A stretch of 32,000 bases of DNA from Crocosphaera subtropica ATCC 51142. Lineage in GTDB: Bacteria > Cyanobacteriota > Cyanobacteriia > Cyanobacteriales > Microcystaceae. Location: the NCBI RefSeq assembly GCF_000017845.1, contig NC_010539.1, forward strand, positions 7,621-39,620. Reading direction: 5' to 3'. The translations under genes were made by a program, and so were the position numbers. The notes under the pieces are model-generated. The model was not told the origin of the DNA, did not search any database, and saw nothing but the letters and a program-made list of their open reading frames with translations. This document shows, piece after piece, positions 1 to 32,000 of the stretch. Each line of letters opens with the position of its first letter. Within the stretch, counting starts at the first letter, position 1.

Positions 1-1
1 A

Positions 2-649
2 AACTTAGATAATGTTCAAATAAACACGGCGGTTATTCAACTGAATGGGAAAGAAGTTACTATCATTCAAATAGTAGATAAACAAGGATTTCCTTACAGT
101 TGGTTAACCATTGCCGAAGGGTTAGTCAAAGACTCATCATTTAGAGAGTTATGGAATCAAACCTTAGCCGAAATACCGTTTAATTTTCAATGGAAACCCG
201 TTCCCATACATCCTAAATTTGCTAAAACTTATCCTTTTTTTGCTGTTTTAGTACCTTCATCTTTTCCTCCATCAAATCCTTCGGCTTACCGTAAATATCT
301 CAACAAACTATCTAATGAAGAATTAATTACAACCTTTCCTAATTTATCAGGCGATGCCCTTTTATTAATTCCTAAAGATACAGGCGATTATGGTCATATT
401 GCAGATTTTTGTCGTAATGCAGATGATAAGTTAATTCAAACCTTATGGCAATCGTTTGGAAAATTAACCTATCAAGCTATTCTTAATGAAGAGATTCTAT
501 GGTGTAATACACATGGTCATGGCGTTCCTTGGATGCACATACGATTTGATGAAACCTTAAAATATGCAGCGTTTCCTCCTTATGGAACCATTGATGAAAC
601 ATCTCAAAAAGAATGGTATGAAACGATTTATTTAAAAGTTTTTGAATAA
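2..649 (+). CDS. hypothetical protein, 3' part only (5' end lies outside the window)
   Basis: Frame 2 is open from the window edge to TAA at 647-649. It translates to ...FPYSWLTIAEGL...HGHGVPWMHIRFDETLKYAAFPPYG...YLKVFE*. It is missing from the ORF track because it has no start. I recognise no family. Confidence 0.5.
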   Translation, partial: NLDNVQINTAVIQLNGKEVTIIQIVDKQGFPYSWLTIAEGLVKDSSFRELWNQTLAEIPFNFQWKPVPIHPKFAKTYPFFAVLVPSSFPPSNPSAYRKYLNKLSNEELITTFPNLSGDALLLIPKDTGDYGHIADFCRNADDKLIQTLWQSFGKLTYQAILNEEILWCNTHGHGVPWMHIRFDETLKYAAFPPYGTIDETSQKEWYETIYLKVFE

Positions 650-662
650 CCATTAATTTTTA

Positions 663-734
663 CTTCTGTGCGATAGCGCCGGAACGTAGTGAGGAACTTC
701 TGTTCGATAGAGCCGGAGCGGAGCGAGGAACTTC
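663..734. repeat. imperfect 34-nt tandem repeat (two full units plus the first 4 nt of a third)
   Basis: Unit 1 is 663-696 (CTTCTGTGCGATAGCGCCGGAACGTAGTGAGGAA). Unit 2 is 697-730 (CTTCTGTTCGATAGAGCCGGAGCGGAGCGAGGAA). They match at 29 of 34 positions, and CTTC recurs at 731-734. The repeat is GC-rich relative to its flanks and lies between two convergent stop codons. Confidence 0.75.
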
Positions 735-1380
735 ATAAATGTTGTCCCAAACCACACCACCCACTGTAAGCAATAGCGATCGCATCTACTTGCGCGTCTC
801 GTTTCAATGGGTTAAGGTAGAACATTTGTTCGAGTATGTCTGCAATATCTTCTCTTTCGGCTTTAGGATTATCAAGATTACTTTTCCAAGTGGCAGGATT
901 TACCATCAGAGGAAGACAACCATGACGATAAGCGACGAGGTTAAGAACGCCTAACACTTGCAGTAATTTAGCGGTTGATGGGAATTCAGGGTTAATAAAG
1001 GTCTTTTCGATCGCAATCTGTGTCGGTTGATAGTCTTTGATAATCTCTTGTAAATCAGCTTCAATTTCTGCTAATCGACAAGGTAGCGGATCATCGGAAT
1101 TGGTTGAAATTAAGCCAAAATCAACCATTTGGGGGTCTTCTGTGGTTTCTCCTTCAAGGATAGCCCATCCTAATTGAGAGATACTCGGTTTGATGCCTAG
1201 CCAACGAGGGGGATGGGAAGTTGAGGGTTTTTCCGCACTTTGATCTAAGGAGATGGCATAAGCTTTTATCTCTTCAACAAAACATTCAGGAACTCGAATG
1301 GCTTTAGTGGGGAGATGATGCCATTGAGTTCGATGAGGGTGAGGTAATGGATGATAATTCGGCATGATTGGAGTGTACAC
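733..1380 (-). CDS. RuvC-like Holliday-junction-resolvase-fold protein with a ~60-aa N-terminal extension
   Basis: Collinear with E. coli RuvC by eye: WLGIKPSISQLGWAIL vs ILGIDPGSRVTGYGVI; DPLPCRL...YQPTQIAIEKTF vs DDLPSRL...FQPDYFAIEQVF; RDAQVDAIAIAY vs ADAADALAIAI. The first catalytic Asp position is Lys (K64). Confidence 0.7.
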   Translation of the reverse strand: MYTPIMPNYHPLPHPHRTQWHHLPTKAIRVPECFVEEIKAYAISLDQSAEKPSTSHPPRWLGIKPSISQLGWAILEGETTEDPQMVDFGLISTNSDDPLPCRLAEIEADLQEIIKDYQPTQIAIEKTFINPEFPSTAKLLQVLGVLNLVAYRHGCLPLMVNPATWKSNLDNPKAEREDIADILEQMFYLNPLKRDAQVDAIAIAYSGWCGLGQHL

Positions 1381-2677
1381 TCAAATAAAGATAAATAGAG
1401 TGGTTAACAATATGGATCTTGATTTTTTAATGGTTTCTGGGTTAATGGGAGACGTTCCCCCTGTTGACCCCAACCTTAAACAATGGTTGCAACAACAGAC
1501 GATTACCCAAGAGAGTCCAGGGCGTATTTTTCAAGATTGGCAAAGTTTCTTAGATTTTATTGGCACTGATGGGGCAGAAGTAACAGGAAAAAATGATTAT
1601 TTCCCTATGAAACTTTTACCCGAAATTAATGCTTGTCTTAGTCAACCAATTGATATTGATTTGAAACGACCTCAACAGAAATCTTATCCTTATATTCATG
1701 GACTTTATTTACTGGTGAGATTATTAGGATTAGCTTCTCCTATTCGAGAGGGAAAAAAGTCAAAGTTAATTATCAATCAAGACTTATTAAAAACTTGGCA
1801 GAAGTTAAACGTAACTGAACAGTATTTAATTTTATTAGAAGTTGCGCTCTTTTGGCTTTCAATTGATTATGGAAGTGTGGCGACTTTTCTTTCAACGTTT
1901 AATACTTGGATGAGATTGCCTCAAAAAAAAGTTAAAATCACGAAACAAAATGCGGGTAAATATAATTTAGATTATCTAGAAACTGTCACCCATTTTGCTC
2001 TTTTTGACCTATTTGGTTTGGTTAAATTGGAATCAGGAAAACCCTTACCAGGGAAAGGATGGAATATTACGGCTATTGAAAAAACGCCTTTTGGAGAAGC
2101 GATGATGCAAGTCCTCATTCGCTGTTTTATGAGTCAAGGAAGTTCATTTGTCTCTCATAGGGAGAATCCTTTGATCTATGGAGAATTCCAACCCTTATTA
2201 CAAGAGTATTTTCCTGACTATCAACATAAATTTACCATTCCTGACCCCAATGAATCAAGGGAATTAACCGATGGTATTTATCAATTTAAAGTCTCATTAG
2301 GGAGAGCATGGCGACGCATTCTGCTCAGGGGCGATTCGACGTTAGACCCCTTAGCTGATACTATTTTAAATGCTTTTGACTTTGATAAAGACCATCTCTA
2401 TCAATTTATTTGTAAAAATCGTTTAGGGAAGGAATTTTATATTAATGAGAGATTTTTAGAAGAACCCCCCTATACTGATAAATTTCTAGTCAAAGAATTA
2501 CCTTTACAAATAGGAGATACTATGATTTTCCTCTTTGATTTTGGGGATAATTGGCAATTTTCTGTTATGTTAGAAGGGATTAATCCCCCTGATAAAGACT
2601 TAAAAATACCGATTATTGAAGAAAGTAAGGGCAAGGCTCCAATACAATATGAAGAGTGGGATGACCATGAATATTAA
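1364..2677 (+). CDS. pRiA4b ORF-3-like (MM3350-like domain) protein
   Basis: The C-terminal IGDTMIFLFDFGDNWQFSVMLEGI matches the YxYDFGDxWxH core of the plasmid pRiA4b ORF-3 family. The start may instead be ATG 1412 (MDLDFLM...), which would remove the overlap with the divergent gene. Confidence 0.65.
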   Translation: MIGVYTQIKINRVVNNMDLDFLMVSGLMGDVPPVDPNLKQWLQQQTITQESPGRIFQDWQSFLDFIGTDGAEVTGKNDYFPMKLLPEINACLSQPIDIDLKRPQQKSYPYIHGLYLLVRLLGLASPIREGKKSKLIINQDLLKTWQKLNVTEQYLILLEVALFWLSIDYGSVATFLSTFNTWMRLPQKKVKITKQNAGKYNLDYLETVTHFALFDLFGLVKLESGKPLPGKGWNITAIEKTPFGEAMMQVLIRCFMSQGSSFVSHRENPLIYGEFQPLLQEYFPDYQHKFTIPDPNESRELTDGIYQFKVSLGRAWRRILLRGDSTLDPLADTILNAFDFDKDHLYQFICKNRLGKEFYINERFLEEPPYTDKFLVKELPLQIGDTMIFLFDFGDNWQFSVMLEGINPPDKDLKIPIIEESKGKAPIQYEEWDDHEY

Positions 2678-2711
2678 ACATGAGTTAAAAAGGATAAAAA
2701 GGGGGGTTGAT

Positions 2712-3584
2712 TTATATATCAATAAACTGACTACTGCCTTCATTGGGTCTAGCGTGTAAATATTTAGAAGTAATGGTCAAAGATGAATGGCCAAGCGATC
2801 GCATCAGGACATCAATATCACAACCATTTTCTAAACTATGACAAGCATGAGCATGACGTAACCAATGAGTAGACGTATGTTCATTAATTCCTGCTTTTTC
2901 TGCGGTCTTTTTAACGATACGATGAAGTTGATGACGGTCTAACCGATTACCAAACCGTGTGGTAAACACCGCCTCTGTTTTCTGTGAACGAGGAAGCTTC
3001 TTTAACTCCTTCCAAAGATTATCACTAATTAAAACCGTCCTAACTTTACCCCCTTTCCCTGTGATAGTCGCTTGTCCCCCTTGTTTGCGAGGTCGTAAGT
3101 CACGCCAGTTGATACTCAGGGCTTCTGTTGCCCTTAGTCCCGTTGCATAAATCAAAGTTAATATTGTGCGATCGCGTCCCTCCTTGGCCGCTTCAATGAG
3201 TGCTTTTACCTCCGGCTGTTCTAAAATTCTTTCGTGTAAAGCATTAACCGAACTAGGGGCTTTAACCGCTTTGGCGATATTCAGGGGTAAATAACCAATT
3301 TTCCAAGCATAAGAGAATAAACTCTTGATAATGGAGATTTTGAGGGCGATAGAATTTTGAGAATAGTCTTTGATGAATAGGAGATCAACCCATCGTGTCA
3401 AATCTTCTAAGAGGACATTAACTAACGGTTTTTCAACGAAACCGAGAAATTGGTTAACGGTGCGAGCGTAAGTTTTTTGGGTGCCGAGGCGTAACCCACT
3501 TAACCACAATTGGATAACTTGGGTATCGTTATCAACCTCTGTGATAGGGGGATGATAAGTATTTAGGGGTGTCATAGGGAACAA
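2712..3584 (-). CDS. tyrosine recombinase / phage-type integrase (XerC/XerD-like)
   Basis: The catalytic signature is intact: ATGLRATEAL (Arg), HWLRHAHACH (HxxR), LGHSSLTITSKYLH (Tyr). An N-terminal SAM-like core-binding region is present (TYARTVNQFLGF). Confidence 0.9.
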   Translation of the reverse strand: MFPMTPLNTYHPPITEVDNDTQVIQLWLSGLRLGTQKTYARTVNQFLGFVEKPLVNVLLEDLTRWVDLLFIKDYSQNSIALKISIIKSLFSYAWKIGYLPLNIAKAVKAPSSVNALHERILEQPEVKALIEAAKEGRDRTILTLIYATGLRATEALSINWRDLRPRKQGGQATITGKGGKVRTVLISDNLWKELKKLPRSQKTEAVFTTRFGNRLDRHQLHRIVKKTAEKAGINEHTSTHWLRHAHACHSLENGCDIDVLMRSLGHSSLTITSKYLHARPNEGSSQFIDI

Positions 3585-3720
3585 CTAACACAACGATAGA
3601 AATGTTTTGTTGTATTTCTTTGACCTTATTCTAATCCCCTTTGTTCAATCTCAGGTAATCGGTTAATATCGTGAAGCGTGCAGAAGTGGCCACCTTGCTC
3701 TTTTTTTAGATGAAAAATTA

Positions 3721-4440
3721 ATGAGAATAACATTCTACGTGAATCGTGTTCCTGGGAATCCATTAAAAGGAAGAGGATGGATTGATATCAGGAATTTGGA
3801 AGTAGTCAAACGTCTTAATATTCCCATGACAGGAGATTGTACTAATTCTCATATTCAAATTAAGGTAAAGTGTTCCTCACCAGAGTATGAAAAGTTCAGA
3901 CAAAAAGGTTATACTCGTTCAAAGTCGAATGGAATTTCAGTGGGAAAATTTGAAGAAGATTATCTAATGGTTACAGTTGCTTGTCATAGAGGAAAAGCTG
4001 GTGGCAAAAAGTTTCAGGTAATCGAAAAGCGAGAAAATGTAAGCTTGATAGTGCAAAAATCTTTAACCATAGAAGCGGTAAGGTTTTGGGCAGAAACTTG
4101 GGCAAGTGAAGGAGCTTATTTAGTAACTCCAGGAGGAAAAAAGATAGCCATCGAACAAAATAAAGTAATAGAAACTGAATATGTGTATTTGATATATAGT
4201 GAAGTTATGAATGCCATAAAAATAGGACGAGCTAAAAACGTAGAAAAAAGATTTACATCTTTGCAAACGGCTCATCCCTATCCTTTAAAAATTATTAAAA
4301 CCTTGAAAGTGTCTGGGAAAAAAGCTGCTATAGATTTAGAAAAACAGTTACATCAACAATTTGCTGATTATAGGTTGTCAGGAGAATGGTTCAAAGCTTG
4401 TGAGGCTTTAATGAATTTTTCTGATGATAAAAATAGCTAA
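3721..4440 (+). CDS. T5orf172 / GIY-YIG-superfamily domain protein with an unrecognised N-terminal domain
   Basis: The C-terminal YVYLIYSEVMNAIKIGRAKNVEKRFTSLQTAHPYPLKII...LEKQLHQQFADYRLSGEWFK fits the T5orf172 (MUG113-like) pattern: KIG..., R...LQT, GEWF. Confidence 0.7.
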   Translation: MRITFYVNRVPGNPLKGRGWIDIRNLEVVKRLNIPMTGDCTNSHIQIKVKCSSPEYEKFRQKGYTRSKSNGISVGKFEEDYLMVTVACHRGKAGGKKFQVIEKRENVSLIVQKSLTIEAVRFWAETWASEGAYLVTPGGKKIAIEQNKVIETEYVYLIYSEVMNAIKIGRAKNVEKRFTSLQTAHPYPLKIIKTLKVSGKKAAIDLEKQLHQQFADYRLSGEWFKACEALMNFSDDKNS

Positions 4441-4603
4441 AAGATGCTGAAATGACCTTTAATTAAAGAAAATTAATTGAGGCTTATAATTCAATTCCGA
4501 ATGTGATGGAATGACGAGATTTTGTAGCACAATTTTAACTAAGGAGGGGCTTAAAAAATATTGATTCGATGTTATATAATTAATAAAAAGTCCTGAAAAA
4601 GTT

Positions 4604-6094
4604 ATGAGTCAATCAGTAGTCGTCCCTGATGAATTAGGGGAAATAATAACAGCTGTTATTGAATTTTATCAAGATGCAGTTGATAAGATAGAGCCAAAAA
4701 TAGTCTTTTTAGAATTAAGAAAGAATGTAGTGGACTGGGTATCAAGAACTCAGTTAAAAATAGAAGAAAAAGAAATTCAAGCCACTGGATTAACAAGACA
4801 ACAGCAAACAGCCTATAAAGAGATGATTAATTTTATTGAGAATAGTTCAGAGCAATACTTTAGGTTGAGTGGATATGCTGGCACAGGAAAAAGCTTTTTA
4901 ATGGCTAAAGTAATTGAATGGTTAAAACAAGAAGACTATAAATATTCAGTGGCCGCTCCAACTAATAAAGCAGCGAAGAACTTAACCCAAATTGCCCGTA
5001 GTCAAGGGATAAAAATAGAAGCGACAACCGTAGCTAAACTTTTGAAACTACAACCGACTATCGATGTTGATACAGGACAACAAAGCTTTGAATTTAACTC
5101 GGAAAAAGAGTTAGAATTAAAAGACTATGATGTAATCATTATAGATGAATATTCTATGCTCAATAAAGATAACTTTAGAGACTTACAACAAGCAGTAAAA
5201 GGAGGAGAAAGTAAGTTCATTTTTGTGGGGGATAGTTCACAATTACCACCAGTCAAAGAAAAAGAACCGATTGTAGCTAATCATCCTGATATAAGAAAAA
5301 GTGCTAACTTAACTCAAATTGTTAGATACGATGGTGAAATAGTAAAAGTAGCAGAAAGTATCAGACGAAATCCACGGTGGAATCATCAAACTTATCCATT
5401 TGAAACAGTGGCCGACGGGACAATAATAAAATTGAATACAGAGGATTGGTTGCAACAGGCTTTGAGTCATTTTGAAAAAGAAGATTGGTTGAGTAATCCA
5501 GATTATGTAAGGATGATAACCTGGAGAAATAAAACAGCAGATAAGTATAATCAAGCTATTCGTGAAGCTTTATATGGGGAAAATGTAGAACAGTTAGTAG
5601 TGGGCGATCGCCTGATAGCAAAGAAACCAGTATTTAGAAGTTTACCAGGGGGTAAAAAGAAAGAGAAAAAGATAATTCTTAATAATTCAGAAGAATGCAA
5701 AGTAATAGAAACTCCCAAAATTAACTATAACGAAAAATATAAATGGGAATTTTATCAAGTAAAGGTAAGAACAGATGAAGGGGGAATGATTGAGTTAAGA
5801 ATTCTCACTTCTGAATCAGAAGAAAAAAGACAGAAAAAGTTAAAAGAGTTAGCTAAACGAGCTAGAGAAGAAGAAAATTATAGTGAGAAAAAGAAACAAT
5901 GGGCTATTTATTATGAACTAGATGAGTTATTTGATAATATGGCTTATGCTTATGCCCTGACTTGTCATAAAGCACAAGGAAGTTCCATCGATAATGTATT
6001 TTTATTAGTATCGGATATGCACTATTGTCGAGACAAAACAAAAATGATTTATACTGGATTAACTAGAGCTAAAAAATGTTGTTATGTAGGTTAG
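4604..6094 (+). CDS. SF1 RecD/Dda-like DNA helicase
   Basis: Walker A LSGYAGTGKSF, Walker B VIIIDEYSML, motif III FVGDSSQLPPV, and the C-terminal AYALTCHKAQGSSIDNVFL motif. Confidence 0.85.
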   Translation: MSQSVVVPDELGEIITAVIEFYQDAVDKIEPKIVFLELRKNVVDWVSRTQLKIEEKEIQATGLTRQQQTAYKEMINFIENSSEQYFRLSGYAGTGKSFLMAKVIEWLKQEDYKYSVAAPTNKAAKNLTQIARSQGIKIEATTVAKLLKLQPTIDVDTGQQSFEFNSEKELELKDYDVIIIDEYSMLNKDNFRDLQQAVKGGESKFIFVGDSSQLPPVKEKEPIVANHPDIRKSANLTQIVRYDGEIVKVAESIRRNPRWNHQTYPFETVADGTIIKLNTEDWLQQALSHFEKEDWLSNPDYVRMITWRNKTADKYNQAIREALYGENVEQLVVGDRLIAKKPVFRSLPGGKKKEKKIILNNSEECKVIETPKINYNEKYKWEFYQVKVRTDEGGMIELRILTSESEEKRQKKLKELAKRAREEENYSEKKKQWAIYYELDELFDNMAYAYALTCHKAQGSSIDNVFLLVSDMHYCRDKTKMIYTGLTRAKKCCYVG

Positions 6095-6096
6095 TT

Positions 6097-6309
6097 ATGA
6101 AAAAATTTAATGATGAGAAACTTATGAGTAAACAAGAATTATTAGAACAAGAAAAACTCTTAGAAATCGAGAGACAACATCCTGTTTATCAAGGTATTAT
6201 TAGTTATCTTTTAGAAGAAGCTTTTAGCGAAGAAAAAGAGCCTCAATATATCAAAAAAGAAGAAATCCATGAATGGCTTCTCTCTCTTGTAGATGAAAAA
6301 GATGACTAA
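6097..6309 (+). CDS. small acidic hypothetical protein
   Basis: The track ORF is 6076-6309. ATG 6097 (MKKFNDEKLMSKQELL...) begins just after the helicase stop and is the more plausible start. No family recognised. Confidence 0.35.
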   Translation: MKKFNDEKLMSKQELLEQEKLLEIERQHPVYQGIISYLLEEAFSEEKEPQYIKKEEIHEWLLSLVDEKDD

Positions 6310-6784
6310 ATTATCCCCTCGTCAAAGAAAAGTAACTCGTCTTCATAGAATTAGCCATATATTGGACAAAGCCATCCCCATTCCAGGGACACAATGGAGA
6401 ATAGGATTAGATCCCATATTAGGATTAATACCAGGGGGTGGGGACACCATAGCAGGTGTATTATCGGCTTATATTGTTTGGGAATCAGCAAGAATGGGAG
6501 TAAACCGTAAGGTGATTGGGCAAATGGTGGCTAACGTATTGTTAGATTCATTGGCAGGTTCAGTCCCCGTAGTGGGAGATGTTTTTGATGTAACCTGGAA
6601 AGCTAATGTAAGAAATATCGAATTATTAGAACATCATCTAAACTTTACTCCTGAAAACAAGAAAGTTGACCGACTTTTTTTGATTGGATTAAGTATAGTT
6701 TTAATTCTAATTCTCTTGGGATTTACACTTTTAACATTAGCTTTACTAACGTGGTTATGGCAAAATATTATGGGTAATAACTAA
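6293..6784 (+). CDS. DUF4112-family membrane protein
   Basis: IPIPGTQWRIGLDPILGLIPGGGDTIAGVLSAYIV...VPVVGDVFDVTWKANVRNIELLE is the DUF4112 signature. A C-terminal hydrophobic helix follows (LFLIGLSIVLILILLGFTLLTLALL). Confidence 0.8.
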   Translation: MKKMTKLSPRQRKVTRLHRISHILDKAIPIPGTQWRIGLDPILGLIPGGGDTIAGVLSAYIVWESARMGVNRKVIGQMVANVLLDSLAGSVPVVGDVFDVTWKANVRNIELLEHHLNFTPENKKVDRLFLIGLSIVLILILLGFTLLTLALLTWLWQNIMGNN

Positions 6785-6985
6785 GGTCGTAATTCTAACA
6801 AAAATGTCGTAAGATTAGTGGGGAGAGGCATAAATAGAAAGCCAAGTAAAACATCATCCTTCATTATCTACGATATTGTTACCGTGCAGAAGTTAGCCGG
6901 CCATGCTTCCCCTGTTACCACGGCAAAGTATGATAGGAGAGGGGAGGCAGTTAAGAGAAAAGCGGTGCATAATTTGGGTTTTTAA
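6785..6985 (+). pseudogene. C-terminal remnant of a tyrosine recombinase
   Basis: The frame opens just after the stop at 6782-6784 and has no start codon. It reads ...FIIYDIVTVQKLAGHASPVTTAKYDRRGEAVKRKAVHNLGF*, which is the last ~35 aa of an integrase (D-I-x-x-V-Q-x-L-x-G-H-A-S...Y-D-R). The upstream catalytic motifs are absent. Confidence 0.6.
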
Positions 6986-7088
6986 GTGCCCGCTCGCTTC
7001 TTTAGGTAAAAACTTGAAAGTATTTAAGGAAAAATAACAATTTCTACGGTTTCTCCTGCTAAAATCAGATTAAAAGTTGCTGACTTTT

Positions 7089-8249
7089 TCACGAAAGATA
7101 GGGGCGAATTTTTTCAACCGCTACTGTCAGAATGTTAGCCGCTTTCTCAATGTCTTCATCAGTGGTAAATTTGCCAACTCCAATGCGTAAGGCTCCTTCA
7201 ATCATCTCATCAGATAACTTTAATGCACGCAATACATGGGAAGGAGTAGCGACTCCCGATGAACAGGCTGCACCCGTAGAAATGGCTAATTGATGGCGAA
7301 CTCTGGCGATAATAGCACTATTAGGAATCCCTGGTAGAGAAATATGAAGATTACCTGCAAGGCGAGCGTTTATGTTTCCGTTAACCTGTAAATCAGGGAT
7401 TTGCGCTTGTAATAAGGTTTGTAAGCGATCTCGTTGCCTAGCAATCTGCTGTTCATCTTGCTCCATTTCTAATTGACGCAGACGACAAGCTTCCCCTAAT
7501 CCCACAATACCAGGGACATTGAGGGTTCCTGAACGCAGTCCTTTTTGATGGCCACCCCCAAAGATAATGGGTTCGAGAGGATAGCCTTTTCTCACAACTA
7601 ATGCGCCAACGCCCTTGGGTCCATAAAGTTTATGGGCAGAAATAGCCAGGTAAGTAATGCCCCAGTCGTTGAAATTGATAGGAATTTTACCCACAGCTTG
7701 GGAGGCATCACAAAGGAAAGGAATATCGTATTGGTGGGCGATCTGACCAATTTTTTCAATGGGGTAAATATTGCCGATCTCATTGTTGGCTGCCATAACA
7801 CAGAGAAGGGATAGTCCATCAGCACAGGTATTTTCCAGATTTTCTAAATCTAATCGTCCAAAACCATCAACTTTGAGGTAAATGAGTTCAGCTTGTCCTT
7901 TTTTGGCGAGCATTTGAATGGTGTCTAAAACGGCTTTATGTTCCACGGGAGAAACGGCGATGCGGGGGAGTTTAGGGGAATTGATGGCTTGAATATGACC
8001 AATAATGGCGAGATTAATGCTTTCCGTTGCACCAGAGGTGAAGATAATGTCTTTGGGGGAAGCCTTAATCAGTTGGGCGATTGCTTGACGGGCGTTGTAA
8101 ACTGCTTTTTCAGCTTCATCGCCGTAGGTGTGGTCAATGCTGCTGGCGTTACCGAAGGCTGTAGTTAAGTAATAAACCATTAATTCAGCCACTCTGGGGT
8201 CAACGGGGGTGGTTGAATGGTAGTCAAGGTAAATGGGTTGAATTGTCAT
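7089..8249 (-). CDS. NifS/IscS-type cysteine desulfurase (SspA/DndA-like role inferred from context)
   Basis: PLP lysine motif ISAHKLYGPKGVGAL, catalytic cysteine loop ISTGAACSSGV, and a class V aminotransferase N-terminus. Its ATG overlaps the stop of the upstream 1841-aa gene (ATGA, 8246-8249). Confidence 0.9.
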   Translation of the reverse strand: MTIQPIYLDYHSTTPVDPRVAELMVYYLTTAFGNASSIDHTYGDEAEKAVYNARQAIAQLIKASPKDIIFTSGATESINLAIIGHIQAINSPKLPRIAVSPVEHKAVLDTIQMLAKKGQAELIYLKVDGFGRLDLENLENTCADGLSLLCVMAANNEIGNIYPIEKIGQIAHQYDIPFLCDASQAVGKIPINFNDWGITYLAISAHKLYGPKGVGALVVRKGYPLEPIIFGGGHQKGLRSGTLNVPGIVGLGEACRLRQLEMEQDEQQIARQRDRLQTLLQAQIPDLQVNGNINARLAGNLHISLPGIPNSAIIARVRHQLAISTGAACSSGVATPSHVLRALKLSDEMIEGALRIGVGKFTTDEDIEKAANILTVAVEKIRPYLS

Positions 8250-11200
8250 AGATTTTGACTTAAATCCTGTTTAATTGCTTCAGCAACTAAGGAAAATTCT
8301 TCATTCGATAAGAATGGCACTTGAGTATATATTAAATCTGATTCCCCTGGTAGTCTTGCGGCTAAATGTCCTTTGCCTAGAAGACATTCTCCTCCTTTTT
8401 GTCCCAAGGAAATTTCGGAAGTTCCTACACTCTCAACTCTTAAGATTAAGCGATTGCCTAAGTTATCTCGAAGCTGCATGGGAAAGACATTATTATCGGG
8501 ACGTTGTGCTGCAAAGATTAGATGAATTCCGGCTGCTCTTGCTTTAACTCCTAAGCGTTGTACAGCAGAAGATACAGCATTTTTATATTCTTCTACTAAC
8601 ATCCAATCAGCAAATTCATCATGAACTAAAAGAAGAACAGGCAATTGTTTTTCAGCAGAAACTTTTTGATTATAAACCAATAAATTATTGACTTTTTGTT
8701 CTCTAAATAGTTGATAACGAGAATCCATTTCGCTAACAATTTTTTCAAATACTTCAATGCCTTGATATTGTTCAGTAATGATTCCTTCTGTTAAATGGGG
8801 TAAGTCTTCTAAGGGGAAATAATCGGTTCCTTGTTTAGCATCAATTAAGTAAATTTTTACCAATTCTGGAGAATTAGTAGCGCAGACATCTAAGAGAAGA
8901 TTTCTTAATAAGACTGATTTACCGCTTCCCGTTGCTCCGGCAATTAAAGTATGAGGGGCGTGCTGTTGAAGATGAGCAAATTCTTCTCCTAAATTAAGAT
9001 ATAGTAATTCTCCATCAATTTCTTTGACTCCAATGATGAAACTAAGATTAACTCCTGCTTTTAGATTAATTTCTCGTTGCTTCCATACTTGAGAAAGGGA
9101 AATAATTTCTCGTTGGGGACGAGCGATAGAAACGATAATTTCCCCAGGCGCACCTAAGATATTGATGACATTTAACCCATGAGTTGTTAATAGACTTGAA
9201 CGACGAGTTTCAATATCTTTAATATTAAGACGATCTGAGCCTTTAAAACGAATTAAAGCAGCATTAGGGGTTAATCTTTGTCCTAATACTTTAGCTTGTA
9301 AATCATAGCTAATTAGAGCTTTTCGTAGTGTTGAAACGGTTGTTTCTAACCATTTTTTTTCTTGTTGCTCATTGATTTTAGATTCAGTTTGTTGATTAAT
9401 CCATGTCGCTAAAGCAGGACTAGCCCAAGTTGTTTGTGTTATATTATTAACTTCTTTCTTTTCCTCATTTTTGTTCTGATTTGTATAATTTAATTGATTT
9501 AAGTGGTTACTTTGACTATTATAATCAGAAACTCCATTACTATTTTGTTGGGAATTAAAGTCGTTAATAGGATGGTTATCATTAGCAGCCTTATTAGGAG
9601 TTTTTAACGAATTTATGCTGTGACTAGGATGAATATTTTGAGGAGAAGTAACAAGGGATTGCTTTTGGTTTGAATTAATTGTTGTTAGATTCTCGTTTTG
9701 CAATGTCCTGTTGACTATTGTTTCAGTAGATTCTGTACTTAAACTTTCTATATATGCTATTTTTTCTGATGAAGCTGAATCATCAAGAATTGGTAATTCT
9801 AAAATAGGATTTACCCAAACCACTCTATCAGCTGGAAATCTTGGTTCTGAAACTGTCCAAGGTTGTTCATTTCCTAATTTTTCTCGAATAGATGCTAAGG
9901 GTTGTTGGTGATGAATAGCTAATACTAATTGACGAACAGTTTCTCGATTAAATATTTCTTGATAACATCTATCTACTTTAGCAATTGGTATTTGATCGTT
10001 ACTAACAGAGGTATCGCTAGGTCCAGAGATAAACACATGAGAATACCCTGATAAATCAAGGGGAATCGTGCCGTCTCTAACACCTTTTCGCCATTCTTCA
10101 ATGGAAATTGAATCAGTTGAATTAAATTCAATTCCATCTAATAATAAATCTCCTAAACGAGATAACCATAAATCTCGGTCAAGTCGCCCTGGACTTACAA
10201 ATAAAGCATTAGCCATTCGTTCAACGGTATCTCTTAATTGATGTTGAGAACTTTTACGGGCATCATTTAATCCATTTGCTTCAATATATTTAGCTTCAGA
10301 AATAATTATTTTAAGAACAGGTTGCTCATTTTTTATTTGAGGACTGATAGCTAAAATATCAGCAATTCTTCCTTCTTTTTGTCCTAACCAACTAGCATAG
10401 TCATCTAAAAAATACCAACCAACAGGATGTTCTTCTCCTAATTCAGATAATAATAAAGCTTTACTTAATACCACTCCCATTAATTCACTGGCATATTTAC
10501 CACTTTTTGCGGCTCGTAATATAATATCCCCTGAAATGTCTTTAGCTTGCTCAATAAACTGTTCTGCTAACGTTTTGATAGTGGTTTCATCTAAGTCTAA
10601 ATTTAAGCTTTCTAAACGGCGTTTGACAAGGACTTGTAACAGGTTCAAAGGAGCATTAGAAGATACTAAAAAATTACGGTCATCGCTGCGACTTTGTTGA
10701 TAGCGAATGACATTAACACCTTGATTGATTAATTGTCGTCTTTCGAGTAAATCATCATAATTAACGACCCATTCTCCTAGACGATGAACTTCTTTAAATA
10801 CTGTGCTAGTGTCTTCATCTTGGAAGGAAATCTGTCTTGCAGGAAGAAAATGCTGATTTTTGGCACAATCTAAATCTACCCGTTTTAAACTACTATAAAT
10901 GGCATCTAGATAAGTTTGTCCTACAGATGGTTGACTCGGACAGACTAAATAAACCGTCGATTTTAATTCGTCTTTAGCAGCAGGACGTTTTCTTGAGTAG
11001 CGTGTGGGAACGTGCTTGAGAATATCGGGGTTATCGTTAGATAAAGGGGTCGGTTGCCAAACTATTTCTGCTTGTCTGGAAATAATATCTTGAAGAAAGA
11101 CAATATCAGCGATTTTTCCGTTAGATGAAGATGATGTGTTCGACATGACGCTGATTCGCAGTCTGGCCATAAAATCGTGAGTCCCTTCACTAGCGACAAA

Positions 11201-13771
11201 AGCATCTGCATCGGTTTGAGAACTTTCTATGAGTTGCTGATACAAATCACTTAATTTGGGGGAATCTCGATGACATAAAATGACTTGACAACGAGCTTCA
11301 TTATAGTTGTCTTGTAATTCACTTAGTTTTGTAATAACTGTTTGGGGAAGTCTAGTGGAGTCACATTGATAAAGAATGATACTCAAATTTGTTTGTTCAT
11401 GGGGGAGTAATTCGAGGTATCGCTTCATTAAGTCTAGCAGTTTATTGGCTGCCTTTTTGGGGTCTTCATTGGTAGACTGTTGAGTTATATCTTTTATTGG
11501 TTGTTCAAGGAGACTGTAATCATTGACTGTATCAGACAGATAAAGTAATAAAGGTTCATTCCCTTTATAACCTAAACAAACTTCGGGATAATAAGGGTGA
11601 GTGAGTTCATTTCTTAAATCAGAGAAGAATAAACGGGAATCTCCAAAATTAACGTCTTCTGTTGAAAGAATATGTTTCAGTAATCCTGAAATTTGGCGGG
11701 CTTTAATGCTCAAAGAGGCTAATCTTAAGGGATGCCAAGGCGTAATAATAGCAGCAGGTTTTCCTCGTTTGACTTCCACACACCCTAAGCGTAAAATAGG
11801 TTCAATTAATTCCACTCGATTAGTATCACCCAGGGCATGATTAAGGAGAGTTTTAAGAAGTTCTTGATAGTCATCGCATTGGTGGATTAAAACAGGATGG
11901 GAAATCCCTTCTTGACTTAACCAACTATTCAGGGCTTTTGTATAAGTTTCTTTAAATTTTCCCCAAGCTTGTTTAATTATTTCTGCGGATTCTGAAGATA
12001 AGCGATTATCTTGAACTGCCTGTTTAAGAGCCGTAGGAAACAGTTTAGCTAAGTCTTGTTTTCGGTCATATTTACTGACTAAAGAGCCTCTATCTTGTCG
12101 ATAAGCAGCCATTAAAGTACCGACATCATCCAGAGAAATTCCTTGAAGACGACCTTTTTTGCTGACTAATTCCCGTGATACTTCAGAGATAAGAAAAGGA
12201 GAGGGGTTGGAATTAACTAACCGGTTTAAGTCATCATGAAGTTCCATTCCAATACTATTGGGATTTACCTTCCAAATTAATTGAATTTTGCTGATTAATT
12301 CTTGAGAAAAACAAGAACGAAGTTCTACATAAAATTTGATTTCACAAGCGGCTTTAGCTACAGAAACATTTTTTTTATATTTTTTCTTATTTTTCGTTTG
12401 TTCATCTTTTAATAATTCATCATATTTAAACAGCCAGTGAGTCTCCCAAGTAATTTCAGGATAGGTTAACTGTTCAATCCCTCTATACCTTGTACAAAAA
12501 TATAATCCCATGTCTGCATTGAGTTCTAACCATTTACTTTTACGGGAACTTTTTTGAGTTTTAATAATTAATTGAGTCGGATTTTCTTGAGAATCAGCTT
12601 GGTCAAAGAGTCGCTCAAAGGCTTGAACTAAACCCACTAAAAAGTCAGTGCATTCGATGGGTTGACCGTAGACAAATTTATCCCATTTGGTTTTGAGAGT
12701 ACGGTCATTTTCTAATTCAGACCGATGGTTATCATAAAATTCTTTGTCTTCTTCGTTAGCTTCTTTGGCTTTTCTTTTCTTTAATGTTTCTAGATAGTCT
12801 AATTCAGATTCGGTTAAACTATCAGGGTATTCATCTTCATAAAATTGTTGGGTTAAACTATATAAGTCGGTTTTTTTTGTTTTTAATCCACTAAAAATAG
12901 CGTGAATATTATCTATTTCCCATTCAAATTTAGTTAAAGCTTTCCCTTGTTCATTCCATTCCGGCGGACTTTTAATGAAGGCTTGAATAATAGAATGGGC
13001 TTGCTCAGGAATGTCTTCTTTAACCTTTTCAAAGGTCGATTGTAACTCACTTTCTTCAATGGGTTTACGGGTAGGGGTTTGTTTGAGTAACAGACAAGCC
13101 CGTTTAGAAACCGCCTGTTGATACTTTTGTTGCCACTTTTGGGCGTGTCCCCAAGTTTTTTGGGGTATGGCTTCAAAATACCCCGAATCACGGGGTAAAC
13201 GTAAGGCAGGTAAAGCCCATCCCAAGGCATTAATGATAGGAACACTTTCTGAGGCGATGCGCTCACGAGTATCCATGACATAGTTCGCAAATTGCTCTAA
13301 ACTGCATTCGCTGGCTGCAAGTAGTCCTTTTAACGCTTTGTTCCAGTATTTTAATTGTTCATCAGGTAAATCTAAGCCCTCACTGGCCACGTCTACCCAA
13401 ATTTCAATTTGTTCTTTTAAGAGTCCTGCACCCAAGGCAGAAATATCTTTTAAAGATTGTCCTTGGTCATCGTTAGTATTAGCTAATAGCAGACAAGGGC
13501 GGTCACAGGGAGCATGGCGTAGGTGAACGGTCTTTTCATCGGTTAAAATAGCTTCAGGAAGGTCATATCCTGCCACTAGAGTGCGAGGAATTTGGATTTT
13601 AATGTGGGGAGATAAGTCAGGGGTAGCGAGAATAGACTGACAAATGTTCGTGACTTGTTCTCCTGTTAAACGGTCTAAGATAAACCGAGCAACTCCGTCT
13701 GAATCCTCTGTATTTAGGGATTCTCTGAGAAATTTTGTCGCTACTTGGCCAATTAAATCAATAGAATCCAT
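8246..13771 (-). CDS. 1841-aa DptH/DndH-like protein: large soluble N-terminal region, PD-(D/E)xK-like motif, N/Q/S-rich linker, C-terminal FtsK/SpoIIIE-type ATPase
   Basis: FtsK-type Walker A LIAGATGSGKSVLLRNLLLD (nt ~8915-8940). Walker B LLLVHDEFADWM (~8605-8623). AAGIHLIFAAQRPDNNVFPMQLRDNLGNRLILRV is also present. D1138...E1159-A-K1161 (IADILAIS...IIISEAKYI) is the nuclease-like motif. The DptH assignment rests on size, position after two smaller genes and the PT-gene context, not on a measured alignment. Confidence 0.55.
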   Translation of the reverse strand: MDSIDLIGQVATKFLRESLNTEDSDGVARFILDRLTGEQVTNICQSILATPDLSPHIKIQIPRTLVAGYDLPEAILTDEKTVHLRHAPCDRPCLLLANTNDDQGQSLKDISALGAGLLKEQIEIWVDVASEGLDLPDEQLKYWNKALKGLLAASECSLEQFANYVMDTRERIASESVPIINALGWALPALRLPRDSGYFEAIPQKTWGHAQKWQQKYQQAVSKRACLLLKQTPTRKPIEESELQSTFEKVKEDIPEQAHSIIQAFIKSPPEWNEQGKALTKFEWEIDNIHAIFSGLKTKKTDLYSLTQQFYEDEYPDSLTESELDYLETLKKRKAKEANEEDKEFYDNHRSELENDRTLKTKWDKFVYGQPIECTDFLVGLVQAFERLFDQADSQENPTQLIIKTQKSSRKSKWLELNADMGLYFCTRYRGIEQLTYPEITWETHWLFKYDELLKDEQTKNKKKYKKNVSVAKAACEIKFYVELRSCFSQELISKIQLIWKVNPNSIGMELHDDLNRLVNSNPSPFLISEVSRELVSKKGRLQGISLDDVGTLMAAYRQDRGSLVSKYDRKQDLAKLFPTALKQAVQDNRLSSESAEIIKQAWGKFKETYTKALNSWLSQEGISHPVLIHQCDDYQELLKTLLNHALGDTNRVELIEPILRLGCVEVKRGKPAAIITPWHPLRLASLSIKARQISGLLKHILSTEDVNFGDSRLFFSDLRNELTHPYYPEVCLGYKGNEPLLLYLSDTVNDYSLLEQPIKDITQQSTNEDPKKAANKLLDLMKRYLELLPHEQTNLSIILYQCDSTRLPQTVITKLSELQDNYNEARCQVILCHRDSPKLSDLYQQLIESSQTDADAFVASEGTHDFMARLRISVMSNTSSSSNGKIADIVFLQDIISRQAEIVWQPTPLSNDNPDILKHVPTRYSRKRPAAKDELKSTVYLVCPSQPSVGQTYLDAIYSSLKRVDLDCAKNQHFLPARQISFQDEDTSTVFKEVHRLGEWVVNYDDLLERRQLINQGVNVIRYQQSRSDDRNFLVSSNAPLNLLQVLVKRRLESLNLDLDETTIKTLAEQFIEQAKDISGDIILRAAKSGKYASELMGVVLSKALLLSELGEEHPVGWYFLDDYASWLGQKEGRIADILAISPQIKNEQPVLKIIISEAKYIEANGLNDARKSSQHQLRDTVERMANALFVSPGRLDRDLWLSRLGDLLLDGIEFNSTDSISIEEWRKGVRDGTIPLDLSGYSHVFISGPSDTSVSNDQIPIAKVDRCYQEIFNRETVRQLVLAIHHQQPLASIREKLGNEQPWTVSEPRFPADRVVWVNPILELPILDDSASSEKIAYIESLSTESTETIVNRTLQNENLTTINSNQKQSLVTSPQNIHPSHSINSLKTPNKAANDNHPINDFNSQQNSNGVSDYNSQSNHLNQLNYTNQNKNEEKKEVNNITQTTWASPALATWINQQTESKINEQQEKKWLETTVSTLRKALISYDLQAKVLGQRLTPNAALIRFKGSDRLNIKDIETRRSSLLTTHGLNVINILGAPGEIIVSIARPQREIISLSQVWKQREINLKAGVNLSFIIGVKEIDGELLYLNLGEEFAHLQQHAPHTLIAGATGSGKSVLLRNLLLDVCATNSPELVKIYLIDAKQGTDYFPLEDLPHLTEGIITEQYQGIEVFEKIVSEMDSRYQLFREQKVNNLLVYNQKVSAEKQLPVLLLVHDEFADWMLVEEYKNAVSSAVQRLGVKARAAGIHLIFAAQRPDNNVFPMQLRDNLGNRLILRVESVGTSEISLGQKGGECLLGKGHLAARLPGESDLIYTQVPFLSNEEFSLVAEAIKQDLSQNL

Positions 13772-15457
13772 TTAAGTTTTCTCCACAGTGTAAGGATTAA
13801 GGACATAAGCACAAGCATCGGAAAGGCGTTTGAGTAACCCCAAGGATGCGAGGCGTTGTTCGAGACGTTCTGCATTATCAGAAAAAGCTTCAAGGTCTGC
13901 TTCTTTGCGCTGAATGATGTCAATGGCTTGTTTTTCACCAATTATGAAGCCATATTTTTGATAGAGTGTGTCTAAAAATTCTTGAAATTCCATCCGTTTT
14001 GGGACACAACAAAGTACCAAGGTTTTTAATAGGGAGTCGGTGGGTGCATATCGGGTGCGACGACTTCCCCTGCTCGAAGCGAGTCCAATTTCTTTTGTCC
14101 ACTTACTATGAAATTGACCAACGTGCTGTTTATGTCTAGTAATTGCTGAGAGACGAATTTCTTCTAATAGTTCATCGGGAGAATTACATTTGATTTCATC
14201 CTTTTTATAGTAAATTTCTTCTTTGATAATTTCTAAGGCATCTTCTATGGAGTTGGCAGAGTTAAGACAGGTTTGCCATTCTGGAAGTTGAGACAGTCTT
14301 TTTATATAGTGTTCAACCGCTCGTTTACTCAGGTTATTATTGTTTAAAAAGGCATCGGAAGCTAGGTCACGAATAATCGTTTTTTTGGGAGCAATTATTT
14401 CTAAAATTAATTGAGGTTTATCTTGACTATTCAAGGTGGTTGTTGAGTTCAATGAATCTTCATTGGTATTAGCTATAGTTTCTGACTTAAATAATAGATT
14501 TTGTTGACTATTTAAGAGACTTTCTGAGGAGAATCTAGGGTCATCTTCATTATTTAAGACGGCCTTAGCTCGTTTGAGTAGGTAAATGACTAAATGGACT
14601 CCTGTAATAGTAACTAAATGGGGTAAAGAATCATAGTCAGGAAGATGGCAATTAAATAGATTTATCCAATCATTAGCTAAGTTTTCAAATTCATCAAGAT
14701 GTTCATAGGGAAGATAGGGAGGACTGCTATCTTTTCCTCTTGGTTTTGTATCAGAATGATCATTAGGTTGAAGGGTAGCAACTAATTTATTCCATTTACT
14801 CGATTGTTTATGATCTATTATTCCTAATTTTTTTAGATGGGTTAAAATGTCTAATTTTAAAGAACTACGACTAATCATGAGATAAAGTAATTCTCCATTT
14901 CTGGCAAAAAAACGACGGTCATTGCTATAACTATTCTTACTAATTCTTAAATCCTCATAAAGACAATTAACCCCATAGGGAAAGACAAATTTAGAAGTCC
15001 AACGTTTATTACTATCACCTTCAATGGCATTAGATTGAAGAAATCTTACCACTTCTAGAAAGTCCCGAAACCTTATAAAGCGTTCTTGTAAATAACTAAA
15101 GTTAGGGGTGTTAATACCTCCACAATTATCATTCATTAAAGTTAACCATTGTTGCCAACGTTCTTCTTCTGTTGGATATTCTGCATAAACTGCTTCTAGA
15201 AAAGGATTATTAAACAGGATATTTCGTAAATAAAGACGACTATAAGAGGGATATTCTAATTGATGATTTTCAGGTTCAATAAAAGCTTGCTCTCTTTCTA
15301 ATTGTGTTTGAACAATGCCTAAAAATTCTAGAAGGGTTAACCAAGGGGTTTGTTCATCATAAAGACGATGACCCCAAATAGCTTCATCAACCCACATTTC
15401 AGTTTCTCTATGGGTTTTATTATGAGATGTAGGTTTAGGAAGACGTTTTATTATCAT
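13772..15457 (-). CDS. hypothetical protein, DptG-like by position
   Basis: 561-aa ORF. Its start overlaps the upstream stop (ATGA, 15454-15457), and its TAA abuts the downstream ATG (TAAATG, 13769-13774). I see no enzymatic motif. It has a conserved-looking N-terminus (EAIWGHRLYDEQTPWLTLLEFL) and an S/N-rich internal insert. Confidence 0.4.
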   Translation of the reverse strand: MIIKRLPKPTSHNKTHRETEMWVDEAIWGHRLYDEQTPWLTLLEFLGIVQTQLEREQAFIEPENHQLEYPSYSRLYLRNILFNNPFLEAVYAEYPTEEERWQQWLTLMNDNCGGINTPNFSYLQERFIRFRDFLEVVRFLQSNAIEGDSNKRWTSKFVFPYGVNCLYEDLRISKNSYSNDRRFFARNGELLYLMISRSSLKLDILTHLKKLGIIDHKQSSKWNKLVATLQPNDHSDTKPRGKDSSPPYLPYEHLDEFENLANDWINLFNCHLPDYDSLPHLVTITGVHLVIYLLKRAKAVLNNEDDPRFSSESLLNSQQNLLFKSETIANTNEDSLNSTTTLNSQDKPQLILEIIAPKKTIIRDLASDAFLNNNNLSKRAVEHYIKRLSQLPEWQTCLNSANSIEDALEIIKEEIYYKKDEIKCNSPDELLEEIRLSAITRHKQHVGQFHSKWTKEIGLASSRGSRRTRYAPTDSLLKTLVLCCVPKRMEFQEFLDTLYQKYGFIIGEKQAIDIIQRKEADLEAFSDNAERLEQRLASLGLLKRLSDACAYVLNPYTVEKT

Positions 15458-17361
15458 AATTGAATCTCCAAGGTTCTTTCATTAGCTATTCCATCGGCAT
15501 TAAGTTCTAGTAAACGAATAATCATCTCTGAAGCTTCAGTTTCGTCGGCTTCTTCTTCTTTTTGTCTTCTAATATTAAGTTGTCCTAACAGTCGAGTTTT
15601 AAAAGCTAACATATCCTCATAACATTCTTGAGAAAAGTTACTGGGTAATGCTCCTTCTGCAACTCTGTTTAGGTATTCATAGCGAGTTAAATTTAATCGG
15701 AGTTTTATAGGGTCAACTTCAGGGTGGGAAGATAGAGAAATAATAAAATCGGGAGTATTATGGTCAGTATTTAATTCAACTGTGACACTTTCACCTCGTT
15801 TTTTAATAACAGAAATATATTCTTCAAAGACTCGACTAATCTTGGCTTGAGAATAACTACCAGATGTTGCTAAAACTAATTGATCTTGATTATTTATCAA
15901 TAATCCGGTAAAGATACGATTGATTCCTTTAACTATTTTAAAAATGAGATATTTAGGAATGGTTTGATTTTGTTTTAATGGTCTACAGACTTGTTCTAAA
16001 TAGTCTCCTGCATACTGAAAAGCTGTTAATTCCCATAGTTTTAACTCTGCTACTCTATGCTGAGGAATAGTAAAGAATAATCGCTGTCTTTGTGTGTGAA
16101 GTATATTTAAGAATTCTTCTTTACTGTCTTGAGAATCATTGCTTTCTAAATAGCTTTTTTGAGCAATACGAAATTGTTGATGTGCGCCATAAAAAGTATC
16201 TGTTAAGACTAAGTTTTCATAATCTTGTTTTAAGTCCGGGTCATCTTCTCCAAAAATAAGAATATTATCAATATAGTTACTGCTTTCTGTACCAATTCCA
16301 AAATATCTTAAAGCAACAAAGACATCAGTTTTATTTCGTTTTCTGCTAGAAAGATTTTCTCCAAATAGATTACTATAAGGACTAGCTAAATAACCTGTTT
16401 TTTGAGTTGTAATTTTAGGAATTTGGTTACAGTTAAGTAATTTATCTTTGACATCAGGATGTCCTAAGATAATATTAGAAATAAGGAGAAGTAATTGACG
16501 AATAGGAAGATGGGTTCCTTTATGACGAGATAATTCGAGAAGGTCAATAATTCGCTGTCTCATTAACTGTTGGTCATTTTTTCCATCGAGTCTGGTTTTG
16601 TTTTCCCAAATGGGACAGCGTTGCTGACTATCTGTAGGAGTTTGATAGGGACATTGACTACATTCTTCCCAACCAGGATGATTTAAAACTGCATCAAGAA
16701 TGCGAGAAAAGATTTCTTCGTTATTTAAGCGACTTAGGTTATAAAGAAGTAGGTTAAACTCAGGATTTTCTCTTTTTTCTTCTACCAATAAGGTTTCAAT
16801 TAATTGACGTGCTTTTTCTATTTGAGGAGTGTTTTCTGCAACGTTCCATGCTTCGATGAGTTGTCCATCATTAGCAGCAATTAAGTAAACTTTATCGGTA
16901 TGATAGGGGTTGATGATCCCTTCTGCTATTTGAGGTAATAGTTGGGTTTTTTCTTCGTCTTGAATGGCACTGAGGTCTTTTATAATAATTAGAGTTTTTT
17001 GTAAGAGTGGTAGTTTATATATTTCTTGATTGGTTTCCCACTCTTCTTTTGACCCTCCTAATTTTTCCCAAATTTCTCGACAGCAGAATGTTTTTCCATC
17101 TCCTGCTGTTCCGGTGAGAATCACCGATTTAGGGAAGTCAGATTGAAAGTTATCGATTAATTCTTGTAGGTAAGGAGTTTCAAAACAGATGGGTTGAATT
17201 TTGTTTTTCTTTAATGCTCGTTGAATTGCCTCATCATACATATTATCATTACGAGGAATTGGCCCATATTGACGGAGAAAGGTAATCCATTTTGATTTTT
17301 TGAAAGTAGAATTATAATTCATAATTAGAGTAATTAAACTTAAATATATATAACCAATCAC
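15454..17361 (-). CDS. P-loop NTPase with a cysteine cluster, DptF-like by position and motif
   Basis: Walker A VILTGTAGDGKTFCCRE, a Walker B-like LIIIKDLS, and the Cys cluster ECSQCPYQTPTDSQQRCPIW. The likely true start is ATG 17322 (MNYNSTFKKSKW), because the first 13 codons of the track ORF read like AT-rich leader. Confidence 0.45.
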   Translation of the reverse strand: MIGYIYLSLITLIMNYNSTFKKSKWITFLRQYGPIPRNDNMYDEAIQRALKKNKIQPICFETPYLQELIDNFQSDFPKSVILTGTAGDGKTFCCREIWEKLGGSKEEWETNQEIYKLPLLQKTLIIIKDLSAIQDEEKTQLLPQIAEGIINPYHTDKVYLIAANDGQLIEAWNVAENTPQIEKARQLIETLLVEEKRENPEFNLLLYNLSRLNNEEIFSRILDAVLNHPGWEECSQCPYQTPTDSQQRCPIWENKTRLDGKNDQQLMRQRIIDLLELSRHKGTHLPIRQLLLLISNIILGHPDVKDKLLNCNQIPKITTQKTGYLASPYSNLFGENLSSRKRNKTDVFVALRYFGIGTESSNYIDNILIFGEDDPDLKQDYENLVLTDTFYGAHQQFRIAQKSYLESNDSQDSKEEFLNILHTQRQRLFFTIPQHRVAELKLWELTAFQYAGDYLEQVCRPLKQNQTIPKYLIFKIVKGINRIFTGLLINNQDQLVLATSGSYSQAKISRVFEEYISVIKKRGESVTVELNTDHNTPDFIISLSSHPEVDPIKLRLNLTRYEYLNRVAEGALPSNFSQECYEDMLAFKTRLLGQLNIRRQKEEEADETEASEMIIRLLELNADGIANERTLEIQL

Positions 17362-17383
17362 AATTTATGATTTAACACTTTTA

Positions 17384-19108
17384 TTAAGATGTATCTTTCC
17401 TTTGTGACCAAATTAGTAAAGCTAGTTCTTCTAATTCAGCTATTTTTAATGAATCAGTTACACAAAATAAATCAATATTTCCACCAACTTCTTGCTGAAG
17501 TTTAGATTTTAGAGTCTTTAAGACTGATTTTCCATAACGATATCTCTCACAATCTTGGTCATACATTTGATAACAGTTTGAAGCTATTTGTCCATTATTG
17601 ATTCTTCCGTTACCTTTTTGACGAGATTGTTGTAATTCTATGTCTGTCCGACTATTTATAAACTTTTCTTTCGATTTTTCAGATTTTTCAGCAGTGGAAT
17701 TACTGATAAGCTCTTGTATCCTATCTGTTGTTAATTGTGGATATAAAGATTGGATATGTCCAAGATTAATAAAATGAGATTCTGCATCTGTTCCAGTTGT
17801 TAAAAAGCACAATATATTTGCTCGTTCAATTTTTTCTCTAAAATCGTTTGCTTCATCATCCGTTAAATAATCTCTATCTCTATGTAATAATATTTTAGTT
17901 TGAGAACTATGTTTTCGGATAAAAGCAGCTAAAACTAATGCTGTTTCAACTTTAGTACATCCTTTATATGACCAAATATCAACTTCATCCATTCTAAACC
18001 CTGATGCTTCTAGCAATGTTTCAATAGGTTTAGTGTCTTCATCTTCAGTTAATAAAACACATTTAATATTTTCAGTATTTAATAATAATTCATCTTTATC
18101 TAAAGCTCCAATATCTAGTAAAAGTTGAACAGTATCAAAATCTTTTTCATTTATAATTGTTCCATTCTTTAACCAATATATTTTTGTCTTTTCTCGTAAC
18201 GCATCAAGGAGATGTCTTGAATGAGTAGTTACTATAATTTGTAAATCGCGTTCTTCAGTCAATTTGATTAGCATTTTAGCTAATTTTCGTTGGTTATTTG
18301 GATGTAAATGCGAATCGGGTTCATCTAAAAGTAATATTTGAGGTTTATAAATATTAATATAAGATATAATTTGTATCGCTTGTAAAACCCCTGTACCAGC
18401 TAAATCTATTGGTAAACTATTTTCATCATTGGCTTGAATTTGACAATTAATATAATCATCACGTTCTGGATTAAACTCAACAATAACTTTTAAGTCAGGA
18501 AATAAATAATTAAAGTCTGATATAAATTGTTTCCATTGTTCTGATTCATTGTGAAGAAGGTAAAGAACATTTCGGAATACTTTATTGGCATCTCCTCTAG
18601 CAGCTGCCTTTCTAACAATCCCTGGAGTTTTACATTCTTCTACGTCAGGAATACCAGCTAGTCCAGGGACATAAATACTATATGGTGTTTCTATGATTTG
18701 TAGTCTTTCTCCTAATTCTTTTCCTTCTACTGTAATCGATAAATTTCTATTTCTCCCTTTTCTCACTGTAACAAGAACATTTTGTTTTTCTTGATTTTCT
18801 TCAAAAGAAATGATAATTGCTTGATCTTTATTTTCAACCAGTTTACCTCCATAGGCCAACGCATAAACATCTCTAAGAGGCGCATAGATTAGCTGCTGAG
18901 GGGATAATGAAGTTGATAATTTTTCATCCTTCCAATTTACATTACTCTGAAGACTAGCTGTTTGACCAACAGATACAGCAAATTGTATAGCTTGTAGAAT
19001 GCTACTTTTTCCAGAATTATTTGAACCTACCAAAATATTAACTCTATCAAGGTCTAAAGTTAAATTTTCTAAATTCTTGAATCTTTGTATAGTTATTTTG
19101 CCAAGCAT
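17384..19108 (-). CDS. fused ABC-type (AAA_15/21-like) ATPase + Toprim/DUF4435-like domain protein (OLD-family / PARIS AriA-AriB-fusion-like)
   Basis: N-terminal half: ITIQRFKNLENLTLDL...ILVGSNNSGKSSILQAI (Walker A), ILLLDEPDSHLHPNNQ (Walker B/D-loop), IVTTHSRHLLD (H-loop). C-terminal half: CVLLTEDEDTKPIE (Toprim Glu region), YKGCTKVE, ILLHRDRDYL (DxD), TTGTDAESHF. Confidence 0.65.
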   Translation of the reverse strand: MLGKITIQRFKNLENLTLDLDRVNILVGSNNSGKSSILQAIQFAVSVGQTASLQSNVNWKDEKLSTSLSPQQLIYAPLRDVYALAYGGKLVENKDQAIIISFEENQEKQNVLVTVRKGRNRNLSITVEGKELGERLQIIETPYSIYVPGLAGIPDVEECKTPGIVRKAAARGDANKVFRNVLYLLHNESEQWKQFISDFNYLFPDLKVIVEFNPERDDYINCQIQANDENSLPIDLAGTGVLQAIQIISYINIYKPQILLLDEPDSHLHPNNQRKLAKMLIKLTEERDLQIIVTTHSRHLLDALREKTKIYWLKNGTIINEKDFDTVQLLLDIGALDKDELLLNTENIKCVLLTEDEDTKPIETLLEASGFRMDEVDIWSYKGCTKVETALVLAAFIRKHSSQTKILLHRDRDYLTDDEANDFREKIERANILCFLTTGTDAESHFINLGHIQSLYPQLTTDRIQELISNSTAEKSEKSKEKFINSRTDIELQQSRQKGNGRINNGQIASNCYQMYDQDCERYRYGKSVLKTLKSKLQQEVGGNIDLFCVTDSLKIAELEELALLIWSQRKDTS

Positions 19109-19138
19109 AAAATTTCATGAGATCAATAATAACAGTGA

Positions 19139-19939
19139 TTACAAATGACACACTAAACAAGGCAAATCATCATCCTCCTCATCTAAAACCACCTCTAACG
19201 CTTCGGATAAAGGTCGATTAGGGGCTGCTTTTTTCTCACGGGCGATCGCCTTCTCATGATTAGCGATAATCTCCTCTTTGCGTTCCAAAAGTTCTAGTAA
19301 CGTTTCTCCTTCCGTCCAGGTGTAAGTTCTGCCATCCCTGTGATTAGATTCATATTCCACCGCCTTCGCAAACAAATCAGGATGTTCTTGGGCTAACATC
19401 ACCCATTCATATTTGCGTTGGAAGAAACAAAAGAAACAGCCCGAACGACTTCGCCAGCGATAATAATCTGGCAAACCAATCCCACTATCCTCTAATAAAC
19501 GGATAATATCGGCTTTTACTAATCCTCGTTCCTTAAACGGAAAAACAGGCTTAATATTGGGCTTAGTAGAGATGTAACCCTCTCGATTTTCATCCGCACG
19601 AATGCCAATATAGCTAATAGCCTCATCCTCACCCACAAACTCCTCTAACGGCTTAATCTTCATTTTTACCGTACACCAGCGCATTTTTGGAGAAGGTAAT
19701 AGACCATCGTGCATCGTTAACCAGTGGTCAAACCCTCGGTTTTCACTGAGATAATGGATTGTGATACCTAGACGGGCTTTAATGCGGTCAAGATACTCAT
19801 AGGTTTCAGGGAGTTCTTTGTGAGTGTCACAGAAGAAATACTCCATATCTGGGATTTCCTTGTGCAGTAGTACCGCCAAAGCTGTGCTATCCTTGCCTCC
19901 TGAGAGTCCCAGTATGTGCCTTATTTTCTTTTGTGCCAT
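19139..19939 (-). CDS. sspD: PP-loop / PAPS-reductase-family protein, SspD-like
   Basis: PP-loop ILGLSGGKDSTALAVLL plus cysteine pairs SGCFFCFF and LPCLVCHL. It lies in the same-strand cluster as the DUF4007, large P-loop and cysteine desulfurase genes. It is short (266 aa) compared with DndC. Confidence 0.6.
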   Translation of the reverse strand: MAQKKIRHILGLSGGKDSTALAVLLHKEIPDMEYFFCDTHKELPETYEYLDRIKARLGITIHYLSENRGFDHWLTMHDGLLPSPKMRWCTVKMKIKPLEEFVGEDEAISYIGIRADENREGYISTKPNIKPVFPFKERGLVKADIIRLLEDSGIGLPDYYRWRSRSGCFFCFFQRKYEWVMLAQEHPDLFAKAVEYESNHRDGRTYTWTEGETLLELLERKEEIIANHEKAIAREKKAAPNRPLSEALEVVLDEEDDDLPCLVCHL

Positions 19940-20052
19940 TACGTCCTAAATTCTCCTGGGCTATGATTTTAGCGTTCCCAATAATCTGATCCAAGTAACA
20001 TCTTTACCGAAAAATTAGTTGAAATGAAAGTATTTAGTAAAAACTTTTACAT

Positions 20053-20637
20053 TCAAGAGGGGATAGAAAGAACATTACAAATTTCTCGTCCTTGGATAGT
20101 TGTTGTTTTGAGGGGAGAAAACCCATTTTCTTCCCACTGATATGGAGTAATGTCAATTACGTTAGAACCAACTAGGAAATTTCCACAATTTATTTTTCCT
20201 GTATTAGCTCGATTAGATGTATAGAGAACAAAGCCACTTCCATAAGGTCTTATTTCAATAAAGTTCATCGTTGAAAAAATGGGTTTAATTTTTCTTGATT
20301 GACTTTCAAAAATGTAGGCATGGGTTGAAATCCCACTTCCACCTCCACTTGACAGTAAAACTACTAAAGCATCTTCTTTGGAATCATCATTAAAGTCTCT
20401 GTACTGAACTTTATCTAATGAAACATAACCCCAATCATCATCTTGATACTGACCTTGTTTGAGGGTTATATTTCCAGAAGGTCCCATTCCTCCTTCTCTT
20501 ATTTGGTAAGTAAAATTATTAAAATCTATTTGCCTAATTATTTCTTCGGCATAGCTAGGTGGTACAAGTAAAAATCCTAGGGAAAAAGAGGTTATTAATC
20601 CAGTTAACAATTGATTGTTTTTCATAACTTTGCCCAT
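20053..20637 (-). CDS. exported hypothetical protein
   Basis: Signal-peptide-like N-terminus (LLTGLITSFSLGFLLVPPSYA|EE). The start may be Met5 (MKNNQ...). No family recognised. Confidence 0.55.
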   Translation of the reverse strand: MGKVMKNNQLLTGLITSFSLGFLLVPPSYAEEIIRQIDFNNFTYQIREGGMGPSGNITLKQGQYQDDDWGYVSLDKVQYRDFNDDSKEDALVVLLSSGGGSGISTHAYIFESQSRKIKPIFSTMNFIEIRPYGSGFVLYTSNRANTGKINCGNFLVGSNVIDITPYQWEENGFSPLKTTTIQGREICNVLSIPS

Positions 20638-20699
20638 TAATAATTAAGTTTGACTTTGCAACGAAATGCTATTAAGACTAAAAGTAAAAAGCTTAGCCC

Positions 20700-21269
20700 T
20701 TATTGATTTAATAATGTGATTCTACTCAAGAAATTAGTTAAGTCTTGTAGTTCAACTTCACAGTCACATCTAATTGAGACTTCTAGTAGTTTTGATTTAT
20801 CTGGAATGGTTCCTAAAAAAGTCATACTATAACCACTCTCAGAAACTATAATATAGCCAGGATTTCTACTATTTTTATAAAAAAAATATGTTTTCAAGTC
20901 ACCATGATAAATATCTAAAATTAGTTCCTTTAAACCTTCTGACTGGTTATTTTCAATTAATCTAATACTTTCGGAATAACGACCTGTATGATATTGGGCT
21001 ATACCACCATTGGCTATACATTCAAGAAATTGGTAATCATTAGGATGAAGAATTTCTACAGAACGGTCTTGTTTCAGCATAACTCTATAGTTTTCAGGAA
21101 TATCAACACTTATTCCAAAACCTTCAAGGTTTAGTCTTCTATAAGTAGGAGAAGGAGATTCATAATTGCCATCAATTTCACATAGCACCTCAGCAAAACT
21201 TGGTTGAGATAAAAAAGAGACGAATAAGCTAATAGAAGAAAATAAGGTAATAATTGATAAAAATTTCAT
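20700..21269 (-). CDS. exported hypothetical protein (paralogue of 21322-21942)
   Basis: Signal peptide MKFLSIITLFSSISLFVSFLSQPSFA|EV. LEGFGISVDIPENYRVM aligns with LEDFGIKISNIPTNYRAM in the neighbouring gene. Confidence 0.55.
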   Translation of the reverse strand: MKFLSIITLFSSISLFVSFLSQPSFAEVLCEIDGNYESPSPTYRRLNLEGFGISVDIPENYRVMLKQDRSVEILHPNDYQFLECIANGGIAQYHTGRYSESIRLIENNQSEGLKELILDIYHGDLKTYFFYKNSRNPGYIIVSESGYSMTFLGTIPDKSKLLEVSIRCDCEVELQDLTNFLSRITLLNQ

Positions 21270-21321
21270 AATAGCCTTACATTGATGATTTTAAAAATAG
21301 GAACACTAAAAAATTAGAAGG

Positions 21322-21942
21322 TTATAGAGTTTTAGAGAGTAAAGTTACATTAGGTAACATACATTTCAAGACTTGTAACCCTGGCTCTCCTGGATATATA
21401 TGTATTCCTAATACTTGCTTTCCTGGTATATCTATATAGTAAGCAGCACCATCACCTAGTTCAATTAAGTATCCAGATCGTAAGTTTCCCAATGAATCTA
21501 ATATTTTATGCTCTTTCATATAGCCAAGAGAATCTCTATTTTGATGAGCATGATTTAAAATTTCTTCTAAAGATGTTTGTTCAAAGAATATATAGATGTT
21601 AGGATAATCTCCTAGATAATCTGCACGGGAATCATTCGGTTTCTGAAGAACCTCGAATACATCTTGTCTGATAATATCAACTCTCTTTAATCCATTGAGA
21701 CCACTCATTGCTCTATAGTTGGTTGGAATATTGCTAATTTTAATGCCAAAATCTTCCAAAACGATAGTACGGTTAGTTGTAGCTGCTGGTGTCCCATAAA
21801 AGTTGGACAAATTACATTTATCTTTTCCATTTATCTTGACACTGTTAGGAAGAAATTGAGCAGAGGTTTGCTCAAAATAACCTAATGTAGTAGACAAAAA
21901 GGTTAATATAAACACTAGAAAATACAAATTGCACCGTTTCAT
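21322..21942 (-). CDS. exported hypothetical protein (paralogue of 20700-21269)
   Basis: Signal peptide MKRCNLYFLVFILTFLSTTLGYFEQTSA|QF. It shares a motif with the 189-aa neighbour. Confidence 0.55.
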   Translation of the reverse strand: MKRCNLYFLVFILTFLSTTLGYFEQTSAQFLPNSVKINGKDKCNLSNFYGTPAATTNRTIVLEDFGIKISNIPTNYRAMSGLNGLKRVDIIRQDVFEVLQKPNDSRADYLGDYPNIYIFFEQTSLEEILNHAHQNRDSLGYMKEHKILDSLGNLRSGYLIELGDGAAYYIDIPGKQVLGIHIYPGEPGLQVLKCMLPNVTLLSKTL

Positions 21943-21964
21943 AACTTGTCCTTACCCTCATTAA

Positions 21965-22492
21965 TTAGTCTGGAAAATAATTTTTAAGTGGATCGTAGTC
22001 AAAAGGAAGCTTATTCCAGTTCCAATAAAAGTCCCAATCACCTGGAAATTGTTCATCTTTGTAATGAATTCGACTAAAACCATCTCGACGCATCGTCCAA
22101 TCAGACCAAGTTGGCCCAGAAAACGAAACGAGGGCTACTTGTGGACAAAAGGGTGCAAGACGTTGAGCTATTTGTAGCATCACCCTTTCTCTTTCTCCAG
22201 AACCAAACTCTCCTGAAAGGGCAGAAAAACCAATTGAATAGTTACCCTTATAATCTCTAGCGACATCTACAGAGGTTTTCTCGAAATGTTCACGAGTCGG
22301 TTGATATCGTCTTATTTGATTAAAGACTTCAGATGTAATGGTACGACATTCATCGGAAAGCACTTCTATTGATAAATTTCTTTGAGCTAAAGAAGGAGAC
22401 ACATCAATGATAATTGGCAGGGTTATCAAAGCGGTACTTAGAAACTGTTTGAATGACAAAAATAGAAATTTATGTCTAAAGAAATTCTTCAT
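21965..22492 (-). CDS. exported hypothetical protein
   Basis: Hydrophobic N-terminus ...LSTALITLPIIIDVSPSLA|QR and a Trp-rich C-terminus (GDWDFYWNWNKLPFDY). No family recognised. Confidence 0.5.
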   Translation of the reverse strand: MKNFFRHKFLFLSFKQFLSTALITLPIIIDVSPSLAQRNLSIEVLSDECRTITSEVFNQIRRYQPTREHFEKTSVDVARDYKGNYSIGFSALSGEFGSGERERVMLQIAQRLAPFCPQVALVSFSGPTWSDWTMRRDGFSRIHYKDEQFPGDWDFYWNWNKLPFDYDPLKNYFPD

Positions 22493-22503
22493 TTTTTAAA
22501 TTC

Positions 22504-23211
22504 TTAAAGGTGGGTATCTATAACGATTTTGTGTCCGTAATCAACTCTAACTGTTAATTTCACTTGGGTTTTTGAATTCCAAAAATCAATATAACAACCA
22601 GACCATCCATTTCCACAAGTTAAACAGGGGGCATTACTCTCACAGATGTTTTGATTGCTTGCTGAAACAGCTGTTTCCTCTTGCGTGACTATCCTAAAAC
22701 CATTGGTATATAAAAGTTGTTTAGCTTGTGATAAATTCATTCCTGCCTTCAGGTAATTAGGATGTAAGTTATTGCAAAGATACCTATTAAGAAGCGTGCT
22801 ATGGTAAGGATTCAAAACATAATAATCAAACTGGTCAGGTGGTACATTTAGCTCATTAACAAATTCTCCTTCGTAATAAGTTTTAAAAGCCTTTGCCTGA
22901 ATAACTTTAACTTGTTTATTAGTAAAATTTTTGGACTGACAACTATCTATTCTTTTTCCTTTGACAGCTAAAGATTGTTGTTTTTTGTCTGAATCATAGA
23001 AAAAGTAAGCAAACTCCGAAGTAACAGAATTGTCAGTTTTTTGAAGACTATTTTTGTTGATTTCTATCCTCACATTAGGATGACCAACACTAATCCATTG
23101 AGACCCTAAATAACTATTCGTTTGAGCCGATAGCTCCATAGCACTAGAGCTAGACAGGACAGCAGCAATTGTTAACGACAGAAAAGAGCGCATTGGGTAA
23201 TTTCTCTCCAT
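22504..23211 (-). CDS. exported cysteine-containing hypothetical protein
   Basis: Signal peptide MRSFLSLTIAAVLSSSSAMELSA|QT (the start may be Met7). Cys-rich C-terminal region ICESNAPCLTCGNGWSGCY. Confidence 0.5.
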   Translation of the reverse strand: MERNYPMRSFLSLTIAAVLSSSSAMELSAQTNSYLGSQWISVGHPNVRIEINKNSLQKTDNSVTSEFAYFFYDSDKKQQSLAVKGKRIDSCQSKNFTNKQVKVIQAKAFKTYYEGEFVNELNVPPDQFDYYVLNPYHSTLLNRYLCNNLHPNYLKAGMNLSQAKQLLYTNGFRIVTQEETAVSASNQNICESNAPCLTCGNGWSGCYIDFWNSKTQVKLTVRVDYGHKIVIDTHL

Positions 23212-23314
23212 TGAGATGAGACTCAGGAAAAAGAGTGAATAGTTTCACTCAGTTATAAAGTTCCCAAAACAACACTAGAACTCTTCAAAATCTAGTCCAA
23301 TTCACTTAAATCGT

Positions 23315-26300
23315 TTAACGGGCCACCTTTTTAGACTTACCCTTTTGAGATGAGGCTTTCTCTTGAAGCAAACTTACTCCTTCAAGAGAATTAGTATTTA
23401 ACACCCTTTCTGTTAATTTCGCTAACACAGCTTGACGAATTTGCTCATTATCTGGCAGAATATCTAAAATTTGCTGAACGTATTTCTCTACTTTGTCTTC
23501 ATTACTATTATCTACCCAAACCATCCGATGGGTTTCCTCCCCATCAGGACGAGTAACCGTAATACGTCGTGCTTCAAACCCGTCCCCCTTAGCGGCCACT
23601 TCTTTCTGCAACGCCTCTAAATTCTTAAACCGTCTAGCAATATCCGATAACTTAACCTCAAACCCCGTGACATCCTTATCTGTCCAAGACTCAGGGGGTT
23701 TATCGGAGATCACCATCACCACTGCTTCTAACCATTCTGAATCAGATTTATCCTCATCAGTGGCAACTTGGACAAAACTGCGTAAATTCCGTTCTACACA
23801 CTGCCCTGCTAAATAACTCGCCCTTACTCGCAAATCTTCCCGCAGTTGCTTCTCCTGACTGCGTACCCCAAATGCTTCATAGAGTAACTTTTGACAGTCG
23901 GTTAACAGGGTTTCATAGGCCGTATTAATTTCCCGTAACGCCTGAACTAAGCGAGTCCGCAGGGTTTTAGCAATGGTTCCATCCTCTGCTTCTTCGGTTC
24001 CAATGGGGTCTAACCCACAAGCAACAGGAAGACTGGTAAAGATCAGTTCATCGGGTTCAACGGTTGTCTGTAATGCTTTGAGTACCCCTAATGCTTCTTT
24101 ACCGAGTCGTTGGGTTTGTTTCGTATATGAGGGAAGTTTTTTGACAAATTGATAGAGAGGAGTCACTACAGTTAGTAAGGTAGCATTTCGTAGTTTACCT
24201 GCTTTTTTCAGCTTAGGATTGCGTAAAATGGACTCTAATTCTTTAAATACCTCTGACCGTAACCCCACCACTTCAAAATATTTCACCGCAAAGCGAGACG
24301 GATCTTTAACCAATAATTCAAAGTGTTCTGCCCCTAAAATGGCAATAAAAGTCCCGTCTTGATATAACCCCACATCATCAATATGATTGAGAATGACGGC
24401 CGCAATTAAGACAGGAATCGCCCCCTGTTTGATGCCATAGGGCGGTTCTGCTAATTTTTGGTAGAGTTGATCTAAAGTGTGAGGCGTATCATAAGCATTC
24501 AAACAAAAATCTTCTACAGCTTCCCAAAACGAAAAAATTCCCGATGTAGTTTCAGGGGGATAAAAATCCCAGTCTTCTTCAATGATTTCAGATATATCAG
24601 GAGTATTAATTAGTTTCTCCTCAACGGTTACAGATATTTCAGAGGAGTCAACCCGTTCTTCATTCCCTGTGTCTGTCACTAATTTTTCTTCAGTTATCGC
24701 AACCGTTTGACCATGAATTCTCGTTTCTTCTAATAGAGAATAATACATACTGACTTCAGGGCCGTAACCAGATAACCCTAACCTGGGTTTTGATGACTGT
24801 TCTATCATGGCAGTTATTAATTCCCGTCTCGCTTTTGTACCTTGGGAAGTTAAGTCTCGACGGTTAATTAATTCATTCCAAAGAATCGGCGTTTTGTGAT
24901 AGACTTCATCGCAGACATGGGATAAGGTTGCATTGAAGTCGGCAATAGAATTAAGTTTCTTTTCCTCCCCTTGCACCCAACAACGGTTATGATTAAGGGC
25001 AAGGTCAAACGCTTGGGTTAATATTTCATCAAGCAATCTTTCTGCTTCAGTCACCCGATAACGCACTTCTCTTCTAGCGACTCCATCGCTTTGTAATTCA
25101 GATGCAGAGGTTTGAATTTGTTTTAAGGCAGCATATTCTCTGGTACGAATTCGTAGTAAATCTAATTTTGCCGCACAAATTAAAATGAAGGGTTTACCAT
25201 CCACTGTGGTAGCAGGAATTTGTGGCGGAATTTCCTCATCTAACCAATAGCCAATTAAGCCATCACTATCGGCATTTTCTAACTGTAATTGTTCTTGTAA
25301 AACTTTAAATTTATCATCTTCCCCTTTCGTTTCTAATCCCTTGCTATTGGAATCAAAATACAGTTTGCTGTCCAAATAACGTCGCTCAAAGTATCGTAAA
25401 GTACCTGTTTTATAACTATGACGCTGGGCAATTTGAGGATTGAAAGGACGCAGAGAAGAAAGTAAATTAACTAAAGATTCTCGTTGTTGGTCAATAAAAA
25501 CATTTAACTCACTATCTACATTAAAATCTGACCCTTGCCAAATTCTTAATTCATCTAATTGACGACGATGAGTAATAATATTTTTTTGTAGCAAGTCATC
25601 AATAATACTGCCCCAATACTCTAATTGTTCACTATCATGAGGACTATCACACATGGCTAAGGTGACTAATTCACGGGTTGCGCGGTTTGCCCCTGTTGTG
25701 GTAATTAAGTTTAAAATTCCAATTGCTTTTAAGACTCGTAAACTATCATTTTCTAAACGTTTCGCATCAGCAATTAAGTCTTGAATTTCCACCCATCGCT
25801 GCAAATTAGGACGGGACGCTAACCCCATTCCCGCAGCTTCAATAAAATAGTCATACACACGGTCAAGTTTTAGGGTGGGAAAAGGGTTAATATAATCTGT
25901 TTGAGATTTTTGTGTAGTTGGCTTTTCTGAGTTCTCTATTGTATTATTTTTTATGCTTGTTTCTTCCAGAAAAATCCTAAAGGAATAGGGTTCATTACTG
26001 GTAAGAAAGGTAAATAAAGATCGGTCATTTTGGGCGTAACGTTGACAAAGAGTAGGTAATGCTAAAGCAGTTACTGGATGAAGAGGATAAATATTTTCTA
26101 AAATGTCTAGGGTTATTTCTTCCCCTTGAATAGCAGTTTTTAAGCGACTAAACCATTCCGAAGCTGTATTATGGATAGCACATTCTAAGGGTTCTGCTTG
26201 AGTTTGATCAATCGCTTGTCCCATTAAGCGCATCATAGAAGATGCTGACTCAGTAAAGGGAATGTCTTCAAAGCGTCCTTGAATTTTAGCCCATTCGTTG

Positions 26301-27067
26301 CGTTGAACGGCGGCTAAACGTTGACTATATTCGGCAAAAGCTTGGTGTAAAATTCCTAATAAATAGACAGGGGTTGCAGTATTTTTGGGAAGTTCGGCCA
26401 GTTGTTGTAATAAGTATAAATCCTCTGCCCCTTGGTTATAAGCTGCATATTCAAGGGCTTTGCCCAATTCGTCAATGATTAAGAAAATCCCTGTTTTTGA
26501 GGCTGTGGCTAGTTCTTGGACGAGTTCAACAATTTTTCTACTATCTATTGCTTCTTCTGATGCGAGTTCAGTTTCTAAATCAGTCAATTTAGCAATAGCA
26601 GGAATTTTATTCTGTTGTGCAGGTTTCCAGTAAGTTTCTACACCTCGGCTTAAGGCACGAATAATAGTATGACTGATGGGTTCTCGTTGTCCTGTAGCGA
26701 CGGCACGAATATAGCCTTTTTCGGGAATAACTTGGCTTATAGTTTGATAGTCTAGGCTTTCCTTCCCCAAGGTATTTCTAGCAATTTCTAGGGCTTTTTT
26801 TCGTAGCTTACTTTTATTATCTGCTAATAAAGCGGTTAAATAATGAGCAAAAGCCGATTTTCCGGTTCCATAGACGCTGGTTAATGTCCAAGCTCGATTG
26901 CCTTCTGGTGCGGCAATTCCGCTTGAAATACGTCGTAGGGTTGTAATAGAACGATCCGTTAGGACGTAACCTTCTAAAGCTTCAAATTGCTCACTGTCCC
27001 GTTCTAAATTGACGGAACGGGAGTAACGACGCTTGAGAGTAATGTACTGGGAGAGGGGTTGGATCAT
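23315..27067 (-). CDS. sspC: 1250-aa P-loop ATPase, SspC-like
   Basis: Walker A TLTSVYGTGKSAFAHYL (nt ~26849-26875), Walker B GIFLIIDELGKAL (~26461-26490), and an N-terminal RSVNLERD...GYVLT motif. Size and architecture resemble the large DUF499/BrxC-type ATPases. It lies between the DUF4007 and PAPS-reductase-like genes. Confidence 0.55.
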   Translation of the reverse strand: MIQPLSQYITLKRRYSRSVNLERDSEQFEALEGYVLTDRSITTLRRISSGIAAPEGNRAWTLTSVYGTGKSAFAHYLTALLADNKSKLRKKALEIARNTLGKESLDYQTISQVIPEKGYIRAVATGQREPISHTIIRALSRGVETYWKPAQQNKIPAIAKLTDLETELASEEAIDSRKIVELVQELATASKTGIFLIIDELGKALEYAAYNQGAEDLYLLQQLAELPKNTATPVYLLGILHQAFAEYSQRLAAVQRNEWAKIQGRFEDIPFTESASSMMRLMGQAIDQTQAEPLECAIHNTASEWFSRLKTAIQGEEITLDILENIYPLHPVTALALPTLCQRYAQNDRSLFTFLTSNEPYSFRIFLEETSIKNNTIENSEKPTTQKSQTDYINPFPTLKLDRVYDYFIEAAGMGLASRPNLQRWVEIQDLIADAKRLENDSLRVLKAIGILNLITTTGANRATRELVTLAMCDSPHDSEQLEYWGSIIDDLLQKNIITHRRQLDELRIWQGSDFNVDSELNVFIDQQRESLVNLLSSLRPFNPQIAQRHSYKTGTLRYFERRYLDSKLYFDSNSKGLETKGEDDKFKVLQEQLQLENADSDGLIGYWLDEEIPPQIPATTVDGKPFILICAAKLDLLRIRTREYAALKQIQTSASELQSDGVARREVRYRVTEAERLLDEILTQAFDLALNHNRCWVQGEEKKLNSIADFNATLSHVCDEVYHKTPILWNELINRRDLTSQGTKARRELITAMIEQSSKPRLGLSGYGPEVSMYYSLLEETRIHGQTVAITEEKLVTDTGNEERVDSSEISVTVEEKLINTPDISEIIEEDWDFYPPETTSGIFSFWEAVEDFCLNAYDTPHTLDQLYQKLAEPPYGIKQGAIPVLIAAVILNHIDDVGLYQDGTFIAILGAEHFELLVKDPSRFAVKYFEVVGLRSEVFKELESILRNPKLKKAGKLRNATLLTVVTPLYQFVKKLPSYTKQTQRLGKEALGVLKALQTTVEPDELIFTSLPVACGLDPIGTEEAEDGTIAKTLRTRLVQALREINTAYETLLTDCQKLLYEAFGVRSQEKQLREDLRVRASYLAGQCVERNLRSFVQVATDEDKSDSEWLEAVVMVISDKPPESWTDKDVTGFEVKLSDIARRFKNLEALQKEVAAKGDGFEARRITVTRPDGEETHRMVWVDNSNEDKVEKYVQQILDILPDNEQIRQAVLAKLTERVLNTNSLEGVSLLQEKASSQKGKSKKVAR

Positions 27068-27094
27068 ATTAATTTTGAGGCACCATCCTCTATC

Positions 27095-27310
27095 TTAGAG
27101 TGCTTCTCCAACAATGTGTAAAACTTCTTTATATAATTTTTCTTCTATCCAAAATCCTGTTTCTTGGATTAAGCTATCAAGTAAGGGTTTTACAGACTCA
27201 ATTAAGTTTCTCTGTTTGGCAGCTATTAAAATGCCTAAGACTCCAATAATTGATAGTCCTGATTGAGTGGCAATTTTTCTTCTTAATCTTTCATCAATAA
27301 TCATCGACAA
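27095..27310 (-). pseudogene. DUF3368 (PIN-like toxin) C-terminal fragment
   Basis: IIDERLRRKIATQSGLSIIGVLGILIAAKQRNLIESVKPLLDSLIQETGFWIEEKLYKEVL matches the C-terminal half of DUF3368 proteins. The N-terminal PIN-like half is missing. Confidence 0.6.
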
Positions 27311-27346
27311 TCATAACTTTATAAGGTTTGTAAATCTTGGTGTCAG

Positions 27347-27448
27347 TTAATTTTTTCTTTTTATGAGGATGATAGTGATTTCTAGTTTTAATTCACCTTC
27401 GGAAATTTTAGCAGTTTCTAAGAATTCATCGGGAATGGTTAAACTCAT
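27347..27448 (-). pseudogene. UPF0175-family antitoxin N-terminal fragment
   Basis: A 33-codon ORF below the track cutoff: MSLTIPDEFLETAKISEGELKLEITIILIKRKN*. It has the typical UPF0175 N-terminus but terminates before the HTH part. Confidence 0.5.
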
Positions 27449-27629
27449 AGGGTTGGTTGATGAAAAAAAGGGGTCACTATTCAATTTTAGATGAAATTTA
27501 GCTAAGAATAATTATCAAAAGTTATTTTTCTTGACTTCTTTTGAAAGTTTTGGTTCCGATTTGGGAATCCTAATACTATAGGCTTTCGAGCAATCTATCT
27601 TTCTTGGTTAACTTATTGAATGAAATAAC

Positions 27630-28214
27630 ATGAATAAACTAAGAAATTGTTTACTTCATTACTCAGGGTATATTATTGGCATCCATATTTTATTTATTAG
27701 TCCTGTTGAATCAGCCAATATATCGACTTCTTTAGACTTTAGTAGTGATATTCAAATCTCTTTATTAAGACAACAAAATACTAAAACAATTGAATCTCAA
27801 TTGGGTTGGAAAGGCTTTTTCAGTTTATATCGTATGTTTCCTGATAGACCAGACAATTATGATGAGGAATTTCCCTATAGTATAGTTTATTTAGAACCTA
27901 TAGGTAATAGTCTTAATATTTACAACTCATATGTAAAAAAACCTTTAGGACAATTGGCTGGATGTAATACCCATTATTGTGATAGAGCTAAAGCTTCATT
28001 AATAGGGCGTTTAAACTTCAAAGAGCAAGGTAATCAATGGATAGTTACTGAGGCTTCTGGACAAACGAGAATTCTCTTTGATAACGCTAGATGTGAAATA
28101 TACAGAAAATCTAAGACTTTAATATGTAAGGGATTTTATAAAGTAGAGAATTATCCTATGACTCCAGTTCCTGCAATTTACAAATTTGTCAATGATGGAA
28201 GCACCCCTTTTTAA
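27630..28214 (+). CDS. exported hypothetical protein (tandem paralogue 1)
   Basis: Starts MNKLRN... with a hydrophobic N-terminus. YLEPIGNSLNIYNSYVKKPLGQLAGCNTHYCDRAKASLIGRL aligns with the downstream gene, and four Cys are conserved. Confidence 0.6.
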   Translation: MNKLRNCLLHYSGYIIGIHILFISPVESANISTSLDFSSDIQISLLRQQNTKTIESQLGWKGFFSLYRMFPDRPDNYDEEFPYSIVYLEPIGNSLNIYNSYVKKPLGQLAGCNTHYCDRAKASLIGRLNFKEQGNQWIVTEASGQTRILFDNARCEIYRKSKTLICKGFYKVENYPMTPVPAIYKFVNDGSTPF

Positions 28215-28275
28215 TACTGTTACTAATAATAACAGCACTACAAGCTTTTTCTTATACAAATAATTTAGAATAAAT

Positions 28276-28845
28276 ATGAACAAATTAAGATTTTTTTTGA
28301 TTGGCTACACTACTTTTTTTCTTGTAACTAATCTTCTTAGTAGTTACGAGGTCAAATCAGCCAATCTCTTAAGCAAATCGACTATTCGAGATGAGCAACC
28401 CACTCTATTAGTTCAAAATAAGACAACTCTTGAATCTATTAACTGGGGATTTTTTAGTTATTATATCAGATATCCTCATGATACTGAGTATCCTTATCCT
28501 AATGCCATTTACAAAAGTGTAGTTTATCTAGAGAGAAAAAATAATATAATCTACATCTATAATACTTATCTGCGCCGTCCGCTAGGTCAAGCAAATGGGT
28601 GTGGTGGACTTGGATGTGATATGGGCAAAGGTTCTCTCTTAGGTACTTTAAAATTACAACGCCGAGGAAATTTTTTAGTAGTTACTGAAGCTACTGAACA
28701 AGCGAAGATTCTTAATAACGTTAAGTGCCAAGTTCAAGGTGATGATACTGTTCCAGTTTTATCTTGCATTGGGACTTTTCAGTCTGAATTAAATCCTAAT
28801 GCTTTTCCTTTTACTGTTATCTACGAATTTGGTTCTGGTACTTAG
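28276..28845 (+). CDS. exported hypothetical protein (tandem paralogue 2)
   Basis: Starts MNKLRFFLIGYTTFFLVTNLL.... YLERKNNIIYIYNTYLRRPLGQANGCGGLGCDMGKGSLLGTL shows the same Cys spacing as the upstream gene. Confidence 0.6.
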   Translation: MNKLRFFLIGYTTFFLVTNLLSSYEVKSANLLSKSTIRDEQPTLLVQNKTTLESINWGFFSYYIRYPHDTEYPYPNAIYKSVVYLERKNNIIYIYNTYLRRPLGQANGCGGLGCDMGKGSLLGTLKLQRRGNFLVVTEATEQAKILNNVKCQVQGDDTVPVLSCIGTFQSELNPNAFPFTVIYEFGSGT

Positions 28846-28924
28846 ATTATTAACTTTTTATTGATTATCAATTTACTTAAGAATAAGCATTGAGGGAAAT
28901 ACGTTCAATAATAAATTAAAGTCC

Positions 28925-29257
28925 TTAAATAAATTCAAGACGCTGATACATTGATTCGGTAGTATGAGAGAGATAAATTCGCCATAAAGCTTGTAAAATT
29001 TCTCCAATAGAACGACGACCTTGACGACAATAAATAATTCCTGCGTGTTCTACTTGTCGTTGATGAAGTCTCAAAAAATCGGCATCGTGGGTAAAAATTA
29101 TCCGCTTTTGAGTCAAAGCAAATGTGGTTTGTTGTTCATCAGATGCCCCAATTAAATTGACTTCTGCTGTGGTTGTTACATCAATATTCCGTCTTCTTAA
29201 TCCCTCAGCAATGGCATTTTCTACATTTTCATCCAAGTGAAATTTAATAAAAGTCAT
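28925..29257 (-). CDS. DUF5615-family PIN-like protein (putative toxin)
   Basis: FHLDENVENAIAEGLRRRNIDVTT...IIFTHDADFLRLH is typical of DUF5615 (Mut7-C-like) proteins. It lies downstream of a DUF433 gene. Confidence 0.7.
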   Translation of the reverse strand: MTFIKFHLDENVENAIAEGLRRRNIDVTTTAEVNLIGASDEQQTTFALTQKRIIFTHDADFLRLHQRQVEHAGIIYCRQGRRSIGEILQALWRIYLSHTTESMYQRLEFI

Positions 29258-29350
29258 ATTTTAAAAAATATTAATTAGACGAATTGTCAAGGTTTTATCT
29301 ACCCTAAAAATCAAGTTAACCTCGCTCAATTGGGAATCGGACGAAATATC

Positions 29351-29635
29351 CTAAGAAGAAAGTGATGAACGCATTTCAGTTTCTAAGCGGTCATCTTCTA
29401 AGATTGCTTTTCTAATTTCTTGAAAATTATCATAATAATAAGTTAACGCTGCATAAACATCCGCTAATGTAATAGTTGGATGTCGAGAAACAATTTCATC
29501 AGGGGAAAGTCCCATTTCTTCATACCAAATAACAATATCTTGTACTTTTATTCGATGACCAGCAATACGAGGTTTTCCCCCACAAACCCCTGGAGTCATA
29601 CAAATATGTTCGGAAATTACGGGTAGTTTCGACAT
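29351..29635 (-). CDS. DUF433-family protein (putative antitoxin)
   Basis: ICMTPGVCGGKPRIAGHRIKVQDIVIWYEEMGLSPDEIVSRHPTITLADVYAALTYYYDN is the DUF433 signature. Confidence 0.8.
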   Translation of the reverse strand: MSKLPVISEHICMTPGVCGGKPRIAGHRIKVQDIVIWYEEMGLSPDEIVSRHPTITLADVYAALTYYYDNFQEIRKAILEDDRLETEMRSSLSS

Positions 29636-29748
29636 TTTTCTTTAATCTTTCAAAATTTACGATAGTCAATTCATTATAGAACCTTTTTATTTCCTTTGTG
29701 AATCCTCAAAATTGTGCTAAGAAAAAAGCCTATAACAACACGCTATCA

Positions 29749-29763
29749 ATCATTGGCAATGAT
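29749..29763. promoter_or_regulatory. 15-bp palindrome ATCATTG-g-CAATGAT, candidate operator
   Basis: Perfect 7-bp arms around one central nucleotide. It lies in the 164-nt gap between the sspB-like stop and the DUF433 start. Confidence 0.25.
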
Positions 29764-29799
29764 AATAATCATAAACTTCATGACCGAATTAATCACCTA

Positions 29800-30708
29800 T
29801 TACTGTCGATAATACTGCTCTAAAATTTCCCTTGCCAATTCCAAAGGCTCATCATTAAAAGAAAACTGAATTAATCCCGCCGTATCAGACAAAGCCAGCT
29901 TATTATTATGTCTAGCTACCCGTTCAATGGCATCACATAAGGCTTCTTCCGTTAACTTAAATACCAACCCTGGACTACCCACATCATACAACAAACGAGA
30001 GATAGCTAAGGTTTTCGTCCCATAACTGACTCGACTGGCATAATCTAAGCAAGCGGCCACAATAATCTCAGGGGGTAGAGTCGCTTTCGTCCCAATACGA
30101 AAGGTATAGCGTTTTGATTCTCCGGCAGTATGAATCAATCCCAGTTCACTAAAAGGACAGTCAATAGAATCTTCAATTAATCCCTTAGTCGCTTGTTGTT
30201 GAACGTACATCCGCAAAATGCAGTTGATGTCTTTCTTTAACGAAGATTCGGCGGTTGATTTTCCTAAATTTTCTTGATAACTGCGTAAGCCTTCGGTTAA
30301 ATCTTCGGCATAGAATTCCACAGCCCGAAATTCATTAAAAGTGTAGTACCAGGCCGCTGCCTCACAAGTGGGTTTTAGCAAATGCCAATGGAGTAACCAC
30401 AATGACGCTGGATTTTCTAGAAATGGATCATAACCGTCATCACTGAGAAGTTGTTGCCCAAAGTTTGATGGTTGATCATTTTCTAAAACTTTAAAGGCAT
30501 TACACCAGTAGCGGATGGCTTTTACCATGTTTTTTCCTACTCCTAAACGCACAGGAGCATAATCATCGGTAAAAATTCCTGAGTATTGAGTAGCGAGGTC
30601 AAAGCCTTTTTTTAGCCACCCATAACGAGGGTGGAAGGTTTCATGACGTGCGAAAACGGGATTGACTGGTGGTAAAGATTCAAATAGATTCGGTTGGGTT
30701 ATGGTCAT
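29800..30708 (-). CDS. sspB: DUF4007-family protein, SspB-like
   Basis: The N-terminal FARHETFHPRYGWLKKGFDL is the DUF4007 hallmark. It is 302 aa and on the same strand as the other Ssp-like genes. Confidence 0.7.
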   Translation of the reverse strand: MTITQPNLFESLPPVNPVFARHETFHPRYGWLKKGFDLATQYSGIFTDDYAPVRLGVGKNMVKAIRYWCNAFKVLENDQPSNFGQQLLSDDGYDPFLENPASLWLLHWHLLKPTCEAAAWYYTFNEFRAVEFYAEDLTEGLRSYQENLGKSTAESSLKKDINCILRMYVQQQATKGLIEDSIDCPFSELGLIHTAGESKRYTFRIGTKATLPPEIIVAACLDYASRVSYGTKTLAISRLLYDVGSPGLVFKLTEEALCDAIERVARHNNKLALSDTAGLIQFSFNDEPLELAREILEQYYRQ

Positions 30709-31082
30709 TGCTTCTCCAATGGATCTAGATTAATTAATTGATCGTTGATATGGTTGTCACTTTTGGGTTTCTAGAGATTCCAGTTACCCGTTTGATTGAT
30801 TAAATTTTTAGACTCAATACTTAACAAGCTCAAAGGTCAGGTCAGAACTAGCCAAGCTGTTACCCCTCATGTCACAGCCACAAGCGTGATGGAGTAAATG
30901 GGCATTCCCTCCTGTTACTAAATTCTATCTCGATTTCCTTGGGTTTTTTATCTAATGGTCTTTGAGCATTGGCTTTTATTTTTTCTTCGATGGCTCAAGG
31001 CCATTCAAATGCTTTATCGGATTGTGGCCTTTTATAGCACTTTTCAATTGGATAGACAAATCTTCGACTTTGATGACAAGGT

Positions 31083-31137
31083 GACTTGGAGAGGACTTGG
31101 AGACTTGGAAGAATGTTAACAGAAAATCTCCCAAGTC
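31083..31137. repeat. three direct copies of GACTTGGA(G/A) plus one inverted copy
   Basis: Direct copies at 31083-31091, 31094-31102 and 31102-31110. The inverted copy CTCCCAAGTC is at 31128-31137. GACTTGG (31102-31108) can pair with CCAAGTC (31131-31137). Confidence 0.7.
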
Positions 31138-31457
31138 TTCCGTGTCTTACCCAACTAGAAATATTGGCCACAGACGATGAAAAACGCTATTAAACCAACA
31201 ATCGTCGCACAGATTATCCCCGTCGCCCCCATTGCAGTACGATGTGTATCGACTTAAATATGGTAATTAGGTTTCAGCCCTTGTTTGTCTGTATAATTTG
31301 CGCTAGCAAGAAAGGATTTACCTCACACGTTTCAATCTTAAGTAAGCGTCTTTTAACTCTGTCGTATTCCCATCGGTTACTTTGTAATTGTGCAAACTAA
31401 CAATAGATAATATGTGTTTCATGAATTTACTTGAGTATTTTTACTTAGTAAGACAAT

Positions 31458-31568
31458 GCACTTAAAGTTCACGCCTTAGCACCCTGCGCGCACGTTTATG
31501 TGCTTTCACTAGCGGGAAAAAGTGCATTTATAGTGCTTTTGCGTGCGTTATCCGTGCAGTAGTCGTGC
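31458..31568. repeat. helically phased GCAC/GTGC tetramer array (candidate protein-binding array or iteron-like element)
   Basis: GCAC begins at 31458, 31479 and 31490. GTGC begins at 31500, 31522, 31533, 31543, 31554 and 31565. The intervals are 21, 11, 10, 22, 11, 10, 11 and 11 nt. Confidence 0.6.
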
Positions 31569-31812
31569 ATAAACAGTATGAGTGGCCACACAAAACACTG
31601 CTTGCTTTCCCCCAGAAAAGGCAGCGAACTAGAACGAAGAAGATTCAACGAGAATAACGAGGAATAAACTCAGAAAAATAGTAACACGTCTGTAGTAACA
31701 AGGTAGTAATTTTAGAGATGGAACAGAGAATGTAATCGTGAAAACAGTCCGAACACTTGTGAAGGACAAGAGGCAAGAGACTCCACTCTAGAGTTGATCA
31801 TTTTTCGCCGAA

Positions 31813-31986
31813 TCAAACAATGCGCGACTCAATGCGAGTGCCAAGTGGAGTACCGAGAATATGACAAGGTAGGTGATCGCTATCCTCTGTTAAAAATTCA
31901 CAGCCTTGAACTTCCGGAACAATGGGATCTTGTGGCTCCTGCTTGGACTGTTTTGCAGAAGCCTTATCTTTCGGTTGTTTTGTCAT
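31813..31986 (-). CDS. 57-aa hypothetical protein
   Basis: ORF below the track cutoff: MTKQPKDKASAKQSKQEPQDPIVPEVQGCEFLTEDSDHLPCHILGTPLGTRIESRIV*. It is preceded by AAGAGGA, with 8 nt between the GAGG core and the ATG. No family recognised. Confidence 0.3.
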   Translation of the reverse strand: MTKQPKDKASAKQSKQEPQDPIVPEVQGCEFLTEDSDHLPCHILGTPLGTRIESRIV

Positions 31987-32000
31987 GGTTGCGTCCTCTT

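Follow-up and report, generated by a model that had tools for sequence, protein, structure and literature searches.

Modification genes of the ssp locus

The window analysed here is a stretch of 32,000 nucleotides from the 39.6-kb plasmid of Crocosphaera subtropica ATCC 51142, and all positions refer to it. It carries an ssp locus for phosphorothioate (PT) modification of DNA. A sequence-only reading of the window had placed sspB, sspC, sspD and sspA on the minus strand, and our analysis confirms both their coordinates and the assignment of the four products to the SspA-D families. Our literature search found no paper naming the locus tags of the Crocosphaera ssp locus.

sspB (29800..30708, minus strand) encodes a DUF4007 protein, the DNA-nicking and target-recognition subunit of the PT modification module. 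Its product matches Pfam DUF4007 (4.5e-106), the PADLOC SspB model (1.3e-123) and the solved SspB structures 6JUF/6LB9 (1.3e-58). sspC (23315..27067, minus strand) encodes the BrxC-like P-loop ATPase of the module, with a Walker A motif, GTGKS, at residue 67 and a Walker B motif, LIIDE, at 196. No Pfam family matches SspC; the PADLOC SspC model is covered from position 1 to 1104 of 1104 (E=0). sspD (19139..19939, minus strand) encodes a PP-loop ATP pyrophosphatase/sulfurtransferase. It matches PADLOC SspD over its full length (6e-115) as well as Pfam PAPS_reduct (1e-14), and contains SGGKDS at 13 and two CxxC motifs, CFFC at 168 and CLVC at 261. The proteins of 1250 and 266 residues are therefore SspC and SspD by PADLOC. 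Finally, sspA (7089..8249, minus strand) overlaps the stop of sspH by 4 bp. It encodes a class-V aminotransferase/cysteine desulfurase (Pfam Aminotran_5, 2.4e-73) with the motifs SAHK at 204 and GAACSS at 326. PADLOC models for SspA and DndA match it at 4e-141 and 1e-141, respectively.

Restriction genes between sspD and sspA

The 10,890 bp between sspD and sspA hold four large genes. Their presence had been noted before, but the block had been taken for an unrelated cassette and three of its genes had not been recognised as sspF, sspG and sspH. PADLOC identifies the block as SspFGH, which is published as the partner of SspABCD in restriction (PMC8092258), with one additional OLD-family nuclease gene.

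sspF (15454..17361, minus strand) encodes the Walker-A protein of the restriction module (PADLOC SspF, 5e-233; GTAGDGKT at 84). Its true start is likely the ATG at 17322, giving a product of 622 aa, as judged by comparison with the related Crocosphaera locus L089; the RefSeq product has this 622-aa form. The start of sspG (13772..15457, minus strand; PADLOC SspG, 3.4e-187) shares 4 bp with the sspF stop. sspH (8246..13771, minus strand; PADLOC SspH, E=0) encodes a protein of 1841 aa with an FtsK-type translocase domain at its C-terminus. Residues 1600-1758 match Pfam FtsK_SpoIIIE at 2.6e-37, FtsK structures are matched at 2.6e-28, and a Walker A motif, GATGSGKS, is found at 1612. All seven Ssp proteins are full length and keep their catalytic and nucleotide-binding motifs, with PADLOC E-values from 6e-115 down to 0 and full model coverage. 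From sspC to sspA, intergenic distances range from -4 to 113 bp, as in an operon.

In 39 of 40 loci of other cyanobacteria, more than 1 kb separates sspD from the downstream sspA; the median D-A gap is 5.35 kb. The slot is occupied by known PT effectors: SspE, a Pbe-like helicase with HATPase, SspFGH or HNH proteins. Thus, sspBCD followed by variable effectors and then sspA is the common cyanobacterial design, in which effectors between sspD and sspA are normal. The rule that ssp genes are adjacent holds for sspBCD only; published positions of sspA are next to these genes or away from them (PMC8092258).

Insertions between sspB, sspC and sspD

The other two interruptions, of 2733 bp between sspB and sspC and 3376 bp between sspC and sspD, have the sizes and the content reported earlier, a toxin-antitoxin (TA) pair and exported-protein ORFs. 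Comparison with close relatives, more than 90% identical, from which the insertion history was read, shows that both are real insertions.

Between sspB and sspC, a 2.3-kb insert sits inside an 18-bp spacer. The inserted genes include a TA pair on the minus strand, made of a DUF433 antitoxin-like gene (29351..29635; Pfam DUF433, 3.5e-19) and a DUF5615/PIN-like toxin gene (28925..29257; DUF5615, 2.4e-19; PIN_10, 1.4e-5). The DUF433 gene is missing at the corresponding position in the relative L088. Two paralogous orphan genes follow on the plus strand (27630..28845), encoding signal-peptide-like products of 194 aa (27630-28214) and 189 aa (28276-28845). The two proteins share 39% identity (E 6e-33), each has a hydrophobic N-terminal segment, and neither matches a Pfam family. 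A search among 5.8 billion proteins returned no homologue of the 189-aa protein (cce_5251) besides itself. The DUF433/DUF5615 pair had been seen in the sequence-only reading; a second, degraded UPF0175/DUF3368 pair (27095..27484, minus strand) had been overlooked. Its remnants are 45 and 71 aa long, and the latter matches DUF3368 at 8.6e-19. L088 has intact versions of 81 and 163 aa between sspB and sspC, relative to which ~430 bp are deleted here. Among 61 relatives, the B-C gap has a median of 31 bp and a maximum of 230 bp. The B/C split is therefore peculiar to the Crocosphaera plasmid lineage (0/61 relatives).

A five-gene cassette (20053..23211, minus strand) separates sspC from sspD. It encodes proteins of 235, 175, 206, 189 and 194 aa, each with a hydrophobic, signal-like N-terminal segment, and no Pfam family reaches the cut-off. 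The uninterrupted state is seen in L089, where the order is sspC, 108 bp, sspD, an SspE-like gene and then sspF, without the cassette. In C. chwakensis, the cassette (98.4% nucleotide identity) stands beside an sspC remnant. A conserved leader of ~75 nt (19940..20016, minus strand) lies directly upstream of sspD. blastn identity with L089 and L007 reaches 20014-20016 and ends there. The leader, also compared by eye, is kept whatever insertion stands further upstream. The C/D junction is a recurrent insertion site: 29 of 69 loci have gaps of more than 600 bp there, and the fillers elsewhere are small selfish or defence genes (PIN TA toxin, Uma2, DUF4351, HNH, Tox-REase-2).

Could the exported-protein cassettes be functional defence accessories, for instance Ssp-co-regulated envelope proteins blocking phage entry or lysis? 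The C/D cassette lies on the same strand as its neighbours with a spacing of 11-113 bp between sspC and sspD, and its five ORFs are intact in two strains. The 194-aa protein shows a weak similarity to PliI (a lysozyme inhibitor), below the cut-off, and one of its homologues is fused to a peptidoglycan-binding domain. Against this, homologues of the cassette occur in none of 80 other cyanobacterial ssp loci, the cassettes are missing from the close relatives L089, L007 and L088, and other cyanobacteria have different fillers at the C/D junction. A confident model of the 194-aa protein is all-beta, with no match in the PDB and no informative result from the fold search. Substitutions, 17 synonymous and 26 non-synonymous, are too few to show selection. 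We consider such an accessory role very improbable: the exported-protein genes are near-orphans, found only in Crocosphaera, without a link to Ssp.

An OLD-family gene between sspD and sspF

The fourth gene of the D/A block (17384..19108, minus strand) encodes an OLD-family ATP-dependent nuclease-like protein of 574 aa, with an ABC ATPase followed by a Toprim-like C-terminal half. The ATPase matches Pfam AAA_15 (8e-29) and AAA_21 (2.5e-23) and has Walker A (GSNNSGKS) and Walker B (ILLLDE) motifs. No Pfam Toprim model is matched; an alignment of 36 homologues reveals invariant T354-E355-D356 and H409/D411/D413. The AlphaFold2 model (pLDDT 89) has the OLD nuclease 6P74 as top fold match, with a low whole-chain TM-score of 0.34-0.37. 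As in this class 1 enzyme from Thermus scotoductus, the N-terminal half is an ABC-type ATPase and the C-terminal half carries an invariant E and DxD.

Class 1 OLD nucleases are known as single-gene entities. The gene might be a defence gene in its own right that has settled in a defence island, without functional coupling to PT or SspFGH, a reading to which we give slightly less than even odds. Even tblastn at 1e-3 finds it in none of the 80 species-representative ssp loci of cyanobacteria. The sspD-sspF distance in relatives has a median of 4 bp (n=9) and is 0-4 bp in five of them. Two homologues have unrelated neighbourhoods: one is in a prophage-like region, the other adjoins smpB. The GC3 of the gene, 0.14, is the lowest in the locus. 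On the other hand, the closest homologues (57-63% identity) are PT-linked in 6 of 8 contexts examined. Four of these directly follow sspD, among them three different partner effector sets, one directly precedes an SspA-like desulfurase, and one follows a DndB-domain protein. The gene is also tightly packed, 30 bp past sspD and 61 bp ahead of sspF, in the slot held by SspE in L089 and L034. Moreover, OLD-ABC/Toprim proteins are embedded as auxiliary or “backup” effectors in BREX and BREX-related loci (NAR 2026, PMC12839542), which are likewise operons of modification-based defence; SspB, SspC and SspD are homologous to BREX type 4 components (PMC12839542). In the literature, we found such embedding reported from BREX and BREX-related systems and not from Ssp. 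The OLD-family gene may therefore be accessory to the PT system, as an additional or backup effector.

Comparison with known systems

The closest described system is SspABCD-SspFGH of Vibrio anguillarum FF-93 (Wang et al., mBio 2021, PMC8092258), with the same SspB, C, D, F, G and H families. The Walker A of SspF and the FtsK-like C-terminus of SspH are as published (PMC8092258), restriction genes adjoin modification genes, and the cysteine desulfurase is of NifS/IscS type. FF-93 has a compact sspBCD operon and a separate IscS, whereas in Crocosphaera 2.7 and 3.4 kb of foreign genes stand between sspB, sspC and sspD. Also unlike in FF-93, sspD is separated from sspA by sspFGH and from sspF by the OLD-family gene, and the locus is on a cyanobacterial plasmid. 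The modification module is shared with SspABCD-SspE (Xiong et al., Nat Microbiol 2020, as cited in PMC8092258). SspE directly follows sspD in L089 and 15 other cyanobacterial loci; the Crocosphaera plasmid lacks it and has the OLD-family ATPase/nuclease in this slot. A second plasmid-borne ssp locus, on pCHL69-2 of Cyanobacterium sp. HL-69, also has TA pairs among its ssp genes, and its sspA (iscS-2) is distant from sspD. It differs by its effector set, by an sspC annotated as three ORFs and by the lack of exported-protein cassettes. Since what separates the ssp genes are TA and orphan exported-protein genes, the PT locus is a known system in stretched form rather than a new system.

Working system or decaying remnant

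The sequence-only reading had asked whether the locus is a working but expanded operon or one being broken up. On the sequence, full-length ORFs and intact motifs point to an apparently intact system with intergenic insertions. Sister lineages do decay. L088 has lost sspD and has a 5'-truncated sspF, its intact UPF0175/DUF3368 pair standing between sspB and sspC. L090 has lost almost everything to IS1: 80 codons of sspC are left and an IS1 element stands at the expected place of sspD. Since both decayed on the same backbone, erosion does occur in the clade.

Accordingly, the locus could itself be a decaying remnant, in which insertions have transcriptionally uncoupled the modification genes so that neither PT modification nor DNA restriction takes place any more. 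The UPF0175/DUF3368 pair is already a pseudogene, the sspC of pCHL69-2 is in three ORFs, and two opposite-strand genes break the transcript between sspB and sspC. A terminator-like hairpin with a T-run (23233..23250, minus strand) lies just past the sspC stop codon; as the terminator scan is not above chance (8 found, 10.3 expected), it is only a lead. The top promoter-like match of the scanned region (29702-29673) lies just upstream of the DUF433 gene, in a scan that overall gave no more matches than chance would (43, with 52.8 expected). Transcription units are thus not established by these scans. The genes from sspC to sspA are co-oriented with gaps of at most 113 bp, so that read-through or internal promoters could serve them all.

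Several observations make the remnant reading unlikely. Beside the intact products, the insertions lie in spacers only; they interrupt none of the ssp reading frames, and the conserved leader of sspD is still in place. The seven ssp genes show purifying selection, with dN/dS of 0.05-0.28 (0.05 for sspB against L088, 0.15-0.18 for sspC, 0.05-0.06 for sspD), which reflects history since divergence and not necessarily present function. In addition, loss of modification alone should be counter-selected, because intact SspFGH is toxic without PT (PMC8092258). The sequence is best read as that of a working system whose insertions are restricted to the spacers between genes.

The roles of SspA, SspB and SspD are published, as is the compatibility of SspE with SspFGH (PMC8092258). 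From family membership and the literature, SspA would take sulfur off cysteine, SspD would activate and transfer it, SspB would recognise and nick the DNA target, and SspC would provide ATPase activity. Together they should leave a single-strand PT mark on the DNA of host and plasmid. SspF, SspG and SspH would take this mark as a sign of self and damage incoming DNA that lacks it, SspH contributing an FtsK-type motor. The OLD-family protein, in the slot of SspE, would probably be an additional or backup effector. TA modules and cassettes of orphan periplasmic proteins landed exactly in the spacers, producing the B/C and C/D splits. Altogether, we propose, with a probability of about 0.78, that the plasmid carries a single defence system of the SspABCD-SspFGH type, PT-based and restriction-modification-like, which insertions have stretched but left intact and in which the toxicity of the restriction module without PT should hold the scattered modification genes under selection.

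The phosphorothioate modification genes

The SspABCD module, whose expected product is single-strand phosphorothioate (PT) in genomic DNA (e.g. 5'-CpsCA-3'), is encoded by the four genes named in the sequence-only reading, all on the minus strand. ORF listing and profile searches agree on this point. sspA (7089-8249) encodes a PLP-dependent class-V cysteine desulfurase by family (Aminotran_5, 2.4e-73; PADLOC SspA, 4e-141). A motif search places SAHK at 204 and GAACSS at 326, and both the PLP lysine and the catalytic cysteine expected of SspA are present in the sequence. sspB (29800-30708) encodes a DUF4007 protein (4.5e-106; PADLOC SspB, 1.3e-123), and comparison with the PDB matches its residues 17-300 to the solved SspB structures 6JUF/6LB9 (1.3e-58). 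The product of sspC (23315-27067) has no Pfam match. It covers the PADLOC SspC model completely (E=0), also matches BrxC (1e-131) and carries the Walker A (GTGKS) and Walker B (LIIDE) motifs of a large BrxC-like P-loop ATPase. Finally, sspD (19139-19939) encodes a PP-loop ATP pyrophosphatase of the PAPS-reductase fold (PAPS_reduct; PADLOC SspD, 6e-115) with an SGGKDS motif and two CxxC motifs. The locus lies on a 39,620-bp plasmid, whose proteins here are deposited as ACB54580 (SspA) through ACB54600 (SspB).

The four genes are widely spaced. The gaps, 2733 bp between sspB and sspC, 3376 bp between sspC and sspD and 10890 bp between sspD and sspA, are those reported from the sequence alone. 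A contiguous three-gene sspB-sspC-sspD operon is the 'typical' published arrangement (PMC8092258). It is not found here: six ORFs intervene between sspB and sspC and five between sspC and sspD, and two of the ORFs within this stretch face the opposite strand. Such contiguity of sspBCD is usual, but the biochemistry does not require it.

The restriction module between sspD and sspA

The sspD-sspA block of 10.9 kb had been taken for an unrelated cassette. This is not the case, since PADLOC identifies three of its four large genes as sspF, sspG and sspH. sspF (15454-17361; 5e-233) has a Walker A motif, sspG (13772-15457) matches its model at 3.4e-187, and the large sspH (8246-13771; E=0) ends in an FtsK-like domain (FtsK_SpoIIIE, 2.6e-37). 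The three genes are co-oriented and tightly packed, with spacings of -4 bp (sspF-sspG), 0 bp (sspG-sspH) and -4 bp (sspH-sspA). SspFGH is the PT-dependent restriction partner of SspABCD and damages DNA that is not PT-modified (PMC8092258). Here it adjoins the modification genes, placed between sspD and sspA, and the order sspD-sspFGH-sspA recurs in four of the compared relative loci (L011, L022, L042 and L043). Matches of SspG, SspH and the fourth large gene of the block to the NCBIfam models MAD7, MAD8 and MAD3 were far under the cut-offs, so that membership in MADS was rejected; we treat these similarities as probably reflecting shared domains.

The observation behind the sequence-only reading was sound, and its interpretation is upheld only in part, the sspD-sspA block being the SspFGH restriction half. 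The genes form an SspABCD-SspFGH system whose order is the usual one for cyanobacteria, with intergenic insertions specific to this lineage and an OLD-family gene as one extra candidate effector.

Layout of cyanobacterial ssp loci

The comparison set for the window comprises 80 ssp loci from cyanobacteria. These are species representatives, each centred on an sspD homologue (74-97% identity). The sspB-sspC gap has a median of 31 bp and a maximum of 230 bp (n=61), and the 2.7-kb split of the window is exceptional among its relatives. The sspC-sspD gap (n=69; median 245 bp) exceeds 600 bp in 29 loci and 1 kb in 24. Among its fillers elsewhere are Uma2, HTH-HNH, Tox-REase-2, a DUF4351 protein and a gene for a PIN toxin that has a small ORF next to it. 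This junction is a recurrent insertion site.

Between sspD and sspF, the median gap is 4 bp (n=9), one gap reaching 2.36 kb. The sspD-sspA gap has a median of 5.35 kb and is above 1 kb in 39 of 40 loci. SspE occurs in this stretch in 15 loci, SspFGH in nine and HTH-HNH proteins in 14. Another set, seen in 19 loci, pairs a PbeA-like helicase with a HATPase_c_3 protein and sometimes adds a PLD-like protein. With such stackable effector modules between sspD and sspA, the succession of sspBCD, effectors and sspA is the regular cyanobacterial design. The sole compact arrangement that we saw, sspB-sspC-sspD-sspA with 33 bp between sspD and sspA, is that of a Candidatus Obscuribacter MAG (L075). There, sspFGH lies upstream and is divergently oriented, so that this relative of cyanobacteria, which is non-photosynthetic, shows a different layout.

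Two further gene sets recur downstream of sspD. The first, in at least eight cyanobacterial loci (L082:10957-17708; also L035, L014, L054, L080, L081 and L086), comprises a second DUF4007/SspB-like protein of ~285 aa, a ~155-aa protein and a ~1800-1840-aa protein that has no Pfam or PADLOC match. This module is a candidate for a new PT-linked effector. The second set, directly 3' of sspD in six loci (L013:10824-13843; also L021, L053, L056 and L065), encodes a 227-aa and a ~780-aa protein. The latter gives a weak match to the DndB domain (1.8e-6, under the cut-off).

Near relatives and history of the insertions

Near relatives, with nucleotide identity >90% in the ssp genes, show how the junctions have changed. 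At the sspB-sspC junction, a MAG (L088) has sspB, an intact UPF0175/DUF3368 pair and then sspC. In the window, this pair is cut down to remnants of 45 and 71 aa, and an additional 2.3 kb lies precisely within the 18-bp spacer that follows sspB. The insert contains a DUF433 gene (3.5e-19) and a DUF5615 gene (2.4e-19), 93 bp apart on one strand, and two opposite-strand orphan genes. The DUF433/DUF5615-PIN genes are a predicted type II toxin-antitoxin (TA) pair, with a small antitoxin and a PIN-like toxin. Note that L088 has no sspD and that its sspF is 5'-truncated.

At the sspC-sspD junction, the window carries a cassette of five genes for signal-peptide-like proteins (20053-23211, minus strand). 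A Crocosphaera MAG (L089) does not have it. In this MAG, sspC is followed after 108 bp by sspD, then by an SspE-like GmrSD protein in the position of the window's OLD-family gene, and then by sspF. In strain SU3 (L007), a Tox-REase-2 gene pair fills the gap. A leader of ~75 nt 5' of sspD is common to the window, L089 and L007 regardless of the content farther upstream. On the other side of the junction, the final ~20-27 codons of sspC, a lysine-rich tail (23315-23396 in the window), vary among the window, L007, L088 and L089, the remainder being >90% identical. The boundary of turnover therefore extends into the 3' end of sspC.

We considered whether the five-gene cassette is independently mobile, with Crocosphaera chwakensis CCY0110 (L090) as a non-ssp context for it. 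This was rejected by blastn and tblastn, since a remnant of the sspC 3' end, 80 codons, lies directly upstream of the cassette in L090; the cassette is 98.4% identical to that of the window. L090 is therefore the same ssp context, decayed, and an IS1 element occupies the expected position of sspD. Substitutions in the cassette relative to L090 (17 synonymous, 26 non-synonymous) are too few to judge selection.

The only PLSDB megablast match was plasmid pCHL69-2 (L087; CP024914.1) of Cyanobacterium sp. HL-69, which likewise carries an ssp locus, with TA pairs after sspD and before iscS-2/sspA. The annotation of its sspC consists of three consecutive ORFs, a possible sign of pseudogenisation.

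Small ORFs as cargo

All seven small interleaved ORFs begin with a signal-like hydrophobic segment. Apart from two paralogue pairs (194b/189b and 189a/206) they are unrelated to one another, and their GC3 is 0.17-0.28 vs 0.31-0.42 in sspA-D. They are near-orphans restricted to Crocosphaera, and none is present in the other 80 ssp loci. A word-indexed protein search with a 189-aa protein returned only the protein itself. The 194-aa protein encoded beside sspD has 76 weak relatives in a full HMMER scan; one is fused to a peptidoglycan-binding domain, the only annotated domain among them. This protein also shows similarity to PliI, under the Pfam threshold, and its AF2 model is confidently all-beta, with no significant match in the PDB. 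We regard the seven ORFs as unrelated cargo of predicted periplasmic proteins. An inverted duplication formed by the 194/189-aa ORF pairs flanking sspC, able to flip this gene, was also considered; there is no long inverted repeat, and the flanking pairs are unrelated in sequence, so that the idea was dropped.

An OLD-family gene in the sspD-sspF gap

The fourth large gene of the sspD-sspA block (17384-19108, minus strand) encodes a 574-aa OLD-family ATPase/nuclease-like protein. Its N-terminal ABC-type ATPase (AAA_15, 8e-29; AAA_21, 2.5e-23; SMC_N, 1.6e-15) has Walker A (GSNNSGKS) and Walker B (ILLLDE) motifs. An OLD nuclease would also be expected to have a C-terminal Toprim catalytic domain with a conserved Glu and a DxD. 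A profile search gave no Pfam Toprim match. Residues T354-E355-D356 and H409/D411/D413, with E355 and D411/D413 as candidates for the Glu and the DxD, are invariant among 36 homologues, and the alpha/beta C-terminal half is modelled by AF2 at high confidence (pLDDT 89 for the model). The best fold match in the PDB is the Thermus OLD nuclease 6P74 (E 4e-13, 530 columns), with a whole-chain TM of only 0.34-0.37.

None of the 80 representative loci has a homologue of this gene. For its closest homologues (57-63% identity), we inspected eight contexts. In four of the eight, the homologue lies directly 3' of sspD. Its partners there are of three kinds: an opposite-strand BrxL/PglZ/BrxC set; SspE together with a helicase and a HATPase protein; or just this helicase and HATPase pair. 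One homologue is directly 5' of an SspA-like desulfurase gene, one follows a DndB-domain protein, and two have no relation to PT. Because eight contexts are a small, non-random sample, the association with PT is a lead and not a result. The gene may be more than mere cargo. In BREX and related systems, OLD-ABC/Toprim 'backup effectors' are embedded (PMC12839542); we found no literature linking OLD nucleases to Ssp.

A 383-aa Fic-domain gene separates sspC from sspD in a locus (L091, L092) with an OLD homologue and opposite-strand BrxL/PglZ/BrxC. The Fic gene is thus a further case of insertion at this junction.

A speculative reading, with a probability of roughly 0.3, is that this distinct OLD clade is a previously undescribed PT-coupled Ssp effector. 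It would act as an alternative or backup to SspE in the same post-sspD slot, its activity depending either on whether DNA carries PT or on failure of the primary SspFGH or SspE response. On the same reading, cyanobacterial ssp loci would be modular platforms, made of sspBCD, stackable effector slots and sspA, that also hold at least one wholly uncharacterised module (second DUF4007, ~155-aa and ~1800-aa proteins).

Integrity and expression of the system

Measured against its model, each of the seven ssp proteins is full length, and its motifs are intact. In pairwise comparisons with orthologues, dN/dS is 0.05 for sspB, 0.05-0.06 for sspD, 0.10 for sspA, 0.15-0.18 for sspC, 0.15-0.28 for sspF and sspG, and 0.15 for sspH. 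All genes from sspC through sspA share one orientation, and no gap between them exceeds 113 bp. SspFGH is toxic in cells without PT (PMC8092258), and the intact restriction module would therefore argue for maintained modification. Judged from its sequence, the Ssp system is most likely functional.

Counts from a promoter and terminator scan were at or under the shuffled expectation and, being not above chance, do not define transcription units. For these genes, the literature yielded neither experiments on PT nor expression measurements, and no paper citing their locus tags was found, the single text match being an unrelated Burkholderia paper. Six Logan assemblies from consecutive runs (SRR26036484-89; L001-L006) contain contigs of 2-11 kb identical to the window, and all of them read across from sspD into both neighbours, the 194-aa cassette gene on one side and the OLD gene on the other. 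The contigs would indicate co-transcription if the runs are RNA-seq libraries; no paper citing the runs was found.

Other genes of the plasmid

A GIY-YIG/T5orf172 protein gene (3721-4440) is followed by a RecD-like SF1 helicase gene (4604-6094) that matches the PADLOC candidate PDC-M16A (1e-42). The two genes (3721-6094) may form a second defence pair on the plasmid. Region 662-3584 contains three plasmid maintenance or recombination genes, which encode a RuvC-like protein (733-1380), a protein with a PRiA4_ORF3 domain (1364-2677) and a tyrosine recombinase (2712-3584); a tandem 34-nt repeat lies at 662-729. The ~1.3 kb upstream of sspB (30709-32000) has no ORF >60 aa and no Rfam match, and an Rfam search of the whole window detected no RNA family. 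On the corresponding side of L088 lie a 118-aa ORF and genes for a ParA-like and a DUF4112 protein. The window has its DUF4112 gene beside sspA; the backbone has therefore been rearranged between the window and L088.

Implications

A known restriction partner is absent from 83.9% of sspBCD loci (PMC8092258). The OLD clade and the other modules without assignment are candidate PT-linked effectors that bear on why most of these loci are without one. The relatives also offer a natural series of insertion tolerance, then erosion, in multi-gene defence operons: first loci without interruption, then loci with TA genes only, then those that are heavily interleaved yet intact, and last the decayed ones. 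Defence-system finders that require adjacency may miss or split complete Ssp systems such as this one, and a cognate restriction module can equally be mistaken by a reader for foreign cargo.

Formerly named Cyanothece 51142, Crocosphaera subtropica ATCC 51142 serves as a model among diazotrophic cyanobacteria. If active, a plasmid-borne PT restriction system could affect the genetic tractability of this strain.

Follow-up and report, generated by a model that had tools for sequence, protein, structure and literature searches.

The window analysed here, a 32,000-nucleotide stretch of plasmid DNA from Crocosphaera subtropica ATCC 51142, carries a phosphorothioate (PT) modification operon of the Ssp type, whose genes lie on the minus strand. 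The modification frame starts with sspB (29800..30708), which encodes a 302-aa DUF4007 protein (PADLOC SspB, 1.3e-123; Pfam DUF4007, 4.5e-106). This gene is followed by sspC (23315..27067), whose 1250-aa BrxC-like ATPase matches the PADLOC SspC model PDLC02781 over its full length (E = 0, 1524 bits), and by sspD (19139..19939), coding for a 266-aa ATP pyrophosphatase of the PAPS-reductase type (PADLOC SspD, 6.1e-115; Pfam PAPS_reduct, 9.8e-15). The frame is closed by sspA (7089..8249), a 386-aa cysteine desulfurase that matches the PADLOC models SspA (4.3e-141) and DndA (1.1e-141) as well as Pfam Aminotran_5 (2.4e-73). The SspD of the window is 80–89% identical to the SspD of many metagenomic loci, and the stop codon of its gene forms the 5' edge of a variable effector slot. 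The modification operon is interrupted by a toxin-antitoxin-like pair and by seven small ORFs whose N-termini resemble signal peptides. A search of positions 19000–31000 for DNA repeats that might serve in recombination gave no usable candidates, just two inverted matches that were short and poor. As a separate observation, two of five small ORFs (194 and 189 aa) match two plus-strand ORFs in size and were suspected to be their paralogues, and blastp found them to be unrelated.

Four ORFs (19108-8246), all on the minus strand, are nested between sspD and sspA: an OLD-family gene (17384..19108), sspF (15454..17361), sspG (13772..15457) and sspH (8246..13771). The OLD-family gene begins 30 nt after sspD and is separated from sspF by 22 nt, or by 61 nt if sspF starts at ATG 17322; sspF and sspG overlap by 4 nt, sspG and sspH abut directly, and sspH overlaps sspA by 4 nt. 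An ORF check reproduced the sizes and coordinates of the initial annotation, which had described a co-directional block with overlaps or gaps of 30 nt or less. Its placement between an SspD-like gene and a cysteine desulfurase was likewise confirmed by the PADLOC SspD match (6.1e-115) and by the SspA/DndA-type desulfurase (about 1e-141). Given ORFs of 561 to 1841 codons in DNA of 30–36% G+C, and profile E-values down to 0, the block cannot be attributed to chance. A scan for promoters and terminators across positions 6800–24000 returned the same counts as shuffled sequence and is therefore uninformative on operon structure.

Judged by their profile matches, the last three genes are sspF, sspG and sspH, an already published PT-linked restriction module. 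The cassette is co-directional, with sspB, sspC and sspD upstream and sspA downstream. SspF measures 635 aa from GTG 17361 but is more likely a 622-aa protein starting at ATG 17322, a start that fits the homologues and the profile alignment better. Its residues 26-633 match positions 1-599 of the 600 in PADLOC PDLC02793 (5e-233), and the P-loop and cysteine cluster noted for this protein in the initial annotation were recovered as a Walker A motif (G84TAGDGKT) and a CxxC...C arrangement (C234-x2-C237...C249). The 561-aa SspG matches PADLOC PDLC02799 (3.4e-187); a Pfam search found no motif, in line with the earlier description, and towards its C-terminus there is a weak likeness to MAD7 (NCBIfam 1e-13), well short of the cut-off. 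The 1841-aa SspH matches PADLOC PDLC02806 (E = 0, 2344 bits) and carries a C-terminal FtsK/SpoIIIE-type translocase, as had been noticed from the sequence (Pfam FtsK_SpoIIIE, 2.6e-37, residues 1600-1758; Walker A at residue 1612). The PD-(D/E)xK-like motif also proposed for this protein found no profile match when three SspH segments were searched against Pfam at E <= 1.

The closest described counterpart is the SspABCD-SspFGH system of Vibrio anguillarum FF-93 (Wang et al., mBio 2021, PMC8092258). The likeness includes full-length F/G/H profile matches, the order F-G-H, a Walker A motif in SspF, an FtsK-like SspH C-terminus and a module adjoining sspBCD. The window differs in that the module is nested between sspD and sspA, with the OLD-family gene between sspD and sspF, that the modification operon is split by insertions, and that the host is a cyanobacterial plasmid. 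In the FF-93 system, and only there, restriction of DNA lacking CpsCA phosphorothioate and toxicity without sspBCD have been reported (PMC8092258). By homology, SspFGH of the window (17361-8246) would damage DNA that does not carry the phosphorothioate mark made by SspBCD and SspA, the predicted working parts being the P-loop NTPase SspF and the FtsK-like translocase SspH. The initial annotation had compared the three genes to DptFGH/DndFGH and possibly SspFGH; a PT-linked F/G/H restriction module, namely SspFGH, stood, and DptFGH/DndFGH did not. Membership of that double-strand PT restriction family deserves practically no credence and is refuted, since it has in common with the three genes only their order, their similar sizes, a P-loop encoded by the first and an FtsK-like motor encoded by the last (parallels also noted in PMC8092258, whose authors state that SspFGH and DndFGH are not homologous in sequence), whereas no NCBIfam dnd_assoc/Dpt or PADLOC DndF/DndG/DndH model matched at E <= 0.001, the SspF, SspG and SspH models matched instead (5e-233 to 0), and the neighbours are sspB, sspC and sspD, not dndBCDE, with no DndB, DndD or DndE there.

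The remaining gene of the block encodes a 574-aa protein of the OLD family, in which an ABC-ATPase is joined to what is probably a Toprim nuclease domain. The ATPase part of this fusion, already proposed in the initial annotation, was confirmed by Pfam AAA_15 (8.4e-29), AAA_21 (2.5e-23) and SMC_N (1.6e-15), and the protein also matches the PADLOC models NsnB, AriA, Old and GajA. Walker A (G28-K34, G28SNNSGKS), Walker B (D262-E263) and the H-loop (H296) are invariant in the OLD-family alignment. The best PDB match by sequence is the OLD protein of Thermus scotoductus (Ts; 6P74, 1.5e-15), although this PDB profile search matched the ATPase half only. Residues 321-574 gave no Toprim match in Pfam (E <= 10) or PADLOC (E <= 1), so the Toprim assignment comes from models and motifs. 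The AlphaFold model of the whole protein (pLDDT 89) aligns with 6P74 over 528 columns (Foldseek E 3.2e-12), and the top match of the isolated C-terminal model (pLDDT 92) is the C-terminal region of Burkholderia OLD, 6NK8, at an E of only 0.024. The C-terminal core is arranged as beta-alpha-beta-alpha-beta-alpha-beta, and invariant residues follow strand 1 (E355/D356) and strand 3 (D411-x-D413). The fold match and the E355/D411xD413 residues support, if not strongly, the Toprim half of the proposed fusion. Stand-alone and ssp-linked OLD members have the same catalytic residues without exception.

Among known systems, the protein is most like the class 1 OLD proteins (phage P2 Old; Thermus scotoductus OLD 6P74), in which a single polypeptide has an ABC ATPase at its N-terminus and a Toprim-like domain at its C-terminus, and which lack a helicase partner conserved throughout the family; sequence and fold searches both place 6P74 first. 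The resemblance has its limits: the sequences align at the ATPase motifs only, the PADLOC Old model picks up just two short segments (the best covering residues 2-49), the C-terminal half has no profile match, and one subclade is fixed next to sspD. In Gabija (class 2 OLD, GajAB), a UvrD-like GajB would be expected as a neighbour, whereas the genes next to the window's ORF are sspD and sspF, and the GajA models match the ATPase motifs only. PARIS differs as well, as its AriA and AriB are split and the Toprim (DUF4435) lies on a separate polypeptide, while the 574-aa ORF carries both halves. No GmrSD match was found in the protein with Pfam or PADLOC. In the PLSDB plasmid collection, which does not include this plasmid, a search with the protein returned 22 weak relatives, annotated just as ‘AAA family ATPase’, and gained no context.

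The genomic surroundings of OLD relatives were also compared. None of 80 genome loci encoding relatives of 25–61% identity, of which about 70 had 1 kb or more of upstream sequence, contained an ssp gene within 10 kb on either side. Five further look-ups outside the ssp-linked clade gave the same result within 10 kb in every case, and their Pfam-labelled adjacent genes differed from locus to locus. Close relatives, at 56–61% identity, occur in contexts without any PT genes. The family as a whole thus has no conserved partner, as in stand-alone class 1 OLD; the ssp-linked subclade is exceptional in its position, and it has no fixed effector partner.

The initial annotation left two readings of the block: a four-component variant of a PT-sensing FGH module, or an independent and undescribed effector system sharing the modification operon. 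The latter is wrong for the whole block because three of its four genes belong to a published system; a narrower form survives, with the 574-aa gene alone as a separate cassette in the modification operon. The former would make the OLD-like ATPase a fourth subunit or regulator of SspFGH, much as MAD3 goes with the MAD6-8 core in MADS (mad1-8; bioRxiv 10.1101/2023.03.30.534895), and we regard it as very improbable. In its favour, the OLD gene precedes sspF in the same orientation at a distance of 22-61 nt, its ATPase half weakly resembles mad3 (PADLOC 2.9e-23), and MAD7 and MAD8 show a weak likeness to the SspG C-terminus and the SspH motor, respectively. MADS is also modification-based and has in MAD3 an accessory AAA_15-type ATPase. 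However, a dozen other AAA_15 families resemble the protein at least as closely as mad3 does, and the NCBIfam MAD3 model reaches 64.4 bits against a cut-off of 420, over the N-terminal 100 residues only. The MADS likenesses as a whole fall far below family cut-offs (64 vs 420 bits; 51 vs 410 bits); furthermore, MADS uses methylation, not PT, and MAD3 lacks a fused Toprim domain.

The comparative data, drawn from an SspD-first metagenome scan, bring a four-component SspFGH close to refuted. In five loci (L121, L124, L158, L161 and L170) sspFGH follows sspD without an OLD gene, and in two more (L125 and L135) other cassettes, none of them the OLD gene, stand between sspD and sspFGH. The 574-aa gene is therefore missing from 7/7 other loci that join sspD to sspFGH, an absence that the initial annotation itself had set against such a reading; as it had also remarked, none of the described three-gene modules includes an equivalent of the first gene. 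The window is collinear with L170 (sspD-sspF-sspG-sspH-sspA) apart from the OLD cassette. Conversely, eight of the nine members of the OLD clade have partners other than FGH or an unreadable downstream region. The prototype system works experimentally with three genes, as sspFGH together with iscS-sspBCD conferred defence in E. coli and no fourth gene was required (PMC8092258). The codon composition of the OLD gene is also unlike that of sspFGH, with a GC3 of 0.14 compared with 0.21-0.24 for sspFGH and 0.31-0.42 for sspBCDA. A MADS-like four-gene assembly was dropped on the same grounds, its likenesses being generic or below cut-offs and an OLD-FGH partnership being contradicted by the comparative data.

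The OLD protein of the window belongs to a subclade recovered in 164/200 bootstrap replicates (82%). All nine proteins examined, a small sample from metagenomes of unknown taxonomy, are encoded just 3' of sspD; the placement is inferred for L180, where the OLD gene follows a known sspD-adjacent cassette. L010 carries both genes, with sspE between sspD and the OLD gene. The downstream partner varies: SspFGH in the window, a DUF4007-BrxC-PglZ-BrxL set in L005, L171 and L174 (with PglZ and BrxL matches in L094, which is less fully read), and a ResIII helicase-HATPase_c_3 set in L010, L172 and L176. In two locus pairs, OLD and sspE are exact substitutes for one another in the interval from the sspD stop to the following gene. 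Between L116 and L005, 95% identity extends about 5 nt beyond the stop codon of sspD; homology is then absent across sspE versus OLD and returns at the brxL 3' end (95.6%). For L101 and L172, the upstream match (97% identity) ends about 10 nt beyond this stop, and homology resumes at the helicase start, at 95% identity over 7.3 kb. The initial annotation had held that absence of the gene from orthologous loci would indicate a simple recent insertion; the constant position 3' of sspD and the allelic exchange with sspE point to more than a one-off event. The OLD protein is 62–63% identical to its L005 and L010 counterparts, a divergence close to that of SspB and SspC (59–63%), which fits long co-inheritance with the modification genes.

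The strict position 3' of sspD and the exchange with SspE could equally mean that the clade is functionally tied to PT. The sspD-linked OLD proteins would then be PT-coupled effectors and functional replacements for SspE, their ATPase reading the PT state or the SspBCD-bound state and licensing the Toprim nuclease against phage DNA. In the window, a single modification module would serve both OLD and SspFGH as PT-dependent effectors. We consider this possible but on balance unlikely. It would account for a precise replacement in loci otherwise 95–97% identical and for a monophyletic subclade (82% bootstrap) that is sspD-linked in 9/9 cases, unlike relatives outside it. SspE, a GmrSD-type protein (DUF262 NTPase and DUF1524/HNH nuclease), shares with the 574-aa protein the slot 3' of sspD and the two-part logic of NTPase plus nuclease, and both can co-occur with a second effector module. 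SspE and SspFGH are a published additive pair (PMC8092258); in the window OLD takes the place of SspE, as a GmrSD-like gene does in L135. In MADS, which is methylation-based, MAD3 is an OLD-like ABC ATPase needed for the lethality of mad5 loss, and mad5 can be deleted only together with mad2 or mad3 (bioRxiv 10.1101/2023.03.30.534895).

Several observations weigh against such a coupling. The OLD protein has no sequence or domain homology to SspE, its ABC-ATPase/Toprim architecture contrasting with the ParB-like DUF262/HNH of SspE, which is PT-sensing. No clade-specific insertion or extra domain able to read PT was found in the ssp-linked clade, and the six diagnostic substitutions that set it apart offer no handle on PT sensing. 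Close relatives (56–61% identity) function in contexts without PT genes. Moreover, the slot hosts many unrelated cassettes, among them DndB-like pairs, HATPase_c_3, ORC/Cdc6-like and PLD-helicase genes, so that occupancy alone is no proof of PT coupling. OLD was not observed as the sole effector between sspD and sspA in any locus; wherever the DNA downstream of an OLD gene could be read, another effector module was present, and L010 has sspE in addition to OLD. The stronger proposal, that the subclade is a third kind of Ssp restriction partner, governed by single-strand PT marks or by SspBCD and substituting for SspE, appears slightly less probable still.

We therefore lean, with some reserve, towards a block composed of two units, the known SspFGH and an independently exchangeable OLD cassette in the “sspE slot”. 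That OLD swaps places with SspE in sister loci argues for an exchangeable extra cassette and not for a fourth SspFGH subunit. The OLD gene (19108-17384) fills the variable position directly 3' of sspD, which in sister loci holds sspE or other cassettes, and is probably co-transcribed with the ssp operon yet acts alone, as its stand-alone relatives must. The cassette is probably a second-layer effector, its product acting as an ATP-controlled nuclease beside SspFGH. The proposal has two published parallels: SspE and SspFGH act additively as a pair, and BREX and BREX-related loci contain OLD-ABC/TOPRIM ‘backup effectors’ (NAR 2026, PMC12839542). In both BREX and the window, an OLD-type ATPase-nuclease sits inside a modification-based defence operon, and three related OLD loci also carry BrxC-PglZ-BrxL, with PglZ and BrxL matches in a fourth (L094); the difference is that the host system here is Ssp, based on PT. 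The locus may be viewed as a modular frame, sspB-sspC-sspD-[slot 1]-[slot 2]-sspA, in which cassettes would be exchanged by recombination in the conserved flanking genes. A literature search found no report linking an OLD nuclease to Ssp, nor one on the Ssp locus of this plasmid.

SspFGH in this plasmid is a further member of a published system. What is new is an OLD-family subclade fixed at the 3' end of sspD that swaps cleanly with sspE in near-identical loci, and a clade of ssp operons organised as an sspBCD...sspA frame around exchangeable effector cassettes. This organisation yields a short, testable list of candidate PT-associated effectors and extends to Ssp a theme recently reported for BREX, whose loci can harbour OLD-ABC/Toprim modules. 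The sspE and OLD versions form a natural, isogenic-like locus pair in which to ask whether OLD-type nucleases can couple to DNA backbone modification. If the OLD subclade were a third Ssp partner, the sspD-sspA region would be a dedicated effector slot, and PT-dependent effectors would also be encoded by its other uncharacterised cassettes, among them the DndB-like pairs, the helicase/HATPase_c_3/PLD-like trio and the ORC/Cdc6-like ATPases. If the OLD cassette is PT-independent, the locus would still be a clear case of layered defence nested in a modification operon, though not a new mechanism.

The window comprises most of a cyanobacterial plasmid, and the four open reading frames described in the initial annotation were recovered with the claimed coordinates, sizes and minus-strand orientation: a 574-aa OLD-family gene (19108..17384), a 635-aa gene (sspF, 17361..15454), a 561-aa gene (sspG, 15457..13772) and an 1841-aa gene (sspH, 13771..8246). 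The flanking genes encode a 266-aa SspD (19939..19139; PADLOC 6.1e-115) and a 386-aa SspA/DndA (8249..7089; PADLOC about 1e-141), with SspC (PADLOC E = 0) and SspB (PADLOC 1.3e-123; Pfam DUF4007) located farther upstream. Spacers of 30 nt (sspD to OLD) and 22 nt (OLD to sspF) are followed by an overlap of 4 nt, an abutment without a gap and a second overlap of 4 nt. For sspF, the GTG start at 17361 probably lies too far upstream; a start at ATG 17322 would yield a 622-aa protein, consistent with a profile alignment that begins at residue 26 and with homologues of ~614–632 codons, and would widen the gap after OLD to 61 nt. The GC3 values of the modification frame (sspB 0.35, sspC 0.31, sspD 0.42, sspA 0.385) are separated from those of everything nested inside it (OLD 0.14, sspF/G/H 0.21–0.24, small ORFs 0.17–0.28), which suggests a different or more recent origin of the inserts.

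Of the module classes initially considered for the last three genes, SspFGH is upheld by full-length or strong PADLOC matches to SspF (5e-233, full length), SspG (3.4e-187) and SspH (E = 0, 2344 bits), while the Dpt/Dnd assignment is abandoned, as none of the three proteins matched a Dpt or Dnd F, G or H profile in NCBIfam or PADLOC at E <= 0.001. The P-loop and cysteine cluster noted in the 635-aa protein are present as a Walker A motif and a CxxC...C cluster, and the FtsK-type motor of the 1841-aa protein is supported by Pfam FtsK_SpoIIIE (2.6e-37). No Pfam profile supports the PD-(D/E)xK motif in SspH. SspFGH is an already known system, a three-gene module reported from Vibrio anguillarum FF-93 in which every gene is essential; combined with iscS-sspBCD it suffices to give E. 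coli defence, and the FF-93 module damages DNA lacking phosphorothioate (PT), proves toxic when PT is missing and has an effect that adds to that of SspE (PMC8092258). Weak similarities link the C-terminus of SspG (13772–14180) to NCBIfam MAD7 (1e-13) and the SspH motor (8246–9045) to PADLOC mad8 (1.5e-19), hinting at a distant relationship between SspFGH and the MADS core, MAD6-8.

The 574-aa protein has a 100% identical match, annotated as “putative ATPase (plasmid)”, on a 39,620-bp contig of Crocosphaera subtropica ATCC 51142. Judged by sequence, the N-terminal half belongs to the OLD/AAA_15-type ABC ATPases, with matches to Pfam AAA_15 (8.4e-29), AAA_21 and SMC_N and to the PADLOC models NsnB, AriA, AbiLi, Old and GajA; the top PDB sequence match is Thermus scotoductus OLD (6P74, 1.5e-15). 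The C-terminal half matched no Pfam or PADLOC profile, and the evidence for a Toprim domain is therefore structural. A full-length AlphaFold model (pLDDT 89.1) aligned to 6P74 over 528 columns (E 3.2e-12), and the isolated C-terminal model (pLDDT 92.4) gave as its top match the C-terminal region of Burkholderia OLD (6NK8), at only E 0.024 and probability 0.90, and as its third match a chain of the PARIS complex. Its core is a beta-alpha-beta-alpha-beta-alpha-beta arrangement in which the family-invariant E355/D356 and D411-x-D413 sit where a Toprim domain would have them. We class the protein as an OLD-family ATPase-nuclease, with a probable Toprim part.

In a neighbour-joining tree of 127 homologues, the window protein falls in an 11-member subclade (bootstrap 164/200; 196/200 for its core). 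All members with readable flanks lie just 3' of sspD, with sspD-OLD gaps of 28–40 nt and beside varied neighbours, with sspE intervening in locus L010 and the position inferred in L180. The window reads sspD-OLD-sspFGH-sspA. In L005 and L171 (proteins P0003 and P0008), sspD-OLD is followed by inverted DUF4007-BrxC-PglZ-BrxL and then sspA; L174 (P0020) carries sspD-OLD-DUF4007-...-PglZ-BrxL and L094 (P0029) sspD-OLD...PglZ. A ResIII helicase follows OLD in L172 (P0010), continuing with HATPase_c_3-...-sspA, and in L176 (P0013), where OLD is preceded by a C-terminal SspD fragment and the contig ends at the helicase. L010 (P0004) has the order sspD-sspE-OLD-helicase, and in L180 (P0006) OLD is preceded by a 169-aa protein and a DndB-like protein, the same pair that follows sspD in L113 and L150. 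Identities between the window and L005/L010 are 62–63% for OLD, 59–63% for SspB and SspC, and 80–86% for SspD, so that the divergence of OLD is close to that of SspB and SspC. The location of OLD at sspD is not a random insertion.

OLD-bearing loci are interleaved in the SspD tree with near-identical sspE-bearing loci, and their DNA defines the cassette boundaries. Loci L116 and L005 share 95% identity through Fic-sspD until ~5 nt past the sspD stop, have no homology where one carries sspE (2.3 kb) and the other OLD (1.7 kb), and align again from the brxL 3' end at 95.6%. Likewise, L101 and L172 are 97% identical through sspB-C-D until ~10 nt past the sspD stop, and from the helicase start codon onward they match again, at 95% over 7.3 kb. 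Thus sspE and OLD represent alternative alleles of one slot. L010 carries both genes, and its sspE-OLD intergenic region (7789–7883) contains a remnant of the sspD 3' end (…TTGTCATTTATAA, versus TGTCATTTGTAA at the end of sspD); this remnant preceding OLD points to cassette exchange by recombination within the sspD 3' end.

Elsewhere, the slot is occupied by ORC/Cdc6-like ATPases, HATPase_c_3 proteins, a PLD-helicase and two DndB-like pairs. The first pair, a ~235-aa protein and a DndB-like ~800-aa protein (Pfam DndB 1.8e-06, just below the cut-off), lies about 20–3050 nt after sspD in L092, L093, L097, L106 and L145. The second consists of a 169–178-aa and a 444–454-aa protein (L113, L150 and L180, the L180 copy with Pfam DndB). 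Both recurrent pairs qualify as candidate effectors or regulators associated with PT. Ahead of sspA is a second position, filled by SspFGH, BrxC-PglZ-BrxL, or a trio of a ResIII/DEAD helicase, a HATPase_c_3 protein and a ~310-aa PLD-like protein. The trio, found at 9598–13974 of L010 and recurring in L092, L093, L100, L101, L145, L153 and L172, was matched to no named Ssp effector.

The family identities, gene order, cassette boundaries, association of clade with context and conservation of catalytic residues are demonstrated by the analysis, and a mechanism can be proposed around them. By homology to FF-93, SspBCD and SspA would make the PT marks and SspFGH would attack unmarked DNA, while the OLD protein would be an ATP-controlled nuclease. 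Most likely, the latter acts autonomously as an additional defence layer, because close relatives function in the absence of PT genes, the same catalytic residues occur in ssp-linked and unlinked members, the linked clade carries no extra domain and just six diagnostic substitutions, and OLD was never seen as the sole effector within the frame. A parallel is offered by OLD-ABC/Toprim modules inside BREX loci, proposed as backup effectors with their own sensors (PMC12839542). The main rival, that the sspD-linked clade has become PT-coupled and replaces SspE, draws on the clean sspE/OLD exchange, the strict sspD linkage of the clade and the MADS precedent, in which the OLD-like ATPase MAD3 is tied to lethality when mad5 is lost (bioRxiv 10.1101/2023.03.30.534895); we regard it as rather unlikely.

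The suggestion that the whole block forms an independent system survives for its first gene alone, a separate exchangeable cassette, the other three genes being SspFGH. OLD is not a fourth SspFGH component: it is missing from all seven other sspD-sspFGH loci, its clade lies beside varied partners, and its relatives outside that clade lack ssp neighbours. The seven loci come from a metagenome scan with SspD (80 loci at 63–89% identity), in which sspFGH directly follows sspD in L121, L124, L158, L161 and L170, and is separated from it by a HATPase_c_3 protein in L125 and a GmrSD-like protein in L135. L170 (sspD-sspF-sspG-sspH-sspA) is collinear with the window apart from the 1.7-kb OLD cassette. 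Among ~57 loci that extend 2 kb or more past sspD, OLD followed sspD in only one (L094). In the reciprocal survey, which scanned one genome per species for OLD (80 loci at 25–59% identity), no Ssp gene was found within 10 kb in any locus, and five look-ups of relatives at 48–61% identity likewise found the gene standing alone, in defence islands, prophages or R-M surroundings. Outside the ssp-linked clade, P0049 (L178, 8367–13022) is nested between a FokI-like/AlwI-like endonuclease, at a gap of 26 nt, and a divergent C5 DNA methyltransferase, and in L003 and L007 two other stand-alone relatives lie within 4 kb of a C5 methylase and Vsr. Residence within or next to modification-based systems may be general for this family.

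Several other genes accompany the frame. Between sspC and sspD (20053–23211, minus), five small ORFs (194, 189, 206, 175 and 235 aa) all have signal-peptide-like hydrophobic N-termini and no Pfam, NCBIfam or PADLOC match; a weak similarity (E 1e-5) connects the 189-aa with the 206-aa protein. The presence of predicted secreted proteins in a DNA-modification operon is odd, and related loci have a Fic gene or nothing there. Between sspB and sspC, two tandem paralogues on the plus strand (27630–28845; 194 and 189 aa; 39% identity, E 7e-33) likewise carry signal-peptide-like N-termini, lack family matches and are unrelated to the equal-sized ORFs between sspC and sspD. The same interval contains a toxin-antitoxin-like pair (28925–29635, minus) of DUF433 (29351–29635) and DUF5615/PIN-like (28925–29257) genes; PIN-like matches also occur in the effector region of L146, L147 and L148. 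On the plus strand, a T5orf172/MUG113 protein (3721–4440; PADLOC PDC-S57) and a RecD/PIF1-like SF1 helicase (4604–6094; PADLOC PDC-M16A, 1e-42) may be a further candidate defence pair. Plasmid maintenance-type genes occupy 733–3584: RuvC-like (733–1380), PRiA4_ORF3-domain (1364–2677) and tyrosine recombinase (2712–3584).

Islands termed “sspBCDB-brxCZL” have been noted in cyanobacteria with the OLD gene unmentioned (PMC12914056), and a link between OLD nucleases and Ssp is absent from the Dnd reappraisal (PMC10853773) and from the other literature searched. On this basis, the OLD cassette is a new form of a known theme, in which a modification-based system harbours a nuclease of the OLD type.

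Follow-up and report, generated by a model that had tools for sequence, protein, structure and literature searches.

An OLD-like ATPase gene with a predicted divergent Toprim domain is linked to phosphorothioate-based Ssp loci in two lineages

Introduction

OLD proteins are classified by gene context into class 1 (solitary), class 2 (Gabija), class 3 (retron) and class 4 (PARIS). The substrate is DNA for OLD and for the Gabija protein GajA, and tRNA for the PARIS protein AriB. PARIS is the paradigm of anti-restriction protein sensing. A further second line of defence is PrrC of EcoprrI, an anticodon nuclease that a type Ic restriction-modification (R-M) system keeps inactive until the T4 anti-restriction peptide Stp triggers it. 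OLD-ABC/TOPRIM modules nested in BREX and BREX-related loci have been hypothesised to be backup effectors (PMC12839542), and two reports place RloA/RloB inside Campylobacter type I R-M loci (PMC10802264, PMC12065111), the first of them putting forward the guard idea for RloAB as a hypothesis. For both BREX and type I R-M it is now being asked whether such nested OLD/PARIS-like modules are back-up effectors, set off by an attack on the primary system, or independent passengers.

The surroundings of phosphorothioate (PT) modification genes are poorly charted, and in the literature that we searched we found no report of an OLD-like gene in Ssp loci. Here we describe such a gene, referred to below as gene X, from a cyanobacterial plasmid. 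The guard idea itself is older, having been put forward for BREX loci and for type I R-M.

Results and Discussion

Gene X lies within a complete ssp locus

The window, a stretch of 32,000 nucleotides from a plasmid of Crocosphaera subtropica ATCC 51142, contains a complete ssp locus in the order sspB..sspC..sspD-X-sspFGH-sspA, and each of the seven ssp neighbours of gene X strongly matches its own Ssp model in PADLOC (Table 1). Gene X is a minus-strand reading frame of 574 amino acids with an ATG start; the plus-strand reading of the same interval is full of stop codons and was rejected. Because its product matches Pfam AAA_15 (8e-29) and has more than 2600 homologues, over 100 of which are full length at 47-66% identity, gene X is no chance ORF. 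A database entry with 100% identity to it bears the name 'putative ATPase (plasmid) [Crocosphaera subtropica ATCC 51142]'. The best full-length fold match of the AlphaFold model (pLDDT 90.5) was 6p74, the class 1 OLD nuclease of Thermus scotoductus (E 2.4e-13, 539 columns). All seven motifs that an earlier note on this DNA had quoted were located in the minus-strand frame, namely GSNNSGKSS (residues 28-36), LLLDEPDSHLHPNNQ (259-273), TTHSRH (294-299), VLLTEDEDT (351-359), YKGCTKVE (381-388), LHRDRDYL (408-415) and TGTDAESH (438-445).

The earlier note had placed the gene inside a restriction operon, 30 nt after an SspD-like gene and 22 nt before an F-like gene. These neighbours proved to be sspD and sspF, both distances hold for the present ORF calls, and the shared strand and close spacing confirm that gene X sits within a phosphorothioate restriction-modification operon. 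No terminator-like sites flanking gene X were found in the window, and co-transcription with sspD and sspFGH is most likely, judging from the sequence. The SspF profile alignment begins at residue 26 of the ORF, and the real sspF start may be further downstream. Five ORFs for secreted proteins lie between sspC and sspD. An identification of X as SspC was rejected, the real SspC being the 1250-amino-acid product of a separate gene.

Table 1 Features of gene X and of the ssp locus in the window.
Feature	Position	Strand	Description or evidence
Gene X	17384..19108 (including stop codon)	-	574-aa OLD-like ABC-ATPase + putative divergent Toprim protein
N-terminal ABC ATPase domain, residues 1-320	18149..19108	-	Pfam, PADLOC, PDB matches
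Walker A, GSNNSGKSS	19001-19027	-	ATPase domain
Signature-like, LAGTGVLQ	18380-18403	-	ATPase domain
Walker B/D-loop, LLLDEPDSHLHP	18290-18334	-	ATPase domain
H-loop, TTHSRH	18212-18229	-	ATPase domain
Predicted Toprim-like core, residues 346-448, four beta-alpha units	17765..18073	-	Model secondary structure, invariant residues
TED (E355/D356)	18032-18058	-	Predicted Toprim-like core, invariant
HRDRD (D411/D413)	17864-17887	-	Predicted Toprim-like core, invariant
TGTDAES (D441/E443)	17774-17797	-	Predicted Toprim-like core, invariant
C-terminal helical domain, residues 449-574	17387..17764	-	Helices in models
YGKSV with invariant K527	17522-17536	-	C-terminal helical domain
sspD (PAPS-reductase-like)	19139..19939	-	PADLOC SspD 6e-115, Pfam PAPS_reduct
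sspFGH restriction module	8246..17361	-	Downstream of gene X
sspF	15454-17361	-	PADLOC SspF 5e-233
sspG	13772-15457	-	PADLOC SspG 3e-187
sspH	8246-13771	-	PADLOC SspH E=0
sspA (cysteine desulfurase)	7089..8249	-	PADLOC SspA 4e-141, Pfam Aminotran_5
sspC, 1250 aa	23315..27067	-	PADLOC SspC E=0
sspB (DUF4007)	29800..30708	-	Pfam DUF4007 4.5e-106, PADLOC SspB 1.3e-123

The N-terminal half is an OLD-type ABC ATPase

The N-terminal half of X is firmly assigned as an ABC ATPase of the OLD/AAA_15 type. The ABC-ATPase motifs reported previously for this half are borne out by Pfam, PADLOC and PDB sequence and fold matches, and all 54 homologues compared retain K34, D262, E263 and H296. Besides AAA_15, the Pfam model AAA_21 matched (2.5e-23); the top PDB sequence match was again 6p74 (7e-8), and hhalign against P2 Old aligned the ATPase over residues 197-319 with a probability of 96%. 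The PADLOC models matching the ATPase, among the best 25 of 152, included NsnB, AriA (2.3e-31), AbiLi, mad3, Old (2.9e-21) and GajA. Since NsnB, AbiLi, mad3, Old and GajA score similarly, the match to AriA is a generic one. The fused AriAB model also matched X (1.6e-16), with its best stretch at residues 199-416 and profile positions 273-500 of 694. As in known relatives, the ATPase would oligomerise and serve as a sensor or regulator, and the activity of the C-terminal part may be gated by ATP.

The C-terminal half is read as a very divergent Toprim domain

The C-terminal half had been described as Toprim/DUF4435-like. Profile searches did not bear this out. The Pfam models Toprim, OLD-like_TOPRIM and DUF4435 gave no match in this half of X or in 20 family members including X, PADLOC queried with the C-terminal half alone returned no match, the AriB and AriAB models included, and a PDB profile search with it returned nothing relevant. 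In addition, an hhalign comparison between the C-terminal profile and P2 Old left the Toprim unaligned. The DUF4435 part of the claim found no HMM support, and the Toprim part stands on fold topology, an invariant acidic pattern, weak Toprim fold matches and an OLD-like alignment.

The model of the C-terminal domain (pLDDT 90.3) shows a fourfold beta-alpha topology plus a helical domain. E355/D356, D411xD413, D441xE443 and K527 are invariant in 54 sequences that are 47-67% identical to the window protein. The order E355/D356, D411/D413, D441/E443, K527 is that of the acidic residues E26/D30, D88/E90 and E122 of AriB (PMC11464382) and of the active-site series E400, D455xD457, T506xE508 and K562 of Burkholderia pseudomallei OLD (PMC6755086), and K527 may be the counterpart of the catalytic K562. 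For the C-terminal domain alone, Foldseek gave no match below E=1e-3. Its four best weak PDB matches include the C-terminal region of OLD 6nk8 (E 0.045) and AriB 8ux9_A (0.061), the DnaG Toprim was also among the top weak matches, and the top viral match was a weak one to an RloB-like protein (E 0.054, probability 0.91).

Alignments of X with a Picosynechococcus OLD-like protein by BLASTP (7e-22) and by hhalign are continuous through the Toprim motifs, and the motifs of X align one-for-one with VEGxDD, FDRD and YTFES of that protein, which itself matches Pfam Toprim, OLD-like_TOPRIM and DUF3226, all below threshold. Profile-profile comparison with the family of this protein aligned the motifs correctly at E 0.0035, with a probability of only 9%. 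A search with its C-terminal region retrieved 21 proteins, none of which has a precomputed Toprim domain.

Because the invariant acidic residues lie at Toprim positions and the best weak folds are Toprim proteins, we read the C-terminal half as a very divergent Toprim, on the basis of topology, motifs and the ranking of weak matches. It would be a two-metal nuclease fused to the ATPase and extended by the helical domain; by analogy its substrate may be DNA, the target of OLD and GajA, or tRNA, which AriB cleaves. The lack of a significant Toprim match by profile or fold would also suit a protein that is not a nuclease, in which the ABC ATPase is joined to a degenerate Rossmann-like domain and serves as a regulator or assists the PT-modification machinery. 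However, the 54 sequences all share six acidic residues and one lysine at exactly the Toprim positions, which argues for a conserved active site, and members of the wider family are found where there are no ssp genes. We consider a non-nuclease highly improbable.

X shares features with several described systems

X is comparable to the class 1 OLD nucleases (P2 Old, T. scotoductus OLD 6P74 and Vibrio cholerae OLD), 6p74 being its best PDB match in both sequence and fold. Class 1 genes are solitary, as are most members of the wider X family, whereas X and its subclades reside in ssp operons. X further differs in that the Pfam OLD-like_TOPRIM and Toprim models fail on it and in that TED replaces the (V/I)EG of the first OLD Toprim motif.

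With PARIS, X has in common the two-domain logic, the matches to the PADLOC AriA and AriAB models, the weak fold match to AriB and a resemblance to AriB in the order and spacing of the acidic residues. AriB is a DUF4435 protein, however, and the C-terminal domain of X is not DUF4435 by HMM. X is fused, whereas PARIS is usually split into AriA and AriB and only occasionally fused as AriAB. GajA of Gabija (class 2 OLD) likewise has ATPase and Toprim in one chain, as predicted for X, and its models match the X ATPase, but X has no adjacent UvrD/PcrA-like GajB and is flanked by sspD and sspF instead.

The BREX OLD-ABC/TOPRIM and RloAB modules resemble X in pairing an ABC ATPase with a Toprim, divergent by our reading in X, inside a modification-based defence operon. 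Type I R-M operons, the setting of RloAB, also house other members of the X family, and an RloB-like protein is the top viral fold match of X. In Ssp loci the partners are SspFGH, SspE or helicase/HATPase, an association that we did not find in the papers searched, and the X family is distinct in sequence, with a C-terminal domain unmodelled in Pfam or PADLOC. X would represent a branch of OLD-like ATPase-Toprim proteins that had not been modelled before, with a C-terminal domain that escapes Pfam, PADLOC and NCBIfam alike.

Two lineages of X lie in ssp loci in all cases examined

Two subclades of X homologues, with the window gene among them, were supported by bootstrap values of about 82% and 99.5%. 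All nine members with usable contigs lie in an ssp locus, directly beside sspD or sspA (9/9), and homologues from non-ssp contexts were placed outside both subclades; a joint ssp-linked clade of 13 members received a bootstrap of 53%. In these loci X and its ssp neighbours share one strand, and 22-42 nt separate X from sspD, sspF or sspA. The ssp-linked proteins are 50-60% identical to one another, and their hosts range from 34% to 55% GC. These results show that ssp membership is not a one-off of the window but holds for every examined member of the two subclades, and we propose that X is an Ssp-associated accessory gene with lineage-specific, same-strand linkage to sspD or sspA.

Another effector module accompanies X in all eight loci that could be read on both sides. 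The modules are of four kinds, SspFGH, SspE, helicase+HATPase and PglZ/BrxL, and a type-4-BREX-like DUF4007-BrxC-PglZ-BrxL module is carried by loci L003, L095, L099 and L100. In L003 a Fic gene lies between sspC and sspD. In L094 and L096 an SF2 helicase gene of PbeA-like type follows X, and this gene is found without X in L102. The position of X relative to sspFGH is reversed in L097, and the closely related ssp loci L102, of near-identical arrangement to L094, and L110 have no X. Because the partner module varies, the position flips in L097 and related loci are without X, X is not tied to SspFGH specifically.

We searched by tblastn and HMM 56 sspD loci from metagenomes in which the sequence downstream was 1.5 kb or longer, and one of them had X or an X-like ABC ATPase. 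The slot after sspD is occupied variously by SspE, SspFGH, Uma2 nucleases, helicase/HATPase, a PLD-helicase with an ABC ATPase, or a STAND NTPase. Since X is missing from 55 of the 56 loci, and from near-identical arrangements as well, any functional tie of X to Ssp is dispensable. No Ssp model appears among the best 25 of the 152 PADLOC matches of X, and with its presence in 1/56 sspD loci this shows that X is not a core Ssp component. It is probably neither a subunit of SspFGH nor needed for phosphorothioate modification.

We favour, with a probability of about 55%, the reading that X is a self-contained OLD-like ATPase-nuclease forming an accessory layer of Ssp loci. The two subclades would have settled in the variable 'effector slot' of these loci, and X would provide an additional, separately triggered nuclease layer, of back-up or abortive type, alongside SspFGH. 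An auxiliary role fits because another effector module is present in every locus read on both sides. Such ssp-linked proteins would widen the context-based OLD classification beyond classes 1-4, and two lineages found only in ssp loci among those examined offer a concrete, cloneable test case.

The same linkage could mean that X is itself a PT-dependent restriction partner of SspABCD, an alternative to SspE or SspFGH that would recognise self DNA by its PT marks and nick or degrade unmodified DNA. The subclades are linked exclusively to sspBCD/sspA whatever the other effector, and the divergence of X is partly correlated with that of SspD (Pearson 0.63). For about 84% of sspBCD modules no restriction partner is known (PMC8092258), and recruitment has a precedent in SspE, a relative of solitary GmrSD-type enzymes (PMC12065111). 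We nevertheless find this decidedly unlikely, since X is never the sole candidate effector in loci read across the gene, no PT-binding module or added domain was recognised in it, and the near-identical ssp loci L102 and L110 manage without it. In each locus compared, the GC3 of X also differs widely from the values of the modification genes. No motif specific to the ssp-linked sequences was found beyond a single discriminating position, S294T; as only this residue position separates them from solitary relatives, their biochemistry is probably the same.

X might also be a pure hitch-hiker, an independent defence or selfish gene with no functional link to Ssp, placed in an insertion-tolerant slot after sspD that moves with the island. 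This would agree with the high variability of that slot, with the foreign genes elsewhere in the operon (the secreted-protein ORFs of the window, Fic in L003), with the foreign composition of X in every locus and with its rarity among sspD loci (1/56). A gene indifferent to its context would not be expected to have subclades confined to ssp loci in 9/9 cases, at 50-60% mutual identity, in hosts of 34-55% GC and with sister lineages elsewhere, and we regard a mere passenger as improbable.

The wider X family is mobile and mostly solitary

Among 1.84 billion representative proteins, 633 clusters stand for the X family. Most members are solitary genes that have no restriction system in the 10 kb around them, and these relatives are found in defence islands, plasmids and integrative elements. 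Across 89 loci there was no universal neighbour gene and no conserved helicase partner. Four loci are type I R-M operons harbouring a family member, arranged as hsdS-X-hsdM in L014, L015 and L033 and as helicase (ResIII/DEAD domains)-X-hsdM in L012.

The recurrence of the family in restriction-type operons, with ssp in 9/9 subclade members besides hsdS-X-hsdM and helicase-X-hsdM, is consistent with a PARIS-like guard, in which the X ATPase would sense an anti-restriction factor (an Ocr-like mimic or an inhibitor of PT/BREX-like systems) and the nuclease would abort infection as a back-up to Ssp. X has the PARIS domain pair, as far as its divergent C-terminal half is read as Toprim, its AriAB match reaches residue 416, just past DRD, and another effector module always stands beside it. 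The same logic has been proposed for the BREX OLD-ABC/TOPRIM modules (PMC12839542) and for RloAB of type I R-M (PMC10802264). On the other hand, no HMM identifies the C-terminal domain as DUF4435, most family members are solitary without a restriction system within 10 kb, X is missing from 55/56 related sspD loci, and the ssp-linked sequences have no specific sequence feature. A guard of the PARIS type is therefore unlikely in our view.

PrrC, an ABC-ATPase-regulated nuclease serving as a second line within a restriction operon, is the functional analogy behind the guard idea, although its nuclease domain differs from the C-terminal domain of X. In a more specialised version X would be a guard dedicated to phosphorothioate-based immunity, with an ATPase that monitors the SspBCD scanning/modification complex or PT marks, and its Toprim nuclease would be released when a phage inhibits SspBCD or unmodified DNA accumulates. 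If true, this would make X a new OLD class, set apart by its coupling to a system that modifies the DNA backbone, but we hold it to be quite unlikely.

A phage genome collection contained no homologue of X, and a metagenome scan with the single X protein gave no match, the patterns being too specific. A plasmid collection yielded 12 homologues, all of them distant, and none of those examined lies in an ssp locus. High AT content is typical of mobile abortive-infection genes. The X family is mobile, AT-rich and mostly solitary, and its gene is more AT-rich than the flanks in 68 of 71 loci.

The gene lies within a complete Ssp locus

The gene under study (X) was found as an ATG-started ORF on the minus strand where the earlier sequence-only note had placed it, and all seven motifs quoted there were present in its translation. 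A plus-strand reading of the same interval was ruled out, as it contains only stop codons. A database record 100% identical to X is named 'putative ATPase (plasmid) [Crocosphaera subtropica ATCC 51142]', which places the window on this cyanobacterial plasmid. The minus-strand genes around X constitute a complete phosphorothioate (PT; Ssp) system. ORF calls confirmed the previously noted spacing, with sspD 30 nt before X and the sspF ORF 22 nt after it. SspF profile alignments start at residue 26 of the GTG-started sspF ORF, so the called start of sspF, and with it the length of the X-sspF spacer, may not be the true one. No terminator-like site was found within window positions 17000-20300, where promoter-like matches did not exceed their frequency in shuffled sequence, suggesting that X is likely to be co-transcribed with its ssp neighbours.

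Features of the window
Feature	Position	Strand	Remark
PRiA4_ORF3-domain protein	within 1364-6094		
Tyrosine integrase	2712-3584		
T5orf172/GIY-YIG-like protein	3721-4440		
RecD-like helicase	4604-6094		resembles PADLOC PDC-M16A
sspA	7089-8249	minus	
sspH	8246-13771	minus	
sspG	13772-15457	minus	
sspF	15454-17361	minus	GTG-started ORF
X	17384-19108	minus	574 aa; between sspD and sspF
sspD	19139-19939	minus	
Five consecutive small ORFs	20053-23211	minus	194, 189, 206, 175, 235 aa; between sspC and sspD
sspC	23315-27067	minus	
ORF	27630-28214	plus	between sspB and sspC
ORF	28276-28845	plus	between sspB and sspC
Small gene of a pair	28925-29257	minus	pair adjoins sspB
Small gene of a pair	29351-29635	minus	pair adjoins sspB
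sspB	29800-30708	minus	

X joins an OLD-type ATPase to a probable Toprim-like domain

Residues 1-320 of X are an OLD/AAA_15-type ABC ATPase, in agreement with the first assignment of this half. X matched AAA_15 (8e-29), AAA_21 (2.5e-23), SMC_N and DUF2813 in Pfam, and the PADLOC models NsnB, AriA, AbiLi, mad3, Old, GajA and PtuA all matched, reflecting a generic 'OLD-ABC' ATPase. The top PDB sequence match was 6p74, a class 1 OLD nuclease from Thermus scotoductus; Foldseek also ranked it first for the full-length AlphaFold model (pLDDT 90.5; E 2.4e-13, 539 columns). K34 of Walker A, D262/E263 of Walker B and H296 of the H-loop do not vary among 54 homologues, and the ATPase is expected from these motifs to be active.

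The C-terminal half had been described as Toprim/DUF4435-like, which is where that earlier reading is least secure. This half alone gave no Pfam or PADLOC match even at E=10, none of 20 X family members matched DUF4435, Toprim or OLD-like_TOPRIM, the domain profile did not retrieve OLD, GajA or AriB chains from the PDB, and hhalign of X against P2 Old aligned the ATPase but not the C-terminal domain. Residues 318-574, modelled separately (pLDDT 90.3, pTM 0.85), had no Foldseek match below E=1e-3 in PDB or BFVD. Among the weak matches, the OLD C-terminal region 6nk8 ranked second and AriB (8ux9_A) fourth among 350,542 PDB chains, and an RloB-like protein (probability 0.91) ranked first in BFVD, followed by DnaG Toprim domains. 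RloB is a Toprim member as described in PMC12065111.

The X family shows invariant catalytic-type residues: E355/D356 follow beta1, D411xD413 beta3 and D441xE443 beta4, and the helical domain contributes K527. They correspond in order, and roughly in spacing, to the AriB acidic residues E26/D30, D88/E90 and E122 (PMC11464382) and to E400, D455xD457, T506xE508 and K562 of BpOLD (PMC6755086). In addition, BLASTP aligned X with a distant OLD-like protein of a Picosynechococcus plasmid (E 7e-22), continuing past the ATPase into the C-terminal half without interruption and pairing VLLTEDED with IIFVEGQDD and LLHRDRDYLTDD with LIFDRDFLSDD; hhalign paired TDAES with YTFES. The aligned segment of that protein has sub-threshold Pfam matches to DUF3226 (1.3e-5), Toprim (0.007) and OLD-like_TOPRIM (0.03). 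On the basis of the modelled fold (four beta-alpha units plus a helical domain), the invariant residues, the identity of the weak fold matches and this bridging protein, the C-terminal half is quite probably a very divergent Toprim-like domain; membership of DUF4435 was not supported, as neither this half alone nor any of the 20 family members matched it. A non-nuclease role for X is rated very improbable.

The X family is mostly solitary and AT-rich

More than 100 clusters of ~565 aa are 47-66% identical to X and keep its full-length architecture. The C-terminal domain profile retrieved 633 clusters among 1.84 billion representatives; most of these are ~555-620 aa, so that fusion of the two domains is the norm. 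Homologues were mostly solitary in the 80 GTDB-genome loci and five look-ups covered: they occur in a defence island of Cohnella (L001), an integrative conjugative element of Flavihumibacter (L002) and a prophage-like region (L005), beside smpB (L008) and on plasmids. No neighbour gene was common to more than seven loci, and no homologue was found among 50,697 phage records. In 68 of 71 loci, the X gene had a lower GC content than the 10 kb on either side (mean gap 11.5 GC points); such AT-richness relative to the surroundings is typical of mobile abortive-infection-type genes. Four homologues lie inside type I R-M operons, ordered hsdS-X-hsdM in L014, L015 and L033, and helicase-X-hsdM in L012, the helicase having ResIII/DEAD domains. 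X overlaps or abuts hsdS in L014 and L015, and overlaps hsdM too in L015.

At L092 (Picosynechococcus sp. PCC 7117 plasmid, NZ_CP016481.1 26802-28784), the gene for a 660-aa distant OLD-like ATPase-Toprim protein is flanked by a helicase-related gene and a DUF1156 gene, another such gene between two large neighbours of one gene cluster.

Two groups of X were found in ssp loci

Among the first 89 homologue loci, ssp genes were found near the closest relative only; extending the set to further close relatives revealed more such cases. In a bootstrapped neighbour-joining tree, the window's X grouped with P0002, P0004-6, P0010, P0020 and P0029 (group 1, 99.5%), and P0003, P0008, P0009, P0011 and P0015 formed group 2 (82.5%); the two groups joined at only 53%. 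All nine members of these groups with a usable contig are genetically linked to ssp genes, and the homologues known to be without such linkage (P0007, P0012, P0028, P0067) fall outside both groups. Hosts of these loci range from 34% to 55% GC, and pairwise identities of X and SspD were moderately correlated (Pearson 0.63).

Gene order in ssp loci holding X
Locus	Order
Window	sspD-X-sspFGH-sspA
L003, L095	(sspB-sspC-fic)-sspD-X, convergent DUF4007-small-BrxC-PglZ-BrxL module, sspA
L094	sspC-sspD-sspE-X-helicase-HATPase_c_3-PLD-like-sspA
L096	sspB-C-D-X-helicase-HATPase_c_3-DUF2779-x-sspA
L097	sspC-sspD-sspF-G-H-X-sspA
L098	X-sspA (contig begins at X)
L099, L100	sspD-X-DUF4007-small-BrxC-like-PglZ-BrxL(-sspA)

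X precedes sspFGH in the window and follows it in L097; since its position flips and the partner module varies, X is probably not an SspFGH subunit. We also scanned 80 metagenomic loci with SspD 52-87% identical to that of the window. At least 1.5 kb of downstream sequence was available in 56 of them, of which only one held X or an X-like ABC ATPase; it is the same contig as L099. L102 has the arrangement of L094 minus X, and elsewhere the slot after sspD holds SspE, SspFGH, two Uma2 nucleases with DUF4007, a helicase-HATPase pair, a PLD-helicase with an ABC ATPase, or a STAND NTPase. A single alignment position (T294 vs S) discriminated ssp-linked X from the rest, and GC3 of X was the lowest of all genes in the window operon (0.14 vs 0.42 for sspD) and likewise in each of the seven further ssp loci analysed (in L098, 0.29 vs 0.62 for sspA). 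The variable position and partner, the rarity among sspD loci, the one discriminating residue and the low GC3 argue against a core Ssp component, which was rejected, and indicate that X is a dispensable accessory gene of a lineage specialised in ssp-locus residence.

Proposed role of X

Taking OLD, GajA and PARIS as models (PMC10568477, PMC11464382, PMC6755086), the ATPase half of X would oligomerise and gate a two-metal Toprim nuclease, which would cut DNA or tRNA on sensing a trigger. Wherever an ssp locus could be read across X, a further effector module was present, and solitary relatives differ little in sequence from ssp-linked X. The simplest reading is therefore that X may be a self-contained nuclease layer with its own trigger, co-expressed with the PT system (probability about 0.55). 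The earlier note had suggested, as speculation, that X may guard the restriction operon by sensing anti-restriction factors. The repeated embedding of the family in ssp and type I R-M operons would fit such a guard; the model finds no backing at the sequence level, and we consider it unlikely. A PT-reading restriction role for X itself is less probable again, and that X is a pure passenger slightly less so still.

Back-up effectors against anti-restriction are already a published hypothesis, put forward computationally for OLD-ABC/TOPRIM modules nested in BREX and BREX-related systems in at least 1242 taxa (PMC12839542) and mentioned briefly for the RloAB genes of type I R-M loci (PMC10802264). 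Our literature search found no report of an OLD-ABC/TOPRIM-type gene in Ssp loci, and 84% of sspBCD modules are without a known partner according to the SspFGH paper (PMC8092258). OLD classes are set by genetic context, namely solitary, Gabija, retron and PARIS (PMC10568477), to which the ssp-resident X lineage would add a further one.

Other genes in the window and related loci

The five small ORFs between sspC and sspD are odd cargo for a PT-modification operon. All have signal-peptide-like N-termini, two are weakly alike (34% over 58 aa), and no significant family match was found in Pfam, PADLOC or NCBIfam. In related loci, a Fic gene takes this place in L003, and a SWIM-domain gene together with a Uma2 gene in L099. 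The two ORFs between sspB and sspC, opposite in strand to the ssp genes, are paralogous (39% identity) with signal-peptide-like N-termini; no family match was found. The small pair adjoining sspB had no PADLOC match and looks, from its sequence, like a DUF5615/DUF433-type toxin-antitoxin pair.

In L003, L095, L099 and L100, a second, type-4-BREX-like module (DUF4007-small ORF-BrxC-like-PglZ-BrxL) lies beside sspBCD with sspA common to both, and these look like Ssp/BREX hybrid loci. An SF2 helicase (PbeA-like) and HATPase_c_3 (MzaB-like) pair recurs after sspD in L094, L096, L102 and several of L142-L169, and may be a further effector module linked to Ssp; the gene that follows it is PLD-like in L094 and DUF2779 (Cas4-like) in L096. 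Mobile-element and defence-like genes occupy the 1364-6094 end of the window.
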